A program made the translations under genes and the position numbers. A DNA stretch of 64,000 nucleotides from an uncultured Arcobacteraceae bacterium. Lineage in GTDB: Bacteria; Campylobacterota; Campylobacteria; Campylobacterales; Arcobacteraceae. Positions within the stretch are counted from its first letter, which is position 1. The number at the start of each line of letters is the position of its first letter. The stretch spans positions 1-64,000 of the forward strand of contig CAXHZO010000006.1 of assembly GCA_964022095.1 (NCBI GenBank), written 5' to 3'. Of this stretch, positions 1 through 64,000 are shown in pieces. The notes below the pieces were generated by a model. It was not told the origin of the DNA, did not search any database, and was given only the letters and a program-made list of their open reading frames with translations.

Positions 1-214
1 TAAAGCTTAAATTTATCTAAAATTAGATATAATCCGCCAAATTATACACATTTATATACCCCCATTCTACTTTGAACTCATTCAAAGATTCATTTTTAGA
101 TAAACTGACTTACTTGCAAGACTGAAATAGCGTTTTAATCGTACATTTATGGGAGATAGTATCAAACTTTATATAACCGTGTGTATCATTTTATAATATA
201 TACTAAGGTAAAGA

Positions 215-1702
215 ATGACTTTTAACGAATTCAATTTCAAAGAATTATTGCAAAAAGCAATAGATGAAGCAGGTTTTAAAGAACCAAGTCCAATACAAGA
301 ACAAGCAATACCAGTTGTTTTAGATGGTAAAGATATGGTTGGGCAAGCTCATACAGGTACAGGAAAAACAGCAGCATTTGGTCTTCCAGTTTTAAATAAA
401 ATGAAGGGTAAATCAGGAGTTGAGGCAGTAGTTATTGTTCCAACTAGAGAACTTGCAATGCAAGTATCAGATGAATTATACAGATTTGGTAGATTTTTAG
501 GAATAAACACTGCAACAGTTTATGGTGGACAAGCTTATGCTAGACAAATCAAACTTATTGAAAATGCAGGAATCATTGTAGCAACTCCAGGAAGATTTTT
601 AGATCTTTTAAGAGGAAATAAAATCAATATCAAACCTGATTATGTAATTTTAGATGAAGCAGATGAAATGCTTGATATGGGATTCTTAGACGATATTAAA
701 GAGATTTTTACTTTCTTACCAGAAAATAGACAAACTTTATTATTCTCTGCAACAATGCCAATGGCAATTAAAAAACTTGCACAAAATATTTTAAAAGAGC
801 CAGAATTTATTACATTAACTAAAAAAGATGTAACTAATTCTAAAATTACACAAACATTCTACGTTGTAGAAGAAAAAGAAAGAGATGATGCTTTAATTAG
901 ATTATACGATTTCAAAAACCCTGAAAAATCAATCATCTTTTGTAGAACAAAAAAAGAAGTTGATAGATTATCTACTTTCTTAGTTTCTCAAGGATTTATG
1001 GCTAAAGGTCTTCATGGTGACATGGAGCAAAGACAAAGAGAAGAAGCTATTAGAGCATTTAAAACTTCTAAATTAGAGATTCTAATTGCAACTGATGTTG
1101 CTGCTAGAGGATTAGATGTAAATGATGTAACTCACGTATTTAACTATCACTTACCATTTGATAGTGAGTCTTATGTTCACAGAATCGGTAGAACTGGTAG
1201 AGCTGGTAAAGAAGGTATGGCAGTTTCAATTGTTACTCCTCATGAATTTAGAATGCTTCAAAAAATTGAAAAAAATATTGGTACTAAACTTGAAGGTAAA
1301 GAAGTTCCAAATATTAGCTCAGTTAAAGAGAAAAAAGTTACTGATTTATTAAGTAAAATTAAAGAGCAAGATATTCAAGATTACGCTTTATCTTTAGTTG
1401 AAGAGTTAAAAGAAGAGTTTGATATTTCTACAATTGCTTATAAATTAGCTTCAATGATTTCTTCATCAACATATGTAAAAGGTAATAATACAATTGGTAA
1501 ATCTGAAAAAGATATTCTAAGACTAATTGAAAATGCTGGTAAATATGCTGGAAATGACAGTAGAGGAAATGGTGGAAGAGGTAGAGGAAGAGGAGGATCA
1601 AGATACGGTTCTAGAAATAGAAGCGGTGGAGGAGACTCAAGAAGAGGAAATTCTAATAGATCTAGAAGTGGTGGAGGAGACTCTAGAAGAAGAAGAGATT
1701 AA
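215..1702 (+). CDS. deaD: DEAD-box RNA helicase (DeaD/CsdA-like)
   Basis: Q motif, GTGKT, PTRELA, DEAD, SAT, HRIGRTGRAG motifs; Arg/Gly-rich tail. Confidence 0.93.
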   Translation: MTFNEFNFKELLQKAIDEAGFKEPSPIQEQAIPVVLDGKDMVGQAHTGTGKTAAFGLPVLNKMKGKSGVEAVVIVPTRELAMQVSDELYRFGRFLGINTATVYGGQAYARQIKLIENAGIIVATPGRFLDLLRGNKINIKPDYVILDEADEMLDMGFLDDIKEIFTFLPENRQTLLFSATMPMAIKKLAQNILKEPEFITLTKKDVTNSKITQTFYVVEEKERDDALIRLYDFKNPEKSIIFCRTKKEVDRLSTFLVSQGFMAKGLHGDMEQRQREEAIRAFKTSKLEILIATDVAARGLDVNDVTHVFNYHLPFDSESYVHRIGRTGRAGKEGMAVSIVTPHEFRMLQKIEKNIGTKLEGKEVPNISSVKEKKVTDLLSKIKEQDIQDYALSLVEELKEEFDISTIAYKLASMISSSTYVKGNNTIGKSEKDILRLIENAGKYAGNDSRGNGGRGRGRGGSRYGSRNRSGGGDSRRGNSNRSRSGGGDSRRRRD

Positions 1703-1713
1703 TCTCTTCTTCT
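1688..1713 (+). terminator. Inverted repeat overlapping deaD stop
   Basis: agaagaagagatt/aatctcttcttct palindrome followed by a T-rich tract. Confidence 0.55.
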
Positions 1714-1931
1714 CCACTTTTTATAAAAAACTTACAAATATATTTTCAGACAATTTTAACCCCTCAAAACTACAAAAACAATCACAAATTTTACAGAATA
1801 AATTATAGAGATATCATATAATATAGATATTTTAGTAATAAAAAATTTAAGCTATATCTAAGCTTTTAGTAAGTACTTTCCCACTATAATCCTACAAATT
1901 TTTAGTTACAGAATAATTACAAAGGATTACC

Positions 1932-3515
1932 TTGGATTTTAAGACAATCGAAAAGATTGATAAGGCAAATGAAAAAACTTTATCAGGTCTAGCAAAAGTC
2001 TCTTTAGCACTACTTTTTATGGTTCTTGTATTTTTATGGTCATATACTTCTCATGGAAATATACCTAATAATACATTCTTAATCATTGGTGCAGTATTTG
2101 GTGCATATATGGCTATGAATATTGGTGCAAATGATGTTGCAAATAATGTAGGACCGGCTGTTGGTTCTAAAGCACTTACTCTTATGTCAGCTATCATAAT
2201 AGCTGCTATTTTTGAGGCAATGGGAGCATTTATTGCTGGTGGGGATGTTGTAAAAACAATTAAAAAAGGAATTATTGATCCTGCTTTAATAGATGATCCT
2301 CAAATCTTTATATGGGCAATGACTGCTGCATTGTTATCTGCTGCTTTATGGCTTAATTTCGCTACTTCTATTGGAGCTCCTGTATCAACTACTCATTCTA
2401 TTGTTGGTGGTGTAATGGGTGCTGGTATTGCAGCTGCTGGTTTTGCAATTGTTTCATGGGGAACAATGGGTAAGATTGCTGCTTCATGGGTTATCTCACC
2501 AGTTCTTGGGGGTTTAATTGCAGCAGGATTCTTGTACTTGATAAAAACCAAAATAGTCTTTAAAAAAGATATGATTAATTCTGCAAAAGTTGTTGTTCCT
2601 TATTTAATTGCAATTATGTCTTGGGCATTTGCTACTTATCTTATTTTAAAAGGTATCAAAAAAATCATCAAACTTGATTTCTTTACTGCTGCTGGAATTG
2701 GTTTAGCTATTGCTATTGGTATTTATGTACTTGTTAAGCCAATGATTGCAAAATCTGCAAATAAACTAGCTAATGATAGAGATTCAGTTAATAGTCTATT
2801 TACTATTCCTTTAATTTTTGCAGCTGCACTTCTTTCTTTTGCTCATGGTGCAAATGATGTTGCAAATGCAATTGGACCATTAGCAGCTATTAATGATGCC
2901 ATTATGAGTAACGGTATTAACTCTAAAGTTGATATTCCTTTATGGGTTATGGCTGTTGGAGCACTTGGTATTGCTGTAGGTCTTGCTTTATTTGGTCCTA
3001 AGTTAATTAAAACTGTTGGTTCAGAAATTACAGAATTAGATCAAATGAGAGCCTTTTCTATTGCAATGGCTGCTGCTATTACTGTTATTATTGCATCTCA
3101 ATTAGGATTACCAGTTTCTTCAACTCACATTGCAGTTGGTGGAGTATTTGGTGTTGGATTCTTAAGAGAGTATCTTGATTCAAATGAACAAAGATTTTTA
3201 CAAGGGCTTAGAAAAAAGTTTAAAAAGCATAAAAAAGAGTTAGATAAAATGCAAACAGAACTTTCTGAACTTGAAGTTATTGAAAATAAATCAAAATCTA
3301 ATTATCAAAGAATTGTTGAATTATATAAAGATATTGAAGATAAAGAGACTTTAGTTAAACAAGAAAAGAAAGATGTAAAAGAAGCAAAAAGAACTAAATA
3401 TGTTAAAAGAGATGCAGTTAAAAAAATTGTTGCTGCTTGGATTATTACTGTTCCTGCTGCTGCTATGCTATCTGCTGCAATATTCTTTATGATCAAAGGT
3501 ATAATGGCAGCATAA
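1932..3515 (+). CDS. Inorganic phosphate transporter, PiT family
   Basis: Two GANDVAN signature motifs, PVSTTH/PVSSTH; TTG start after AAGGA. Confidence 0.92.
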   Translation: MDFKTIEKIDKANEKTLSGLAKVSLALLFMVLVFLWSYTSHGNIPNNTFLIIGAVFGAYMAMNIGANDVANNVGPAVGSKALTLMSAIIIAAIFEAMGAFIAGGDVVKTIKKGIIDPALIDDPQIFIWAMTAALLSAALWLNFATSIGAPVSTTHSIVGGVMGAGIAAAGFAIVSWGTMGKIAASWVISPVLGGLIAAGFLYLIKTKIVFKKDMINSAKVVVPYLIAIMSWAFATYLILKGIKKIIKLDFFTAAGIGLAIAIGIYVLVKPMIAKSANKLANDRDSVNSLFTIPLIFAAALLSFAHGANDVANAIGPLAAINDAIMSNGINSKVDIPLWVMAVGALGIAVGLALFGPKLIKTVGSEITELDQMRAFSIAMAAAITVIIASQLGLPVSSTHIAVGGVFGVGFLREYLDSNEQRFLQGLRKKFKKHKKELDKMQTELSELEVIENKSKSNYQRIVELYKDIEDKETLVKQEKKDVKEAKRTKYVKRDAVKKIVAAWIITVPAAAMLSAAIFFMIKGIMAA

Positions 3516-3570
3516 AAGCTAAGCCTGCAATTTAATATGATAAAATATCCTTTTTATTAAAGGATCTTTT

Positions 3571-4488
3571 ATCGAAGCTTTACTCTCTGTAGCTACAATC
3601 TATCTATTTATTATCATAGGTTTTTTATTTAAATTAGTTTTCAAAGAACAAGTAAACGAAAAAACAATTGTAATACTAAACTTATATTTCTTAGCCCCTA
3701 TCTTAATATTTTGGGGATTAACAAGAGCTCCTATTAATAGTGAATTTATCACTGTTCCAATTGTTTATTTTATTGCTGTTTTTATCAGTCTTTTTATTGC
3801 ACTTATTTATGCAAAAAAAGTATTTAAAAAACAAGTACAAGACAAGTCAATATTTTTAGCTAGTTCTTTAGTTGGTAATACAGGTAACTTAGGAATTCCA
3901 CTTGGAATTGCACTTTTTGGTGTACAAAGTGTTCCTTATACTTCTTTAATAAACATAGCAAATGTTTTTTATATCTATATATTTTCTGTTTATTTTTTTG
4001 CAGGAGATAAGTTTAGATTTATTGATGCATTAAAAGAGATATTTAAAATTCCAGCAATTCATGCAGCTGTTTTTGCACTTTTATATAATTATATGGGATA
4101 TTCCTTTAATGCTGATTTTGAAAAGTTATTTACTATGGGAGCATACGCTTCTATAGTTATGCAATTAGTTATTTTTGGTATTTTTATGTCGCAGGTTAAA
4201 ATAAGAACTGCAAATTGGAAATTATCGTTTAATATTTCATTTTTCAAACATATTATTTTGCCTCTTATTGGTTTATATGTAATCTTACAATTTAATTTAG
4301 AGCCAATGATTGCTGCAATTTTATTTTTAGAGTTTGCTGTTCCACTTGCTGTTAATAATGTGAATCTTTCGTCCTTATACAATTGTAAACCTATTGATAC
4401 TACATTTGCTGTATTAGTTAGTTCTATTGTATTTGTATTAATTGTATTTGTGTATATTCTAATAATCAATAACTTTTTTGGATTGTAA
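3571..4488 (+). CDS. AEC (auxin efflux carrier/malate permease) family transporter, 305 aa, probable ATC start
   Basis: Frame open from 3544 to 4488; GNTGNLGIP motif at about 3874; hydrophobic throughout; AAGGA 6 nt before ATC 3571. The ORF track shows only the last 131 aa. Confidence 0.8.
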   Translation: MEALLSVATIYLFIIIGFLFKLVFKEQVNEKTIVILNLYFLAPILIFWGLTRAPINSEFITVPIVYFIAVFISLFIALIYAKKVFKKQVQDKSIFLASSLVGNTGNLGIPLGIALFGVQSVPYTSLINIANVFYIYIFSVYFFAGDKFRFIDALKEIFKIPAIHAAVFALLYNYMGYSFNADFEKLFTMGAYASIVMQLVIFGIFMSQVKIRTANWKLSFNISFFKHIILPLIGLYVILQFNLEPMIAAILFLEFAVPLAVNNVNLSSLYNCKPIDTTFAVLVSSIVFVLIVFVYILIINNFFGL

Positions 4489-4490
4489 TT

Positions 4491-6281
4491 ATGTGTGGAA
4501 TAATCGGTAGTAATTTTACTAGTGAAAATTTCACTAGTGCTTTAGATCATATGAATAATAGAGGGCCAGATTTTAAAAGCTCAATTAAAATTAATAACAA
4601 AGAATTTGGTCATACAAGATTAGCAATCATTGATTTAGATGATGAAGCTAATCAACCAATGGTATTTGATGATTTAGTTTTAGTTTTTAATGGTGAAATT
4701 TATAATTATAAACAGTTAATAAAAACAGAGAATTTAGACTGTAAAACAAAAAGTGATAGTGAAGTAATTTTAAGACTTTATCAAAAGTATGAATATGATT
4801 TTTTAAGTAAATTAAATGGTATGTTCTCTTTTTGTATTTATGATATAAAAAAGAATAAATATTTTTGTGCTAGAGATAGATATGGTAAAAAACCATTTTT
4901 TTACTATTTTAAAGATAGTAAATTTATTTTTTCTTCTTCTATAAAATCTGTTTTAAAACTACTTGATTATAAACCAAATTTAAATAAAGTTGCAGTTAAT
5001 AAATTCATGCAATATTTTGTTTCATATGGAGAAGATACTTTCTATCAAGACATAAAAAAGCTTGAAGCATCTACTTATATGATTTATGAGCCAAATAAAG
5101 CCTCTGAGCTTCAAAATAAAAGATATTATAAGATAAACACCTATAAAAATGTTTCATGTGAAACAACAGCTTTAAATACAATTGAAGAACTTTTGATTAA
5201 CAGTGTTGAACAAAGATTGGTTAGTGATGTTGAAGTTGGTTCACTTTTAAGTGGTGGAATTGATAGTTCATTAATTTCTGCACTTTATACAAAGTTAACT
5301 GGAAAAAAAATAAATACTTTTTCAATTGGTTATAACGAATATAAAAATTACTGTGAATTAGATTATGCAAAAATTACAGCTGATCACATTGGTTCAAATC
5401 ATAATCCAATTGAAATATCAAAAAAAGATTATATAGAGTATTTTGAAGATAGTTTAGATGCCTTAGAAGAACCACATGGAGATAGTGCTGCAGTTCCATT
5501 AAATATCATGACAAGAAGAATTCATGATATGGGAATCAAAACTGTACTTTCAGGTGAAGGTAGTGATGAGATTTTTTTAGGGTATGATAATTATGCTAAG
5601 TTTTTAAAATATTATGAGTTTGAAAAAAGTTTATCAAATGGTCAAAACAGTTTTTTAAATGATATTATTGGTGCTTTACAAAACAATACTAAAGAGAGTG
5701 AATATCTTAGAAGAATAGTTAAAAAGCAAAATCTATATAACTCTTTTGGTGAAATTTATACAGATATACAAAGAAAAAGATTATTTAAAAAACTTCCAAC
5801 ATACAAAAGTGAAAAAGCAAAAAAAGATCCAGTGGATTGGATGAGTTATATTGATTTAAAAATTTGGTTAGGGGATGGTCTTTTATCAAAAGTTGATAGA
5901 ATTTCTATGCATAATTCTCTTGAAGTGAGAACACCATTTTTAGATGTGAATTTAGTAAACTATATGTTTAGTATAAACTCAGATATAAAAGTTGGAAATA
6001 CTAATAAATATTTATTAAAGAAAATTGCTAAAAAATATATTCCTGAAACAATAATCAATAGAACTAAAAAAGGTTTTAATTCTCCATTTAATGAGTGGCT
6101 AAATGAAGAGTATAAAGACTCAATATTAACAACTATTTTAGATGTTAATAAGTATACTGATTTATTTAATGTGGAGTACATAAAACATATTTATGAGCTA
6201 TCAAAAAATAGAAAGTTTAAACAGCATTTATATTCACTATATGTTTTTTCACTGTGGTATAAAAAAGAATTTTTATCTTAA
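4491..6281 (+). CDS. asnB: Asparagine synthase (glutamine-hydrolysing)
   Basis: N-terminal MCGI, RGPD, HTRLAIID, LSGGIDSS, SGEGSDE motifs. Confidence 0.9.
   Translation: MCGIIGSNFTSENFTSALDHMNNRGPDFKSSIKINNKEFGHTRLAIIDLDDEANQPMVFDDLVLVFNGEIYNYKQLIKTENLDCKTKSDSEVILRLYQKYEYDFLSKLNGMFSFCIYDIKKNKYFCARDRYGKKPFFYYFKDSKFIFSSSIKSVLKLLDYKPNLNKVAVNKFMQYFVSYGEDTFYQDIKKLEASTYMIYEPNKASELQNKRYYKINTYKNVSCETTALNTIEELLINSVEQRLVSDVEVGSLLSGGIDSSLISALYTKLTGKKINTFSIGYNEYKNYCELDYAKITADHIGSNHNPIEISKKDYIEYFEDSLDALEEPHGDSAAVPLNIMTRRIHDMGIKTVLSGEGSDEIFLGYDNYAKFLKYYEFEKSLSNGQNSFLNDIIGALQNNTKESEYLRRIVKKQNLYNSFGEIYTDIQRKRLFKKLPTYKSEKAKKDPVDWMSYIDLKIWLGDGLLSKVDRISMHNSLEVRTPFLDVNLVNYMFSINSDIKVGNTNKYLLKKIAKKYIPETIINRTKKGFNSPFNEWLNEEYKDSILTTILDVNKYTDLFNVEYIKHIYELSKNRKFKQHLYSLYVFSLWYKKEFLS
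5150..5165. promoter_or_regulatory. parS site (1 mismatch), inside asnB
   Basis: TGTTTCATGTGAAACA versus consensus TGTTTCACGTGAAACA. Confidence 0.75.
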
Positions 6282-6345
6282 GATAAAAAATAGTAAAATC
6301 AAGTAAATTTGAATGATTTATAATATTAAAATAAGTGAGTAATAC

Positions 6346-6648
6346 ATGACAATATTAATACCTGTAGATTCAAGAGATAGACATTTATGTGTAATAAGTT
6401 CTATTGAAGAGAATAATGCATGGGCTTTTGTTACATTAGATGATGGAAAGATATCAAATGTAACTTTTTATGATAGAAGAGAAGATATAAATGAATGGAT
6501 AGATTCAGTTGTTGTTATTAATGAACTTGAATATGTTTGGCCATTTATTGATGAGGGAATGATTGCTTTAATTGCTCCAACTCAAAAAAGTATAGATGAA
6601 ATCGTAGAAGCATTTTTATTTAAAGATCTACATGACTTTACTGTTTAA
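6346..6648 (+). CDS. Small protein, possibly NifB/NifX-like fold
   Basis: MTILIPVD start and SIDEIVEAF end resemble NifX-family proteins. Confidence 0.45.
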   Translation: MTILIPVDSRDRHLCVISSIEENNAWAFVTLDDGKISNVTFYDRREDINEWIDSVVVINELEYVWPFIDEGMIALIAPTQKSIDEIVEAFLFKDLHDFTV

Positions 6649-6658
6649 TTAAATATTT

Positions 6659-6690
6659 AGCCATTAGTTTAAACTCTTAAACTAATGGTT
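6659..6690 (+). terminator. Hairpin after 6346..6648, overlapping a parS site
   Basis: agccattagtttaa-actc-ttaaactaatggtt inverted repeat. Confidence 0.6.
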
Positions 6691-6702
6691 TCACGTGAAA
6701 CC
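6687..6702. promoter_or_regulatory. parS site, intergenic
   Basis: Perfect palindrome GGTTTCACGTGAAACC with the parS core. Confidence 0.8.
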
Positions 6703-6783
6703 TAACAATTATCTAAAATACAATTTTAAGAATTATTACATTTTCTTTTTAATATAATCAATGAATTTATAAAAAGGGAAAGC

Positions 6784-7893
6784 ATGAACAATATGATTAA
6801 AAAACTATTACTATTAGTTTCTATTTCATCAGTACTTTTATTTACTGGTTGTACAGAAGAGAAAAAAACTGTATCGGTAGTTAAAAAAGATCTAAAAGAA
6901 GACAAAGTTTACAACTTAAAACTAGCAGCAACATGGGGACCGACTGCAAGTCCACTAATTGATGCAGCTGAAAATATGGCAAAAATGGCAAAAGATATGT
7001 CAAATGGAAAGTTAATTATTAGAGTTGATACTGCAAACAAACATAAAGCACCTCTAGGGATTTTAGATATGGTTAAAGGTGGACAATATGATATGGGGCA
7101 TAGTGCATCATATTATTGGAAAGGTATTGATATAAATACTTTACCGTTTACTTCTATGCCTTTTGGTCTAACTAGTCCTGAGCAGTATTCATGGTTTTAT
7201 CATGGTGGTGGTTTAGAACTTATGCAAAAAGTTTATGCAAAACATAATGTACTTTCATTTCCAGGGGGTAGCACTGGAGTTCAAATGGGAGGATGGTTTA
7301 GAAAAGAGATTAATTCATTAGAAGATTTAAAAGGTCTAAAAATGAGAATACCTGGATTTGCAGGAGAAGTTATGGCAAAACTTGGAGTACAAGTTACAAA
7401 TATTGCACCAGGTGAATTATTTACTGCATTAGAAAGAAACTCACTTGATGCATTAGAATGGGTTGGCCCATCAATGGATATAAAAATGGGATTCCACAAA
7501 ATTGCACCATTTTATTATACTGGATGGCATGAGCCAGCTTCTGAAATGCATTTTATAATTAATAAAAAATCATATAAAAAATTGCCAAAAGAGTTACAAG
7601 ATATTTTAGTATATGCAATGAGACTAAGTGCATATGATATGTATATTCAAAACTATGATATGAATGCTAATGCATGGGAAAAGATGAAAACTGATTATCC
7701 AAATATTAAAGTAAAGACATTTCCTAAGAATGTAATGGATGAAATGAAAAAAGCAAATAAAGAATTAAGAGATGATTTATCATCTAAATCTGAATTATTA
7801 AAAGAAGTACTTGATTCTCAAAATGAATATATGAAGAAAGTTAGAGAGTGGACTAAAGTATCTGATTACTCTTATTTAAAAGATAATTTATAA
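6784..7893 (+). CDS. TRAP transporter solute-binding lipoprotein (DctP/TakP-like)
   Basis: Lipobox LFTGC; QMGGWF, GLKMRIPG, DALEW, GWHEP motifs. Confidence 0.88.
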   Translation: MNNMIKKLLLLVSISSVLLFTGCTEEKKTVSVVKKDLKEDKVYNLKLAATWGPTASPLIDAAENMAKMAKDMSNGKLIIRVDTANKHKAPLGILDMVKGGQYDMGHSASYYWKGIDINTLPFTSMPFGLTSPEQYSWFYHGGGLELMQKVYAKHNVLSFPGGSTGVQMGGWFRKEINSLEDLKGLKMRIPGFAGEVMAKLGVQVTNIAPGELFTALERNSLDALEWVGPSMDIKMGFHKIAPFYYTGWHEPASEMHFIINKKSYKKLPKELQDILVYAMRLSAYDMYIQNYDMNANAWEKMKTDYPNIKVKTFPKNVMDEMKKANKELRDDLSSKSELLKEVLDSQNEYMKKVREWTKVSDYSYLKDNL

Positions 7894-7894
7894 T

Positions 7895-7918
7895 ATTAAG
7901 AGCATAACTGCTCTTAAT
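7895..7918. terminator. Bidirectional hairpin between convergent genes
   Basis: attaagagca-taac-tgctcttaat. Confidence 0.65.
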
Positions 7919-8640
7919 TAAAATCCATTAGGATTAAATCCTCCAAAGTCATTACTTCCAAAATCCATGTTAAAACTGTTTAAATTAGGATTATCAAAAC
8001 CATTTTGTACAGCTATGTTTTGTAATTGCATTATGTCATTCTTTGGATCAATATGTTGTGGACATACAAGTGTACAAGCGCTACAAAGTGTACAATCCCA
8101 AATTCCATTTGATTGAATAGAATCAAGTACTTTTTTATCACTTGTATTCCTTTTATCCTTTATATATCTTAATGCTTTAGTTAAAGCAAATGGACCAATA
8201 AAATCTTTATTAACTTCATACACTGGACAAGAACTATAGCAAGAGTTACATAAAATACAGTTGCTCTGTACATCAATCAAGTATATATCATTTTTTGATA
8301 ATTCAACATCTGAATCTGTATTAATACTATTAAGTACTTTATTTAATTCATTAGTTTGTTCACTATTATTAACAACTAAATCTTTTATTATTGTTCTATA
8401 TTTTATTGGCTCTATTAAATCACCATCTTTTATTTTAGTTTTACAAGCAAGTTTTTCTATTCCATTTACTCTTATTGCGCATGATCCACATACTCCACTT
8501 TTACATCCACATCTAAATGCTAGAGTTGAATCTATATTCTCTTTTATTTCAATCAAAGATTTAAGAGCGTTAGTATTGCTTACAGTATAAAATCTAATAC
8601 TTTCATCTTTTGAATCAAATCTTTTTATAGATATTTTCAT
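7918..8640 (-). CDS. Fumarate reductase/succinate dehydrogenase iron-sulfur subunit (FrdB/SdhB family)
   Basis: CKSGVCGSC..C [2Fe-2S] motif and two CxxCxxCxxxCP motifs. Confidence 0.9.
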   Translation of the reverse strand: MKISIKRFDSKDESIRFYTVSNTNALKSLIEIKENIDSTLAFRCGCKSGVCGSCAIRVNGIEKLACKTKIKDGDLIEPIKYRTIIKDLVVNNSEQTNELNKVLNSINTDSDVELSKNDIYLIDVQSNCILCNSCYSSCPVYEVNKDFIGPFALTKALRYIKDKRNTSDKKVLDSIQSNGIWDCTLCSACTLVCPQHIDPKNDIMQLQNIAVQNGFDNPNLNSFNMDFGSNDFGGFNPNGF

Positions 8641-10238
8641 TTGATATCCTCATAATAAACACAGTCAATTCCATCATTTAGTTTTATTGTTGTTATTAAG
8701 TTTAGTTCTTCATCAGTATTTTCATAATCTACTCTAAAGTGTGAACCTCTAGACTCTTTTCTATGAATAGCACTTAATATAGTAACTTTAGCAATATCAA
8801 GAGTATTTTTATATTCTATATAGTCAATTAAGTTTTTGTTATAAACTTTTGATTTATCATTAATTCCAATATTATCAATATTATCTCTTAGTTTTCTTAC
8901 CTGATCTAATGCCTGATATAAAGAATCTTTTGATCTAAATAATCCAACTTTACTAAAAAGCATATCAGCAAGTCTATTTTTATCTTCATAAAAATTCAAG
9001 CAATTATCATTTGTTAATAGAGTATTTATTTGTACATTTAAATCTTCTATATTACTTTTTATTTGATATTCACATTTAATATGATTTTTTGCTGCATAAG
9101 CTCCTACAGTTTTGCCCATAACAATAAGTTCTAATAAAGAATTCCCTCCTAATCTATTTGCTCCATGAATATTAGCTTGGGCACACTCACCTAAGGCATA
9201 TAAATTCTTTATATTTGTTTGACCGTTTATATCTACTTTGATTCCACCCATACTATAATGACTTGCTGGTTCAATTGGAAGAATCTCTTCTTCAATTAAA
9301 ATGTTAGAAAACTCTTTTGCCAAATCCCTTTCTTGTGGCATAATCTCTTTAATTTTTTGACTACCTAAATGCCTTAAATCTAGATATACATCATTATTAT
9401 CACTTTGTTTTTTATATATAGCTCTTGAAACTTTATCTCTTGTAGTTAACTCATCTATAAATCTCTCTTTATTACAATCTAATAGAAAGCCACCCTCACC
9501 TCTAGCACTTTCACTAATTAATATATTTGTATGTTTAAGTGTAGTTGGATGAAACTGTACGAACTCCATGTTAGATAATTCAACTTTATTTTTATATGCA
9601 ATTGCAAGACCATCAGCTGTATTTGAAGTAGAGTTTGTAGTTTTATTAGAATATATACCAGCATAGCCACCAGTTGCTAGTATAATTGATTTTGCATGGA
9701 TATCTTTTAGTTCACTACTTTTTATATCTAGTATTGTAACACCTGCACATGATATTTTATATTCATCCATAATTAAATCTAGGAGTATGTGCTCTTCTAA
9801 AAATTCTACTTTTTCATTTAGGCACTTATCATAAAGTGTTTGCAGAATTTTTAATCCTGTATAATCACTAGAATAACATGTTCTGAGCATTTTAGTACCA
9901 CCAAATTTTCTTTGGCTTATTTGATTATTTTCATCTCTACTAAAAGGAACACCAATTTTATTTAACCATATTATTGCATCTTTTGCATGCTCACATAGGT
10001 ACTTAATATTCTGTTTTGATGCTAGATTTAAACTTGCTTTATATGTATCATTTATATGTTGTTCAATGCTATCTTCATTTTCATATAAAACTGCGTTAAT
10101 ACCACCTTGTGCTTGACATGTTTGTGAATGTGTCACTAGAGTTTTAGTTATAACTAAAACTTCTTTACCCTCTTGTTTTGCACTTAATGCTGCAGTTAGT
10201 CCAGCACCACCTGAACCTACTATTATCACATCATACAT
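8637..10238 (-). CDS. Fumarate reductase/succinate dehydrogenase flavoprotein (FrdA/SdhA family)
   Basis: GSGGAG, AQGG, QFHPT, ESARGEGG, HYSMGG, HGANRLGGNSL, RKESRGSH. Confidence 0.9.
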   Translation of the reverse strand: MYDVIIVGSGGAGLTAALSAKQEGKEVLVITKTLVTHSQTCQAQGGINAVLYENEDSIEQHINDTYKASLNLASKQNIKYLCEHAKDAIIWLNKIGVPFSRDENNQISQRKFGGTKMLRTCYSSDYTGLKILQTLYDKCLNEKVEFLEEHILLDLIMDEYKISCAGVTILDIKSSELKDIHAKSIILATGGYAGIYSNKTTNSTSNTADGLAIAYKNKVELSNMEFVQFHPTTLKHTNILISESARGEGGFLLDCNKERFIDELTTRDKVSRAIYKKQSDNNDVYLDLRHLGSQKIKEIMPQERDLAKEFSNILIEEEILPIEPASHYSMGGIKVDINGQTNIKNLYALGECAQANIHGANRLGGNSLLELIVMGKTVGAYAAKNHIKCEYQIKSNIEDLNVQINTLLTNDNCLNFYEDKNRLADMLFSKVGLFRSKDSLYQALDQVRKLRDNIDNIGINDKSKVYNKNLIDYIEYKNTLDIAKVTILSAIHRKESRGSHFRVDYENTDEELNLITTIKLNDGIDCVYYEDIK

Positions 10239-10239
10239 A

Positions 10240-10659
10240 TTATTCCCAAAAGTCTTTTAGTTGTTCTTTTTTATCTTTTTGAGATGTAGGTGTTTCATTT
10301 GTTGTATTTAATTCTAATTGATCAATTTGAGCTAATGCTTTCTCTAATTCGTCATTGTTTATTTCTGAATTACTGTTTTCATTTTTTTCAATTCTTTTTT
10401 CAACAGGCTTAGAAATTGTTTCATGTGAAACATTTTTAATCAAAGGTTTTTCTTTCATTGTATTTTTCATTTCTAAATATTCATTAATTAATGCTTCATA
10501 TTTATTAAAATCCATTAACATAAAACTAGGTTTTCCATCTCTTAATATTACGGCTTTTTCTATTTCATCATTTTGAAGCTTATCAAAAACCATTTTACTT
10601 TTTCTAATAAGCTCAGTTGATGAAAACATCTCTTTTGATGTATATTGTAGTAGTGACAT
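10240..10659 (-). CDS. Hypothetical protein with Phd/YefM-like N-terminal DNA-binding motif
   Basis: FSSTELIRK...AVILRDGKPSFMLMDFNKYE pattern; acidic low-complexity tail. Confidence 0.55.
   Translation of the reverse strand: MSLLQYTSKEMFSSTELIRKSKMVFDKLQNDEIEKAVILRDGKPSFMLMDFNKYEALINEYLEMKNTMKEKPLIKNVSHETISKPVEKRIEKNENSNSEINNDELEKALAQIDQLELNTTNETPTSQKDKKEQLKDFWE
10417..10432. promoter_or_regulatory. parS site (1 mismatch)
   Basis: TGTTTCATGTGAAACA. Confidence 0.75.
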
Positions 10660-10860
10660 TCTTACTCCTATACGTATTGTAGTTTGTATTTTATTTATTA
10701 TTATAATAGATTTTTTAGAAATATGAAATAGTTATTGACCTATTTAAAGGCTTTTTTGAATAAAAAGTTAAATATTATGAGATATTAAATACATATTTAA
10801 GTATGTAGTGAGAATATTATTATAAAAGGTATTAAGTAGTTGATCAAATGATTCAATACT

Positions 10861-10892
10861 ATATCTTTACAAATTTAGATTTGTAAAGATAT
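10861..10892 (-). terminator. Hairpin downstream of phoH-like gene
   Basis: atatctttacaaat-ttag-atttgtaaagatat, 14-bp stem. Confidence 0.7.
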
Positions 10893-10899
10893 AAGTAGT

Positions 10900-12300
10900 T
10901 TATTTTGAAAATATCTTTTCAGCCCATTCTGTAATTGGACCTCTTAGAACTTTTTGTAATTTAATTGCAAAATTGTTAACAAGATCACTTTTATGTTGAG
11001 TTGATTTTAATAGAGTTGTTAATGCATTTGTGTATTTATTAACATAGAAGTTATCTATTTGTTTATTCGATCCAAGTATCACAACTTTACATGTATTATC
11101 AATTCTTGATAATACCATTTGCATAGTTTTATTTGACATATTTTGTGCTTCATCAATAATTATAAACGCATTAGATAAAGTTCTACCTCTCATCTCTCCA
11201 ACCCACATAGTTTCAATAGCATAGTTTTTGATTAATTCTTCTATTCTTATAGTTACTTCTGCATCATCTAGTTCTTGTATGAAATCATTATTCTTTTTAG
11301 ATTTTTTCTTTTTATAATCACTTCTAATAATGTAATCTAAACTATCCATTAATGGATGATTGTATATTGCAAACTTTTCTTCAAGCCCAGGTAAGTATCC
11401 AACATCTTCACCTTTATCCAATGATTCAATAGAGTTTCTAATATAAATAATTCTTTGAAAATGTTTTTGTCTAACAAGTTTTAAAGCGCCACTTAATGCA
11501 AGCAAAGTTTTACCAGAACCTGCTTTTGCTTCTACTATTAGAACATTATAAAAATGGCTAAGTATTGCATTTGAGAAAAATAGTTGTTCTTTATTTAAGG
11601 GTGTAATTATTTGATTCCTAATTTCACCTTCATCTAAAAGTATTATTCTATTGTTTTGTACTGTTGCAAGGATAATTTGATCAGAAGATTTAACTTTAAA
11701 ACAGTAGTTATAGTTATATGGTTTATAAGCTTCATCAAAATCAGTTATTAAAGCATTGTCTAAAAATTCTGTATCTTCAAAGCTGACTTCAACTTCTTTT
11801 ACAAATTCATAGTTGAACTCTTCTTTATTACCAACTAAAGCATCAGTTTTAATATCTAGGGATATTGCTCTTGTTCTTGCCATAATATCAAGAGATAAAA
11901 ATTCTATTTCTACTTTATAATAGGTATTTGCAAATGTAGCAATCTCTAGGATTTTTCTATCATTTATGATATTAATTGGAACATTCTTAACATTTACATC
12001 ATAATTTTCTTTTGAGATTACATCTATAATTGCATTTAATTTATCATTAATTTGAAGTCTAATGATTTTATACTCACCTTGCTTTTTTGATTCTATAATA
12101 TCAGCACTTTCCAATATTCTTGCAAACTCTCTTGCTTGAAAGTTTATTTCATCAAAACCACTTTTTTTACTATCAATTTCATCAAGTACTGTTTCTGGTA
12201 AGATTATAAGGTTTTTTGAGTCATCTGCTAATTTGTATATATTAGAAGCATCTTCTAACATAATATTTGTGTCTAAGACATAATGTTTATCAAAACTCAT
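10900..12300 (-). CDS. PIN domain + PhoH ATPase (PhoH2-like)
   Basis: YVLDTN and VLDEID PIN motifs; AGSGKT, MRGRTL, IIDEAQN PhoH motifs. Confidence 0.88.
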   Translation of the reverse strand: MSFDKHYVLDTNIMLEDASNIYKLADDSKNLIILPETVLDEIDSKKSGFDEINFQAREFARILESADIIESKKQGEYKIIRLQINDKLNAIIDVISKENYDVNVKNVPINIINDRKILEIATFANTYYKVEIEFLSLDIMARTRAISLDIKTDALVGNKEEFNYEFVKEVEVSFEDTEFLDNALITDFDEAYKPYNYNYCFKVKSSDQIILATVQNNRIILLDEGEIRNQIITPLNKEQLFFSNAILSHFYNVLIVEAKAGSGKTLLALSGALKLVRQKHFQRIIYIRNSIESLDKGEDVGYLPGLEEKFAIYNHPLMDSLDYIIRSDYKKKKSKKNNDFIQELDDAEVTIRIEELIKNYAIETMWVGEMRGRTLSNAFIIIDEAQNMSNKTMQMVLSRIDNTCKVVILGSNKQIDNFYVNKYTNALTTLLKSTQHKSDLVNNFAIKLQKVLRGPITEWAEKIFSK

Positions 12301-12821
12301 TTTGCATCTTTTGGAGTTTGTTTTAATACTTTATAGATAATAAAAGCACCTACAAGTAATGTAATGGCTGTAAATAAAATAGAAAAAGTTTTTGTAATTA
12401 CATATCCAACAATTAATAAAGATAAGACAGTTGGAACTTCATTATATGCTCTAAAGAAATTACCACTTTTTTCGTAGTTTTCTTTTTCTAAATCTTTTCT
12501 ATATTTTTCTAATGAAAAACTATAAACAATTAAAAAAAATGCTACTAATAGTTTTGCATGCATCCAGCCTCCAGCTTCACCTGAAAGCATATAAGGATTT
12601 AAATAAAGCATAAAAGCACCACTTATAATAGTTGCCCACATTGCTGGCATACCAATATACTTATATATTTTAAACTCTTGTATCTTAACAATATCAACGT
12701 AATCTTTTTTATTCTTATTCTCTACATGGTAAACATAAAGTCTAGGTAAGTAAAAAAGCATTGCCATCCATGACATAAATGCCATAATATGAAAAGTAAG
12801 TATCCATGAGTAGTATTCCAC
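12297..12821 (-). CDS. hemJ: Protoporphyrinogen oxidase HemJ
   Basis: FHI...SWMAMLFYLPRLYVYH, WMHAKL, NEVPT motifs; GTG start. Confidence 0.92.
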   Translation of the reverse strand: MEYYSWILTFHIMAFMSWMAMLFYLPRLYVYHVENKNKKDYVDIVKIQEFKIYKYIGMPAMWATIISGAFMLYLNPYMLSGEAGGWMHAKLLVAFFLIVYSFSLEKYRKDLEKENYEKSGNFFRAYNEVPTVLSLLIVGYVITKTFSILFTAITLLVGAFIIYKVLKQTPKDAK

Positions 12822-14008
12822 TAGTTATCCTTGTTTTTTATTTTGCTGATCCAATCATTTAGAGTTTTTTCAAAACCAATATTTGAGCTTTCATAAAGAT
12901 GTAAATCCTCTTTTAGGTACTCTTGTTGTATATATCCACCATAATCATGGGGATATTTATATCCAATATGTTGTGAATCAAGATGCTTTGGTATCTCTAA
13001 TATTCTACCACTTTTAACTTCACTAATTGCTTTATTTATTGCCATATATGCACTATTTGATTTTGGAGATGAAGCTAAATATATAACACACTGCGATAAC
13101 ATGATTCTAGATTCAGGGTACCCTATTTTATTACAAGCTTGCATTGTACTTACTGCTAAATTTAAAGCATTTGGATTTGCATTTCCTATATCTTCACTTG
13201 CAAATATTACAAGACGTCTAGTAATAAAATCAACACTTTCTCCACCATTTATTAATCTAGATAGATAATATAGTGCTGCATCAATGTTAGAGCCTCTCAT
13301 TGACTTAATAAGAGCACTTGCTAGGTCATAGTGAGTGTCAGAAGATGAAACTCCATCTCCTATTGCATTTTCCCTTAACTGTTTTAAATGTTCAATTGTG
13401 ATTTCGCTTGTAACTTTTGTTGAAAAATTTAATAAAGTTAACATAGCCCTAGCATCTCCAGAACTAGAAATGATTAAATACTCTTTAGCTTCTTCATCTA
13501 ATAATATATTTGTATCACTTAAAACTACATCTAAAATTTTTGTCATATCCTCTTTTGTAAAAGCTTTGAATTCATATAAAAAAGAACGTGATCTAATAGC
13601 ATTTGTTAATGTGAAAAATGGATTTTCTGTACTAGCACCAATAATTATTGCATCATAATTTTCCATTATTGGAAGTAAAACTTCTTGTTGATTTTTTGAT
13701 AGTCTATGTACTTCATCTATAAAGATTAAAGGTTTAATTAAAGCATTTTTATATCTATCAAATACTTTACGTAAATCTTCTACTTTGATTGAAGTTGCAT
13801 TAAAATAGTAATAATCAGTTCCTATTTCTTTTGCAATAATTTTAGCTAAGGTAGTTTTCCCAGTTCCAGGTTTTCCATAAAAGAATAGGTGTGGAATGTC
13901 TTTTTGTTTTATGAGTTTATATAAGGTTTTGTTTTTTGAAATTATGTGAGATTGGCCAACAAAAGTTTCTAAACTTGTTGGCCTAAATTTATTCGCTAAG
14001 TCTTGCAT
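12821..14008 (-). CDS. rarA: Replication-associated recombination protein A
   Basis: RP..L..FVGQ, GKPGTGKTT, IDEVHR, ASTENP, ASEDIG. Confidence 0.92.
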   Translation of the reverse strand: MQDLANKFRPTSLETFVGQSHIISKNKTLYKLIKQKDIPHLFFYGKPGTGKTTLAKIIAKEIGTDYYYFNATSIKVEDLRKVFDRYKNALIKPLIFIDEVHRLSKNQQEVLLPIMENYDAIIIGASTENPFFTLTNAIRSRSFLYEFKAFTKEDMTKILDVVLSDTNILLDEEAKEYLIISSSGDARAMLTLLNFSTKVTSEITIEHLKQLRENAIGDGVSSSDTHYDLASALIKSMRGSNIDAALYYLSRLINGGESVDFITRRLVIFASEDIGNANPNALNLAVSTMQACNKIGYPESRIMLSQCVIYLASSPKSNSAYMAINKAISEVKSGRILEIPKHLDSQHIGYKYPHDYGGYIQQEYLKEDLHLYESSNIGFEKTLNDWISKIKNKDN

Positions 14009-14798
14009 CTTCTTCGTTCATAAAGATTTTTAAGTTTCTATACTCTTCTCTTGAAAGGAATCTTGATTTTCCAGTTGGTAGATTATTTAAAGAAATCCCA
14101 CCAAACTCTAATCTTTTTAAGTCCATAACATCTAAACTAAAGTGAGCAAAAAATCTTCTAAGTTCTCTATTTTTACCTTCATTTATAACTACTTTAATTC
14201 TAGAAAAATTTGTATCATTTCTTTGAATATCATAAGCTAAAAATGGAGCAAATTTCATACCTTTGATTTTACTATCTTTATGTGCACCATTTGATGCATC
14301 TTCAAGTTCTAAACCTTTTTGCATTGCTTCTTCAACTTTTTTAGTAATAAAACCATTTACTTTGATTTTATATACTCTTTCTAAGTCAGAATGAACAATG
14401 TTATTTAAAACGTCTACAGAGTCTGTTAAAAGCAGAACTCCTTCACTTGCATAGTCGAGTCGCCCTATTGGTAAAAAGTGTTTATATTTGCTTCCTAGTG
14501 TATGAAAAATAGTTCTTCTGCCTTGAGGATCACTTTTAGAAACTATTTCCCCTTTTGGTTTGTTATATACAATAACTGTTACCATTCGGTTTTTATCTTC
14601 TTTAATGATTTTTTTACCTATATGAACTTCGTCATTAGGTGATACTTTTGTAGATAGACTTTCAACTAGTTTACCATTTATAGTAACTTTGCCCTCTTCT
14701 ATTAATTTATCAGCTTCTCTTCTTGAGTAGCCACTATTATGAGAAATAAATTTATTTAATCTAACTCTCTCTGGTTTTTGTTCGTTTGTTCTTTTCAT
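13989..14798 (-). CDS. rluB: rRNA pseudouridine synthase (RluB/RsuA family)
   Basis: S4 domain SRREAD, GRLD catalytic motif, EGKNRELRR. Confidence 0.8.
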   Translation of the reverse strand: MKRTNEQKPERVRLNKFISHNSGYSRREADKLIEEGKVTINGKLVESLSTKVSPNDEVHIGKKIIKEDKNRMVTVIVYNKPKGEIVSKSDPQGRRTIFHTLGSKYKHFLPIGRLDYASEGVLLLTDSVDVLNNIVHSDLERVYKIKVNGFITKKVEEAMQKGLELEDASNGAHKDSKIKGMKFAPFLAYDIQRNDTNFSRIKVVINEGKNRELRRFFAHFSLDVMDLKRLEFGGISLNNLPTGKSRFLSREEYRNLKIFMNEEDARLSE

Positions 14799-15760
14799 TA
14801 TTTAATTCCAGCTTCTACTAAATCATGAATATGTAAAACTCCAACAAGTTTATTATCCTCTTCTGTTACAACAAGAAGCTGAATTTTATAATCTTCAATA
14901 ACCTCTAATGCATCACTTGCTAATAGGTTCTTATTATTCAATGTTTTTGGATTCATAGTTGCAATATCTTCTACATTACAATCTATTGAAAAATCATTTT
15001 CCATAAGTGCTCTTCTTAAGTCACCATCACTTAAAAGCCCAAGAACTTTGTTCTGTTCATCGGTAATAATTACACTTCCAAGTCTTCCAGCACTCATAGC
15101 TACAATTGCATCTTTTAGTTTTGTTTCACGTGAAACGATTGGTAAATCATCTTTTCTAAGTAAATCATCTACTTTTACAAAAAGTTTTTTACCTAAACTT
15201 CCACCTGGGTGGAATGATGCAAAATCTTCTTTTTGGAAGTTTCTTTTTTTCATTAAGCAAACTGCTAGTGCATCACCCATTGCCATAGTTAAGGTTGTAG
15301 ATGAAGTTGGTGCAGTATCTAAAGGACAAGCCTCTTTTTCTACTGAAATATTAATAAATACATCAGAGTATTTAGCAAGTGTAGATTTTTCATTTCTTGC
15401 CATTGCGATTAATGGAATATTAAATCTTTTTAAGTGAGGTAAAATTTGAACTAACTCTTCACTTTCCCCACTATAAGAAATTCCAAGAACAATATCATCT
15501 TTACTAATCATTCCTAAATCACCATGCATAGCTTCTGTGGGATGTAAGAAAAAAGAGCTTGTTCCAGTACTTGCTAATGTTGCAGCAATTTTAGTACCAA
15601 CAAGTCCAGATTTCCCAACACCAGTGATTATAAGTTTTCCCTTTGAATTAATTATTAAATCAATTGCTTTGTCAATATCAAAAGAGATATTTTGTGCTGC
15701 TTTTTCAATCTCTTTTGCTTCTGTTAATAAAACATCTTTAATAACCTCTTTAAAGTTCAT
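14798..15760 (-). CDS. kdsD: KpsF/GutQ arabinose-5-phosphate isomerase
   Basis: GVGKSG, EAMHGDLG, APTSST, FHPGG, CBS pair. Confidence 0.9.
   Translation of the reverse strand: MNFKEVIKDVLLTEAKEIEKAAQNISFDIDKAIDLIINSKGKLIITGVGKSGLVGTKIAATLASTGTSSFFLHPTEAMHGDLGMISKDDIVLGISYSGESEELVQILPHLKRFNIPLIAMARNEKSTLAKYSDVFINISVEKEACPLDTAPTSSTTLTMAMGDALAVCLMKKRNFQKEDFASFHPGGSLGKKLFVKVDDLLRKDDLPIVSRETKLKDAIVAMSAGRLGSVIITDEQNKVLGLLSDGDLRRALMENDFSIDCNVEDIATMNPKTLNNKNLLASDALEVIEDYKIQLLVVTEEDNKLVGVLHIHDLVEAGIK
15122..15137. promoter_or_regulatory. parS site inside kdsD
   Basis: TGTTTCACGTGAAACG. Confidence 0.8.
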
Positions 15761-15772
15761 GCAAATCCTTAA

Positions 15773-17752
15773 TTATTGTACAAAGATAGTTGGAACTATC
15801 ATTGGATATTTCTTGTATTTTCTAATACAGTGTTTTCTTACAACTTTTCTTAATTCGTCTTCTAAGATTCTACTGTTTTTGAAAATTCCAGGTTTAACAT
15901 TTTCTAGGAATGTTGATAATAAGTCTTCTATTTCTTTAGAGAAGAATTTATCTTGTTTATCAGGAACTAATCCAAATGAAGTAACTTTAGGTCTTTGTGC
16001 TAATGTTCTATCATTTTCATTAATTTGAGCAACAATCATTACAACACCCTCGTTTGCCATAGTTTGTCTATCAATAACAATATCATCAGAGATTTTATGG
16101 TTAAGTTGATTATCAATATAAACTTTACCAGTTTTAACTGTTTTAACTTTTTTAAGATATTTAGGAGTTACTTCAATTTGTTCTCCATCACCCATAATAT
16201 ATACATTTCTTTCTAATACTCCACACGCAATACCTGTTTGCCCATGTTTTAATGCATGGTTATACTCACCATGAACTGGTAAGAAGAATTTAGGTTTTAC
16301 AAGTCTAAGCATTAATTTTTGCTCTTCTTGTGCAGCATGTCCTGAAACGTGAATATCTCCATACTCTTGGTATGCTACTTTAGCCCCAGCTTTTAATAAG
16401 TGGTTAATTATTCCAGAAACACTTGCTTCATTTCCAGGAATTGCTTTTGCTGAAAGAATAATTTGATCATCTGGTTTAATTTTAATATGTCTATGCTCAT
16501 GAATTGCCATTCTATAAAGTGCAGACATTGCTTCACCTTGAGAACCAGTTGTTACAATTAAAACTTCTTTATCATTATATTTATTAACTTCATGTGCATC
16601 AATAAATTGATCTTTTGGGAACTTTATATAACCTAAGCTCATTGCTAAGTCTAAGTTCTTTTCCATTGATCTACCAATAACACAGATTTTTCTACCAAAT
16701 GAAATTGCTCTTTCAATTGCTTGTGCAACTCTGTGAATATTTGAAGAGAAAGTTGACATAATCACCCTACCCGTAGCTGTTGAAAACAGTCTGTCAAATG
16801 TAGGTCCTACAGTTTTCTCAGTTCTTGTAAATCCTGGAGAATGTGAGTTTGTTGAATCTGATGTTAAAAGTAAAACACCCTTCTCTCCGTAATGTGCAAG
16901 TCTGTGTAAATCTGTTGGGAATCCATCATATGGAGTATGGTCAATTTTAAAATCACCAGTATGAATCATAGTTCCAGCTTCAGTTGTAACAGCAATTGAA
17001 GATGAATCAATAATTGAGTGAGTAACATGCATCCACTCTACTTCAAATTCATTACCTATTTTAATAGGTCTTCTTTTTTGAACAGCTCTAAATAAAGATC
17101 TATGCTCTCTCATTTTGTGCTCATCAAATTTTGAACCAATCATTTCAAGTGGTAATGATGTTCCAAATATTGGGAATTGCATCTCTTTAAATAAGTATGG
17201 CATTGCACCAATATGATCTTCATGACCATGAGTAATAATAACACCAACGATTTTATCTTTGATTTGTCTAATATATGTGAAATCAGGAATTAAAATATCA
17301 ACTCCATGCATATCTTCATCTGGGAAACTCATCCCAACATCAACAATGATAGCTTCATTTTCAGTTTCGATAACCATCATATTCCCACCAATTTCACCTA
17401 ATCCACCAAGTGGAGTAATCTTCAATTTAGCAGTTGTATTTAAGTTTAATTTATAGTGAGGATTTAATCTATCTCTATGAATTTTTTCGTTTATAACGTA
17501 AGCTTTTTTTAAATCACTTACCCATCCCTCTTTTGGTCCACCAGCAGGTCCCTTTTTTATATTATTATTAGGTCTTGGTTTTCTTTTATTTTTATTAAAA
17601 GGAGGTTTTTTCTTGTTCTCTGTGTCTTGAGTATTTGGGTTGTTTTGAGAAGTTTCCTTTTCTTTAGGAGCTTCATTTTGTGTATTTACACTAGTATTTG
17701 TAGTTGGCTTTTCTTGAACTACAACAGTTTCCTCAGTTTTGATCTCTTCCAT
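15773..17752 (-). CDS. rnj: Ribonuclease J with disordered N-terminal extension
   Basis: LGGLGEIGGN, THGHEDHIG, HTGDFK, HVSGHA, PVHGE. Confidence 0.95.
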   Translation of the reverse strand: MEEIKTEETVVVQEKPTTNTSVNTQNEAPKEKETSQNNPNTQDTENKKKPPFNKNKRKPRPNNNIKKGPAGGPKEGWVSDLKKAYVINEKIHRDRLNPHYKLNLNTTAKLKITPLGGLGEIGGNMMVIETENEAIIVDVGMSFPDEDMHGVDILIPDFTYIRQIKDKIVGVIITHGHEDHIGAMPYLFKEMQFPIFGTSLPLEMIGSKFDEHKMREHRSLFRAVQKRRPIKIGNEFEVEWMHVTHSIIDSSSIAVTTEAGTMIHTGDFKIDHTPYDGFPTDLHRLAHYGEKGVLLLTSDSTNSHSPGFTRTEKTVGPTFDRLFSTATGRVIMSTFSSNIHRVAQAIERAISFGRKICVIGRSMEKNLDLAMSLGYIKFPKDQFIDAHEVNKYNDKEVLIVTTGSQGEAMSALYRMAIHEHRHIKIKPDDQIILSAKAIPGNEASVSGIINHLLKAGAKVAYQEYGDIHVSGHAAQEEQKLMLRLVKPKFFLPVHGEYNHALKHGQTGIACGVLERNVYIMGDGEQIEVTPKYLKKVKTVKTGKVYIDNQLNHKISDDIVIDRQTMANEGVVMIVAQINENDRTLAQRPKVTSFGLVPDKQDKFFSKEIEDLLSTFLENVKPGIFKNSRILEDELRKVVRKHCIRKYKKYPMIVPTIFVQ

Positions 17753-18533
17753 TTCTTACCTTTGTATGCAATTGGCTATACAAAGATGAACTTACTTCAT
17801 GAGGTCTAATATTATCATTTATATCAAGCTCTTTAAAAAGATCGGATATTAAATTTTTGTCAACTATTGATGAAAGATTTTTTGAAAGCTTCTTTCTTGG
17901 TTGTGTGAAACAGGCCTTTAAAAAGTCTTTAAAACTCTTATCAATAGTTTTATTTAAATCTTTTCTTATAAAAAGAATTGAAGACATTACCTTTGGAGGT
18001 GGATCAAATGATTCAGGAGGTACATCAAATAGTAACCTTGAATCGATTGATAAACTTTCAGCAATAATACCTAAAGAAGAGTACTCTTTCTCTTTTACTT
18101 TTGCAGTAAATTTTTGAGCTACTTCTTTTTGCACCATTACAATAATGTGTTCACAGTTTTTATCTTCAAATGCTCTTAATATAATATTTGTCGCAATATA
18201 ATATGGTAAGTTTGCAATCATGTCATATTTACCATCATGAAGGCTACCTTGTTTATCCCAAGCTTCTAAAACGTCAGTGTGGATCAGTTTTAGTTTACCA
18301 TCATTCATTTGTATTGCGAATTTAGACTTTAGAATACTAATTAAATCAGTATCCACTTCATAAGCAGTCATATCTTTGTACTTGACTAATTTCTCGGTCA
18401 AATCACCTAATCCAGGCCCAATTTCTACGACGTAGTTATTGTTGTTGGGCATCGATTGGATGATTCTATCCAATATTGTTGAATCTTTTAAAAAGTTTTG
18501 TCCGAATTTCTTTTTTGCTTTTACATTTTCCAT
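17733..18533 (-). CDS. rsmA: 16S rRNA dimethyladenosine transferase KsgA
   Basis: KKKFGQNFL, EIGPGLG, ANLPY, MVQKEVA, FDPPPKV. Confidence 0.95.
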   Translation of the reverse strand: MENVKAKKKFGQNFLKDSTILDRIIQSMPNNNNYVVEIGPGLGDLTEKLVKYKDMTAYEVDTDLISILKSKFAIQMNDGKLKLIHTDVLEAWDKQGSLHDGKYDMIANLPYYIATNIILRAFEDKNCEHIIVMVQKEVAQKFTAKVKEKEYSSLGIIAESLSIDSRLLFDVPPESFDPPPKVMSSILFIRKDLNKTIDKSFKDFLKACFTQPRKKLSKNLSSIVDKNLISDLFKELDINDNIRPHEVSSSLYSQLHTKVRNGRDQN

Positions 18534-18604
18534 TAATGCAAGAGTATATCTGTATTTAACTTACAATTAGATAAGATATTAGTACATATTATTAAGGAAT
18601 TTAT

Positions 18605-19366
18605 TTGAGTAGTTTTGCAAAAAGAATAATACCATGTTTAGATGTAGATAACGGAAGAGTTGTAAAAGGTGTAAACTTCGTAGGTTTAAGAGATGCTGGT
18701 GATCCAGTAGAAGTTGCAAAAAGATATAATAATGAAGGTGCAGATGAAATAACTTTTTTGGATATCACTGCAAGTCATGAAAATAGAGGAACAATAGTTG
18801 ATATTGTTAAACAAGTAGCAAAAGAGGTTTTTATTCCCTTAACTGTAGGTGGTGGAATTAGAAAACTTGAAGATATTTATTCACTATTAAATGTTGGTTG
18901 TGACAAAGTTTCAATTAACTCTTCTGCTGTAAGTAACCCTGATTTAATAAATGAAGGGGCAAAAAGATTTGGAAGTCAATGTATTGTAACTGCAATTGAT
19001 GTAAAAAAAGTTGCTGATGGTTCATATCATGTTTTTGTAAAAGGTGGTAGAGAAGATACTGGCCTTGATGCAGTAAAATGGGCACAAGAAGTATATGATA
19101 GAGGTGCAGGAGAAATTCTTCTAACTTCAATGGATACAGACGGTGCTAAAACTGGATTTGAATTAGAAATTACTCAAAAGATTTCTAATTTAGTTGATAT
19201 TCCTGTTATTGCCTCTGGTGGAGCTGGAACTATGGATCATATGAAAGAAGCTTTTGAACATGGTGCAAGTGCAGCCCTAGCAGCTTCAATCTTCCACTTT
19301 AAAGAGATTGATATTATGGATTTAAAACACTACTTAAAAGATAATGGAATTCCAGTAAGGATATAA
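18605..19366 (+). CDS. hisF: Imidazole glycerol phosphate synthase subunit HisF
   Basis: [37 protein letters not shown]. Confidence 0.96.
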
Positions 19367-19367
19367 A

Positions 19368-20054
19368 ATGAAAAAAATAATAGTAGCTTCAATATTTTGT
19401 TTATTACCAGTTTTTTTATTCTCATATGAAATAAATTTTAATAAAGCATTTTCAAAAAAGGTTAGTCCTGATTTATTAACAACTTATGTAAATATAAATA
19501 TTTCAAAAATAGATGAATCAGATGCTAATAAAGAGATTGAAAAGTTTAATGATTTTATAAAAGACTATGATGATGTAAGTGCAAAAGATGGTACATATAA
19601 TTTAAGTCCAAGATATAAATATGTAAATAAAAAACAAATATTTACAGGCTATGTTGGAAGCTTAAGGTATAAAATTGAATCACAAAATGCAAAGAAGTTA
19701 AATAGATTTATAAGTAAACTTTTAGAAGTAAAAGAAAAAATAAATAGTGAAGATGTAAAGTTAAATATCTCAAATATCTCTTGGGTAATAAGCAGCGAAC
19801 TGTATAATAAAAGTGTAGATGACTTAAGAATTGAAACAATTATTTGGGCAAATAAGTATGCCAATACTTTATCTGCAAAAATTTCTAAGAATTGTGCAGT
19901 TGAAAAAATAAATATAAACTCAATAAATAGAAGAAATTTAGTTTATTCAAGAGAAATAATGGCTACAAGTTCAAAAGTAGCAGCAGACATTTCACCTCAA
20001 AATAATGATGAAGATATTACAATCAACCCAAATTTTGTATTGGAGTGTAAGTAA
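19368..20054 (+). CDS. Exported SIMPL/DUF541-like protein
   Basis: Signal peptide; YNLSPRY..., GYVGS pattern typical of the SIMPL domain. Confidence 0.55.
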   Translation: MKKIIVASIFCLLPVFLFSYEINFNKAFSKKVSPDLLTTYVNINISKIDESDANKEIEKFNDFIKDYDDVSAKDGTYNLSPRYKYVNKKQIFTGYVGSLRYKIESQNAKKLNRFISKLLEVKEKINSEDVKLNISNISWVISSELYNKSVDDLRIETIIWANKYANTLSAKISKNCAVEKININSINRRNLVYSREIMATSSKVAADISPQNNDEDITINPNFVLECK

Positions 20055-20590
20055 TGATTATTTGTGCAGGAAGAAATGAGACTTTTCCCTTTGCCTCTGC
20101 AATGGGAGTAGGCTTAATTGAAACAGCAATAAATTTAACAAAACAATGTCTTTTTGATAAACCAGATTACTTACTATTTGTAGGTAGTGCAGGAAGTTAT
20201 GGTGAGAAAAAGATTTTTGATATAGTTGAATCAAAAAGAGCTAGCAATATAGAACTTGGATTTTTAACTTCAAGTGCTTACACACCACTTGATAATGTAT
20301 TAGAATCAGAAAATAAATTTGCAAGAAATGACACGATTGTAAATAGTTCAAACTATATTTCAACAAACAAAGAACTAACTAAACAGTTTTTAGATTATGG
20401 TGTTGGAATTGAAAATATGGAGTTTTTCTCAGTATTAAGTGTTGCAAAACAGTTTGAAATACCAGTTGCTGGGATATTTGTAGTTACAAATTATACTGAT
20501 AATAATGCCCATGAAGAGTTTATGAAAAACCATGAAAGTGCAAAAGAAATACTAACAAAATATCTAGTAGAAAAAAATATAATTAAATAA
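20054..20590 (+). CDS. Nucleoside phosphorylase family protein
   Basis: GVGLIE, FVGSAGSY, ENMEFF, VTNY motifs. Confidence 0.75.
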   Translation: MIICAGRNETFPFASAMGVGLIETAINLTKQCLFDKPDYLLFVGSAGSYGEKKIFDIVESKRASNIELGFLTSSAYTPLDNVLESENKFARNDTIVNSSNYISTNKELTKQFLDYGVGIENMEFFSVLSVAKQFEIPVAGIFVVTNYTDNNAHEEFMKNHESAKEILTKYLVEKNIIK

Positions 20591-20607
20591 AATTGGATTA
20601 AATATAA

Positions 20608-21690
20608 ATGGCAAAATTTGAAGAAATATCAATATATGATTACTCATTAGATGAGTTAAAAGAAAAGTTAAAGCCATCATTTAGAGCAAAGCAAGTTTAT
20701 AATTGGCTTTATAAAAAATATACAAACTCTTATGATGATATGAAGAATATTCCTAATGATTTAAAAGAGGAATTAAAAGAAAACTACCCAATAGATATCA
20801 TGACTATTGTAAAAAAAGAGCTAAGTAGCGATGGTAGTATTAAATATCTTTTTAAATTAAGAGATGGACATACTGTTGAAGCAGTTTTACTTTTAATGAA
20901 GAAAAAGAAAAAAGATGAAGATGGAAATATTGTAAGAAGTGAACAATATACAGTTTGTATTTCCTCTCAAGTAGGCTGTAAAGTAGGGTGTACTTTTTGT
21001 TTAACGGCAAAGGGTGGATTTGTTAGAAACCTAACAGTTGGAGAGTATATTGCACAAATTGTAAATATCAAAAGAGATAATGATATTCCTGAAAATAAAT
21101 CATTAAATATAGTTTATATGGGAATGGGTGAACCTCTTGATAACTTTGAAAACTTTGTAAGTGCAGTACAAATATTCTCAGAAGAAGAGGGCTTATCTAT
21201 TAATAGAAGAAGACAAACAGTTTCTACTTCAGGAGTTGCTAGTAAGATTAAAAAACTAGGTGAAAAAGACTTAGGAATGCAACTTGCAATTTCTCTGCAC
21301 GCAGTTGATGATGAATTAAGAAGTGAATTAATACCTATGAATAAAGCTTATAATATTGCTTCAATTATTGAAGCAGTTAAAGCATTTCCAGTAGATACTA
21401 GAAAAAAAGTAATGTTTGAGTATTTAGTAATTAAAGGTAAAAATGACTCTGTTGAAGCAGCTAGAAAACTAATTACATTATTAAATGGAATTCAAGCAAA
21501 AGTAAATTTAATCTATTTTAATCCATATCCAGGTACTACATATCAGAGACCTGAAGAAAAAGATATGATAAAATTCAGAGATTATTTAAATGATAGAGGA
21601 TTGATTTGTACTATTAGAGAGTCAAAAGGGCTTGATATATCAGCTGCTTGTGGCCAGTTAAAAGAGAAGGAATCAAATGGGAATTCTTGA
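20608..21690 (+). CDS. rlmN: 23S rRNA/tRNA methyltransferase RlmN (radical SAM)
   Basis: CISSQVGCKVGCTFC, MGMGEP, ISLHA, ACGQL. Confidence 0.96.
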   Translation: MAKFEEISIYDYSLDELKEKLKPSFRAKQVYNWLYKKYTNSYDDMKNIPNDLKEELKENYPIDIMTIVKKELSSDGSIKYLFKLRDGHTVEAVLLLMKKKKKDEDGNIVRSEQYTVCISSQVGCKVGCTFCLTAKGGFVRNLTVGEYIAQIVNIKRDNDIPENKSLNIVYMGMGEPLDNFENFVSAVQIFSEEEGLSINRRRQTVSTSGVASKIKKLGEKDLGMQLAISLHAVDDELRSELIPMNKAYNIASIIEAVKAFPVDTRKKVMFEYLVIKGKNDSVEAARKLITLLNGIQAKVNLIYFNPYPGTTYQRPEEKDMIKFRDYLNDRGLICTIRESKGLDISAACGQLKEKESNGNS

Positions 21691-21778
21691 GATGGCATTA
21701 CTGATATTCATAGCAGTTGTGGTGATAGTATCAGGCGTAGGATTTTATATATTTAATAAAAATGAAGAGGAGAAGTAA
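21677..21778 (+). CDS. Unannotated 33-aa single-pass membrane protein
   Basis: ATG 21677 after AAGGA; MGILEMALLIFIAVVVIVSGVGFYIFNKNEEEK*; fills the rlmN-gltX gap. Confidence 0.7.
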   Translation: MGILEMALLIFIAVVVIVSGVGFYIFNKNEEEK

Positions 21779-21782
21779 TTAA

Positions 21783-23192
21783 ATGGCAATTACAAGATTT
21801 GCACCAAGTCCAACAGGATATCTACATATAGGTGGATTAAGAACAGCACTTTATAGTTATCTTTGGGCAAAAAAAACTGGTGGTGAATTTAAATTAAGAA
21901 TTGAAGATACAGATTTATCAAGAAATAGTGAAGATGCAGTAAAAGCAATCTTTGAAGCTTTCCAGTGGGTTGGAATGCCAAGTGACTGTGAAGTTGAGTA
22001 CCAATCTAAAAGAACAGATATTTATAAAAAATATATTGATCAACTTTTACAAGAAGGTAAAGCTTATAAATGTTACATGAGTAAAGATGAACTTGATGCA
22101 TTAAGAGCCGCTCAAGAAGCAGCTAAAGAAAATCCAAGATATGATGGAACTTGGAGACCAGAAGAAGGAAAAACATTACCTGCAATTCCTGAAGGTATTG
22201 AGCCAGTAATTAGAATTAAAGCTCCACTTGAAGGTAAAATTGAGTTTGTAGATGGTGTAAAAGGTTCTATGAGTTTTGAAGCTAATGCCGTTGATGATTA
22301 TGTAATTGCTAGAGGGAATGGAATGCCAACATATAACTTTGTTGTTACTATTGATGATGCATTAATGGGTATGACAGATGTTATTAGAGGTGATGATCAC
22401 TTATCAAATACTCCAAAACAAATTGTTATATACAATGCACTTGGTTTTGATATTCCTAAGTTTTATCATATTCCAATGATTAATAATCCATCTGGAAAAA
22501 AACTATCTAAAAGAGATGGTGCAATGGATGTTATGCAGTATAAAAAGGATGGTTTCTTACCTGAAGCTTTATTAAACTTTTTAGTAAGACTTGGATGGTC
22601 AAATGGTGATCAAGAGATTTTTAGCATGGATGAGATGTTAGAACTTTTTGATCCAAATACTATTAATAAATCAGCATCTGCATATAATCAAGAAAAATTA
22701 TTATGGTTAAATGCACACTATATAAAAAATGTATCAAATGATAGACTTGCAAAAGAATTAGAATATTTTGATTGTCATTTAGAAGGACATGATAAAAAAG
22801 AGATGTTATTAGATTTATCAAAAGAGAGAGCTCAAACTTTAATTGAATTAAAAGATGCAATCAATAAGATCGTAGAAGTACCAACTTCATATGAAGCAAA
22901 AGGTGCTAAAAAGTTTGTTAAAGAAGGCACTATTGATATGTTAAATAATTATATATCAATGCTTGAAGAGAATAAAGATTCTTTACATTTAGCCTGTGAC
23001 TATGAAGCAGTTACAAAACCATTTATTGAAAAAAATGAATTAAAATTTCCTCAATTATTCCAACCAATTAGGATAGCTTTAACAGGTGGAACGCAAGCTC
23101 CATCAGTATATGACATAATTGCAATTTTAGGTTTTGATGAAACAAAAGATAGAATAAATAACGCAATAAATACAAATTTTGGTAAAGAATAA
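21783..23192 (+). CDS. gltX: Glutamate-tRNA ligase
   Basis: RFAPSPTGYLHIGG, RIEDTD, RGDDH, KLSKR. Confidence 0.96.
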   Translation: MAITRFAPSPTGYLHIGGLRTALYSYLWAKKTGGEFKLRIEDTDLSRNSEDAVKAIFEAFQWVGMPSDCEVEYQSKRTDIYKKYIDQLLQEGKAYKCYMSKDELDALRAAQEAAKENPRYDGTWRPEEGKTLPAIPEGIEPVIRIKAPLEGKIEFVDGVKGSMSFEANAVDDYVIARGNGMPTYNFVVTIDDALMGMTDVIRGDDHLSNTPKQIVIYNALGFDIPKFYHIPMINNPSGKKLSKRDGAMDVMQYKKDGFLPEALLNFLVRLGWSNGDQEIFSMDEMLELFDPNTINKSASAYNQEKLLWLNAHYIKNVSNDRLAKELEYFDCHLEGHDKKEMLLDLSKERAQTLIELKDAINKIVEVPTSYEAKGAKKFVKEGTIDMLNNYISMLEENKDSLHLACDYEAVTKPFIEKNELKFPQLFQPIRIALTGGTQAPSVYDIIAILGFDETKDRINNAINTNFGKE

Positions 23193-23259
23193 TTCATTTT
23201 TCTTGCTAATTATAAAATAATAGGGCATAATAAATGTACATTTACAAAGGATTAGAAAA

Positions 23260-23526
23260 ATGAACATTTACGTAGGGAATTTATCATATAGAATGGATGA
23301 TAAAGCATTAGAAGAGGTTTTCTCAAAATTTGGTGAAGTTAAAAGCGCTAAAGTTATTATGGATAGAGAAACAGGAAGATCTAAAGGATTTGGATTCATT
23401 GAAATGGTAGATTCGTCTGCTGGTTCTGAGGCGATTGAAGCTTTAAATGGAAATGAGTGTGAGGGAAGAACACTTAGAGTAAATGAAGCTAAACCAAGAG
23501 AAGAAAGACCAAGAAGACAATTTTAA
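23260..23526 (+). CDS. RRM RNA-binding protein
   Basis: IYVGNL (RNP2) and KGFGFIEM (RNP1). Confidence 0.93.
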   Translation: MNIYVGNLSYRMDDKALEEVFSKFGEVKSAKVIMDRETGRSKGFGFIEMVDSSAGSEAIEALNGNECEGRTLRVNEAKPREERPRRQF

Positions 23527-23530
23527 TTTT

Positions 23531-23559
23531 ATACTTTAGTAGAACTTCTACTAAAGTAT
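23531..23559 (+). terminator. Intrinsic terminator-like hairpin
   Basis: atactttagtaga-act-tctactaaagtat. Confidence 0.7.
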
Positions 23560-23602
23560 TTACTACTAAAACACTACACAAAACTTATGATATAATCTTC
23601 AA

Positions 23603-24262
23603 ATGAAGATTTTACTACTTGAAGACGACTTAATTTTAAATGAAATTATTGAAGAGCATTTAATATCACAACAACATAATGTAATTACAACTTTCACAGG
23701 CAATGAAGCCCAAGATTTACTATATTCTCAAACATTTGATTTACTTTTGCTTGATGTAAATGTACCTGATATAAATGGTTTTGAATTATTAAGTGATTTA
23801 CGAGCACAAAATATAAAAACACCCGCTATTTTTATAACATCATTAAATATGGCAGATGATATGCAAAAAGGTTTTGATAGTGGATGTGATGATTATATAA
23901 AGAAACCATTTGAATTAAAAGAGCTTGATTTAAGAATTTCAAATATAAAAAGATTAAGAAATATTAGCTCTTCAAATATAATAAAAATAGATGAAAATAT
24001 ACAATTAAATATTGATACATTAACAGTATTAAAAAATGAAAAAGAAAACCACATAGCAAAAAAAGAGTGTGAGGTTTTACAATACTTTATTCAAAATAGT
24101 AACAAAAATATTAGTATTGATGAATTAAGTTTAAATGTATGGGCATATGAGGATACTCCAAACTCTTCAACAATAAGAACATATATAAAAAACCTAAGAA
24201 AGATTTTAGGAGAAGAGAAAATCACAAATATAAGAGGAGTTGGTTATAGATTTAACAGCTAG
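23603..24262 (+). CDS. OmpR-family response regulator (CrdR-like by context)
   Basis: LLEDD, DVNVP, KPF, IRGVGY; adjacent to copper efflux genes. Confidence 0.88.
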   Translation: MKILLLEDDLILNEIIEEHLISQQHNVITTFTGNEAQDLLYSQTFDLLLLDVNVPDINGFELLSDLRAQNIKTPAIFITSLNMADDMQKGFDSGCDDYIKKPFELKELDLRISNIKRLRNISSSNIIKIDENIQLNIDTLTVLKNEKENHIAKKECEVLQYFIQNSNKNISIDELSLNVWAYEDTPNSSTIRTYIKNLRKILGEEKITNIRGVGYRFNS

Positions 24263-25394
24263 TGAGAAAAGTACCTTTTATAGATTTTTAGCCCTTTATT
24301 TAGGCTCATCTTTTATACTTATGATTATTGTCGCATTTTTATATTTTCAAAATGAAAAGACTTTATATATAGATCTAACAAAATCAAAAATGCAAAATAT
24401 CACATCAAAAGTATCAAATGAAATAATATATTCTCATATGATGGGAGCAGATTTTGATAAAGAGAAATATCTATTATCAAGTGAATATCAGATCTCTTTT
24501 TATGATTTTAAGAAAAACAAAATAGATGGAACACTAAATGATAAAATTGATTTTTCAAAGAAGTTTATATCAAATGATGAATATATAATAATAGTAGATA
24601 ACTCAACAGTAGGGCATTTAGGTGTTGAGTATGTAGTACTAAAAGATACAAGCTTAGCAAAAATGATAAAAAGTTTAAAAATCTCTATTGTTGTGTTGTT
24701 TTTAGGTGCTTGTATTTTTGTATTTTTTATTGGTTTTTATTTAGCAAAGCTATTTTTAAAACCAATAAAAGATGAAAGAGAAAAGATAAACAACTTTATA
24801 AAAGACACCACACATGAACTAAATACTCCAATTAGCGCAATTATGATGTCAAGTGAAAATGAAAATCTAAGTAGCAAACAAATTGCAAGAATAAGACTAA
24901 GTGCAAATAGGATTTCTGAGATATATAAAGATTTGACATTTTTATTTTTAGAAAATAAAAAGAAAACAAAAGATATACGAAATATTTATTTAGACACGAT
25001 TATAAAAGAGCAAATAGATAGTTTTGATCCACTATATAGTAAAAAAAGAGTTGAAGTTATAACTTCACTTGATAAATTTGAGTATAAAATCGATAAAGAT
25101 GACTTTATAAGACTTTTTAATAATCTATTTTCAAATGCAATTAAGTACAATAAAATGAATGGAAAAATAGAAATAATACTTCAAGATAATATACTTATTG
25201 TAAAAGATGAGGGAATAGGTATAAAAAAAGAGAAATTAAAAGATATATATACAAGATACTATAGAGCTACAAGTGTTAGTGGTGGTTTTGGACTTGGATT
25301 AAATATTGTAAATAGTGTTTGCAAAACATATAATATAAAAATAGAAGTAAACTCCCTTGAAAATATTGGAACTACTTTTAAACTAACTTTCTAA
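24240..25394 (+). CDS. Sensor histidine kinase (CrdS-like by context)
   Basis: Two TM segments, THELNTP H-box, NAIKY, DEGIG, GFGLGL. Confidence 0.9.
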   Translation: MVIDLTASEKSTFYRFLALYLGSSFILMIIVAFLYFQNEKTLYIDLTKSKMQNITSKVSNEIIYSHMMGADFDKEKYLLSSEYQISFYDFKKNKIDGTLNDKIDFSKKFISNDEYIIIVDNSTVGHLGVEYVVLKDTSLAKMIKSLKISIVVLFLGACIFVFFIGFYLAKLFLKPIKDEREKINNFIKDTTHELNTPISAIMMSSENENLSSKQIARIRLSANRISEIYKDLTFLFLENKKKTKDIRNIYLDTIIKEQIDSFDPLYSKKRVEVITSLDKFEYKIDKDDFIRLFNNLFSNAIKYNKMNGKIEIILQDNILIVKDEGIGIKKEKLKDIYTRYYRATSVSGGFGLGLNIVNSVCKTYNIKIEVNSLENIGTTFKLTF

Positions 25395-25458
25395 ACTCCA
25401 CACATACTGCACATAAAATTCACTAAAATACCTTCATAATAAAATTCAAGGAGAAATT

Positions 25459-25842
25459 ATGAAGGTTATATTTAAATCTTTTTTAGCACTTTTAATTACA
25501 GTTGGCTTTTTAAATGCAGAACCAATAGAGCAAAATGGAACTAAAAATGGCTACGATGTTAAATTAACATCTCAAAAGTCACTTGTAGTTGGAGATAATG
25601 ATTTATTTGTGCAGTTATCAAAAGATGATACAGCAATTACTGATGCAAAGGTAAAAGCAAAGTTTTTTATGCCAGAAATGCCTGGAATGCCTTATATGGA
25701 ATATATAGGAAAAGCAAAGTTAGTTGATGGAAAATACAAAATGATGATTAACTTTTCTATGGGTGGAACATGGCAATATCATCTTAAATTCAAAACATCT
25801 GATGATGAGGTTCATACTCTTAGAGGGAGTGTAAACTTATAA
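25459..25842 (+). CDS. CrdA/YtkA-like exported copper-resistance protein
   Basis: Signal peptide, Met-rich FMPEMPGMPYM, FSMGGTW. Confidence 0.8.
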   Translation: MKVIFKSFLALLITVGFLNAEPIEQNGTKNGYDVKLTSQKSLVVGDNDLFVQLSKDDTAITDAKVKAKFFMPEMPGMPYMEYIGKAKLVDGKYKMMINFSMGGTWQYHLKFKTSDDEVHTLRGSVNL

Positions 25843-27035
25843 TGAAAAAGATATTACTAAGTGCTTTTGCAACATTTTGTTTAATTCAAGCACAAACACT
25901 AGATCAAATAGTTCAAGATGCACTTAGTAATAATTATGAGCTAAAGAGTATAGAAAAATCTATAGATTTAGTAAATGAACAAATAAAAATATCACAAAAC
26001 TGGAAAGATCCAGTTTTAAGTTTTGGAGTAAATGATATTTGGTTTGATAGACCATTTGATAGAGATAATGAAGCTATGCAATCACAATATATAGGTTTGT
26101 CTCAAGTGGTTCCTATAACTAATAAGTTGGATTTACAAAAAGATATTTCACATAGTGATAAAAAGATAAATGAAGTTTTTTTAGAAGATAAAAAACTAGA
26201 ACTAAAATCAAAAATATATGAGTATTCTTACACAATAATAGTTTTAGAAGAGAAGTTAAAACTATTAAATAAGTATGAGCTTAATATTAATAAATTAGAA
26301 AAACTATTTAGCGCTTTATATAAGTATCAAAAAGCAGATATAAATGAAATTCTAAACAGTAAAGTTTCATTTGAAAATATTAAACTAAAAAAACAAAATT
26401 TAAGAAATACTATTGAAAACTTTTATTTAAAGTTACAGCAAATCACATTTTCAAAAATAGAAAATATACAAGAGAGTATAAATATTCAAAAAATAAACTT
26501 CTCTAAAGTAGTTTCAAAACATCCTAAAATAAAGCTTTTAGAACAATATATTGAAAAACAAAATTCTATATCAAAGTATGAAAAATCTAAAAAATACTCA
26601 GATATAAAAGTAAATGTTGCATACTTTCAAAGAGATTCAAAATTTAAAGATTATGCAAATATAAGTTTGAATATACCATTGAGTATTAATAACACTCAAG
26701 ATATAAAAAGTATAAGTGCAAAGATAAAAGCAAATGAAATAAAAGATAAATTAGAAAATTCAAAAAATAATTTACAACTTCAAATATCAATTTTACAAAA
26801 CAATCTTGATACATCAGTATCAAACTATGATTTAATTCAGAAAAAAGTAATTCCATTACAAAAGAAAATACAAAAGAATTTAGAAAACTATAATAGCTTT
26901 GATAAGGTAAAACCAACAAAAAGTATAGAGAATCTAAATAAACTAATTTCATATGAAATTAAAGCACTAGATGAAGTACAAAGTTATTATGAGAATTATT
27001 CAAAACTACTATATATTACAAAAAAGGATAACTAG
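25842..27035 (+). CDS. TolC-family outer membrane factor (CrdB-like)
   Basis: Signal peptide, helical repeats, EAMQ motif, position before MFP and RND genes. Confidence 0.8.
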   Translation: MKKILLSAFATFCLIQAQTLDQIVQDALSNNYELKSIEKSIDLVNEQIKISQNWKDPVLSFGVNDIWFDRPFDRDNEAMQSQYIGLSQVVPITNKLDLQKDISHSDKKINEVFLEDKKLELKSKIYEYSYTIIVLEEKLKLLNKYELNINKLEKLFSALYKYQKADINEILNSKVSFENIKLKKQNLRNTIENFYLKLQQITFSKIENIQESINIQKINFSKVVSKHPKIKLLEQYIEKQNSISKYEKSKKYSDIKVNVAYFQRDSKFKDYANISLNIPLSINNTQDIKSISAKIKANEIKDKLENSKNNLQLQISILQNNLDTSVSNYDLIQKKVIPLQKKIQKNLENYNSFDKVKPTKSIENLNKLISYEIKALDEVQSYYENYSKLLYITKKDN

Positions 27036-28051
27036 TGAGTGTAAAAAATATAAATAAAGCATTGATTTTATTGATATTGAGTTTTTCTTTTTTAGATGCC
27101 AAAATTATACAAGCCGAACAACTTTTTAACAAAAAATTAATAAAAGTAAAAAAAGAAAGTATAAGCATATCAAAGAGTTTTTATGCAAAAACTATGATAG
27201 ATGAAACAAGTGTTGAAGATATAGTAACAAGATTTGATGGTTATATTACAAAACTTAATGCAAATAAAACATATATGCGCGTAAAAAAAGGCCAAACACT
27301 TTTTTCAATATATTCAGATGATATTTTAAGTTTACAAAATGAACTACAAATAGCTAAAAATTTCAATAAAAATATATATAAAAGTACATTAGTAAAACTA
27401 AAAAGTCTAGATATTTCAAATAGTGAATTAAATAAAATAAAAAGGGGTGTGATTAACTCAAAGGGAATTAATATCACTTCAAATTCAAATGCAATAATAC
27501 TGAAGAAAAATATCAATAATAAAAGTTCAGTAAAAAAAGGGCAACTATTATTACAACTAGCTAGTTTAGACAAAATTTGGGTAGTAGCTTCAATATATCA
27601 AAGTGATTTGTCTTTTGTAAAAAAAAGTATGGATGCAAAAATAAAAATTGATGGAGTTGCAAAAACAATAAATTCAAAAGTTGATTTTGTTTATCCCATA
27701 TTTGATGAAAAGAGTAAAACAGTAGATGTTAGATTTATTATTGATAATAAAGAATTGAATATATTCCCAAGCATGTTTGCGAAGGTAAATATAACTAAAG
27801 AGCAAAAAAGTATGCTAGTTTTGCCTAAAAGTGCAGTACTTAAAAAAGGTAATGAATACTTTGTATTTAAGCCTATATCAAAAAGTGAATTTGAACCAAT
27901 AAAAATTAGTGCTACAAGAATATCATCGAATAGATATGAAATCACAAGTGGACTAAAAGAGGGTGATGAGGTTATAAATAATGCCTTATTCTTATTAGAT
28001 TCAGATGCCCTTACTAATGCACTATATGAATCTGATGATGAGGATTGGTAA
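27035..28051 (+). CDS. RND membrane fusion protein (CusB-like)
   Basis: RFDGYITKL, VKKGQTLFSIYS, FVYP, PSMFA, ALFLLDS. Confidence 0.88.
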   Translation: MSVKNINKALILLILSFSFLDAKIIQAEQLFNKKLIKVKKESISISKSFYAKTMIDETSVEDIVTRFDGYITKLNANKTYMRVKKGQTLFSIYSDDILSLQNELQIAKNFNKNIYKSTLVKLKSLDISNSELNKIKRGVINSKGINITSNSNAIILKKNINNKSSVKKGQLLLQLASLDKIWVVASIYQSDLSFVKKSMDAKIKIDGVAKTINSKVDFVYPIFDEKSKTVDVRFIIDNKELNIFPSMFAKVNITKEQKSMLVLPKSAVLKKGNEYFVFKPISKSEFEPIKISATRISSNRYEITSGLKEGDEVINNALFLLDSDALTNALYESDDEDW

Positions 28052-28056
28052 TAGTT

Positions 28057-31000
28057 ATGGTTGAAAAATTAATATCATATAGTATAAAAAACAAATTCTT
28101 AATACTATTTTTAACTCTTGTATTAACAGTTGGCTCTTTTTGGGCAGTTAAAAATACAAGTTTAGATGCTCTGCCTGATTTATCACCTCCTCAAGTAATT
28201 GTACAAGTTAAATGGGCAGGTCAAAGCCCTAAAACTATTGAAGAGCAAGTATCATATCCTCTAATCTCAAATCTAATGAGTTTACCAGATATTGAGACAG
28301 TTAGAGCCATGAGTTCTTTTCAAAATGCTTTAATCTATGTAATATTTAAAGATGGAACTGACCTTTATGACTCAAGAAATAGAATCTTAGAGCAACTTAG
28401 TCAGCTTCAAGGAACATTTCCTGATGGTGCAACTGTTGCCATTGGTCCAGATGCAACGGGTGTTGGCTGGGCTTATGAGTATGCTTTAAAATCCGATACA
28501 AAAAGTTTGGACGAACTTAGAACCTTACAAGACTATTATTATAAATATGCACTTTTAGGTGTTGATGGAGTTAGTGAAATAGCTTCAATTGGAGGTTTTG
28601 TAAAAAGCTATGAAATTACACTTGAGCAAGATAAAATGGTGCAATATGATTTAAGTATAAATGAAATCAAAAAGGCCATAACCTCAAATAATGATGATAA
28701 GGGTGGAAGAATCATACTTGAAAATGGGTTTGAACATATGATTCAAGCAAAAGCATATTTAAAGTCTGTTAGTGAAATTGAAAATATTACAATTAAAACT
28801 GCGAATAATATTCCTTTAAAAATAAGTGACATAGCGCAAGTTAATATCACAAGTTCAAATAGAAGAGGAATGGCTGACTTAAACGGGCAGGGTGAAACTG
28901 TTGGTGGAATAGTTGTTGTTAGATATGGTGAGAATCCATATAAAGTAATAAAAGCTGTAAAACAAAGACTTGATACATTAAAAGTAGAAGGTGTTGAAGT
29001 AATAGAGACTTATGATAGAACATCACTTATTGATAAAGCTATTGATACTCTAAAAAATACTTTAGTTGAAGAGTCTATTATTGTTATGATAATTACAGGA
29101 TTGTTCTTATTTCACTTTAGAAGTGCACTTATTATTATCATTACTTTACCAATTACCGTTTTAATTACTTTTTTACTTATGAAACTATTTGGAATAGGTT
29201 CAAATATTATGAGTTTAGGTGGTATTGCAATTGCAATTGGTGCAATGGTTGATGCAACTATTGTAATGGTTGAAAATGCTCATAAATATTTACAAGGTAA
29301 AGAAAATATAAGTAATTCCCAAAGAATAGAAATTATAATAAAATCTGCAAAACAAGTAGGGCGACCAATATTTTTTGCTTTGGTTTTAGTTGTTGTTTCA
29401 TTTTTACCAATATTTGCCCTAACTGGACAAGAGGGAAGATTGTTTACACCACTTGCTTTTACAAAATCATTTGCAATGGCAACTGGTGCAATACTTTCAA
29501 TTACTCTAGTTCCAATTTTAATGATATTTTTTATCAAAGGTAAAATTCTAAGTGAAGATAGAAACCTATTAAATAGATTTTTTATCAAACTATATTCTCC
29601 ATTTTTAAAGCTTGCGCTGAAACTTAGATATTTAGTTGTTTTAGTTTTCTTTGGAATAATAGTTTTTGGATATATAACATATCAAAAACAAAACTGGGAA
29701 TTTATGCCAATGATGAATGAGCAAACTTTTATGTATATGCCAGTAACTCCTTATGGAATAGGGATTGATTTAGCAAAAGAGTTAACTCAAAAGACTGATA
29801 AAGTTTTAAAATCATTCCCAGAAGTACAAACTGTATTTGGAAAAGCAGGGCGAGCTGATAGTGCAACTGATCCTGCACCTCTTGCAATGATTGAGACAAT
29901 AGTTACTTTTAAACCTGAATCTCAATGGCGAGAAGGAATGACATATAAAAAATTAATGCAAGAGATGGACGATGCCTTAAGGGTAAATGGACTTATTAAT
30001 TCATGGACATATCCAATTAGAGGTAGAATTGATATGCTTCTAACAGGTATTAGAACTCCACTTGGAATAAAACTATATGGAAATGACCATGTAAAACTAG
30101 AAGAAACAGCAGGAAAAATAGAGCAAAAGTTAAAAAAGTTTGATAAAACCCTATCTGTTTCAACAGATAAGATAAATTCAGGATACTATTTAAATATTGA
30201 AGTAAAAGAAGAGATGATTGCAAGGTATGGAATATCAAAAGCAGATGTTTTAAGTGCAATTAGTTTAGGTGTAGGGGGAGCTAAAATTTCAACTTTTATT
30301 GATAAGTTAGAGAGATACCCAATAACCCTAAGATATGATGCATCAAATAGAGAAGATATTGTAAAACTCAATGAAATTCAAGTAAAAACAAAATTAGGAA
30401 TGCAACCACTAAAAGAGTTTGCATATTTATATTATAAAGAGGGACCAAGTGTCATAAAATCAGAAAAAGCATTAAATGTAAATTTCATATATATAACTCC
30501 TAAAAATGGTGTCTCTTCAAAAGAGTATAAGGATCAAGCAGTAGAACTTTTAAAAGATATGAAATTACCAAGTGGTTACTATATGGAATGGGCTGGGCAG
30601 AGTCAATATTTAGAATCAGCAATGCAAAGATTGGTTTATATTATTCCTTTAACATTTATGATAATATTTATTTTAATCTACTTTGCACTAAAGAATCTAA
30701 CATACACAATGATAATATTTTTTACTCTTCCTTTTGCAATTATGGGAGGAGTATTTTATTTAGAGTATTTAAACTTTAATATTTCAATTGCAGTAATTGT
30801 TGGTTTCTTAGCCCTTTTAGGAGTGGCTGCAGAGACTTCTATTGTCATGCTTGTATATTTACATGAAGCAATGGTTGATTTGAAGAAAAAGTGTGAAACC
30901 TATACTAAAGAGCATATTGCACATGCAATTTATAAAGGTGCAGTTTTAAGATTACGTCCAAAACTTATGACTTTATTTGCTATATTAGGTGGTTTAATAC

Positions 31001-31152
31001 CTATTATGTATATTAATGGAGTTGGAAGTGAAGTAATGCAAAGAATCGCGGCACCAATGATTGGTGGAATGGTTACCTCTGCTTTTTTAACATTGATAAT
31101 AATACCAAGTATATTTTATATTTTAGAAATAAAAAATAACAATACACATTAA
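28057..31152 (+). CDS. cusA: CusA/CzcA-family heavy-metal RND efflux pump
   Basis: DALPDLS, GPDATGVGW, GAMVDATIVMVEN, DPAPLAMIET, RLRPKLMT; ATG 28057 preferred over TTG 28045. Confidence 0.92.
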   Translation: MVEKLISYSIKNKFLILFLTLVLTVGSFWAVKNTSLDALPDLSPPQVIVQVKWAGQSPKTIEEQVSYPLISNLMSLPDIETVRAMSSFQNALIYVIFKDGTDLYDSRNRILEQLSQLQGTFPDGATVAIGPDATGVGWAYEYALKSDTKSLDELRTLQDYYYKYALLGVDGVSEIASIGGFVKSYEITLEQDKMVQYDLSINEIKKAITSNNDDKGGRIILENGFEHMIQAKAYLKSVSEIENITIKTANNIPLKISDIAQVNITSSNRRGMADLNGQGETVGGIVVVRYGENPYKVIKAVKQRLDTLKVEGVEVIETYDRTSLIDKAIDTLKNTLVEESIIVMIITGLFLFHFRSALIIIITLPITVLITFLLMKLFGIGSNIMSLGGIAIAIGAMVDATIVMVENAHKYLQGKENISNSQRIEIIIKSAKQVGRPIFFALVLVVVSFLPIFALTGQEGRLFTPLAFTKSFAMATGAILSITLVPILMIFFIKGKILSEDRNLLNRFFIKLYSPFLKLALKLRYLVVLVFFGIIVFGYITYQKQNWEFMPMMNEQTFMYMPVTPYGIGIDLAKELTQKTDKVLKSFPEVQTVFGKAGRADSATDPAPLAMIETIVTFKPESQWREGMTYKKLMQEMDDALRVNGLINSWTYPIRGRIDMLLTGIRTPLGIKLYGNDHVKLEETAGKIEQKLKKFDKTLSVSTDKINSGYYLNIEVKEEMIARYGISKADVLSAISLGVGGAKISTFIDKLERYPITLRYDASNREDIVKLNEIQVKTKLGMQPLKEFAYLYYKEGPSVIKSEKALNVNFIYITPKNGVSSKEYKDQAVELLKDMKLPSGYYMEWAGQSQYLESAMQRLVYIIPLTFMIIFILIYFALKNLTYTMIIFFTLPFAIMGGVFYLEYLNFNISIAVIVGFLALLGVAAETSIVMLVYLHEAMVDLKKKCETYTKEHIAHAIYKGAVLRLRPKLMTLFAILGGLIPIMYINGVGSEVMQRIAAPMIGGMVTSAFLTLIIIPSIFYILEIKNNNTH

Positions 31153-31201
31153 CTAAACAAAAATAATATAAACTTACATTATCACAAAAAAGGAGTGACT
31201 T

Positions 31202-31780
31202 ATGAAATTGATAAGTAAATCAGTTCTAGCCTTAGCTATGACATTAGGTTTAGCAAATGCAAGTGAATTTACACTTGATGATTCTCATACTGAAGTTGGG
31301 TTTTCAGTAAAGCATTTAATGATTACTAATGTAAAAGGTGAGTTTAAATCTTACGGCGCTGATATTGATTTTGATGCCAAAACAAAAGTATTTAATAAAT
31401 TTAACGCAACAGTTGATACTGCTTCAATTGATACAGGTATTGAAAAAAGAGATAATCATTTAAGAAGTGATGATTTTTTCCTTTCTGAAAAATATCCTAA
31501 AATGACTTTTGAAATGACTTCATACACTGCTGATGGTGATGAAGGTAAAATGAAAGGTAATTTAACTATAAGAGGGATTACTAAGCCAGTTACTTTAGAG
31601 GTTGAAGATATTGGAACGGTTAAAGATTTTCAAGGTAATACAAGAGTTGGTTTTACATTAGAAGGTAAAATTAATAGAATGGATTATGGTTTAAAATGGA
31701 ATAAAGCTTTAGAGCTTGGTGGTGTAGCAGTTAGTGAAACTGTAAAATTAGCTATTGATGTTCAAGCAATAGAAAAATAA
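31202..31780 (+). CDS. YceI-family periplasmic protein
   Basis: Signal peptide, HTEVGFSVKH, RDNHLRS..FF, GNLTIRGITKPV. Confidence 0.93.
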   Translation: MKLISKSVLALAMTLGLANASEFTLDDSHTEVGFSVKHLMITNVKGEFKSYGADIDFDAKTKVFNKFNATVDTASIDTGIEKRDNHLRSDDFFLSEKYPKMTFEMTSYTADGDEGKMKGNLTIRGITKPVTLEVEDIGTVKDFQGNTRVGFTLEGKINRMDYGLKWNKALELGGVAVSETVKLAIDVQAIEK

Positions 31781-31813
31781 ATAAAAAACTAAATTTAATT
31801 AAAGGAAAAAATT

Positions 31814-32143
31814 ATGAGTAAGAAAATGAAATTAGCTGGAATGGTATTAGGAGCAGCATTAAGTACAACTGCAGCATTTGCAGGAAATGGTTCTTGTGGT
31901 GCAGGTAAATGTGGTGGTGAAGCTAAGAAAATGGAGAAAAAAGGTTCTTGCGGTGCTGGTAAGTGCGGTGGAGACATGAAGAAAAAAGACATGAAAGGTT
32001 CTTGCGGTGCTGGTAAGTGCGGTGGAGACATGAAGAAAAAAGACATGAAAGGTTCTTGTGGAGCTGGTAAGTGTGGTGGTGAAATGAAGAAAAAAGCTGA
32101 GAAAAAAGCTTCTGGTGCTTGTGGCGCTGGTAAATGTGGGTGA
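31814..32143 (+). CDS. RiPP precursor (HvfA/bufferin-type) with Sec signal and five CGAGKCG repeats
   Basis: Signal ending AAFA; 5 x G[SA]CGAGKCG (10 Cys); directly upstream of DUF692. Confidence 0.88.
   Translation: MSKKMKLAGMVLGAALSTTAAFAGNGSCGAGKCGGEAKKMEKKGSCGAGKCGGDMKKKDMKGSCGAGKCGGDMKKKDMKGSCGAGKCGGEMKKKAEKKASGACGAGKCG
31940..32047 (+). repeat. Two exact 54-bp tandem repeats inside the precursor
   Basis: aaaggttcttgcggtgctggtaagtgcggtggagacatgaagaaaaaagacatg x2. Confidence 0.9.
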
Positions 32144-32161
32144 AATGGAGAAGATGAATAA

Positions 32162-32983
32162 ATGATAAATTTAAAAGGTTGTGGATTAGGTCTTAGAAGC
32201 GATTTTCTGCTTGATTTAAAGCAAAATGATTTTAAACCAGACTTTTGGGAAGTAACTCCTGAAAACTGGATGCATATGCCAAAAGTTTTTGAAAAAGCTT
32301 TTGAAGAAGCAGTTTTCCAAAGACCTACTGTAGCCCATGGTTTATCTTTATCAATTGGTTCTGTTGACAAACTTAATAAAAAGTTTGTCAAACAGATCAA
32401 AATTTTTTTAGATAGATACAATATCGAATACTATTCTGAACACCTAAGTTTTTCATCATTAGACAATAAACAGTCTTATGAGCTTTTACCAGTTCCAATG
32501 ACTAAAAAAATGATAGAAGTAATTGCTGATAGAGTAAAAGAGGTTGAGGATATTATTCAAAGAAACTTGATACTTGAAAATGCAACTTATTATTTAATTC
32601 CATATAGTGAAATGGCAGAAGTTGATTTTATAAATGAAGTTATGGAAAAATCAGGTGCTAAAATGCTTCTTGATGTAAACAATGTTTTTGTAAACTCAGT
32701 AAACCATGGATTTAAAGCAAGAAAATTTATAGATGAAATAGATAAAAGCAAAGTTGCATATATGCATATGGCAGGTCATTATTTTGATGAAGAATCAAAT
32801 ATGAAAATAGATTCCCATGGAATGCCAATTGATAAAGGTGTGTGGAAACTTTTAAAGTATACTTTAAATCAAGTAGATGCACCAGTTATGATTGAAAGGG
32901 ATAACAATATCCCTCCTTTAGATGAACTAATTTCAGAGTATAATGAAATGAAAAAGATATATAAAGAAGTTAAAAATGCCTAA
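32162..32983 (+). CDS. DUF692 multinuclear non-heme iron oxidase (MNIO; HvfB/BufB-like)
   Basis: GLGLR, PENW, HGLSLS, SEH, LEN, LLDVNN, HMAGH, DSHG, ERD. Confidence 0.93.
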   Translation: MINLKGCGLGLRSDFLLDLKQNDFKPDFWEVTPENWMHMPKVFEKAFEEAVFQRPTVAHGLSLSIGSVDKLNKKFVKQIKIFLDRYNIEYYSEHLSFSSLDNKQSYELLPVPMTKKMIEVIADRVKEVEDIIQRNLILENATYYLIPYSEMAEVDFINEVMEKSGAKMLLDVNNVFVNSVNHGFKARKFIDEIDKSKVAYMHMAGHYFDEESNMKIDSHGMPIDKGVWKLLKYTLNQVDAPVMIERDNNIPPLDELISEYNEMKKIYKEVKNA

Positions 32984-33668
32984 ATTAGAAAGAGATGTAG
33001 AAGATAGATTTTTTGATATTATAAGTGATCAAGAAAACAATCCAAGCTCAAATGCTTATGGTGTTTATCAAAAGCTTGTATATTATAGATTTGAAGAGAT
33101 AGTTAAAAATAGTTTTCCAGAGTTTATAAAACATATTTCCCAAAAACAATTAGAACAATCAATTTATACATTTTTGAAAAATCCTCCTTCAACTCCATTT
33201 GTGTGGCAAATTGCAAATGATTACAGAAAGATGGTAAAAAAGCAAAAGCTCTTTTCTAATAAAAAGTACTTGTACGAATTATTGTATTTTGATTGGATTG
33301 AGATTGAAGTACTAATGAAAGAGTATAAAGGCTTAAAAACTGGAAAGTTTTCATGGAATAATAGTTATAAACTATCTTCTAGTGCTAGAGTTAAAAAGTT
33401 TGACTTTGATATTATAAATGGTGATTATGAATCAAAAAGGCAAAACTACTTAGTAATCTATTATGATTTTAATGGTGATGAAGTTTTATTTAGAGAGATT
33501 AATGAATTTTTATACGTTTTATTAAAAAAGTTAAATAAAAAGCAAAGTATAAAAGAAGTATTAAAAACTTTATGTAAAGAAAATGATATAGATTTTAAAG
33601 AAGCAAAAAATATATTACACGATGCCCTTGGAGAACTTTTATTAAATAAAGCAATAGTTAAATCATAA
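32976..33668 (+). CDS. DUF2063-like MNIO partner protein (HvfC/BufC-like)
   Basis: VYQKLVY..FP, ELLYFDW pattern; overlaps the DUF692 stop. Confidence 0.8.
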   Translation: MPKLERDVEDRFFDIISDQENNPSSNAYGVYQKLVYYRFEEIVKNSFPEFIKHISQKQLEQSIYTFLKNPPSTPFVWQIANDYRKMVKKQKLFSNKKYLYELLYFDWIEIEVLMKEYKGLKTGKFSWNNSYKLSSSARVKKFDFDIINGDYESKRQNYLVIYYDFNGDEVLFREINEFLYVLLKKLNKKQSIKEVLKTLCKENDIDFKEAKNILHDALGELLLNKAIVKS

Positions 33669-35024
33669 AACTTCGATAGTTTTATGACAAACTTTTTTTA
33701 ATAGCTTATTTGTATAAATATATGCAAAAACAGCAGCACTATAAATCATAACTAAAATCCCAAACCATAAATAAATAAACTCTAAATCAAGTATTTTTAC
33801 TATGATATAAGCAACTAAAAATTTAGCAATAATTTGTCTGTATAAAGCAATATAAACAATCATTTTTGGTTTTTTAATTCCTTGTAGAGTTGATACACAT
33901 ATAAATAAAACTACATATGCATAAAAAATCCAAATTTCAACAAGTAAGTAATCAACTCCAAAATCAACAACAGTTGTATTTGAGTCAAATAGGGATATTA
34001 AAAATCTTCCAATAAGTGTTAAAGTTATAATTCCAACAGTTGATAAAATAAATCCATACTTTAACGCTACTTTTAAAATCTCAATTACTCTGTCATATTG
34101 TTTTGCTCCATAATTATTAGATACAAGAGTAAGCACAGCAGTACTAAGACCTAAACAAGGAAGTAGCATTAGTTGTTCAACTCTAAAGGCAATTCCATAT
34201 CCAGCCATTGCTTCTATACCATAGTGAGCTACAAAATATGTAAGCACTAATGAGCCAATAGACATAATAAGCATATTTAAACTGGCAGGAAGGCCTTGGG
34301 CTAAGAATAGTTTGTAAACTCGTAAGTTTGGTAAAAAGTATTCTAATTTTTTAAAATGAATTACATCTGTTTGTAAAACTTTATAAAGCATATAAAACAT
34401 ATTTATTATTTGAATTAAAACTGTTGCTATTGCAATACCTTGAAGTCCCATTTGGGGTATAAATAAAAATCCATATATAAACATAGGATTTAAAATTAAG
34501 TTTGCAAAAAAACCAAATATTAGGGTGTTTCTATATGTTTTTGTATCTCCAAGTGCTACTAAAACAGAGTTTAGTGAGAAGTTAAACATAAAGAAAATTG
34601 TTCCATATAAAATCGGGTTTATATATGTAATTGCATCTTCTAAGTAGCCATCACTAGCACCTAGCAATTTAAATAATTCAGGGGAGAATATTAAACCTAA
34701 TATTGAAAGAAATATTCCAATTAAAGGTACAAAAATCAAACCTTTATGGGCATGTATTGATGCTAAGTGATTTTTCTTCTTACCAAAAGAGTTTCCTAAT
34801 ATTGCAGTAATAGCAGATGAAAATCCATATCCAAAACCAACAATTACAAAAAATACCATAAATGATAGTGTTAATGCAGATACTGCTTGAGTTGAGATAA
34901 GTCCTGCGTAAAATGTATCTACAACATTGTACATAGTATTAAAAAACATTCCTGTACTAGCAGGAATAGCAAGTTGTTTAATTAATGATGATACATCTTC
35001 TTCAATAAGTTTGTTTTTATTCAA
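33663..35024 (-). CDS. MATE family efflux transporter
   Basis: LAIP..., YNVVDT, ANLILNP, GIAIAT; about 12 TM. Confidence 0.92.
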   Translation of the reverse strand: MNKNKLIEEDVSSLIKQLAIPASTGMFFNTMYNVVDTFYAGLISTQAVSALTLSFMVFFVIVGFGYGFSSAITAILGNSFGKKKNHLASIHAHKGLIFVPLIGIFLSILGLIFSPELFKLLGASDGYLEDAITYINPILYGTIFFMFNFSLNSVLVALGDTKTYRNTLIFGFFANLILNPMFIYGFLFIPQMGLQGIAIATVLIQIINMFYMLYKVLQTDVIHFKKLEYFLPNLRVYKLFLAQGLPASLNMLIMSIGSLVLTYFVAHYGIEAMAGYGIAFRVEQLMLLPCLGLSTAVLTLVSNNYGAKQYDRVIEILKVALKYGFILSTVGIITLTLIGRFLISLFDSNTTVVDFGVDYLLVEIWIFYAYVVLFICVSTLQGIKKPKMIVYIALYRQIIAKFLVAYIIVKILDLEFIYLWFGILVMIYSAAVFAYIYTNKLLKKVCHKTIEVL

Positions 35025-35110
35025 TTGATTTCCATTTAAAATAGTTTAGAAGTGATTATAGTCAAAAGAGTATAAAAGAAGATAAAAGAGGTCTTAATTA
35101 GAATAGAAAA

Positions 35111-36373
35111 TTAATCTTCTATTCTAATCATTGCAGGTTTTTGTGTAACTACTTTTTCATCTTCAAAAGCTTTAATAGCTTCATTGATATCTTTTTCAAC
35201 TGAAGTATGAGTAGAAAGCAAAATATGAGCACAAGTAGTATTTAAAGGCTTTTGAATCATTTTTTCTATTGAAATATTTTTTTCACCTAAAATACTTGCA
35301 ACTCTTGCTAAAACACCAACTTTGTCTTCAACTCTAAGTCTTAAGTAGTATTTAGATTCAATTTTATCTTTATTCATTAGATCAAATTTTTCACCATAAG
35401 ATGTTTCAAATCCTAACATTGGTGAACCTTTACCACGTCTTGCAATATCTACAATATTTGCAATCACTGCACTAGCAGTTGCATCACCACCAGCACCTGG
35501 TCCATAGTACATAGTTTCACCAACTTTATCTCCAATTACAGAAACACCGTTCATAACACCATCAACTTTTGCAATCATTTCATCTTTTGGAATAAACACA
35601 GGATGAACTCTTAATTCGATCTCTTTTCCAACTTTTTTAGCAATAGTTAAAAGCTTGATAGAGTAGTTAAACTCATTTGCAAACTCAATATCTTCAGGTC
35701 CAATATTTTCAATACCTTCAATTAAGATATCTTCAGGTTTTGCATCAATTCCATATGCAATAGAACCTAAAATTAGTAATTTATGTGCTGCATCAAATCC
35801 ACCAACATCAAAAGTAGGATCAGCTTCAGCGTAACCTAATTCTTGTGATTCTTTTAAGATAGTATCATAATCAACACCTTCATTAATCATTTTTGTAAGC
35901 ATGTAATTACACGTACCATTCATGATACCTCTAATTGATTCAATATGATTTGCAGTTAATCCATCTCTTAGGGCATTAATAATTGGAATTCCCCCAGCTA
36001 CTGCTGCTTCGTATTCAAAAGCAGTATCTCCAGCAAGCTTTTGCAGTTCATATCTGTGATAGGCAAGTAATGCTTTATTTGCTGTTACTACTGCTTTACC
36101 TTTTTCTAAAGCTCTTTTTACAACTTCGTATGGTTTTTCAATTCCACCCATTAGTTCAACAACAATATCAATTGAGTCATCATTTAATACTTCATCAACA
36201 TTATCTGTTAATTTAATAGATACATCTCTTTTTTTATTTAAGTTTGAAACTACTCCAATCGTAGGTTCTATTTCAATTCCAGCCCTTGCAGTAATAATAT
36301 CTTTGTTATCTTTTAAAATGTTTGCAACACTAGCTCCAACAGTACCTACTCCAATAATTCCTACTTTTAACAT
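35111..36373 (-). CDS. hom: Homoserine dehydrogenase with ACT domain
   Basis: GVGTVG, VTANKA, EAAVAGGIP, GYAEADP, GAGGDATA. Confidence 0.95.
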   Translation of the reverse strand: MLKVGIIGVGTVGASVANILKDNKDIITARAGIEIEPTIGVVSNLNKKRDVSIKLTDNVDEVLNDDSIDIVVELMGGIEKPYEVVKRALEKGKAVVTANKALLAYHRYELQKLAGDTAFEYEAAVAGGIPIINALRDGLTANHIESIRGIMNGTCNYMLTKMINEGVDYDTILKESQELGYAEADPTFDVGGFDAAHKLLILGSIAYGIDAKPEDILIEGIENIGPEDIEFANEFNYSIKLLTIAKKVGKEIELRVHPVFIPKDEMIAKVDGVMNGVSVIGDKVGETMYYGPGAGGDATASAVIANIVDIARRGKGSPMLGFETSYGEKFDLMNKDKIESKYYLRLRVEDKVGVLARVASILGEKNISIEKMIQKPLNTTCAHILLSTHTSVEKDINEAIKAFEDEKVVTQKPAMIRIED

Positions 36374-36384
36374 CTGTTATATTC

Positions 36385-37599
36385 CTATTTCTCTAAAGTT
36401 TTTAAATATCTTTTTATATTTTTTGCAGCTTGTCTAATTCTTTTTTCATTTTCAATTAGAGCAATTCTTACATACTGATCACCATAATGACCAAATCCAA
36501 TTCCAGGACTTACTGCAACATCAGCCTCAGTAAGTAATTGCTTTGAAAACTCCATACTTCCTAAATGAGCTGCACACTCAGGAATTTTTGCCCAAATAAA
36601 CATTGAAGCATTTGGAGTATTCATTTTCCATCCAGCATCTTCAAATGCCTCAAGCATTACATCTCTTCTTTTTCTATATTTTTCAATATGTTCTTCAACA
36701 CACTCTTGTGGACCATCAAGTGCTACTGTAGCTGCAACTTGAATTGGTGTAAACATACCATAATCAAGCCAAGATTTAATTCTTTTTAAAGCACCTACTA
36801 GTTTTTCATTACCAGTAATAAATCCAACTCTCCATCCTGCCATATTATATGATTTTGATAGAGTAAATGATTCAACCGCAACATCTAAAGCACCTTCGGC
36901 TTGGAAAATTGATGGAGTTTTATATCCATCAAATGTAATATCAGCGTATGCAATATCAGAAATGATATAAAATCTCTCAGTTTTTGCCATATCAACTAAT
37001 TTTTGATAAAAATCAACAGTTACTGTTGCACATGTTGGGTTGTGTGGGAAGTTCACTACGATATATTTTACTCTTGGAATTGACTCATCAATAGTTTTTT
37101 GTAATCTTTGGAAGAAAACATCTTCATCAACTTTAAATTCATCATCAAAAGAAAGTTCAAACTTATGAACAGCAGCACCTGCTAGCATAAATGCATATGA
37201 GTGAATTGGATAAGTTGGATCTGGAACAACTGCTACATCCCCAACATTTACCATTGCTTCAACTAAGTGAACATATCCTTCTTTACTACCCATTGTAGCA
37301 ACTGCGTGTTTATCAGGGTCTAAATAATCAACACCATATTTTCTTTTGTACCAATTACAAATAGCAAGTCTTAATTTATAAATACCTGCACTTGCACTAT
37401 AACCATGGTTTTTTGGTTTTTGAGCAGCTTCAGTTAACTTATCTGTAATATGTTGTGGTGCAGCACCATCTGGGTTACCCATAGAAAAGTCAATTACATC
37501 TTTACCCGCTCTTCTTGCTTCCATTTTGATATTATTAACTTCTGCAAACACATAGTTTGGAAGCCTCTTCATTCTTTCAAAGTCTATTTCTGGAAACAC
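36385..37599 (-). CDS. Class I/II PLP aminotransferase (LL-DAP aminotransferase/AlaC-like)
   Basis: MGNPD, GSKEG, NFPHNPT, DIAY, SKSYNMAGWRVG. Confidence 0.85.
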   Translation of the reverse strand: MFPEIDFERMKRLPNYVFAEVNNIKMEARRAGKDVIDFSMGNPDGAAPQHITDKLTEAAQKPKNHGYSASAGIYKLRLAICNWYKRKYGVDYLDPDKHAVATMGSKEGYVHLVEAMVNVGDVAVVPDPTYPIHSYAFMLAGAAVHKFELSFDDEFKVDEDVFFQRLQKTIDESIPRVKYIVVNFPHNPTCATVTVDFYQKLVDMAKTERFYIISDIAYADITFDGYKTPSIFQAEGALDVAVESFTLSKSYNMAGWRVGFITGNEKLVGALKRIKSWLDYGMFTPIQVAATVALDGPQECVEEHIEKYRKRRDVMLEAFEDAGWKMNTPNASMFIWAKIPECAAHLGSMEFSKQLLTEADVAVSPGIGFGHYGDQYVRIALIENEKRIRQAAKNIKRYLKTLEK

Positions 37600-37602
37600 T
37601 AT

Positions 37603-38415
37603 TTACTCCTTAGTAATATTAATCCCTCGCTTTAAATTAGCAAGAGTATATAAATCATCAATTTTGATATATTTTGTATCATTAGGCACATCAACTCTCA
37701 AGCTCTTGTGCAAACTATCATCTTTGTATGTATCAATAATATTTAAATCATCATCATAGAAAATAATTTTTGGATGCCATCTGTTTCCATTGTTTGAATT
37801 AATATTTAATGCATTTGCATTAGATACTTTTACCATATATGGTTTAGAAGACTTCTTTACACTTTGTGACGAATTAACTGTTAAATCAATACTTTTGTCA
37901 ATGTTAGAGTTTCTAAAATCAATATAATAACTCCAACTATATGAACTCCCTCTTTGGATATCTATAATTCTACAATTGTTTTTTTGTAGTTCTTGAGATA
38001 ATCTAAGAGGGTTTATGGCGGATTTAGTTTTCAGCTTTATAGTCCATTTTAAACTATCATTAGATCTTTGTGCACTTTTTGTGAAAAAGTAATAATGACC
38101 AACTGCTTTTAAACTATTTTTTAATATCTCTAAAGATTTTTTTGGATTATCATTTAAAGTAAATGTAACATCGATATATCTAGTCGTTCCGTATCCTAGT
38201 CTTAGTAGTCCATTATTTTGAAGTGCAGAAGTTACTTTTACGTAATTTAATTTTCCATTAGTATAGTATGCAGATTTATTTTTAAAAATATAGTTTATTA
38301 AATTCTTGTGTTTATTATAGGCATTATAGCCTATAATATTTCTAACTTTTGTATTTAAACTTGCATTTAAAACAACACTTAATGATAAGATTAAAAATAA
38401 TACTTTACTTCCCAT
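37603..38415 (-). CDS. Exported hypothetical protein
   Basis: Signal peptide ending LNA; long ORF in operon with rlmB and hom. Confidence 0.7.
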   Translation of the reverse strand: MGSKVLFLILSLSVVLNASLNTKVRNIIGYNAYNKHKNLINYIFKNKSAYYTNGKLNYVKVTSALQNNGLLRLGYGTTRYIDVTFTLNDNPKKSLEILKNSLKAVGHYYFFTKSAQRSNDSLKWTIKLKTKSAINPLRLSQELQKNNCRIIDIQRGSSYSWSYYIDFRNSNIDKSIDLTVNSSQSVKKSSKPYMVKVSNANALNINSNNGNRWHPKIIFYDDDLNIIDTYKDDSLHKSLRVDVPNDTKYIKIDDLYTLANLKRGINITKE

Positions 38416-38433
38416 AATTAAATACTCACTATT

Positions 38434-39123
38434 TTATTTTTTTAGATTATAAATTAAAATACCCGCTGCTACTGAAACGTTTAAAGAGTTAAAATCGTGT
38501 TCCATTCCTATTGAAACTTTAAGATCAAGTTTCTTTTGAACTTTTGGAGATATTCCTTCTCCTTCACTTCCTAAAAATAAAGCAACTTTATCTTCTTTTT
38601 CTATCTTTCCATATTTCTTTAAATCAGTACCATCCATTGTTGCACCAATTAAAGCAAATCCGAATTGACTTAATTCATTAGCTAAATCAGCAGATTTAGG
38701 GTATATGGTAAATGGCATGTCAAGCATTGCCCCAGCACTAGTTCTTACTATCCCTTGGTTATTTAAAGTCTTAACATTTGAAGCAATAATACCTTCAACT
38801 CCTAAAGAGTAAGCAGTTCTTATAATTGCTCCAATATTTCCAACATCAGTTAATCCATCTAATACAAGAATAAAATTCATATCTTTTATATCTTTAACTG
38901 GAGTGTAGTTAAACTCTGTTAGTTTTAAAAAGAATCCTTGATGATTCCCGCCTTTTGAAAGTCCCTGAGCTTTTTTATTATCAAGCTTTATAATCTTTTT
39001 ACCAAGTTTTAGGAACTTTGAGAAAAGTTTAGGTTCGATTTCTTTTGAGAACATTACTTCATCTATTAAATGAGGATGTTTATCTAGTACGTAAAGTACA
39101 ATTTGTTTACCATATATTATCAT
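38434..39123 (-). CDS. rlmB: 23S rRNA (G2251) methyltransferase
   Basis: HQG, LDGLTDVGNIGAIIRT, GSEGEG, SLNVSVAAG (SPOUT). Confidence 0.92.
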   Translation of the reverse strand: MIIYGKQIVLYVLDKHPHLIDEVMFSKEIEPKLFSKFLKLGKKIIKLDNKKAQGLSKGGNHQGFFLKLTEFNYTPVKDIKDMNFILVLDGLTDVGNIGAIIRTAYSLGVEGIIASNVKTLNNQGIVRTSAGAMLDMPFTIYPKSADLANELSQFGFALIGATMDGTDLKKYGKIEKEDKVALFLGSEGEGISPKVQKKLDLKVSIGMEHDFNSLNVSVAAGILIYNLKK

Positions 39124-39286
39124 GGCAAGAGTATATCTAAAAGTTGTTAATATTCATCTTTTACAATTTATATAAATTATTTTTTAGAATTTACACTAAA
39201 AATATATACTGATGCTACACTTTTAATGTATACTAACAAAATTATTAATTTTATTAAATGCCTAAAAAAAATAAAAGGTTCACATT

Positions 39287-41275
39287 ATGAATGAAAATAT
39301 TAGCGAATATATCAAGGTTTTAACTACAGATGAAATGAATCTAAATGATTCAACTGTCAAATCACTATTTTTTGAAGATAAGGCACCAAGATTAGTACTT
39401 GGTTTTGTTTCTCCACATATTAATTTTGATTCAACAGCAAGAAAAATAAAATCTATGTTTCCTAATGATACAAAAGTGATACTTACTACAACGGCAGGTG
39501 AATTGTGTTCTTTTGATTTAGAACAAAAAAGAGAATCTTTGTATTTAGATGCAAGTTCTACATGGAATAATATAATTCTTCAAGGTTTTAGTTTTGATAT
39601 GATAGAAGATATTGAGATACTTTCCATTCCATTATTTAGTGAAAATATAACAGAACAAACAATATCTCACCAAGAGAGAATCAACAAAATTAAAAATGAA
39701 ATTGATAGAGTTCAAGTTCCTTTTAACTTTAATCATGAAAATACATTTGCATTAACTATTGTAGATGGTTTATCAAATAGTGAAAGTTTCTTAACAGAAG
39801 CTATATATGAAAGTGGTAAATTGCCATGTTTACTTGTTGGTGGAAGTGCTGGAGGTAAATTTGATTTTAAAGATACATATATTTTTAATGATTCTCAAAC
39901 AGTAAGACATAAAGCTATTATTGCTTTAGTAAAACTAAAATCAAATATCAGATATGGAGTATTTAAATCTCAAAGTGTTGAAAAAACAAATATTTCTTAT
40001 TTGATTGCTCAATCAAATTTACTAAATAGAAGTGTTCAAAGTGTTTTAGATGAATCTTCAAATAGTATTCAAAACTTTGTTGATGTTTTATGTAGCCAAT
40101 TTAGATGTAATCTTGAAGATTTAGCTACAGTTTTAGCTGATTATACTTTTGCGATTGAAGTTGATGGTGAATTATTTATTAGATCAATTGCAAATATTGA
40201 TACTGAAAATAAATCAATTTCATTTTTCTGTGATATATCTTTTGGGGATGTTTTACATTTAGTAAAAAATAAAGATTTTGTTGCTCAAACAGATGCAGAT
40301 TTCAGAAAGTTTAATTCAGGTAAACCAAGCGCTCCAATTGGAGGGATATTAAATGATTGTATTTTAAGAAGATTGTTAAATACAAATAGCTTAAATTCAT
40401 TAAAAACATTTAGTGATATCCCAGTTGCTGGATTCTCTACTTTTGGAGAGTTATTAGGATTAAATATCAATCAAACTTTAACTGCACTATTCTTTTATGA
40501 AGTTGCAGAAAATGAATCATTCCATGATGAATATGTAGATGGATTTGTACATAAATATTCTAATTTTAGTAAATATTTTACTCAAAGAGAGATTCATAAA
40601 TATCAACTAATAGCAAGAGTTAGATCAGCAGTATTAGATTCTTTAAAAGGTGCATTCCCACTAATTAAAGATATGGTAAATATTTTAAATCATGTTTATC
40701 ATGATACAACTGAAGGGAATAAAATTATTGTTGATGTAACAACAAAGTTTGAGAAGTTTGTACAAGATATTATGGGAAATGTAGAAATAAATACTTCTTT
40801 AGTTGGAGATATGGAAGACTTAACTAAGAATGCTTCTGAAATTAAAACTGTACTATCATCAATTTCAGGTATTGCAATTCAAACTAACTTATTAGCACTA
40901 AATGCAGCAATTGAAGCTTCAAGAGCTGGAGAGTTTGGTAATGGATTTAAAGTTGTTGCCGATGAGGTTAAAAAACTTGCTGCAAAAACTCAAACAAGTT
41001 TAACTGAAAGTAATCATTCTGTAGATGTTACTATTAAAAATATTGATACAATTTCTCAAGATATTACTAGTTCAAGTCAAAAATTAGAAACAGTTTCAAA
41101 TGATATGAAAATTATTAATGAATCTATTGAAAAAATCTATAACTCTTCTAAAGAGAGTAATAATTATATTGAAAACAAAAAAGTTAGTTTTGACCAGTTA
41201 ATTGAGAGTATTGATCATATTGAAAGAATACATAATCAATTAGAATTATTAAAAGAAAACTTTTCTAGAGATTAA
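39287..41275 (+). CDS. Soluble chemoreceptor: FIST_N/FIST_C sensor plus MCP signalling domain
   Basis: TTAGE, DGLS, GGSAG, DCILR, GFSTFGE (FIST); [18 protein letters not shown] (MCP); no TM segment. Confidence 0.9.
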
Positions 41276-42084
41276 TTCTCTAGAAGTTCATTATAAATAT
41301 CTTTTACTTTTCTTCCTGTCATTTTAGAAAGTAGTTTTGCTTTTACTTTGGGAGCTAAATCTAAAGATTCAATATCTTTTAGATTTAGATTTTGGCCTTC
41401 TGTTTTTAGTGGTTCTATTACTACAACCCATTCACCTCTTATATTTTCACTCTTAAATTGTTCATAAAGGTTTTTTGAACTATCTTTAAAAGTTGCTTGG
41501 TGAAGTTTTGATATCTCTTTTACTAAAAATATTGTTCTATTTTCATCAGCTTTTGCTAATTCTTCTAAAAGTTTTAGAAGTCTGTGCGGTGATTCATATA
41601 AAATTGCTAATTTATTATCGTTTAAAATCTCTTGTAATTTTGATGTTCTCTCAGCACCTTTGTGAGCTAAAAAACCATAAAATGAAAAAGTAGTATGGGT
41701 AAATCCACTCATTGCATATGCTGTTAAAACGGCATTTGCTCCTGGTATTACATCATAGTTAATTTCGTTTTTTATACAAAAATCAACAAGTGTTGCGCCT
41801 GGATCACTAACACAAGGCATTCCTGCGTCACTTACATAAACAACATTTTTAGAAAAAGTATCTTTGTCTAAAGTTTTTAATATTTGATTTTCATTGTGTG
41901 AATGAAATGATTTGTATTCTTTATTTGAAAAGTCTAGGTTATATCTTTGAGATAGTAAATTTAGAAGTTTTTTTGTGACTCTTGTATCTTCACAAAATAT
42001 TAGTTCTGACTCCAGTAGTGCATCTAAACTTCTCTTTGAAGTGTCGTCTAGATTTCCTATTGGAGTTGGAACTAAAGTAAGCAC
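41272..42084 (-). CDS. rsmI: 16S rRNA C1402 2'-O-methyltransferase
   Basis: [30 protein letters not shown]. Confidence 0.95.
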
Positions 42085-42098
42085 TTTTAAGTATTAAC

Positions 42099-42299
42099 TT
42101 ATTTTTGTGCGTATTTAGCTTTGAATTTCTCAACTCTACCAGCAGCATCAACAATTTTTTGCTCACCAGTAAAGAATGGGTGACAAGCATTACAAATGTC
42201 AATTCTCATTGTTTCAACATTTGATTTTGTTTCGAACGAGTTACCACAAGCACAAGAAACAGTACAAGCTTTGTAATCTGGGTGTATATCTTTTTTCAC
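42099..42299 (-). CDS. rpmE: 50S ribosomal protein L31 (zinc-binding type), 66 aa
   Basis: GTG start after [24 protein letters not shown]. Confidence 0.95.
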
Positions 42300-42386
42300 G
42301 CCATATTCCTTAATATAATTAATGTAAAATAAAAGGTCAAGTCTGTGCATGCCCTTTATTAAACTCTTTTGGAAACGGGATTATAT

Positions 42387-43256
42387 CTAAAAAAACTTAA
42401 GAATCTCTGAATTTAAGTTTTTTATAATATTTGAAGTTTTATTTTGAAATTGACCTTTATTAAAAGTGTTTTGTCTTTTGGCTAGTTTTGAAGTATTTAG
42501 TGCAATTTTTTCTTCAAGAATCTCTTTTGATATTTTGCCATCTAAGTACTCAAGTGTTTCTACAATACCAATAGAGCTCATGCAATTGGGTTTCCTTGTA
42601 TATTTTGATTCAAGATTTATTACTTCATCAATAATACCTTCTTCAATCATCTGTTTTGTTCTAAGTTTAATTCTTTGTCTTAACTCTTCTTTTTCCCATA
42701 AAATTTCAAAAATTTTCAAATCTTTTGCAACTGGAATTTTTTGGTTTTCTTCAAAGTATTGACTTGGTGTTTTATTTGTAACTTTAAATATTTCATAGGC
42801 TTTTTGAATTCTATATGTGTCATTTCTTTTTATATTTTCCATATAAGTTTTATCTAAATTATAAAGTAAATCATATGCTTCTTCTTTTGGAATATCTAAA
42901 GGAAATTTCTTTTTTATACCTTGTGATAAGCCATCAGTTAAGGCCTTTAGATAAAAGCTTGTACCACCTACTATAATTAAATTCTTATTATTATTTTGTG
43001 CAAATTGTTTTGCTTGTTTATATAGATTTATAAATTGTGTTACATCAAATTCATTATTTGGATATACAACATCAATCCCAAAATGAATAATATCTCCTCT
43101 TTCCTCTTTTGTAGGTTTTGCAGATGCTATATCAATCTCTTTGTAAACTGATAAAGAATCAAGGGATAATATAATTGAATTTGTTTTTTGTGCTATTTCT
43201 ATAGATAAAGCTGTTTTGCCTGAAGCTGTTGAGCCTATTATTGCGATTTCTTTCAT
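42387..43256 (-). CDS. miaA: tRNA dimethylallyltransferase
   Basis: GSTASGKT, DSLSVYK, VGGTSFY, LAKRQ. Confidence 0.95.
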   Translation of the reverse strand: MKEIAIIGSTASGKTALSIEIAQKTNSIILSLDSLSVYKEIDIASAKPTKEERGDIIHFGIDVVYPNNEFDVTQFINLYKQAKQFAQNNNKNLIIVGGTSFYLKALTDGLSQGIKKKFPLDIPKEEAYDLLYNLDKTYMENIKRNDTYRIQKAYEIFKVTNKTPSQYFEENQKIPVAKDLKIFEILWEKEELRQRIKLRTKQMIEEGIIDEVINLESKYTRKPNCMSSIGIVETLEYLDGKISKEILEEKIALNTSKLAKRQNTFNKGQFQNKTSNIIKNLNSEILKFF

Positions 43257-43291
43257 AGAGATATTTTATCTAAGAAATAGTGAAATAGTTC

Positions 43292-43495
43292 TTATTTTGA
43301 AAGGTTTTGTTTTTTACAATCTTCTAGTTCTCTAGTAAGGTTGTTTATCTCTTTTTCTTTTTGAATTAAAGTTTTTAGTAGTTGAGAAATATCTTGAGTA
43401 TTAGAATCAATCATATCTGTTTGTGATTTTGAGCTACATCCTGTAAATAAAATGGCCATAAATATTGTAATTGTTGTAATTTTTAGTATTTTCAT
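43292..43495 (-). CDS. Small coiled-coil lipoprotein
   Basis: Lipobox LFTGC; heptad-rich tail. Confidence 0.7.
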   Translation of the reverse strand: MKILKITTITIFMAILFTGCSSKSQTDMIDSNTQDISQLLKTLIQKEKEINNLTRELEDCKKQNLSK

Positions 43496-43520
43496 TGTCT
43501 TTCTAATGTATGAGATAGTT

Positions 43521-43552
43521 AAACAAAGAAGTGATTAAACACTTCTTTGTTT
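43521..43552 (-). terminator. Hairpin downstream of repeat lipoprotein
   Basis: aaacaaagaagtg-attaaa-cacttctttgttt. Confidence 0.65.
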
Positions 43553-43563
43553 TGGAAAAGATA

Positions 43564-44790
43564 TTATAGTCCTAAAGACTTTAATGTTTCTAAAGTTAAA
43601 GCACCTTGGTTTAACTTTTTGTCTTTTTGGTATGCATTAACTGCAGCTTTTGTTTCAGGTCCATATACACCATCAATTTTTGTAATGTTGTATTTTTTAG
43701 CTTTTAAAGCTGATTGTAAGTTAGAAATAACATTTGCAGTTGTATTAGTTTCACATAAGATTGGTTGCCATCTTAAGTAAGACTCAGCAGTTTTAACTTT
43801 TGTTGGAACCATAGTATATACAGCTGGAACTTCAGTTTTAACTTCTTTTGCAGGAGTTGCGATTTCTCTTGTTTTTACAATTTTGCAAACTGCAGGAATT
43901 TTAACTTCTTTAGTAGTAGCTGGAGTTGCTACAACTTGTTTAGTTACTGTTTTATATACAGCTGGAGTTACAACTTTTTTAGTTGTTGGAGGAGTAGCAA
44001 CTACTCTTCTAGTAACAGTTTTGTAAACAGCTGGAGTTTTAATTTCTTTAGTTGATGCAGGAGTTGCAATAACTTTTTTAGTAACAGTTTTGTAAACAGC
44101 TGGTACTTCAACTAAACACATGATATCACCTGTAGAGTTGTTAACTTTTTCAATTTCACCTCTACCTTTTTTCCAAGTTGTGTATGCATCACTGATTTTG
44201 ATTTTTTCAGTTACAGTTTTATATGTAGCTGGCATAGTAACTAATTTAGTTTTTTCTGGCTCAACCATAATTTTTTCAGAAACAGTTTTGTAAGTAGCTG
44301 GAACTGGAATTAATTTTGTTGCTTGAGGTTTTACTAAAATCTTTTCAGTAATTGTTTTGTATGTTTCAGGAACTTCAACTAATTTTGTTGATTCTTCTCT
44401 TAAAGTTACTTTCTTTTCAACTAATTTGTAAGTTGCAGGAATGATTTTAATGTCTTGTTTTGACTCTTTAACTAATTTTTTGATCATTTTAGTTTCATAT
44501 TGTTCAGGAACTAAAACTTTCGCATAACACTCACCAGCTTTTGCATTTGGTGGAACTAATGAGTTAGCTACAGCATTACCATCTTTTGATTCTGCGTTCA
44601 TTGCATTAATTGAGTTTAATGCTTTTGTTTTGTCTGCCTCTAATTGTGAGATTTGAGCATCTTTAGCCTCTAATGCTTTTTGTAAATCTGCAACAGAGCT
44701 AGATACAACTTCTTCTTTTGAAGAACAACCACTCATACCAATAATTGCAGCAGCCGCAAGAATTGCTGAATTTCTTAAATATTTAGTCAT
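43564..44790 (-). CDS. Lipoprotein with about ten 23-aa PAxYKTV repeats and a C-terminal peptidoglycan-binding domain
   Basis: Lipobox MSGC; repeats visible in translation; LQSAL...IDGVYGPETKAAVNAYQ PG-binding motif. Confidence 0.85.
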   Translation of the reverse strand: MTKYLRNSAILAAAAIIGMSGCSSKEEVVSSSVADLQKALEAKDAQISQLEADKTKALNSINAMNAESKDGNAVANSLVPPNAKAGECYAKVLVPEQYETKMIKKLVKESKQDIKIIPATYKLVEKKVTLREESTKLVEVPETYKTITEKILVKPQATKLIPVPATYKTVSEKIMVEPEKTKLVTMPATYKTVTEKIKISDAYTTWKKGRGEIEKVNNSTGDIMCLVEVPAVYKTVTKKVIATPASTKEIKTPAVYKTVTRRVVATPPTTKKVVTPAVYKTVTKQVVATPATTKEVKIPAVCKIVKTREIATPAKEVKTEVPAVYTMVPTKVKTAESYLRWQPILCETNTTANVISNLQSALKAKKYNITKIDGVYGPETKAAVNAYQKDKKLNQGALTLETLKSLGL

Positions 44791-44912
44791 AATGTTTCCT
44801 TTAAAATTTATGTTATCGATGCTATAATATCAAAATAATCATAAAGCTCACTTTAAAATAATAAATCTTGTGATATAATTATTCAAACACAATAAAACTT
44901 AAGGAGACAAAT

Positions 44913-45392
44913 TTGAAAAAATTAGTATTATCAACAGTATTAGGATTAACTGCAAGTGTTGCATTAAACGCAGCAGATTGTATTATGGTAAAAGAATTAA
45001 ATGTAGAGTTTAAAAATGCTTCTACTGTATACGCAAACAGTGCAGAATATCAAGAAGTTAAAGATTATGCAAACTTTTTAAAGCAAACAGGTTTATATGC
45101 ATTAATTGAAGGGCATACAAGTTCTTTATCAGGTGCAAAATACAATTATGATTTATCTACAAAAAGAGCTGCAAAAGTAAGATCTACATTAGTTTCTTTA
45201 GGTGTTAATCCATCTCAAGTAAAATCAATGGGTTATGGTGAATCAACTCCTTTATATAATAACAACACTGCTGAAGGTGAAGCTAAAAATAGAAGAGTAA
45301 GAGGAGAAGTATTTAATAGTGCTTCTGAATTAAGTACTTACATCTCTTCAGAAAAAAATAGAATCTCTTCAATCAAATTCCAAGAACAATAA
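44913..45392 (+). CDS. Exported OmpA-C-like peptidoglycan-binding protein
   Basis: IEGHT, YNYDLSTKRA, GYGESTP, KNRRV. Confidence 0.9.
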   Translation: MKKLVLSTVLGLTASVALNAADCIMVKELNVEFKNASTVYANSAEYQEVKDYANFLKQTGLYALIEGHTSSLSGAKYNYDLSTKRAAKVRSTLVSLGVNPSQVKSMGYGESTPLYNNNTAEGEAKNRRVRGEVFNSASELSTYISSEKNRISSIKFQEQ

Positions 45393-45397
45393 TTAAT

Positions 45398-45423
45398 TAA
45401 GTAAAGAGGGAACTCTTTACTTA
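45398..45423 (+). terminator. Intrinsic terminator
   Basis: taagtaaagag-ggaa-ctctttactta followed by a T run. Confidence 0.75.
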
Positions 45424-45444
45424 TTTTTTGATACAATCCAAATT

Positions 45445-46305
45445 ATGGATAAATTGTTAAAAAAATTAAACGACTTTAATGAACTAGTAATGTTCAAACA
45501 CTCTATTTTTTCTCTACCTTTTATATTTATTGCAATGATAGTTGCAGCTGATGGTTGGTTTGGATTTTCTTTACTTATATTAGGTATTTTAGCTGCATTA
45601 ACTGCACGAAATTTTGCAATGGGATTTAATAGATATTTAGATAGAGACATTGATGCTTTAAACCCAAGAACTGCTTCTCGACCAAATGTAGATGGTAGAT
45701 TAAGTGCAAATCAAATATTGATATTTACTTTAGCTAATGGCTTAGGATTTATTTTTGTTGCATATTTTGTAAATGATTTAGCTTTATTGCTTTCATTACC
45801 TATATTAATAGTTATTGGTTCTTACTCATATTTTAAGAGATTTTCATTTCTCGCTCATTTAATATTAGGTGTTTCTTTAGGACTTGCTCCAATTGCTGGG
45901 GTAGTTGCTGTTAGTGAAACTATAACTTTATGGTCAGTATTATTAAGTATTGGTGTAATGTTTTGGGTTGCTGGATTTGATTTATTATATTCACTTCAAG
46001 ATATAGATGTAGATAAAGAGTTAGGTTTACACTCTATTCCTTCAAAGTTTGGTGCAAAAAATACAATGAATATCTCAAAGGTCTTTCATGTATTAACAGT
46101 ACTTTTTTGGTTACTTTTTGTAATTCAATCAAACGGAAGTATATTTTCATATTTAGCAATTATTATTAGTGCTGTGATGTTATCTTATGAACACTATTTA
46201 GTAAATAAAGATTTTAGAAAAATCGACAGAGCATTTTTTACAGTTAATGGATATTTAGGAATAGTATTCTTTTTCTTAATATTATTAGATACAATTTTTT
46301 ACTAA
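45445..46305 (+). CDS. mqnP: UbiA-family prenyltransferase (MqnP, futalosine pathway)
   Basis: HSIFSLPF, ARNFAMGFNR..D..ID..NPRT..RP, GFDLLYSLQD, AFFTVNG. Confidence 0.85.
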   Translation: MDKLLKKLNDFNELVMFKHSIFSLPFIFIAMIVAADGWFGFSLLILGILAALTARNFAMGFNRYLDRDIDALNPRTASRPNVDGRLSANQILIFTLANGLGFIFVAYFVNDLALLLSLPILIVIGSYSYFKRFSFLAHLILGVSLGLAPIAGVVAVSETITLWSVLLSIGVMFWVAGFDLLYSLQDIDVDKELGLHSIPSKFGAKNTMNISKVFHVLTVLFWLLFVIQSNGSIFSYLAIIISAVMLSYEHYLVNKDFRKIDRAFFTVNGYLGIVFFFLILLDTIFY

Positions 46306-46343
46306 AAGTTTAAGTTAGTATTTGATAATATTCCAACTCTAAC

Positions 46344-46420
46344 GCGTCTATGGCTCAACTGGATAGAGCTCCCGGTTTCGGCCCGGGTGGTTGTGGGTTC
46401 GAATCCTACTAGGCGTGCCA
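46344..46420 (+). tRNA. tRNA-Arg (anticodon TCG)
   Basis: Acceptor GCGTCTA/TAGGCGT, D arm GCTC/GAGC, anticodon stem CCCGG/CCGGG with loop TTTCGGC, TTCGAAT, encoded CCA. Confidence 0.95.
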
Positions 46421-46657
46421 CTTATTTATAATCCAATCTTTATTAAACATTTATAAAAAATAGCTTAACTGTAAAATAAATAATTCTTATCATTAAATAA
46501 CACATTAATATTATTATTAGGTAAAAAAACTTATTAATCCCCATTTTAAAGTATATTAAAAAGTATAAAATGATCTGCTAGTTGCTTTTTTAAGTAAAAT
46601 AATCAAGTTATTAATTTAAATATAATTATGTATTAAGCTAATATTTATAATATTTTA

Positions 46658-46666
46658 TGCTATAAT
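46658..46666 (+). promoter_or_regulatory. Extended -10 promoter of the filament locus
   Basis: TGCTATAAT 40 nt before ATG 46707; AAGGA RBS. Confidence 0.6.
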
Positions 46667-46706
46667 AAATAAGCAAATAAATTCAAAATAGAGATAAAGG
46701 ATGTAA

Positions 46707-47261
46707 ATGCCTTATATAGTGGCTTCAATTATAGCAGCAGTATCTGCTATGATAATACTCTTTACAAGATATGAAGCTGATGATAGTGCAATTATGTCTC
46801 AAATTGAAAAGATGAAAACAATGCTTTCTATGGTAGATGGTTATGTTAATACATATATCGAATCAGGAGGAGCTTTAGCTGATATTAATTTTCAAGTATT
46901 AGATGATGCTGGTATTTTGATGAACGTAGGGACTGGACAGAGTAATACAAGATTAAATCCAAGTGATGATTCTGGTACTATTGAAACAACTATGCGTTTA
47001 CCAAATGATGATGTAATTTGGCATATAATTCCAAATAAAGCAGATACTAGCTCTTATAAGCTTTTAGTTAACATGAGTGGTGATTCTTCTTTGATGAGTA
47101 AAGCTATATTCTCTGAAGGATTTGTAGGTAGAGAGTATTGTGAAAAAATGTTATTTGGAGAACTGCAAAGAACTCAAAATCAGTTTGATGGTACAGATGA
47201 TTTTGAAGATGATTCAGGCTCAAATGACGATGGAATATTTGTTTGTGTTGTATATAAATAG
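46707..47261 (+). CDS. Pilin-like protein 1 (no class III leader)
   Basis: N-terminal hydrophobic helix, amphipathic helix, C-terminal Cys pair; heads a T4F locus. Confidence 0.6.
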   Translation: MPYIVASIIAAVSAMIILFTRYEADDSAIMSQIEKMKTMLSMVDGYVNTYIESGGALADINFQVLDDAGILMNVGTGQSNTRLNPSDDSGTIETTMRLPNDDVIWHIIPNKADTSSYKLLVNMSGDSSLMSKAIFSEGFVGREYCEKMLFGELQRTQNQFDGTDDFEDDSGSNDDGIFVCVVYK

Positions 47262-47272
47262 ATTTTCTTTGT

Positions 47273-47288
47273 TGTGATTTAAATCACA
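47273..47288. promoter_or_regulatory. Perfect CRP-type palindrome TGTGA-N6-TCACA
   Basis: TGTGATTTAAATCACA in the intergenic region before pilin-like gene 2. Confidence 0.5.
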
Positions 47289-47294
47289 TTTATG

Positions 47295-47310
47295 GGTAGG
47301 TAGGTAGGTA
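47295..47310 (+). repeat. (GGTA)4 simple sequence repeat
   Basis: ggtaggtaggtaggta in an otherwise AT-rich spacer. Confidence 0.8.
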
Positions 47311-47341
47311 TCAAAAAATTTAATATAAAAAGGGTCAAAAA

Positions 47342-48019
47342 ATGCCACAACTGATAGCAATGGTAATAGTAGTAGTTGGAGCTATGATATATATGTTCCA
47401 AACATTTGGTGGAACTGGTGATAAACTTGAAGGTGTTGCACAAAAATCAAGTATAATTACAGAAATTAATAATATAAAAGATGGGTTAATATATGCATCA
47501 GAAGCAGAACAAATAGCACAAACTGCAAGTGCTGCAACTGATACATTTAACACATTATCTGCTTTAGGTGGTTTAAAGTATTTTGATGAGCAAATTAATG
47601 AGCAAGTTGTAGATAATGCAAATGCTACTGATTATCCTACAACTAATGATGATAATGCTTATTATGGTATTTCTTTCGGTGGCCAAAATCCTGATAATCA
47701 AGGTGGAGTAGTTTTAAAACTAGTTTCAATTCAAAATATGGTTCCTGGAATATTTGTTGATTTATCAAGTGGAAATTTAAAAGATAATGCTCCATTTTTA
47801 GAAACACAAATAGCAAAAGACTTAGAGGTAATTGCATATATCGATAGAGGAGCACAAGATGAGACTGATGTTGGATCTACAGCTCAAGATACAACTAGCA
47901 CAACTGGAATACTTACAAGAATTCCTGCCGATAAAGATGCAGCAACTGATGCACAGAGAACTGACGGTAAATTTATTGTTTACTTCAAAGATTTTGGGCC
48001 AGATAAAATAGTTAAATAA
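47342..48019 (+). CDS. Pilin-like protein 2, candidate major subunit
   Basis: MPQLIAMVIVVVGAMIYMF hydrophobic helix then ITEINNIKDGL amphipathic helix; followed by two hairpins. Confidence 0.65.
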   Translation: MPQLIAMVIVVVGAMIYMFQTFGGTGDKLEGVAQKSSIITEINNIKDGLIYASEAEQIAQTASAATDTFNTLSALGGLKYFDEQINEQVVDNANATDYPTTNDDNAYYGISFGGQNPDNQGGVVLKLVSIQNMVPGIFVDLSSGNLKDNAPFLETQIAKDLEVIAYIDRGAQDETDVGSTAQDTTSTTGILTRIPADKDAATDAQRTDGKFIVYFKDFGPDKIVK

Positions 48020-48045
48020 TATTTAGGCTTTCGCCTAAATATTAT
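48016..48045 (+). terminator. Hairpin 1 after candidate major pilin
   Basis: ataatatttaggc-tttc-gcctaaatattat. Confidence 0.75.
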
Positions 48046-48061
48046 ATTCTTTATTTAAAAC

Positions 48062-48095
48062 AAAAACTAAGTGCTAAATATAGCATTTAGTTTTT
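48062..48095 (+). terminator. Hairpin 2 after candidate major pilin
   Basis: aaaaactaagtgcta-aata-tagcatttagttttt. Confidence 0.65.
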
Positions 48096-48117
48096 ATTTT
48101 TACGAAAGGTTTTATAA

Positions 48118-48843
48118 ATGTTCGCGGCAAATATATGGCTAACATCGGCACTTATTGTTACAGCTATATTCTCTGCATCAGCGATGTATAAATCTTATAG
48201 TGACCTAAATGAAGCAAAGCAAATTCAAGAGCACTTTGAAATAATCACTGATATTAAAATACTACTTGCAAAACAATACAATAAAAATCCAAATGAAATT
48301 ACAAGAGATGAAATAATAGCTTATCTACCAAAAGGTGGTAACTGGGATAAGGTTTTACTTTTAGATAGAAATAACGATAGTACATTAAGTGAAGACGAAC
48401 TTGTAAATGATGATGGACAAATAGAAATTGATGAAAATGAAAAAGTAAAACTTCTTGCATTAAAAGCTAAAATGAATAATTCTTTGGCAACTGCAAATAT
48501 GAGTGCAACAGATGGAAAATATACCTTTGATATAGCACACAATAAAAGTATAAAGCAAAAAGATAAAACCATAGAAGATAGTTTAAATAAAGCAATCTAC
48601 TATGCAATACAAGAAGCTATTTATGGCACGCAAACAGATTATACAACCTTATCAGCTGATATGGTAGATGATTTTATTCCTTTATCAGATATGTATCATG
48701 ATTTAAGTGATATAGGTTTAGTAGATGATGATGAAATAACAAAGAAAAAAATATATTTTAAAGCTTTATTAAAACAAAGATTAGAAAAGAGTCTTAATCC
48801 CCAAGAAGCAAAGCTTTATAAACTAATGAAAGATGAATTATGA
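48118..48843 (+). CDS. Pilin-like protein 3 (N-terminal TM helix)
   Basis: MFAANIWLTSALIVTAIFSASAMY then long amphipathic helix and YLPKG. Confidence 0.5.
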   Translation: MFAANIWLTSALIVTAIFSASAMYKSYSDLNEAKQIQEHFEIITDIKILLAKQYNKNPNEITRDEIIAYLPKGGNWDKVLLLDRNNDSTLSEDELVNDDGQIEIDENEKVKLLALKAKMNNSLATANMSATDGKYTFDIAHNKSIKQKDKTIEDSLNKAIYYAIQEAIYGTQTDYTTLSADMVDDFIPLSDMYHDLSDIGLVDDDEITKKKIYFKALLKQRLEKSLNPQEAKLYKLMKDEL

Positions 48844-49568
48844 TTAGACTATTTTTAGGTTCTTTACTATTTATTTCAAGTTTATTTGCTCTAGATACAA
48901 CTTTAGATTTAACAAATTTTGAAGATAGACAAGCTGTAATTCAAGAAGTAAAAAAAATAGTTCTAAAAGAGGAGCAAGTTGCAAAATCATATGAAGAGTA
49001 TATTTTAGAAAACTATAACACTCCAAGTATGCTAAATCTTTTAGATTCTAATTATTTAGGAACATCTTTTTTAACACAAATTGATACAAACTATTTTAAT
49101 AATATATCTATAAGTTCAACTTCAACACTAAGTTATGCTTTAAAAACACAATTTAAAAGTGATGCATATATAAAAAGTCTGTATGAAAGTAATACTTTTA
49201 GAAAAAGAACATTTTATTCTAATAATAAAATAAGTTTTATTTTAAAAGATGATTTTGCTAAGCACTTAGTATATTTGATTCTAAATCAAACAACTGGCTT
49301 TGCAGGTATTGTTGATTGTACAACAATTGGGAGTAAATACTGCAAAAAAGGCGAAGATATTTATATTTATGATGATAAAGATAGAACAAATAAATTAATG
49401 TATTACTACAAAGGCAACTTTAAAACAGGTCCTATCATTATAACTTCAGATAAAACTTTACAAACAACAAATGAAGAGTTCGATTTTTTACCAAAAGGTG
49501 CAATTCTTTATGATGAACTTGGACTTAAGTATGTAAAAACATCAACTGGAATTGAGGATATACAATGA
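48840..49568 (+). CDS. Exported protein with shared PilV-like N-terminal domain
   Basis: Signal ending LFA; KEEQVAKSYEEY..P...L..NYLG..F motif. Confidence 0.55.
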   Translation: MIRLFLGSLLFISSLFALDTTLDLTNFEDRQAVIQEVKKIVLKEEQVAKSYEEYILENYNTPSMLNLLDSNYLGTSFLTQIDTNYFNNISISSTSTLSYALKTQFKSDAYIKSLYESNTFRKRTFYSNNKISFILKDDFAKHLVYLILNQTTGFAGIVDCTTIGSKYCKKGEDIYIYDDKDRTNKLMYYYKGNFKTGPIIITSDKTLQTTNEEFDFLPKGAILYDELGLKYVKTSTGIEDIQ

Positions 49569-50290
49569 AAATACTCATAGTACTTTTTTTATTTTCATCA
49601 ATACTTTTTGCACAGCAGTCACAAATTATAAGACAGCAAAATGTTTTATTTATTCAAAAAATAATTGAAAGTGAAGAAAAAATAGCAAGAAATTTTGAGA
49701 AGTATCTTCTTGAAAACTTCACTATTCCAACAATGGCAGAATTAAAAGTAAATGAATATTTAGGTGAAAATTTCTCTTTAGATAACAGATTTGGAAGCGA
49801 TCTAGCTTTTAAAAATAGTTTAAATCTTCAATTAACTTATGCAATAACAAGTGAAAAAGATGCAAATGATTATAAAAACCTTTTATATAATAGAGATTTA
49901 TATAGAGAAAATACAGTTGTATATTTAGAAAAAAACAGTTCAAATGAAATTAATTATACAAACTCATACACTGAAATTTTACTTCAAAGCAATGAAGCTA
50001 AAACTATTTTAGAAATTTTAAAAAGTGGAAATTCTATAGAATCAAGTTGCACAGATACGCTAATAAATAAATACTGTAATCAAAATCAAAGTGCTATAAG
50101 ATGGTACAATAGTAGTTCACAATGGATTGAATACAACAAAGAAGGATTTGATAAAGCAAGTGTTACAATCTCTACTACTAGTTTATTATTAGATAGTAGA
50201 TTAAGTGTATTACCAATTGGTACGTATATTTATTTAAATAATGGCTCACAATATGTGAAATTAAAAGATAGTATTTTAAAGGTGGATTAA
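49565..50290 (+). CDS. Exported protein, paralogue of 48840..49568
   Basis: Signal ending LFA; SEEKIARNFEKY..P...L..EYLG..F; shared C...YC and LP.G...Y...G..YVK tail. Confidence 0.55.
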   Translation: MKILIVLFLFSSILFAQQSQIIRQQNVLFIQKIIESEEKIARNFEKYLLENFTIPTMAELKVNEYLGENFSLDNRFGSDLAFKNSLNLQLTYAITSEKDANDYKNLLYNRDLYRENTVVYLEKNSSNEINYTNSYTEILLQSNEAKTILEILKSGNSIESSCTDTLINKYCNQNQSAIRWYNSSSQWIEYNKEGFDKASVTISTTSLLLDSRLSVLPIGTYIYLNNGSQYVKLKDSILKVD

Positions 50291-53176
50291 ATCAAAAAGT
50301 TAATTTTTTTAATATCAGTTTTCTTCTTTAATATTGTTCTAGCAAACTCTCAAAATGTAGCGATGATGAATAGCATAAAAAGTGTTATTCAAAAAGAAGA
50401 GTTTATTGCCATTGCTTTAAATAAGTATATTATTCAAAATCTTGAAATACCAAAAAAAGAAAATATTGTTACAAGTAAATATGAATTAGACTGGGATAAG
50501 ATGTTAGTTGATGAATATTTAGGAACTAACTTTAATAAGTACAATCCTATTTTAAAAAGTGATATATCAATTGAGTTTGATAGTAATAATAATGCATTTA
50601 TTAAAGGTGCAGTATCACAAGATAGCCAATATAATGAGAAGTACAACTATTTATATAATTTTTATATAAATAAAATATTTAGAGTAAATACAATTGCACC
50701 GGTTGATAATACTAAAGAAAACTTACTTAAAGGCTCTGAAGTTATCTATTCAGATTTTCAACAAGAGATTATAAACTTACTAAATGCAAATAAAACAGTT
50801 CTTTATCCAAGTCAAAATTGTACAGCTGGAGAATATTTTTATGAAGTTAATGATAATAAGTTGATTTATAAATATTGTAAATCATCATCTAGTAAAATAC
50901 AAGTATATCAAGAAGCTCCGGTATATGTTGAAGATGAAGCAGATTTAAATTATATAAAAACAAAAATTGGTTCAAAAGGTTATGTAAAGAAAAATGGATT
51001 TTGGTATGAATATTATTATCAAGCTGATACAGCTACTCCATGGTTACCAACAGGAAGTGGAACTGTCTTAACTCAAAACTCAGAAGACACAACTATTGAA
51101 GATAGAGTTTTATCATATATTCCTGATTCAAAAGCAATAACAATAAAAGAAGCAGGTGGCTGCATGCTAGCAAATGGTGATATTTTTTGTTGGGGAGATA
51201 ATAGTTATAAAAGAGCAGGTATAGAAAACTATGGACAAATAGATACATCACTAAGTCCTGATTATATAAATACACCTGTAATGTTAAAAGTTCAGATAAA
51301 TGATACCCAAAGAGCAAATAAAAAATGGTATAACAATCCATATAGAATCAAATTTGAATCAATGTTTATGAATGGTAAAAATGTATGTGGTACCTCTCCT
51401 ATTTATGATATTATTGGTACAAATGAAAAGTATGGTGGTGATTTATACTGTAATGGTAGTGTAGATGCACTATATTATGAAAATAATACGGGTTCAATCC
51501 AAACATCAATTTTAAGTAAGAATAGATATTTTGGTTGGGGTAAAGATGACTTTGAAGATAATGATCCAATACAGATAAAAGATGAAGAAGATGGTGGCCC
51601 AGATTCAAATGATAAGTTTATAAGAGATGAAATATATCTAAAAGATGTAGCTATGACTTCAGACACAATTGCTGTTTTATCTGATGATGGTAAAATTTAT
51701 ACTTTAGGTAGAAATTATAATGGTACTTTGGGTCTTGGAAGTGATGATAAATTTATAAATAATTATGAACCAAAACAAGTTGATGTAAATTCTGACGTAT
51801 TTTTTGATCAGATTTTTGTACTAAGAGATATTGATACTTTTGGGGCAATTGATAATAATAAAAACTTTTGGATTTGGGGTGAAAGGGAAGATGGTTACTT
51901 AAATAAACCAACAAGATTAAATGATAGTGGTTTGCAATTTGATCCTGATAAAATTTTTGTAAATAGTAAAGAGTTTTTATTGCAAAGTTTATCTTCAAAA
52001 GTTTTTTATAGAACAGATGCTCAAAAAGATATAGTATCAATAAGTTCAAGTAATATTGCACAAACAGCAATTAGTGCCACATTAATTGAAGAAAATGGTA
52101 CTTGGAAATATTTATATGTAGATGAAGATTTAGATTTAAAAGGTTCATCATCACTTTTAGCATGTGGAAGTAACACTGATACTTCATGCAGCACTATAGA
52201 AAGTAGTTTATTTACTTTTGCACTAGATACATTAAATACTGATTCAAATTTTTTAAATGTATCAACATATAAACTTGATGCTACAGTAGATGAAAGGTCT
52301 GAAGATTTTGAAGGATCAAGTACTAATGACTGGAAGGTAAATACATATAGTGATGATGCTTTTTCTACTTTAATTTCAAATGATAATCCAACTTTATATA
52401 ATCCAACTGAAAGTAGTTCTTCTGATGAAAAAGTAAGAGTTGATCCCACACAAATCTTAGGAAGATTTCAAATTGGAAATCAATCAGTTGATAAAGTATA
52501 TGATTTTGGAATTTCAAATGCAAATAGAAATATTGTTTTTGAATTTGATTTTTATGAAATAGATTCTTGGGATATGGAAAGGTTTAATGTAATACTAAAT
52601 GGTGAAGTATATACAGATGATGGATTCATTCATGATGATCACCCTGACTTTGCAGATGGTAATGATACAGGTATTTATACTTTAAATTTAGGATCAATGT
52701 ATGGAAGTAGTGAAGCGGCATCTAAAAATAATGATGAAAAATACCACTATAAGATAAAAGCTAAACTTGATAGTTTAGGTAAGCTAGATGTAAAACTAAG
52801 AGTTAGAAACTTGCAAAAAGGTGAATATGGCTATAACAAGTGGGCTTATGGTCAAACTTTAGGTGATGAGTCTTGGGGAATTGATAATATTAATATAAAA
52901 ATTAAAGAGATAAATAAACATTTTACCTGTGCTGTAACTGGATTAAATACAGATTCTCAGATGTATTGTTGGGGTGTTGTGGGACGAAGTATACCTATTT
53001 TAAGTACTTCATTATATAATATGGGTAAAATAAGTAGTTTAAATAAATTATTTATTTCAACTAAAGAAGATGAAAGTAAACAAATGTCTTTTGATCGTTA
53101 TGATATAAATGGAAGTTTGTTTTTAAAGTTCCCTACATACATAGGTGGATTTGACTATCCGTTTTATTTTAAATAA
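50291..53176 (+). CDS. Large exported putative tip adhesin: PilV-like N domain, RCC1-like repeats, lectin-like insert; probable ATC start
   Basis: In-frame 24-codon extension before ATG 50363 encodes signal IKKLIFLISVFFFNIVLA; GDIFCWGDN, GKIYTLGRN..GTLGLG, MYCWG repeats. Confidence 0.65.
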   Translation: MKKLIFLISVFFFNIVLANSQNVAMMNSIKSVIQKEEFIAIALNKYIIQNLEIPKKENIVTSKYELDWDKMLVDEYLGTNFNKYNPILKSDISIEFDSNNNAFIKGAVSQDSQYNEKYNYLYNFYINKIFRVNTIAPVDNTKENLLKGSEVIYSDFQQEIINLLNANKTVLYPSQNCTAGEYFYEVNDNKLIYKYCKSSSSKIQVYQEAPVYVEDEADLNYIKTKIGSKGYVKKNGFWYEYYYQADTATPWLPTGSGTVLTQNSEDTTIEDRVLSYIPDSKAITIKEAGGCMLANGDIFCWGDNSYKRAGIENYGQIDTSLSPDYINTPVMLKVQINDTQRANKKWYNNPYRIKFESMFMNGKNVCGTSPIYDIIGTNEKYGGDLYCNGSVDALYYENNTGSIQTSILSKNRYFGWGKDDFEDNDPIQIKDEEDGGPDSNDKFIRDEIYLKDVAMTSDTIAVLSDDGKIYTLGRNYNGTLGLGSDDKFINNYEPKQVDVNSDVFFDQIFVLRDIDTFGAIDNNKNFWIWGEREDGYLNKPTRLNDSGLQFDPDKIFVNSKEFLLQSLSSKVFYRTDAQKDIVSISSSNIAQTAISATLIEENGTWKYLYVDEDLDLKGSSSLLACGSNTDTSCSTIESSLFTFALDTLNTDSNFLNVSTYKLDATVDERSEDFEGSSTNDWKVNTYSDDAFSTLISNDNPTLYNPTESSSSDEKVRVDPTQILGRFQIGNQSVDKVYDFGISNANRNIVFEFDFYEIDSWDMERFNVILNGEVYTDDGFIHDDHPDFADGNDTGIYTLNLGSMYGSSEAASKNNDEKYHYKIKAKLDSLGKLDVKLRVRNLQKGEYGYNKWAYGQTLGDESWGIDNINIKIKEINKHFTCAVTGLNTDSQMYCWGVVGRSIPILSTSLYNMGKISSLNKLFISTKEDESKQMSFDRYDINGSLFLKFPTYIGGFDYPFYFK

Positions 53177-53184
53177 GGAAAAAT

Positions 53185-54837
53185 ATGCATAAAGTATTAA
53201 ACGTCACTCTTGTTATATCTATGGTTATTTCTTTTATAGGATGTAGCCCCAAAAGTTATCATAATGAAATGATTGATAATGCAAAGAGAAGTTTAGATAA
53301 AAAAGATTATGAGAACATTACAGAATCATATACAAAAGGTTTAGTAACTGAAGTTCCAAAACAAAAAGAGTATATATCAATATTAGAAGATAAATCTTTA
53401 GGAGATATTTTAAAAGAAATGGAACTTCTAGATAATAACTTTTATTTTCTAAAAAGTAGTGATATTCTTATTCCCAAAAGTAGAATCAAAATTCATAGTA
53501 TGAATGAATTAAATCAGTATTTAAATGCTGTTTTAGATAAAGAGCTATTTATTAAAAAAAGTGGGTCAATTTATCTTGTAAAGCTTTTAAATGTAAGTGA
53601 AACAAAAAAACTTTCTCTTGATAGAATTCCTTTTAAATTAGATGGTCAAATTTCAGTTGAAGAATTAATTAAATTAATAACTTCAGAATCTGGATATGAA
53701 GTATCAATTGGAAATTATATAAAAGATAGATTTGGTTTTCAAAATAGTATTGTAAATATTAGATCAAACAGTTTAAAAGATGCATTGAACTCTTTAGCCT
53801 ATGCAAAAAATGTTTATGTTGATGTTAATTATGACCAAGAGATGATAAATATTAGTAGATATAAAGATATGGTTGTTGAGTTAAATATTCCACTACTAGA
53901 TATAAAATCAACAAATGAAACATCAAGTCAAGAAACATCAGGTGAGAGTAGTATTAAAAATAGTTCACAAATTGTTTTATATGATGAGCTAGATAAAATG
54001 TTAAAAAATATTATATCGACAGATATAATTTCTACTTATCATATTGATAAAGCTAGTGGATTAATATTCTTAAAATCAACAAGAAGTGTTGAAAATGCAG
54101 TTAGAACTGTAGTAAAAGCATATGAAGCAAGTTTTGCAAAAGAAGCAACTATAGAGTTTGAAAGAATAGAGCTTGCTTTAAATAAAAGTAGAAAATATGG
54201 AATTGCTTCAATTACTGATAATAGACAAGGAAATACTGATTCTGGAGTATTAAAATCTCTTACAAGTGAAGGGGCAATTAGTTTTGCAAGTGATAATGCA
54301 ACTAGACTTCTTCAAGTAGCTGCAACTGCAAATAATGATATCGGTAAGGTTTTAAATTACAGTAAAAATGTTATTGTATTAAAAAATAATATTCCATCTG
54401 TTCAATCAATTAGTCAAAATACTGATTATATAGAAAAAATAGAAACAACAGTGACAGAAGGTGTTAGTACATCAGAAGCTACTGTTAACACTATAAAAGA
54501 TGGAACTTCTGTAACTGCTATGGCAAAAATTTCTAGAGATAAGATTTTTTTAAATCTTACTCCAACAATTAAAAGATTAATTAGTATCTCTGAAGCAAAA
54601 GTTGGAGATTCAACAATTCAACTTCCAGAGTATAATGACCAAAGTTATAACATTTCAAGAGAAGTTAAACTTGGTGAAACATCTATTGTAGGTTCTATTA
54701 TTATACATGATGATGCAAAAGAGTATCAAGGTATTTTACCTTTAGAAGGTTTTGCGGTTGGTGGAACAGATTCTAAATCATATGTAAGAAGAGAGATTAT
54801 TTATATAGTTACATTAAAGAATATTAAAGGCTTTTAA
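53185..54837 (+). CDS. Lipoprotein secretin (PilN/BfpB/MshL-like)
   Basis: Lipobox FIGC; N domains; C-terminal NN.P...., IFLNLTP, IQLP, KLGET..VG pattern; next to platform and ATPase. Confidence 0.75.
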   Translation: MHKVLNVTLVISMVISFIGCSPKSYHNEMIDNAKRSLDKKDYENITESYTKGLVTEVPKQKEYISILEDKSLGDILKEMELLDNNFYFLKSSDILIPKSRIKIHSMNELNQYLNAVLDKELFIKKSGSIYLVKLLNVSETKKLSLDRIPFKLDGQISVEELIKLITSESGYEVSIGNYIKDRFGFQNSIVNIRSNSLKDALNSLAYAKNVYVDVNYDQEMINISRYKDMVVELNIPLLDIKSTNETSSQETSGESSIKNSSQIVLYDELDKMLKNIISTDIISTYHIDKASGLIFLKSTRSVENAVRTVVKAYEASFAKEATIEFERIELALNKSRKYGIASITDNRQGNTDSGVLKSLTSEGAISFASDNATRLLQVAATANNDIGKVLNYSKNVIVLKNNIPSVQSISQNTDYIEKIETTVTEGVSTSEATVNTIKDGTSVTAMAKISRDKIFLNLTPTIKRLISISEAKVGDSTIQLPEYNDQSYNISREVKLGETSIVGSIIIHDDAKEYQGILPLEGFAVGGTDSKSYVRREIIYIVTLKNIKGF

Positions 54838-54839
54838 TA

Positions 54840-55856
54840 ATGAGTATGTTCTCTGATCCCTATGAGTCTTTTTTATTAGATTATTTAATCACAAAATTAG
54901 AAAATGGTTCTAATACAAGAAGAGCTTTAATTTTATATGGTGAGCAAATAACAAAAGAAACAAAATTTAAACAAAGACTAAAAGGTGCAATCAGAGATAT
55001 GGAGATTGGTAAGCACTCCCTTGAAGCAATCTTACATAAGCATAAATTTTTAAATGCATTTCAATATAGTTTAGTTGTTAATAGTACTAGTACTATTGAT
55101 GGACTAAAACTAGTTCAATCTTTTAAAAAAGCTAACTCAAATTTATTAGCAAAAATGATCAATCCAATATTTGTTCCTCTTGGAATTATAATTGGTACTT
55201 TTTATGGATTAATTTTATATTTAGGGATGTTAGAAAAAGAGGTGATTTCTTTAAAAAAATTAAACCCAGATGTTGAACAGTTTTTAGGAATACCTGGATA
55301 CTTTACATATAATGTTGCTTATATTGGCTTAGGTTTATCCATATTTGTTACTGCGTTTATATTTTTTGGATATATATATTGTGAGAAGTATAGACCAGCA
55401 TGGCTTTATGGGGTCTTTAAAACACAAGCTTTTTCAGATGGAAGATTTATGTTTAGAATCTTAAATGGTATGTTAAGTGCTGGTATTTCATTTCATAAAA
55501 CATCATTGATATTATCAAAAGATTATTTTAAAGTTGGATTAAGACCTTTTTTCCATGAACTATCAGATATTATTAGTAGAAATAAAAAGCTATTTCTAGT
55601 GTTTGAAAAATATAATTTTCCCACAATTATTACTGCTGATATTAAGCTTTCAGAATTAAGTAAAACTAGTTTTGCTGAAGTAACAAAGGCTTTATATGAG
55701 ACTTGTGATACAATGTATGAAAAAAATATCAATTATATGGTGTTACAGTGGAAGTTTTTCTTTTGGTTAATTGCTATGTTAATAACAGTAATTATTGGTT
55801 CTGATGTGATTAATCTTGTGATTAGTACATTTACATTTAAAACTTTATATCAGTAG
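54840..55856 (+). CDS. PilC/GspF-like inner-membrane platform protein
   Basis: Two cytoplasmic helical domains (LENG..., MLSAGIS) separated by TM segments; context. Confidence 0.7.
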   Translation: MSMFSDPYESFLLDYLITKLENGSNTRRALILYGEQITKETKFKQRLKGAIRDMEIGKHSLEAILHKHKFLNAFQYSLVVNSTSTIDGLKLVQSFKKANSNLLAKMINPIFVPLGIIIGTFYGLILYLGMLEKEVISLKKLNPDVEQFLGIPGYFTYNVAYIGLGLSIFVTAFIFFGYIYCEKYRPAWLYGVFKTQAFSDGRFMFRILNGMLSAGISFHKTSLILSKDYFKVGLRPFFHELSDIISRNKKLFLVFEKYNFPTIITADIKLSELSKTSFAEVTKALYETCDTMYEKNINYMVLQWKFFFWLIAMLITVIIGSDVINLVISTFTFKTLYQ

Positions 55857-55871
55857 GCAGAAAAAGTATAT

Positions 55872-57560
55872 ATGTTAACAGATTTTTTTAAAAATAAAAC
55901 ATCTTTAAAATTGTTAAAAAAATTAAAAGGTAATAAAAAAACAATATCTCCTAAAAAAACTTTTAATACAAAAACATTAACACAAGTTTTTAATGAACAA
56001 AAAGAATCACTTCTTAATGTTTTCAAATCAAAAGAAGATGCAGATGCAGATCTTGGGGTATTAATTGAAGATGTAATTAAAAATAAATTTGAACTTTCAG
56101 GTGGTTATGGAGATTTAATTGCTAATGAAGATAAGTATGAGGATTTTGTTAGAAGTTTAGGTTACGAATACTATGCAACATATAATGAACTATCAAAATA
56201 TTATCAAGATACATCCTTTCAATTAGATGAAAAGAAACTTGAGTTTTGTACAACTATGTATATTATTACTTTAGAAGATAAAAAAACTAAAAATAAGATC
56301 TTAGGTATAAGAGATGTTGTTAACTTAGACTTTGATGTATTAAGTAAGTTTTATTTTACAAAGATTGTTGTTTTAGGTGAGGGCGTATTATCTTCAGTAT
56401 TTGGTGAAGATAGAGAGATTATTTTTGGCTCAAATGCTGATACAGATAATGATGATGAAATCAATAAGTATTTTGATAAGATGATGGGGCAAGCTATTTT
56501 ATTAGGAGCTTCAGATATTCACATCCAAAAAACAAATAGATATGCAACATTGTGGTTTAGAATTGATGGTGTAAAAGTTGATATGGGTACTATGCCTATT
56601 GCAATTGCAAAAACATTAAAAAGAAGACTTGTAACTATGGCAGACCAAGAAGATTCAGATTATGAATCAATTAATGGTGTGATTAATTATGAGTATGGTA
56701 AAAAAACTATTAAGTTCAGACTTGGTTTGATTAACTCAAAACTAAACTTCTCTTTAGTTATGAGGATGATCGGTGGAAAAGGTGTTGTTTCTCATAAACT
56801 AGAGGGATTAAACTATCCAAAAGAGTCAGTTGATATTCTAAAAAACCTTACAAGATATGCCAATGGTATGATTCTTATTACGGGTCAAGTTGGTTCTGGT
56901 AAAACACACTTAATGTACGCACTTTTAAAACAATTAGCACAACAACAACAGTATGTAGTAACAATTGAAGATCCAGTTGAGTATGTGGATGATGCCTTCT
57001 TCCAAATTGATCTTTCAGAGTTTGCAAGTGCAAGTGATGAGTTTAAGTATGGTTACCCAGAAGCAGTTGTTGATATCTTAAGACAAGATTCAAATATCAT
57101 CCTAATTGGGGAAACAAGAGAACCTCAAACTGCATCACAACTTGTAAATGCATCAAACTTAGGTCAGTTAGTATTTTCTACTATGCATACCAACTCAGCT
57201 CCTGCAACAGTATCTAGAATGACAAGTTCACTTGGAATAAATGAAGGTGATATTGTCGATAACTTAAGAGGTATTGTATCTCAAAGACTTGTAAGAAAAC
57301 TGTGTGGCTACTGTAAAGTAGAAGATGAAGAAGGTGGTTATAAAAAAGTTGGATGTGATGAGTGTAATGATTCAGGATTTAAAGATAGGGTTCCTATTGC
57401 AGAAGTTGTAAGATTTAAAATTGGTCATGGTGGAGATTTTGAAAACCCTGCTGAGTATATGACAGTTGAGAAAGCATGTATGGCTCAATATCATGCTGGT
57501 CTTATTACAAAAGAAGATGCAATGGCAATTATTAGAGGGGAGGAAGTATGGTACGATTAG
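55872..57560 (+). CDS. PilB/GspE-family assembly ATPase
   Basis: ASDIHI, FRIDG, GQVGSGKT, TIEDPVE, LRQD..ILIGETR, STMHTN, SQRLVRKLC, tetra-Cys. Confidence 0.93.
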   Translation: MLTDFFKNKTSLKLLKKLKGNKKTISPKKTFNTKTLTQVFNEQKESLLNVFKSKEDADADLGVLIEDVIKNKFELSGGYGDLIANEDKYEDFVRSLGYEYYATYNELSKYYQDTSFQLDEKKLEFCTTMYIITLEDKKTKNKILGIRDVVNLDFDVLSKFYFTKIVVLGEGVLSSVFGEDREIIFGSNADTDNDDEINKYFDKMMGQAILLGASDIHIQKTNRYATLWFRIDGVKVDMGTMPIAIAKTLKRRLVTMADQEDSDYESINGVINYEYGKKTIKFRLGLINSKLNFSLVMRMIGGKGVVSHKLEGLNYPKESVDILKNLTRYANGMILITGQVGSGKTHLMYALLKQLAQQQQYVVTIEDPVEYVDDAFFQIDLSEFASASDEFKYGYPEAVVDILRQDSNIILIGETREPQTASQLVNASNLGQLVFSTMHTNSAPATVSRMTSSLGINEGDIVDNLRGIVSQRLVRKLCGYCKVEDEEGGYKKVGCDECNDSGFKDRVPIAEVVRFKIGHGGDFENPAEYMTVEKACMAQYHAGLITKEDAMAIIRGEEVWYD

Positions 57561-58297
57561 TAATAACTGATTTTGCTACAAAAGAAGATAATGAATCATT
57601 TTATTTAAATGACGAATTTGATTCGCAATCTCAAATCTTTACATACGACTCCTTTAAAAAAAATAGTGTATATCTTTCTAAATATGATGTTCACGATGAT
57701 ATATACTCTTTAAATTTGCTATCAAAGAAGCATCTAGATAAAAATCAATTCTTAATTCATATAGCTAATGGCGAGTTTATTATTTTATTTAATCACAAGA
57801 CAGTTTATTCTGCAAAAATAAATCAAAACTTTATTACAGATGATATGATTAAATCAATTTTAATTACTAAACATATAGTAATGCTTTCAAGTGGTGGTTC
57901 TATTGATAAGCTATACTATGTAATTAATTCTAGATATAAAAGTGCCATTGAAAATATTTTAAAACAAAACACAAGAAATGAAAAAGGTCAAATTGTAGCT
58001 CAACCCCTTGGTGAAATTAAAGATTTAGTTAAACCTTTAGTTGAATTAGACAGTATGAAAGGCCATGTTTTAAAAAATACCTTTTCATTAATTTTTGTTG
58101 CAGGAATTCTATGGACGATGTTTTATGGATTAGATATTCTTAGTAACAAGTTTTTAGGAAAAGAATCATTAAGCAGTCTTACACGAGAGTTAAAAGTTCA
58201 AAATAGATTAGTAAAAAGACAAGAAGTTTTATATAACAAAAGTATAAATGAGTATAAAAAACTAACTGAATGTATAACAACAGAAGGTACAAAATAA
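57548..58297 (+). CDS. Membrane-anchored accessory protein (alignment-complex-like)
   Basis: Cytoplasmic N domain, one TM near the C-terminus, coiled coil; follows ATPase. Confidence 0.45.
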   Translation: MVRLVITDFATKEDNESFYLNDEFDSQSQIFTYDSFKKNSVYLSKYDVHDDIYSLNLLSKKHLDKNQFLIHIANGEFIILFNHKTVYSAKINQNFITDDMIKSILITKHIVMLSSGGSIDKLYYVINSRYKSAIENILKQNTRNEKGQIVAQPLGEIKDLVKPLVELDSMKGHVLKNTFSLIFVAGILWTMFYGLDILSNKFLGKESLSSLTRELKVQNRLVKRQEVLYNKSINEYKKLTECITTEGTK

Positions 58298-58298
58298 A

Positions 58299-58793
58299 AT
58301 GGTTAGTATCAGTAAAAAAACAGTATCTTTAGTAGTAAAAATAGGTTTTACGGTATTAGTTTTATATACTGTTGGATTTATGTTTTATAAAATTGGAAGT
58401 TACTATAAAACATATTATGAAAAACAAAAACTAATGCAAGAACTGCAAATTAAGAAAAATGAAACAAGTAGTTTAAAAAGACAAATAAAAATCAATAAAG
58501 CTAGAATAGAAAGTGTTAAAAATAGTTATATATCAAAAGAGGAATTAGGTATAAAAATAAAAGATATTTTTCAAAGAATGTCTGTATTTGATTATGATTT
58601 AAGATATTTAGATGCAAAACAAATGTGTGTAGATAGATATATATTAGTAACTCAATTAACTTACCAAAGTGAAAATGGTAAAACTGCAGGTGAAGGTATT
58701 TTATCATATATAGGAGAAGTTCAAAAAAGTGATAAAAACGAAAGTTTATATTTTGTAGATTATATAACAAAACCAAAAGGTAATAGAAAATGA
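58299..58793 (+). CDS. Bitopic accessory protein (PilN/PilO-like architecture)
   Basis: N-terminal TM, coiled coil, small alpha/beta domain. Confidence 0.45.
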   Translation: MVSISKKTVSLVVKIGFTVLVLYTVGFMFYKIGSYYKTYYEKQKLMQELQIKKNETSSLKRQIKINKARIESVKNSYISKEELGIKIKDIFQRMSVFDYDLRYLDAKQMCVDRYILVTQLTYQSENGKTAGEGILSYIGEVQKSDKNESLYFVDYITKPKGNRK

Positions 58794-60982
58794 GACTAGT
58801 TGTTTTATTTATTTTAACTTTTAATATTTTAATTGCCACTGCTTTAGACCCATTAACTCTTGCAAAAGTAAAAAAAGCAGTACAAAAAGAAGAGTTAGTA
58901 GCTAAAGCATACAAAGAGTATTTATATGACAAGGGTGCAATTCCTTCAATAAATACTTTAATTTCCAATAATTATTTACCAAAGGGATTTAGTAGTATTA
59001 ATCCTTTTGGTAAGCAAATGATAATTAATGTTAATATAATCGAAAATACAATTCCTGATAGTGTAAAAATAAATGCATATGATTATTACTATACAAGTAA
59101 GTATAGAACAAATACTGTTGAACCCCTAAATTTAGATAGTGATGAAGTAAAAATCAAATTAAGTAAAAAAGAACAAATTATTTTTGAAAAAAGAAGTGAA
59201 ATTGATAATGCTAGTCCCGTAAGTGAATATAAATTAGAAGATGGAGTTCTAAGTTGGTATGATTCAAATGGAAATTATATGTTCTCTTATGATGGAGATA
59301 AACTTATTGTAGATAGTACCGTAACAATTTTAGATGCAGCTTCTAACTTTGCTTCTAACTTTGATACTATGACTTCAGGTTTTAGGCATGCTGGTCAAAC
59401 AATACTTCAAGAAAGTAATGGTGTAGTTGAAGATTATATAACTCTTGAGGAAGGTGCAGTTGCTTTAAATGAGTTTACAAAAAGTTATGGAGCTACTAAA
59501 ATACAGTTTACAAGACGTGCTGGGGGTATGATTGTAAATGGAGATATTTATACTTGGGGAAATAATGAAAATAGAATTACAAGTATAAAAAGTGATGATT
59601 TAACAGGAGATAGAAGTGATACAGCTCCTGTTATTAATGCTTTAGTAAGAGTAAAAGCTAATGTACCATCTCGCAGTGTAGATGGAGTAAATTTAGGAGA
59701 TGTTACTTCTGTGAAATATTTTTCTTCTCCTATGCGACCAAGGTTTGTTGATTTTCATGCAACTGTTTATTCTAGTGTTTGTGGAGTTACAAGTAAAGGT
59801 GAGCTTTTTTGTGGTGGAACAACAGGAAAAGATCAATCTTTTGGAACAATGTTTACTCACCTAGATAAACAGGGATATAACGATGAAATGTTATATCGAA
59901 GTACATTTTTTGATGGAGCAGCTGATTCACCAAAAGCTAAAAAAGTATTTTCAAATAACCAGATATGGCATATCTTAAGTGAAGAGGGAGATATTTATAG
60001 ATGGGGTTATGATCATTCTGGTTTTGCTGGAACAGGAAACAAAAGATGGAACTATTATAGTAGAAATACTCATCTTGACCCAGAGATAATACCTGATACA
60101 GGTGCTAAATTTGATGATATAACTTATCTTTTAACTATTGGATACAGAAAAATTGGTGCATTATCAACTACTGGTGATATTTATATTTGGGGTGTTGAAA
60201 CTAAAAACTCTAATAATTATGATTGTACTGAAACTTGGGAATATAAATATTATAATTTATGTGAACCAACTAGAGTAACAACATCAAACTCTACAATGAC
60301 TGAAGATCTTACTTTTAAAAGTATTAAAGGTGGTCTTGAGGCATTTATAGCTCAAGCAACAAATGGAAACTATTATAAAATATATCATCCTTTAAGAAAG
60401 AAGATTCAAGTTGAGTCTTTAAATGAAAAGATTAAAACCTATTCTGAGTATAATGAAGCAGATGATAGTAGTATTTTATCAATAGATTTATCAAGTAAAT
60501 TAAATGGTTCTACTTTAGAAATAAACAAAGGAATTGTTTGGGTAAATGGAAACAATGAATTAAAAGGTGATTATTTTACTGCTGATAATAGTATAGATAG
60601 TTTATTTAAAGATGCAATATCTAAAATAAAATGGAAAAAAATAAAAGTAATTCAAGATGATAATGGTATGTGTGGAATTGATGTCAATAATCAAATGTAT
60701 TGCTGGGGTGTAATGTCATATTATAGAGGAGATACTCCTAGTTCTGATGATATTGATAGAATGGGTAATACTTTTATGATACCTGTTTTTAATTCTAATT
60801 TATATGATTTAAAAAAAGATTTTTTAGTGGTTGAAGGTGGTCTTGATGGAAGTAGAGGTTATCTTACAAATATGACATCAGATGAATGGAAAACTACAAA
60901 TAGTGATGGATATAGTGGAGCATTTTTTATGAAATACCCTACATATGTTGGTGGATTTAATTTTGAATTTGAGTTTAAATAA
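58790..60982 (+). CDS. Second large exported adhesin-like protein, paralogue of 50291..53176
   Basis: KEELVAKAYKEY, LISNNYLPKGFSSINPFG, GDIYTWGNN, GDIYRWG, GDIYIWG, MYCWG, shared C-terminus. Confidence 0.65.
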   Translation: MRLVVLFILTFNILIATALDPLTLAKVKKAVQKEELVAKAYKEYLYDKGAIPSINTLISNNYLPKGFSSINPFGKQMIINVNIIENTIPDSVKINAYDYYYTSKYRTNTVEPLNLDSDEVKIKLSKKEQIIFEKRSEIDNASPVSEYKLEDGVLSWYDSNGNYMFSYDGDKLIVDSTVTILDAASNFASNFDTMTSGFRHAGQTILQESNGVVEDYITLEEGAVALNEFTKSYGATKIQFTRRAGGMIVNGDIYTWGNNENRITSIKSDDLTGDRSDTAPVINALVRVKANVPSRSVDGVNLGDVTSVKYFSSPMRPRFVDFHATVYSSVCGVTSKGELFCGGTTGKDQSFGTMFTHLDKQGYNDEMLYRSTFFDGAADSPKAKKVFSNNQIWHILSEEGDIYRWGYDHSGFAGTGNKRWNYYSRNTHLDPEIIPDTGAKFDDITYLLTIGYRKIGALSTTGDIYIWGVETKNSNNYDCTETWEYKYYNLCEPTRVTTSNSTMTEDLTFKSIKGGLEAFIAQATNGNYYKIYHPLRKKIQVESLNEKIKTYSEYNEADDSSILSIDLSSKLNGSTLEINKGIVWVNGNNELKGDYFTADNSIDSLFKDAISKIKWKKIKVIQDDNGMCGIDVNNQMYCWGVMSYYRGDTPSSDDIDRMGNTFMIPVFNSNLYDLKKDFLVVEGGLDGSRGYLTNMTSDEWKTTNSDGYSGAFFMKYPTYVGGFNFEFEFK

Positions 60983-60997
60983 GGAAAAAGAGGAAAC

Positions 60998-62014
60998 ATG
61001 AAAAGAAGTATAGTTTTTATTAGTTTATTAATGATTTTAAATACAGGGATGTATGCAAATGAAATGGAAAATGTTGATAAACTAGATGTTTTAGATAAGC
61101 AATCAAAAGAGTTTTTTAAAGCAATTACAGGTTTAGAAAAAGATTATCTAGAAGAGCAAATAACTAGTATTGAAAGCAAAAAAAATCAACCTGTACAAAA
61201 TAATAATACCACACAAAATAGAGCAATTACTCCTTCTATTCCTGAAGTTACAAAAGAAGAAAAAGAAAAAAATATATTTAAACATCAAAATGAAATAGCT
61301 AGACTTACAACTGATTTTACAAGAACAAAACAACTAAAAGATATTAGAATAAAAAGTATGTACTCTTTTAATGGAAAAAGTTATGTAGTTTTAAAACTTG
61401 ATAATAAAACAGCAAACACTACAGGTGAATTAAGCTCAAGTATCGAAGGACGATATCTAAGTGGAGATTATATTTTAGGTCATAAAATTACATCAGTAAA
61501 TGTTAGAACAAAAAGCATAAAACTATATAAAAAACTTGATAAAGAGTATGGATACAATATATATTTAAGTAATTATGGTATTAGTGTTAGTGATTTAATT
61601 AAGTATGAAATTGATGAAAAAAAACAGAAGAAAAGTAGTAAAACTGTACAAAGAGAAGAGAATAAAGTAAAAAATGCTTTTGCTAATTTAGCTGAATCAA
61701 GTGTTGAGGTAAATACAAATGAAACTTTAAATATACAAAATTTATCAATGCAAAAAGATTTAGTTGATAAGTGTTTATATACAGTAAAAGTTTCAAATCT
61801 AAATGTTAGAAATGCAACACAATTAGATGCTAGAATATTAAGAATATTAAGAATTGATGATCAATTTACAATTGTACAAAAAAGTGGCCAGTGGGTTGAG
61901 CTTGATACAATATATAAGAAAAAATCAGGTGATGTAATGCCAGTAGAAAATAAAAGTAACTGGGTAAATATAACAACTCAAAACGTAAAAGCAACTAATG
62001 AAAGTTGTATATAG
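60998..62014 (+). CDS. Exported protein with C-terminal bacterial SH3-like domain (possible PilP analogue)
   Basis: Signal ending MYA; coiled coil; VKVSNLNVRN...QWVEL...NWV. Confidence 0.6.
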   Translation: MKRSIVFISLLMILNTGMYANEMENVDKLDVLDKQSKEFFKAITGLEKDYLEEQITSIESKKNQPVQNNNTTQNRAITPSIPEVTKEEKEKNIFKHQNEIARLTTDFTRTKQLKDIRIKSMYSFNGKSYVVLKLDNKTANTTGELSSSIEGRYLSGDYILGHKITSVNVRTKSIKLYKKLDKEYGYNIYLSNYGISVSDLIKYEIDEKKQKKSSKTVQREENKVKNAFANLAESSVEVNTNETLNIQNLSMQKDLVDKCLYTVKVSNLNVRNATQLDARILRILRIDDQFTIVQKSGQWVELDTIYKKKSGDVMPVENKSNWVNITTQNVKATNESCI

Positions 62015-62023
62015 GATAATATT

Positions 62024-63094
62024 TTGGAATATATAAATAGTTGTAAAGAGGAAATATCATTACGTTTAAATAAAATAGAACAAGAAATAGTTCCTTTAAT
62101 AAATGATTACGAAACATTTTTTAATATTGAAAAAGTTTTCTCAAGTGAAAATGGTGGGAAAACTAGATTAAATAGACAACTATTTAATGAAAATCATGAG
62201 TCTATTGTTGAAAAAATAGTACAAATAAATGATATTTTTGATGATGCATTAGATATTATAAAATCAAATATTCAATCAATATTAGGTGAATTTAAAGAGT
62301 TTAATAAAGTAGATTTAATTAATTTAATATTTGATGACTCAAACTTTTTAGAGATATTAGAATTAGACTTAAATAATCAAGTTGTAACAAAAGCAAAAAG
62401 AAAGCAAGTTGTAAATGAAATAGGAGCTTTATTAGCTTTAAAAAATAGAATTTTTAATTTGAAATATTATTTAAGTATGTTTGATACAAGTATTTTTGAT
62501 AAACTATTAAATAAGTTAGGTGTTGAAGACTTGATAAATAGCTCTGTGATATTTGAAATTATTGATTCATATGGCTTACAGTTTGATGAATTAACAAAAT
62601 TTAAAGAAGAGCTAAAAACACTTCAACCAATTGAGGAAAAAGTAATTAGTTTTCAATTTTTAAACTCTATTTTAGAACTACATAAAAGAAGAAGTGAAAA
62701 CTTTATTTATGCAAATACTAGATATAAAATTACCATTGATTATAACAATGAATTAGAATTAAGAAAAGCTATTTTAGTAAATAAAGCTTATTTAGAAAAT
62801 ATCATTTCTTATTTTATTGAACAGTCTTGTATGGATTTAGTAAAACAAGAGTTAAAAAAAGGAAAAATCCAGAAGTTTATTGATATTTCTATTCAAAAGA
62901 TTAAAGGGAAATATATTTTAACTGTAAAAAACAATGGATTTGAAGTTAAGAATATTTATAATCTTTTTGTTTCTGATGTTGATAATAAATATATATTAGA
63001 ATCTAAAAACTTAGCAGATTCTATGAATGGAAATATTGAAATATATCCAATACCTGGTGAAGGAATGGTTTACTCTTTTATTTTTAAACCATAA
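62024..63094 (+). CDS. Cytoplasmic protein with degenerate HATPase_c-like C-terminus
   Basis: LTVKNNG and MNGNIEIYPIPGEGMVYSF resemble kinase ATP-binding domain; N and G2 boxes missing. Confidence 0.5.
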   Translation: MEYINSCKEEISLRLNKIEQEIVPLINDYETFFNIEKVFSSENGGKTRLNRQLFNENHESIVEKIVQINDIFDDALDIIKSNIQSILGEFKEFNKVDLINLIFDDSNFLEILELDLNNQVVTKAKRKQVVNEIGALLALKNRIFNLKYYLSMFDTSIFDKLLNKLGVEDLINSSVIFEIIDSYGLQFDELTKFKEELKTLQPIEEKVISFQFLNSILELHKRRSENFIYANTRYKITIDYNNELELRKAILVNKAYLENIISYFIEQSCMDLVKQELKKGKIQKFIDISIQKIKGKYILTVKNNGFEVKNIYNLFVSDVDNKYILESKNLADSMNGNIEIYPIPGEGMVYSFIFKP

Positions 63095-63118
63095 CTAAAA
63101 GCAAATGCTTTTAGTTAT
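63091..63118. terminator. Bidirectional hairpin between convergent genes
   Basis: ataactaaaagca-aa-tgcttttagttat. Confidence 0.7.
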
Positions 63119-64000
63119 CTGCAAAATTACCAATAATCTCTTTTGCTTTTTGTAGGGCTTTATCGCTACTATCTTTGTCAAATGTTAGTGCAACAGCCAT
63201 TCTTCTTCCTACATGGCTTTGAGGCTTACCAAATACTCTAATTAAAGAATCTTTTGTAAATGATGAATCAAATATATCAATTTGTGGATTAAAGCTATCA
63301 GCACTTGCTTTATAAGCTGCACTTGCACCTGCACCATAATCAATATAATCTAATGGAAGACCTAAAACTGCTCTTACATGAAGTGCAAACTCACTAGCAC
63401 TTTGAGTAATCATAGTAACCATGCCAGTATCATGCGGTCTTGGAGATACTTCTGAGAAGTATACATCATCACCTTTTACAAATAGTTCAACTCCAAAAAT
63501 ACCTCTACCACCTAAACCATCAGTAATAGTTTTCGCAACTTCTTGAGATTTGGCTTTTGCAATTTCACTCATATTCATAGGTTGCCAAGAGAAGATGTAG
63601 TCTCCATCTTGTTGTATATGTCCAATTGGTTCACAAAATACTGTCTCTTTTTCATTTCTAGCAGTTAATAGTGTGATTTCATAATCAAAAGTGATAAACT
63701 CTTCAACAATTAATTCACTAGCATCACCTCTAGCTTCTTTTGCTAACTCCCAAGAGTTTTTTAAATCATCAGCACTTTTTGCAATACTTTGTCCATGTCC
63801 AGAACTACTCATAACAGGTTTAATAACACAAGGAAAACCAATATTACTTGCTGCACTTTGAAGTGCTTCAAAAGTAGTTACAAATTCATATTTACTAGTT
63901 GGAAGACCAAGTTCTACAGCTGCAAACTCTCTAATATTTTTTCTATTCATTGTTTTGTTAACAGCATCTGCATTTGGAATTACATGAAAACCTTCATCTT
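63111..64000 (-). CDS. purT: Formate-dependent phosphoribosylglycinamide formyltransferase (5' end outside window)
   Basis: [28 protein letters not shown]; frame open to the window edge. Confidence 0.95.

What the first reader, a model, noticed from the sequence alone, without database searches (positions are those of the whole stretch)
46707..63094. Candidate new type IV filament system: secretin, platform and ATPase with leaderless pilin-like subunits
Seen: 14 co-oriented, tightly spaced genes containing a lipoprotein secretin-like gene, a PilC/GspF-like gene, a clear PilB/GspE ATPase, two bitopic accessory genes, three genes with N-terminal hydrophobic helices and four exported paralogues. 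No prepilin peptidase and no PilT lie in the locus. Known: this core defines the type IV filament superfamily, and lipoprotein secretins are typical of T4bP and MSH systems. Inference: this is a divergent adhesive pilus or secretion system that does not match T4aP, T4bP, Tad, MSH or T2SS gene sets as I know them, and I know of no characterisation of it in Arcobacteraceae.
Basis: partly seen in the sequence, partly recalled or inferred. Interest (0 to 1): 0.9.

Follow-up and report, generated by a model that had tools for sequence, protein, structure and literature searches.

The report
Divergent type IV pilus with leaderless pilins
A 14-gene operon in a marine Arcobacteraceae genome encodes a distant relative of type IVb pili whose pilin-like subunits lack the usual cleavable leader, which suggests a pilus that may be built without the normally essential prepilin peptidase.

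Summary
Window 46707-63094 carries 14 co-oriented, tightly packed genes. They include a clear PilB/GspE-type ATPase (g09), a remote GspF/PilC platform (g08) and a remote lipoprotein secretin (g07, MshL/PilN-like). All 14 are collinear in 6 of 7 related loci fetched.

An AlphaFold model of g02 (pLDDT 91.9) is a pilin "lollipop". Its best structural matches are type IVb pilins. g01 is its paralogue. An in-frame stop lies 0-12 codons upstream of the g01, g02 and g03 starts in every orthologue, so no class III leader can exist. There is also no Glu5 and no N-methylation motif. g02 is hypervariable behind an almost invariant N-terminal helix.

The four exported paralogues carry a Sec signal and then a pilin-fold module without the membrane helix. 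Two of them add RCC1-like beta-propellers and a strictly conserved C-terminal peptide that recalls the PilY1/PilC beta-strand-addition anchor.

The platform gene occurs in 39 of 184 Arcobacteraceae genomes. The only distant kin found are T4b-like loci, two with canonical prepilins and one set among conjugation genes.

Verdict: a real, uncharacterised, T4b-like branch of the type IV filament superfamily. Independence from prepilin peptidase is inferred, not shown.

The parts
46707..47261 (+). g01, 184 aa. Leaderless pilin-like subunit and paralogue of g02; likely a minor pilin. Two invariant Cys residues (C145, C180).
   Evidence: N-terminal hydrophobic helix at residues 1-23. hhalign against the g02 family gives probability 86.5%, E 4.6e-6 over 133 columns. 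The in-frame stop lies 0-12 codons upstream in 8 of 8 loci. Alignment A1.
47342..48019 (+). g02, 225 aa. Putative major pilin: leaderless, N-terminal MPQLIAMVIVVVGAMIYMF nearly invariant, remainder hypervariable.
   Evidence: - AF2 model with pLDDT 91.9: helix 2-54 plus an alpha/beta head.
- Whole-library VIA search: all top 15 of 48,161 chains are pilins or type IV filament proteins. CofA scores Z 7.5 (rmsd 4.3, 153 aligned) and TcpA Z 7.1.
- Second look: the top 5 of 371 chains are pilins, then scores drop to Z 3.4 or lower.
- Mean pairwise identity is 0.91 for residues 1-48 against 0.47 for the rest.
- 46% identity to the same-genus orthologue, against 62-93% for the other 13 genes.
- In-frame stop 4-11 codons upstream in 8 of 8 loci.
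48016..48095 (+). Two terminator-like hairpins directly after g02.
   Evidence: Consensus scan. Function not tested. Attenuation after a major pilin gene would fit, but that is inference.
48118..48843 (+). g03, 241 aa. Bitopic protein with an N-terminal hydrophobic helix; fold unknown. Either a minor pilin or an assembly factor.
   Evidence: No relation to g01/g02 or to the g04 family by hhalign. No usable Atlas hit. Not found in the diverged G015 locus.
48840..49568 (+). g04, 242 aa. Sec signal, then a pilin-fold module without the membrane helix, then a second beta-rich domain.
   Evidence: AF2 model with pLDDT 93.8. For residues 22-136, all top 14 of 48,161 chains are pilins, pseudopilins or IncI-type PilM; C. 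difficile PilA1 scores Z 7.7, rmsd 3.1, 98 aligned. The Atlas gave Shufflon_N (PilV) as a lead only, score 0.86.
49565..50290 (+). g05, 241 aa. Paralogue of g04.
   Evidence: Cross-hits in tblastn. Alignments A9 and A10.
50291..53176 (+). g06, 961 aa from ATC 50291 (937 aa from ATG 50363). Sec signal, g04-type pilin module, RCC1-like beta-propeller, further domains and a conserved C-terminal peptide.
   Evidence: RCC1 at 33.3 bits, over its cut-off of 21.7; WD40_RLD at 47 bits, under 150. Start and ribosome-binding site. C-terminal FLK[FY]PTYIGGFDYxFYFK in 7 of 7 orthologues.
53185..54837 (+). g07, 550 aa. Lipoprotein secretin, remote member of the family.
   Evidence: TIGR02519 matches 8 of 8 orthologues (best E 8.2e-15) and TIGR02520 PilN matches 3 of 8. 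25% identity over the full length to the G008 secretin, E 1.7e-41. That secretin scores 26.8 bits on Pfam Secretin and the G317 one 31.2, against a cut-off of 27.5.
54840..55856 (+). g08, 338 aa. Inner-membrane platform of GspF/PilC type, short form.
   Evidence: T2SSF at E 1e-3. Of 20 homologues scanned (picked from 89, including all 7 with a precomputed PF00482), 16 match at E<=0.01 and 6 pass the cut-off. The matches lie at two repeat positions, 13-80 and 205-300. Hydrophobic segments at 106-132, 157-182 and 299-333.
55872..57560 (+). g09, 562 aa. Assembly ATPase of PilB/GspE type.
   Evidence: T2SSE at 217 bits. Invariant GSGKT, IGETRE and TMHTNS motifs and invariant Cys478, 481, 495 and 498. 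Best solved relatives are GspE at 150 bits and PilB at 141; BfpD scores 71.
57548..58297 (+). g10, 249 aa. Cytoplasmic domain, one transmembrane helix (179-199), short periplasmic tail. Inferred ATPase anchor in the manner of GspL, PilM-N or BfpC.
   Evidence: Topology only. No family match. The role is inferred from architecture and position.
58299..58793 (+). g11, 164 aa. N-terminal transmembrane helix (7-30) plus a periplasmic domain. Inferred alignment protein in the manner of PilO or GspM.
   Evidence: Topology only. No family match.
58790..60982 (+). g12, 730 aa. Sec signal, g04-type pilin module, RCC1-like beta-propeller and the same conserved C-terminal peptide as g06.
   Evidence: WD40_RLD at 44 bits, under its cut-off. 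Alignment A9. C-terminal F[FL][MLI]KYPTY[IV]GGFN[FY]EFxFK in 7 of 7 orthologues.
60998..62014 (+). g13, 338 aa. Exported protein with a weak C-terminal bacterial SH3 domain; role unknown. A PilP/GspC-like connector is a guess.
   Evidence: SH3_3 in 4 of 4 orthologues scanned (E 2.3e-5 to 0.015), all under the cut-off. A PDB profile search found nothing significant.
62024..63094 (+). g14, 356 aa. Cytoplasmic protein of unknown family, co-conserved with the operon.
   Evidence: Present in 6 of 7 related loci. No Pfam, NCBIfam or PDB match.

Best explanation
The operon encodes a lineage-restricted type IV filament machine of T4b-like build.

Proposed working model:
- The GspE/PilB-type ATPase g09 sits on the platform g08. 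The bitopic proteins g10 and g11 probably hold it in place.
- The machine lifts the membrane-anchored pilin g02 (major subunit) and its paralogue g01 (minor subunit) out of the inner membrane.
- The subunits polymerise into a filament that leaves the cell through the lipoprotein secretin g07.
- The pilins are made without a class III leader, so assembly should not need cleavage by prepilin peptidase.
- Four Sec-exported proteins (g04, g05, g06, g12) carry a pilin-fold module without the membrane helix. They most likely form a priming or tip complex.
- g06 and g12 add RCC1-like beta-propellers as adhesin heads. They may be locked to the tip by their conserved C-terminal strand, in the manner of PilY1/PilC.
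- The likely role is adhesion to surfaces, particles or hosts in marine settings.

Shown here: the gene set, its co-conservation, the folds of g02 and g04, the absence of a leader, and the variability of g02.

Inferred: that a filament is made, independence from the peptidase, tip location of the paralogues, and the adhesive function.
For: - Core machine present: T2SSE ATPase, T2SSF platform family, secretin.
- Co-conservation: 14 of 14 genes collinear in 6 of 7 loci from 4 genera.
- g02 has a pilin fold, closest to T4b pilins. g01 is homologous to g02.
- No room for a leader: in-frame stop 0-12 codons upstream in 23 of 23 gene copies checked, with the ribosome-binding site in that gap. No N_methyl hit, whereas the genome's own T2SS pseudopilins do hit it. 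No acidic residue in g02 positions 1-26 in 66 sequences.
- Signature of a surface-exposed major subunit: residues 1-48 at 0.91 identity against 0.47 for the rest. g02 is 46% identical within the genus, where the other genes are 62-93%.
- g04 has a pilin module behind a Sec-type signal. The family has 188 representatives among 1.84 billion proteins, always N-terminal, either alone or fused to 600-1300 aa.
- The C-terminal peptide is conserved in 14 of 14 g06/g12 sequences. Experiments show that the last ~10 residues of PilC/PilY1 act by beta-strand addition to a minor pilin (PMC13533445: abstract and section 5 read).
- No PilT-type ATPase in the genome: only three intact T2SSE genes.
- Chromosomal housekeeping context, with no conjugation genes in 46 kb upstream.
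Against: - No direct evidence that a filament exists or that the genes are expressed. Contigs from RNA-labelled libraries are not proof of transcription.
- Structural Z-scores are middling (at most 7.7), and Foldseek gave no hit at E<=0.001. The pilin call rests on hits being overwhelmingly pilins, not on one strong match.
- Canonical pilus assembly uses Glu5 and an N-methylated residue 1. Neither is present, so the subunits may not polymerise in the known way.
- The genome holds a prepilin peptidase, as do 181 of 184 family genomes. Its involvement cannot be excluded.
- Cleavage of the Sec-type signals of g04, g05, g06 and g12 was judged by eye, not by a predictor.
- The roles of g03, g10, g11, g13 and g14 rest on topology alone.
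- The operon is decaying in some lineages. The ATPase is split by a TGA in G023 and the platform is split in G054.
- The RCC1 hits of the window's own proteins are mostly under the cut-offs.
Confidence: 0.62

Rival explanations
1. It is a T2SS-like secretion or surface-display machine. In this reading g01 and g02 form a short periplasmic pseudopilus that pushes the large beta-propeller proteins g06 and g12 (and perhaps g04 and g05) through the secretin. No long pilus is built.
For: - The ATPase scores highest against GspE among solved structures, 150 bits.
- The Sec-exported proteins encoded in the operon are plausible cargo.
- No retraction ATPase is present.
- Pseudopilins and pilins share one fold, so the fold hits do not discriminate; PulG, EpsG and EpsI/J are among them.
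Against: - The genome already has a canonical T2SS.
- g02 is hypervariable behind a conserved helix, which fits surface exposure and not a periplasmic piston.
- The g02 model is closest to the large T4b pilins CofA and TcpA over 153-156 residues.
- The supposed cargo proteins themselves carry pilin-fold modules and a PilY1-like conserved C-terminus.
Confidence: 0.15
2. It is a mating or DNA-handling pilus, like the IncI/R64 thin pilus that stabilises mating pairs through PilV adhesins, or a DNA-uptake pilus. In this reading it is not a general adhesin.
For: - A distant relative of the secretin-ATPase-platform trio in another family (G317) sits among VirB6, VirB8, VirB9 and VirB10 genes and a TraH/SLT gene.
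- The PilN-family (IncI) secretin model matches 3 of 8 orthologues.
- The Atlas feature search gave PilV shufflon proteins as second-best leads for g04, scores 0.86 and 0.84.
- The g04 family is present in that T4SS-linked locus, hhalign probability 88.8%.
Against: - In the window the operon is chromosomal, between mqnP/tRNA-Arg and purT. No conjugation, relaxase or integrase gene was detected in the 46 kb upstream.
- hhalign against IncI PilV, PilM, PilL, PilS and PilR gave no support.
- A separate GspE/GspF pair elsewhere in the genome is the more obvious candidate for DNA uptake. The label "Cts-like" for it is recalled, not tested.
Confidence: 0.1
3. The pilin-like proteins still depend on the genome's single prepilin peptidase. 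It could methylate them or cleave at a non-canonical site. Alternatively the true filament subunits are canonical prepilins encoded elsewhere, and g01 and g02 are membrane-anchored assembly parts.
For: - One A24 peptidase is encoded on another contig, and 181 of 184 family genomes have one.
- MSH loci also lack their own peptidase and are thought to borrow one (PMC6668835, passage read).
- Distant kin of this system (G008, G236) do have prepilins with leaders.
Against: - There is no leader, no Gly at position -1 and no Glu5 to be recognised.
- g02 has the variability pattern of an exposed major subunit and is co-conserved with the machine, including in the diverged G015 locus.
- The only N_methyl matches found were pseudopilin genes in the T2SS locus, among the 20 proteins scanned from the two other loci. 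The whole genome was not scanned for further prepilins.
Confidence: 0.1

Closest known systems
Type IVb pili: ETEC CFA/III (Cof), V. cholerae TCP, the S. Typhi/IncI-R64 thin pilus (PilL-PilV)
   Same: - All parts are in one operon.
- Lipoprotein secretin; the PilN-family model hits 3 of 8 orthologues.
- A large pilin of about 200 aa whose model is closest to CofA (Z 7.5), TcpA (Z 7.1) and PilS (Z 5.0).
- No PilT in the genome. That some T4bP lack a retraction ATPase is recalled knowledge.
- The IncI locus read here has the same parts list of secretin, ATPase, platform and pilin.
   Different: - No long leader, no Glu5 and no dedicated peptidase in the locus. The IncI locus has one.
- The ATPase is nearer to GspE/PilB (150 and 141 bits) than to BfpD (71) or IncI PilQ (86 bits, 25% identity), and does not join PilQ in the tree (PilQ sits on a long branch).
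- The platform gene precedes the ATPase gene here, whereas in the IncI locus read here it follows it.
- It has Sec-exported pilin modules and beta-propeller proteins.
- No sequence link to PilV, PilM, PilL, PilS or PilR by hhalign.
PilY1/PilC tip adhesins of T4aP, which work by C-terminal beta-strand addition (PMC13533445)
   Same: g06 and g12 are large Sec-exported proteins with a beta-propeller and a strictly conserved extreme C-terminus, found in 14 of 14 sequences. They are encoded among the pilin genes.
   Different: - The propeller is RCC1-like, not the PilY1 family; no PilY1 family model appeared among the Pfam matches of g06 and g12.
- They carry an N-terminal pilin-fold module, which PilY1 lacks.
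- Binding of the C-terminal strand to any pilin was not tested.
MSH pilus (MshL secretin, MshE ATPase)
   Same: MshL is the best secretin model, matching 8 of 8 orthologues. As in MSH loci, there is no peptidase in the locus (PMC6668835).
   Different: - 47.6 bits against a cut-off of 250.2.
- No T2SSE_N/MshEN domain hit on g09.
- No other Msh model hit any of the 14 proteins.
- MSH pilins have normal leaders (recalled).
- A tree with MshE was not made.
Unnamed T4b-like loci in other Campylobacterota (G008, G236, G317)
   Same: - Secretin, platform and ATPase are their nearest relatives. The platform profile hits only these outside the close family.
- The ATPases group together with support 89/83.
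- g04-type proteins are present.
   Different: - Only 23-29% identity.
- G008 and G236 encode prepilins with leaders, with weak N_methyl hits for the two G008 prepilins. G008 and G317 carry an SLT transglycosylase. G317 lies among T4SS genes.
- These loci are themselves uncharacterised.

Membership tests
Type IV filament superfamily | PilB/GspE-family hexameric ATPase | tested here: met
   PF00437 at 217 bits against a cut-off of 24.9. Walker A, Walker B and His-box-like motifs and four Cys residues are invariant.
Type IV filament superfamily | GspF/PilC polytopic platform with two T2SSF repeats | tested here: met
   The window copy scores 19.4 bits, under the 25.2 cut-off. Six of 20 chosen homologues pass it, with matches at both repeat positions. 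The three-TM pattern is present.
Type IV filament superfamily | Secretin (in diderms) | tested here: inconclusive
   No PF00263 hit at E<=0.01 for g07, and a PDB profile search found nothing. However, TIGR02519 matches 8 of 8 orthologues at E down to 8e-15, and distant homologues score 26.8 and 31.2 bits on PF00263.
Type IV filament superfamily | Pilins with a class III signal peptide (charged leader, Gly-1, Glu5, N-methylation motif) | tested here: not met
   No N_methyl hit. The in-frame stop lies 0-12 codons upstream of the start in 23 of 23 copies. No acidic residue in g02 positions 1-26.
Type IV filament superfamily | Pilin fold (long N-terminal helix packed on a beta-sheet head) | tested here: met
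   g02 model. g04 model, residues 22-136. Z-scores are 6-7.7, so the call rests on the dominance of pilins among the top hits.
Type IV filament superfamily | Prepilin peptidase | tested here: not met
   None among the 14 genes. There is one elsewhere in the genome, on contig C4.
Type IVb pilus | Single operon with a lipoprotein secretin and a large T4b-fold pilin | tested here: met
Type IVb pilus | Long leader on the prepilin and a dedicated peptidase | tested here: not met
   Compare the IncI locus, which has its own peptidase.
Type IVb pilus | ATPase within the T4b clade | tested here: inconclusive
   The tree has 18 rows and a single T4b reference (IncI PilQ) on a long branch. BfpD scores 71 bits against 150 for GspE.
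MSH pilus | MshL equivalog score and an MshE-type N-terminal domain | tested here: not met
   47.6 bits against 250.2. No T2SSE_N hit at E<=0.01. An MshE tree was not made.
Type II secretion system | GspE equivalog plus GspC, D, F, G and related genes | tested here: not met
   191.7 bits against 630. A separate canonical T2SS lies on contig C24. g09 is separate from the GspE sequences in the tree.
Campylobacter Cts transformation system (name recalled) | Orthologues in Campylobacter and Helicobacter families with the same neighbours | tested here: not met
   None of 16 genomes from other families of the order has a g09 match above 36% identity. The platform was found in 0 of 118 and 0 of 158 genomes of the two largest sampled families. 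A separate GspE/GspF pair lies on contig C22.
PilY1/PilC adhesins | C-terminal strand that completes a minor pilin's sheet | not testable with these tools
   The conserved C-terminus was seen in 14 of 14 sequences.

The most novel reading that the evidence does not exclude
This would be the first type IV filament lineage whose pilins are made as mature-like, leaderless proteins and are assembled without prepilin peptidase.

- Met excision before the invariant Pro2 of g02 would leave an N-terminal secondary amine. That amine could stand in for the N-methylated first residue of normal pilins, and no Glu5 salt bridge would be needed.
- The filament would be primed and capped by Sec-exported pilin modules that lack the membrane helix.
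- Two of these modules carry RCC1-type propeller adhesins, locked on by C-terminal beta-strand addition.
Probability: 0.4. Interest if true: 0.9.

Novelty: new variant of a known kind. Interest (0 to 1): 0.72.

Why it matters
Leader cleavage by prepilin peptidase, together with Glu5, is treated as a defining step of all type IV filaments, and detection models depend on it. A natural machine that does without them would test what these features are really for. It would also show a second route, through Sec, for adding pilin-fold parts to a filament, and would extend the beta-strand-addition rule for tip adhesins to a new propeller family.

On the practical side, this system is probably invisible to standard TFF/TXSScan-style models. 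That is inferred from three facts: the pilins give no hit, the platform is under its cut-off, and the secretin matches only by remote HMM. It occurs in about a fifth of Arcobacteraceae species, a family of abundant marine bacteria. Names in the homologue list include Aliarcobacter skirrowii and Arcobacter porcinus; their animal and food association is recalled, not checked here. The system is therefore a candidate colonisation factor.

Tried and rejected
- Profile searches of g07, g08, g13 and g14 against PDB sequences found nothing significant. The best was the PilC N-domain at E 0.21 for g08.
- hhalign of the locus alignments against single canonical proteins gave probabilities under 9%. This covers the genome's own GspF, GspD and GspG and IncI PilN, PilR, PilS, PilV, PilM and PilL. 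Single-sequence templates are weak, so this does not count against homology.
- Foldseek against PDB gave no hit at E<=0.001 for either model.
- The Atlas search on g03 gave no usable hit.
- Complex prediction on g09 residues 50-195 with g10 residues 1-178 gave no verdict: score 0.12 against a mark of 0.32, and controls were not run.
- hhalign of g01 and g02 against two short candidate pilins of the G317 locus found nothing. g10 against its G317 counterpart gave probability 8.7%.
- The genomic-island idea was dropped. tRNA-Arg lies upstream only in the window's own genus, 2 of 8 loci. GC content matches the surroundings. In 4 family genomes without the system, the purT flank shares no neighbours with the window, so no empty site could be defined.
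- Co-occurrence with the peptidase is uninformative, because 181 of 184 family genomes have one.
- Expression is not shown. Contigs from 3 libraries labelled RNA (2 studies) cover pieces of g01, the g01-g02 joint, g04-g05 and g07-g14 at 90-99% identity. DNA carry-over cannot be excluded. Almost nothing covers the variable part of g02.

Full report
**What is there**

Window 46707-63094 holds 14 ORFs on the + strand, here called g01 to g14. Spacing runs from a 13-base overlap to 98 bases. On one side lie mqnP (45445-46305) and a tRNA-Arg (46344-46420). On the other side lies purT on the opposite strand. GC content (26-30%) is the same as in the rest of the window. The 46 kb upstream is housekeeping and carries no conjugation or integrase genes. 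The closest named organism in homologue listings is Malaciobacter pacificus, whose g08 is 93% identical.

**Core machine**

- g09 is a clear PilB/GspE-type ATPase (T2SSE, 217 bits). Its P-loop, Walker B and His-box-like motifs are invariant, as are four Cys residues.
  - It stays far under every curated equivalog cut-off: TfpB 198 against 850, PilB 192 against 676, GspE 192 against 630.
  - Among solved structures it is nearest to GspE (150 bits) and PilB (141). BfpD scores 71.
- g08 matches T2SSF only weakly (19.4 bits). I scanned 20 of its 89 homologues, chosen for spread and including all 7 with a precomputed PF00482.
  - Sixteen matched at E<=0.01 and 6 passed the cut-off. The matches lie at two repeat positions.
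  - Three hydrophobic segments fit the GspF topology.
- g07 has an invariant Cys20 in a lipobox-like FIGC.
  - It has no Pfam Secretin hit.
  - All 8 orthologues match the MshL model (best E 8.2e-15) and 3 of 8 match the IncI PilN-family secretin model.
  - It aligns over its full length (25% identity, E 1.7e-41) with a secretin from G008. That protein and the G317 one score 26.8 and 31.2 bits on Pfam Secretin.
- g10 and g11 are bitopic and match no family. Their roles as anchor and alignment proteins are inferred.

**Pilin-like subunits**

g01, g02 and g03 begin directly with a hydrophobic helix.

- In all 23 gene copies examined (8, 8 and 7 loci), an in-frame stop lies 0-12 codons upstream of the ATG. 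The ribosome-binding site occupies that gap. A class III leader is therefore impossible whichever start codon is used.
- None of the three matches the N_methyl motif. Three pseudopilin genes in the genome's own T2SS locus do match it.
- g02 positions 1-26 hold no acidic residue in 66 sequences. M1 and P2 are invariant.
- An AlphaFold2 model of g02, built from 66 sequences, has pLDDT 91.9 and pTM 0.86. It shows a helix over residues 2-54 on an alpha/beta head.
- A search of 48,161 representative chains that does not rely on Foldseek put type IV filament proteins in all top 15 places. The leaders were the ETEC type IVb pilus (Z 7.5, rmsd 4.3, 153 aligned) and TcpA (Z 7.1).
- A second look at Foldseek's own candidates put five pilins on top (Z 6.6 to 3.9). 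The first unrelated chain scored Z 3.4.
- Foldseek itself gave only E 0.31, with C. difficile PilA1 as the top hit.
- g01 is homologous to g02 (hhalign 86.5%, E 4.6e-6).
- g03 could not be placed.

**g02 behaves like an exposed major subunit**

- Mean pairwise identity is 0.91 for residues 1-48 and 0.47 for the rest (2145 pairs).
- Against the same-genus genome it is 46% identical, while the other 13 genes are 62-93% identical.
- It falls into 490 clusters at 90% identity, against 89 for g08.
- Two terminator-like hairpins follow it.

**The four exported paralogues**

g04, g05, g06 and g12 share an N-terminal domain of about 220 aa.

- g06 gains its missing signal peptide if it starts at ATC 50291. 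That codon lies directly after the g05 stop and behind an AAGGTGG site.
- A model of g04, built from 79 sequences, has pLDDT 93.8. It shows a short hydrophobic helix (3-16), a loop, then helix 27-58 packed on a sheet, then a second beta-rich domain.
- Residues 22-136 match pilins. All top 14 of 48,161 chains are pilins, pseudopilins or IncI-type PilM; PilA1 scores Z 7.7, rmsd 3.1, 98 aligned.
- The N-termini look like ordinary Sec signals with Ala at position -1. That is my reading and was not run through a predictor.
- If so, these are pilin modules without the membrane helix.
- The family is small: 188 representatives among 1.84 billion proteins. The domain is always N-terminal, either alone or fused to 600-1300 further residues.
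- g06 and g12 add RCC1-like propellers. The hits are weak in the window, but the G015 homologue scores 170 bits, over the cut-off.
- They end in a peptide conserved in 14 of 14 sequences: FLK[FY]PTYIGGF[DN][YF]xFxFK.
- A 2026 paper shows that the last ~10 residues of PilC/PilY1 complete the sheet of a PilK-family minor pilin and license assembly (PMC13533445; abstract and section 5 read). The parallel is suggestive but untested here.

**Distribution and kin**

- All 14 genes are collinear in 6 of 7 loci fetched, spanning 4 genera. The seventh (G015) is a rearranged, diverged version. It has g07-g11, g01, g02 and a propeller protein, but no detectable g03, g13 or g14.
- The platform gene occurs in 39 of 184 Arcobacteraceae species genomes, 10 of 22 genera, and 37 of 152 good-quality genomes.
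- In an even sample of the phylum it was found in 10 of 401 genomes. Outside the close group there were only three remote hits: G008, G236 and G317.
- Those three loci are T4b-like.
  - G008 and G236 encode prepilins with charged leaders, with weak N_methyl hits for the two G008 prepilins. G008 also carries an SLT transglycosylase.
  - G317 lies among VirB6, VirB8, VirB9 and VirB10 genes and a TraH/SLT gene. It also carries g04-family proteins.
- In an 18-row ATPase tree, the g09 clade joins these three with support 89/83. It stands apart from the genome's own GspE and its second ATPase, and from E. coli GspE and HofB.
  - IncI PilQ sits on a long branch.
  - No MshE, TcpT or BfpD sequence was available.
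- Two carriers show decay: the ATPase is split in G023 and the platform is split in G054.

**Reading**

The best reading is a T4b-like pilus machine whose pilins have lost the leader. It would be primed or capped by Sec-exported pilin modules carrying propeller adhesins. No PilT-type gene exists in the genome.

Peptidase independence follows from the sequence but is not shown. One A24 peptidase is encoded elsewhere, and nearly all family genomes have one. MSH loci also lack their own peptidase (PMC6668835, passage read).

Two further points are inference from recalled knowledge, not results. Met excision before Pro2 or Ala2 would expose a secondary or small N-terminus. The missing Glu5 implies a different packing of subunits.

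**Literature**

Searches for Arcobacter with type IV pili or secretin, "leaderless pilin", Arcobacteraceae or "type IV filament", prepilin peptidase with "without a leader", and Arcobacter with pilus, GspE or RCC1 found no description of this system. A comparative Arcobacteraceae genome paper does not mention pili or secretion systems at all (PMC10336517, term search). A flagellar-motor preprint mentions type IV pilus gene clusters in Campylobacterota in a figure legend I could not see (PMC11870540, passages read). That figure may bear on the novelty claim. Supplements were not consulted.

**Verdict**

The system is a new variant within the type IV filament superfamily, closest in build to T4bP. 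Leaderless pilins are its unusual feature.

Noticed in passing
window 50288-50365: g06 appears to start at ATC 50291, directly after the g05 TAA stop, with an AAGGTGG site 7 bases upstream. The ATG at 50363 listed by ORF finders would cut off the signal peptide. The same-genus orthologue shows the same short ATG ORF.
   Followed up: partly
window 46344-46420: A tRNA-Arg (TCG) lies between mqnP and g01. It is present at this position only in the window's genus (2 of 8 loci), so it is not a general insertion site for the operon.
   Followed up: yes
window 48016-48095: Two terminator-like hairpins directly follow the putative major pilin gene g02. They could be attenuators.
   Followed up: no
L048 (G317:C10:5500-25400): A distant relative of the secretin-ATPase-platform trio, with g04-family proteins, is embedded among VirB6, VirB8, VirB9 and VirB10 genes, a TraH/SLT gene and a gene that looks like SSB by its first residues. 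It looks like a conjugation-linked thin pilus in another Campylobacterota family. One short ORF there (13529-13963) also starts directly with a hydrophobic helix.
   Followed up: partly
L047 (G008:C2:246000-265900) and L049 (G236:C6:54000-73900): These are T4b-like loci with lipoprotein-like secretins and prepilins with long charged leaders. They are the nearest leader-bearing kin of the window's system.
   Followed up: partly
L027 (G023:C49) and G054:C1:755286-757618: The operon shows decay in two carriers. The ATPase is split by a TGA in G023. The platform gene is in two pieces about 1.3 kb apart in G054.
   Followed up: no
window 62024-63094 (g14): By eye, the C-terminal ~70 residues of g14 resemble the end of a histidine-kinase ATP-binding domain. 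No Pfam, NCBIfam or PDB match supports this.
   Followed up: partly
window 32162-33668: An MbnB/TglH/ChrH-family RiPP-modification enzyme (293 bits) lies next to a protein with an NGO1945_C domain. This may be a small RiPP locus.
   Followed up: no
window 23603-31152: A two-component system (response regulator plus histidine kinase) is followed by an RND efflux set (OEP, HlyD-type adaptor, AcrB-type pump).
   Followed up: no
G000 contigs C24, C22, C2, C4: The genome also holds a canonical T2SS with N_methyl pseudopilins (C24), a second GspE/GspF pair (C22), a lone secretin (C2) and one prepilin peptidase (C4).
   Followed up: partly
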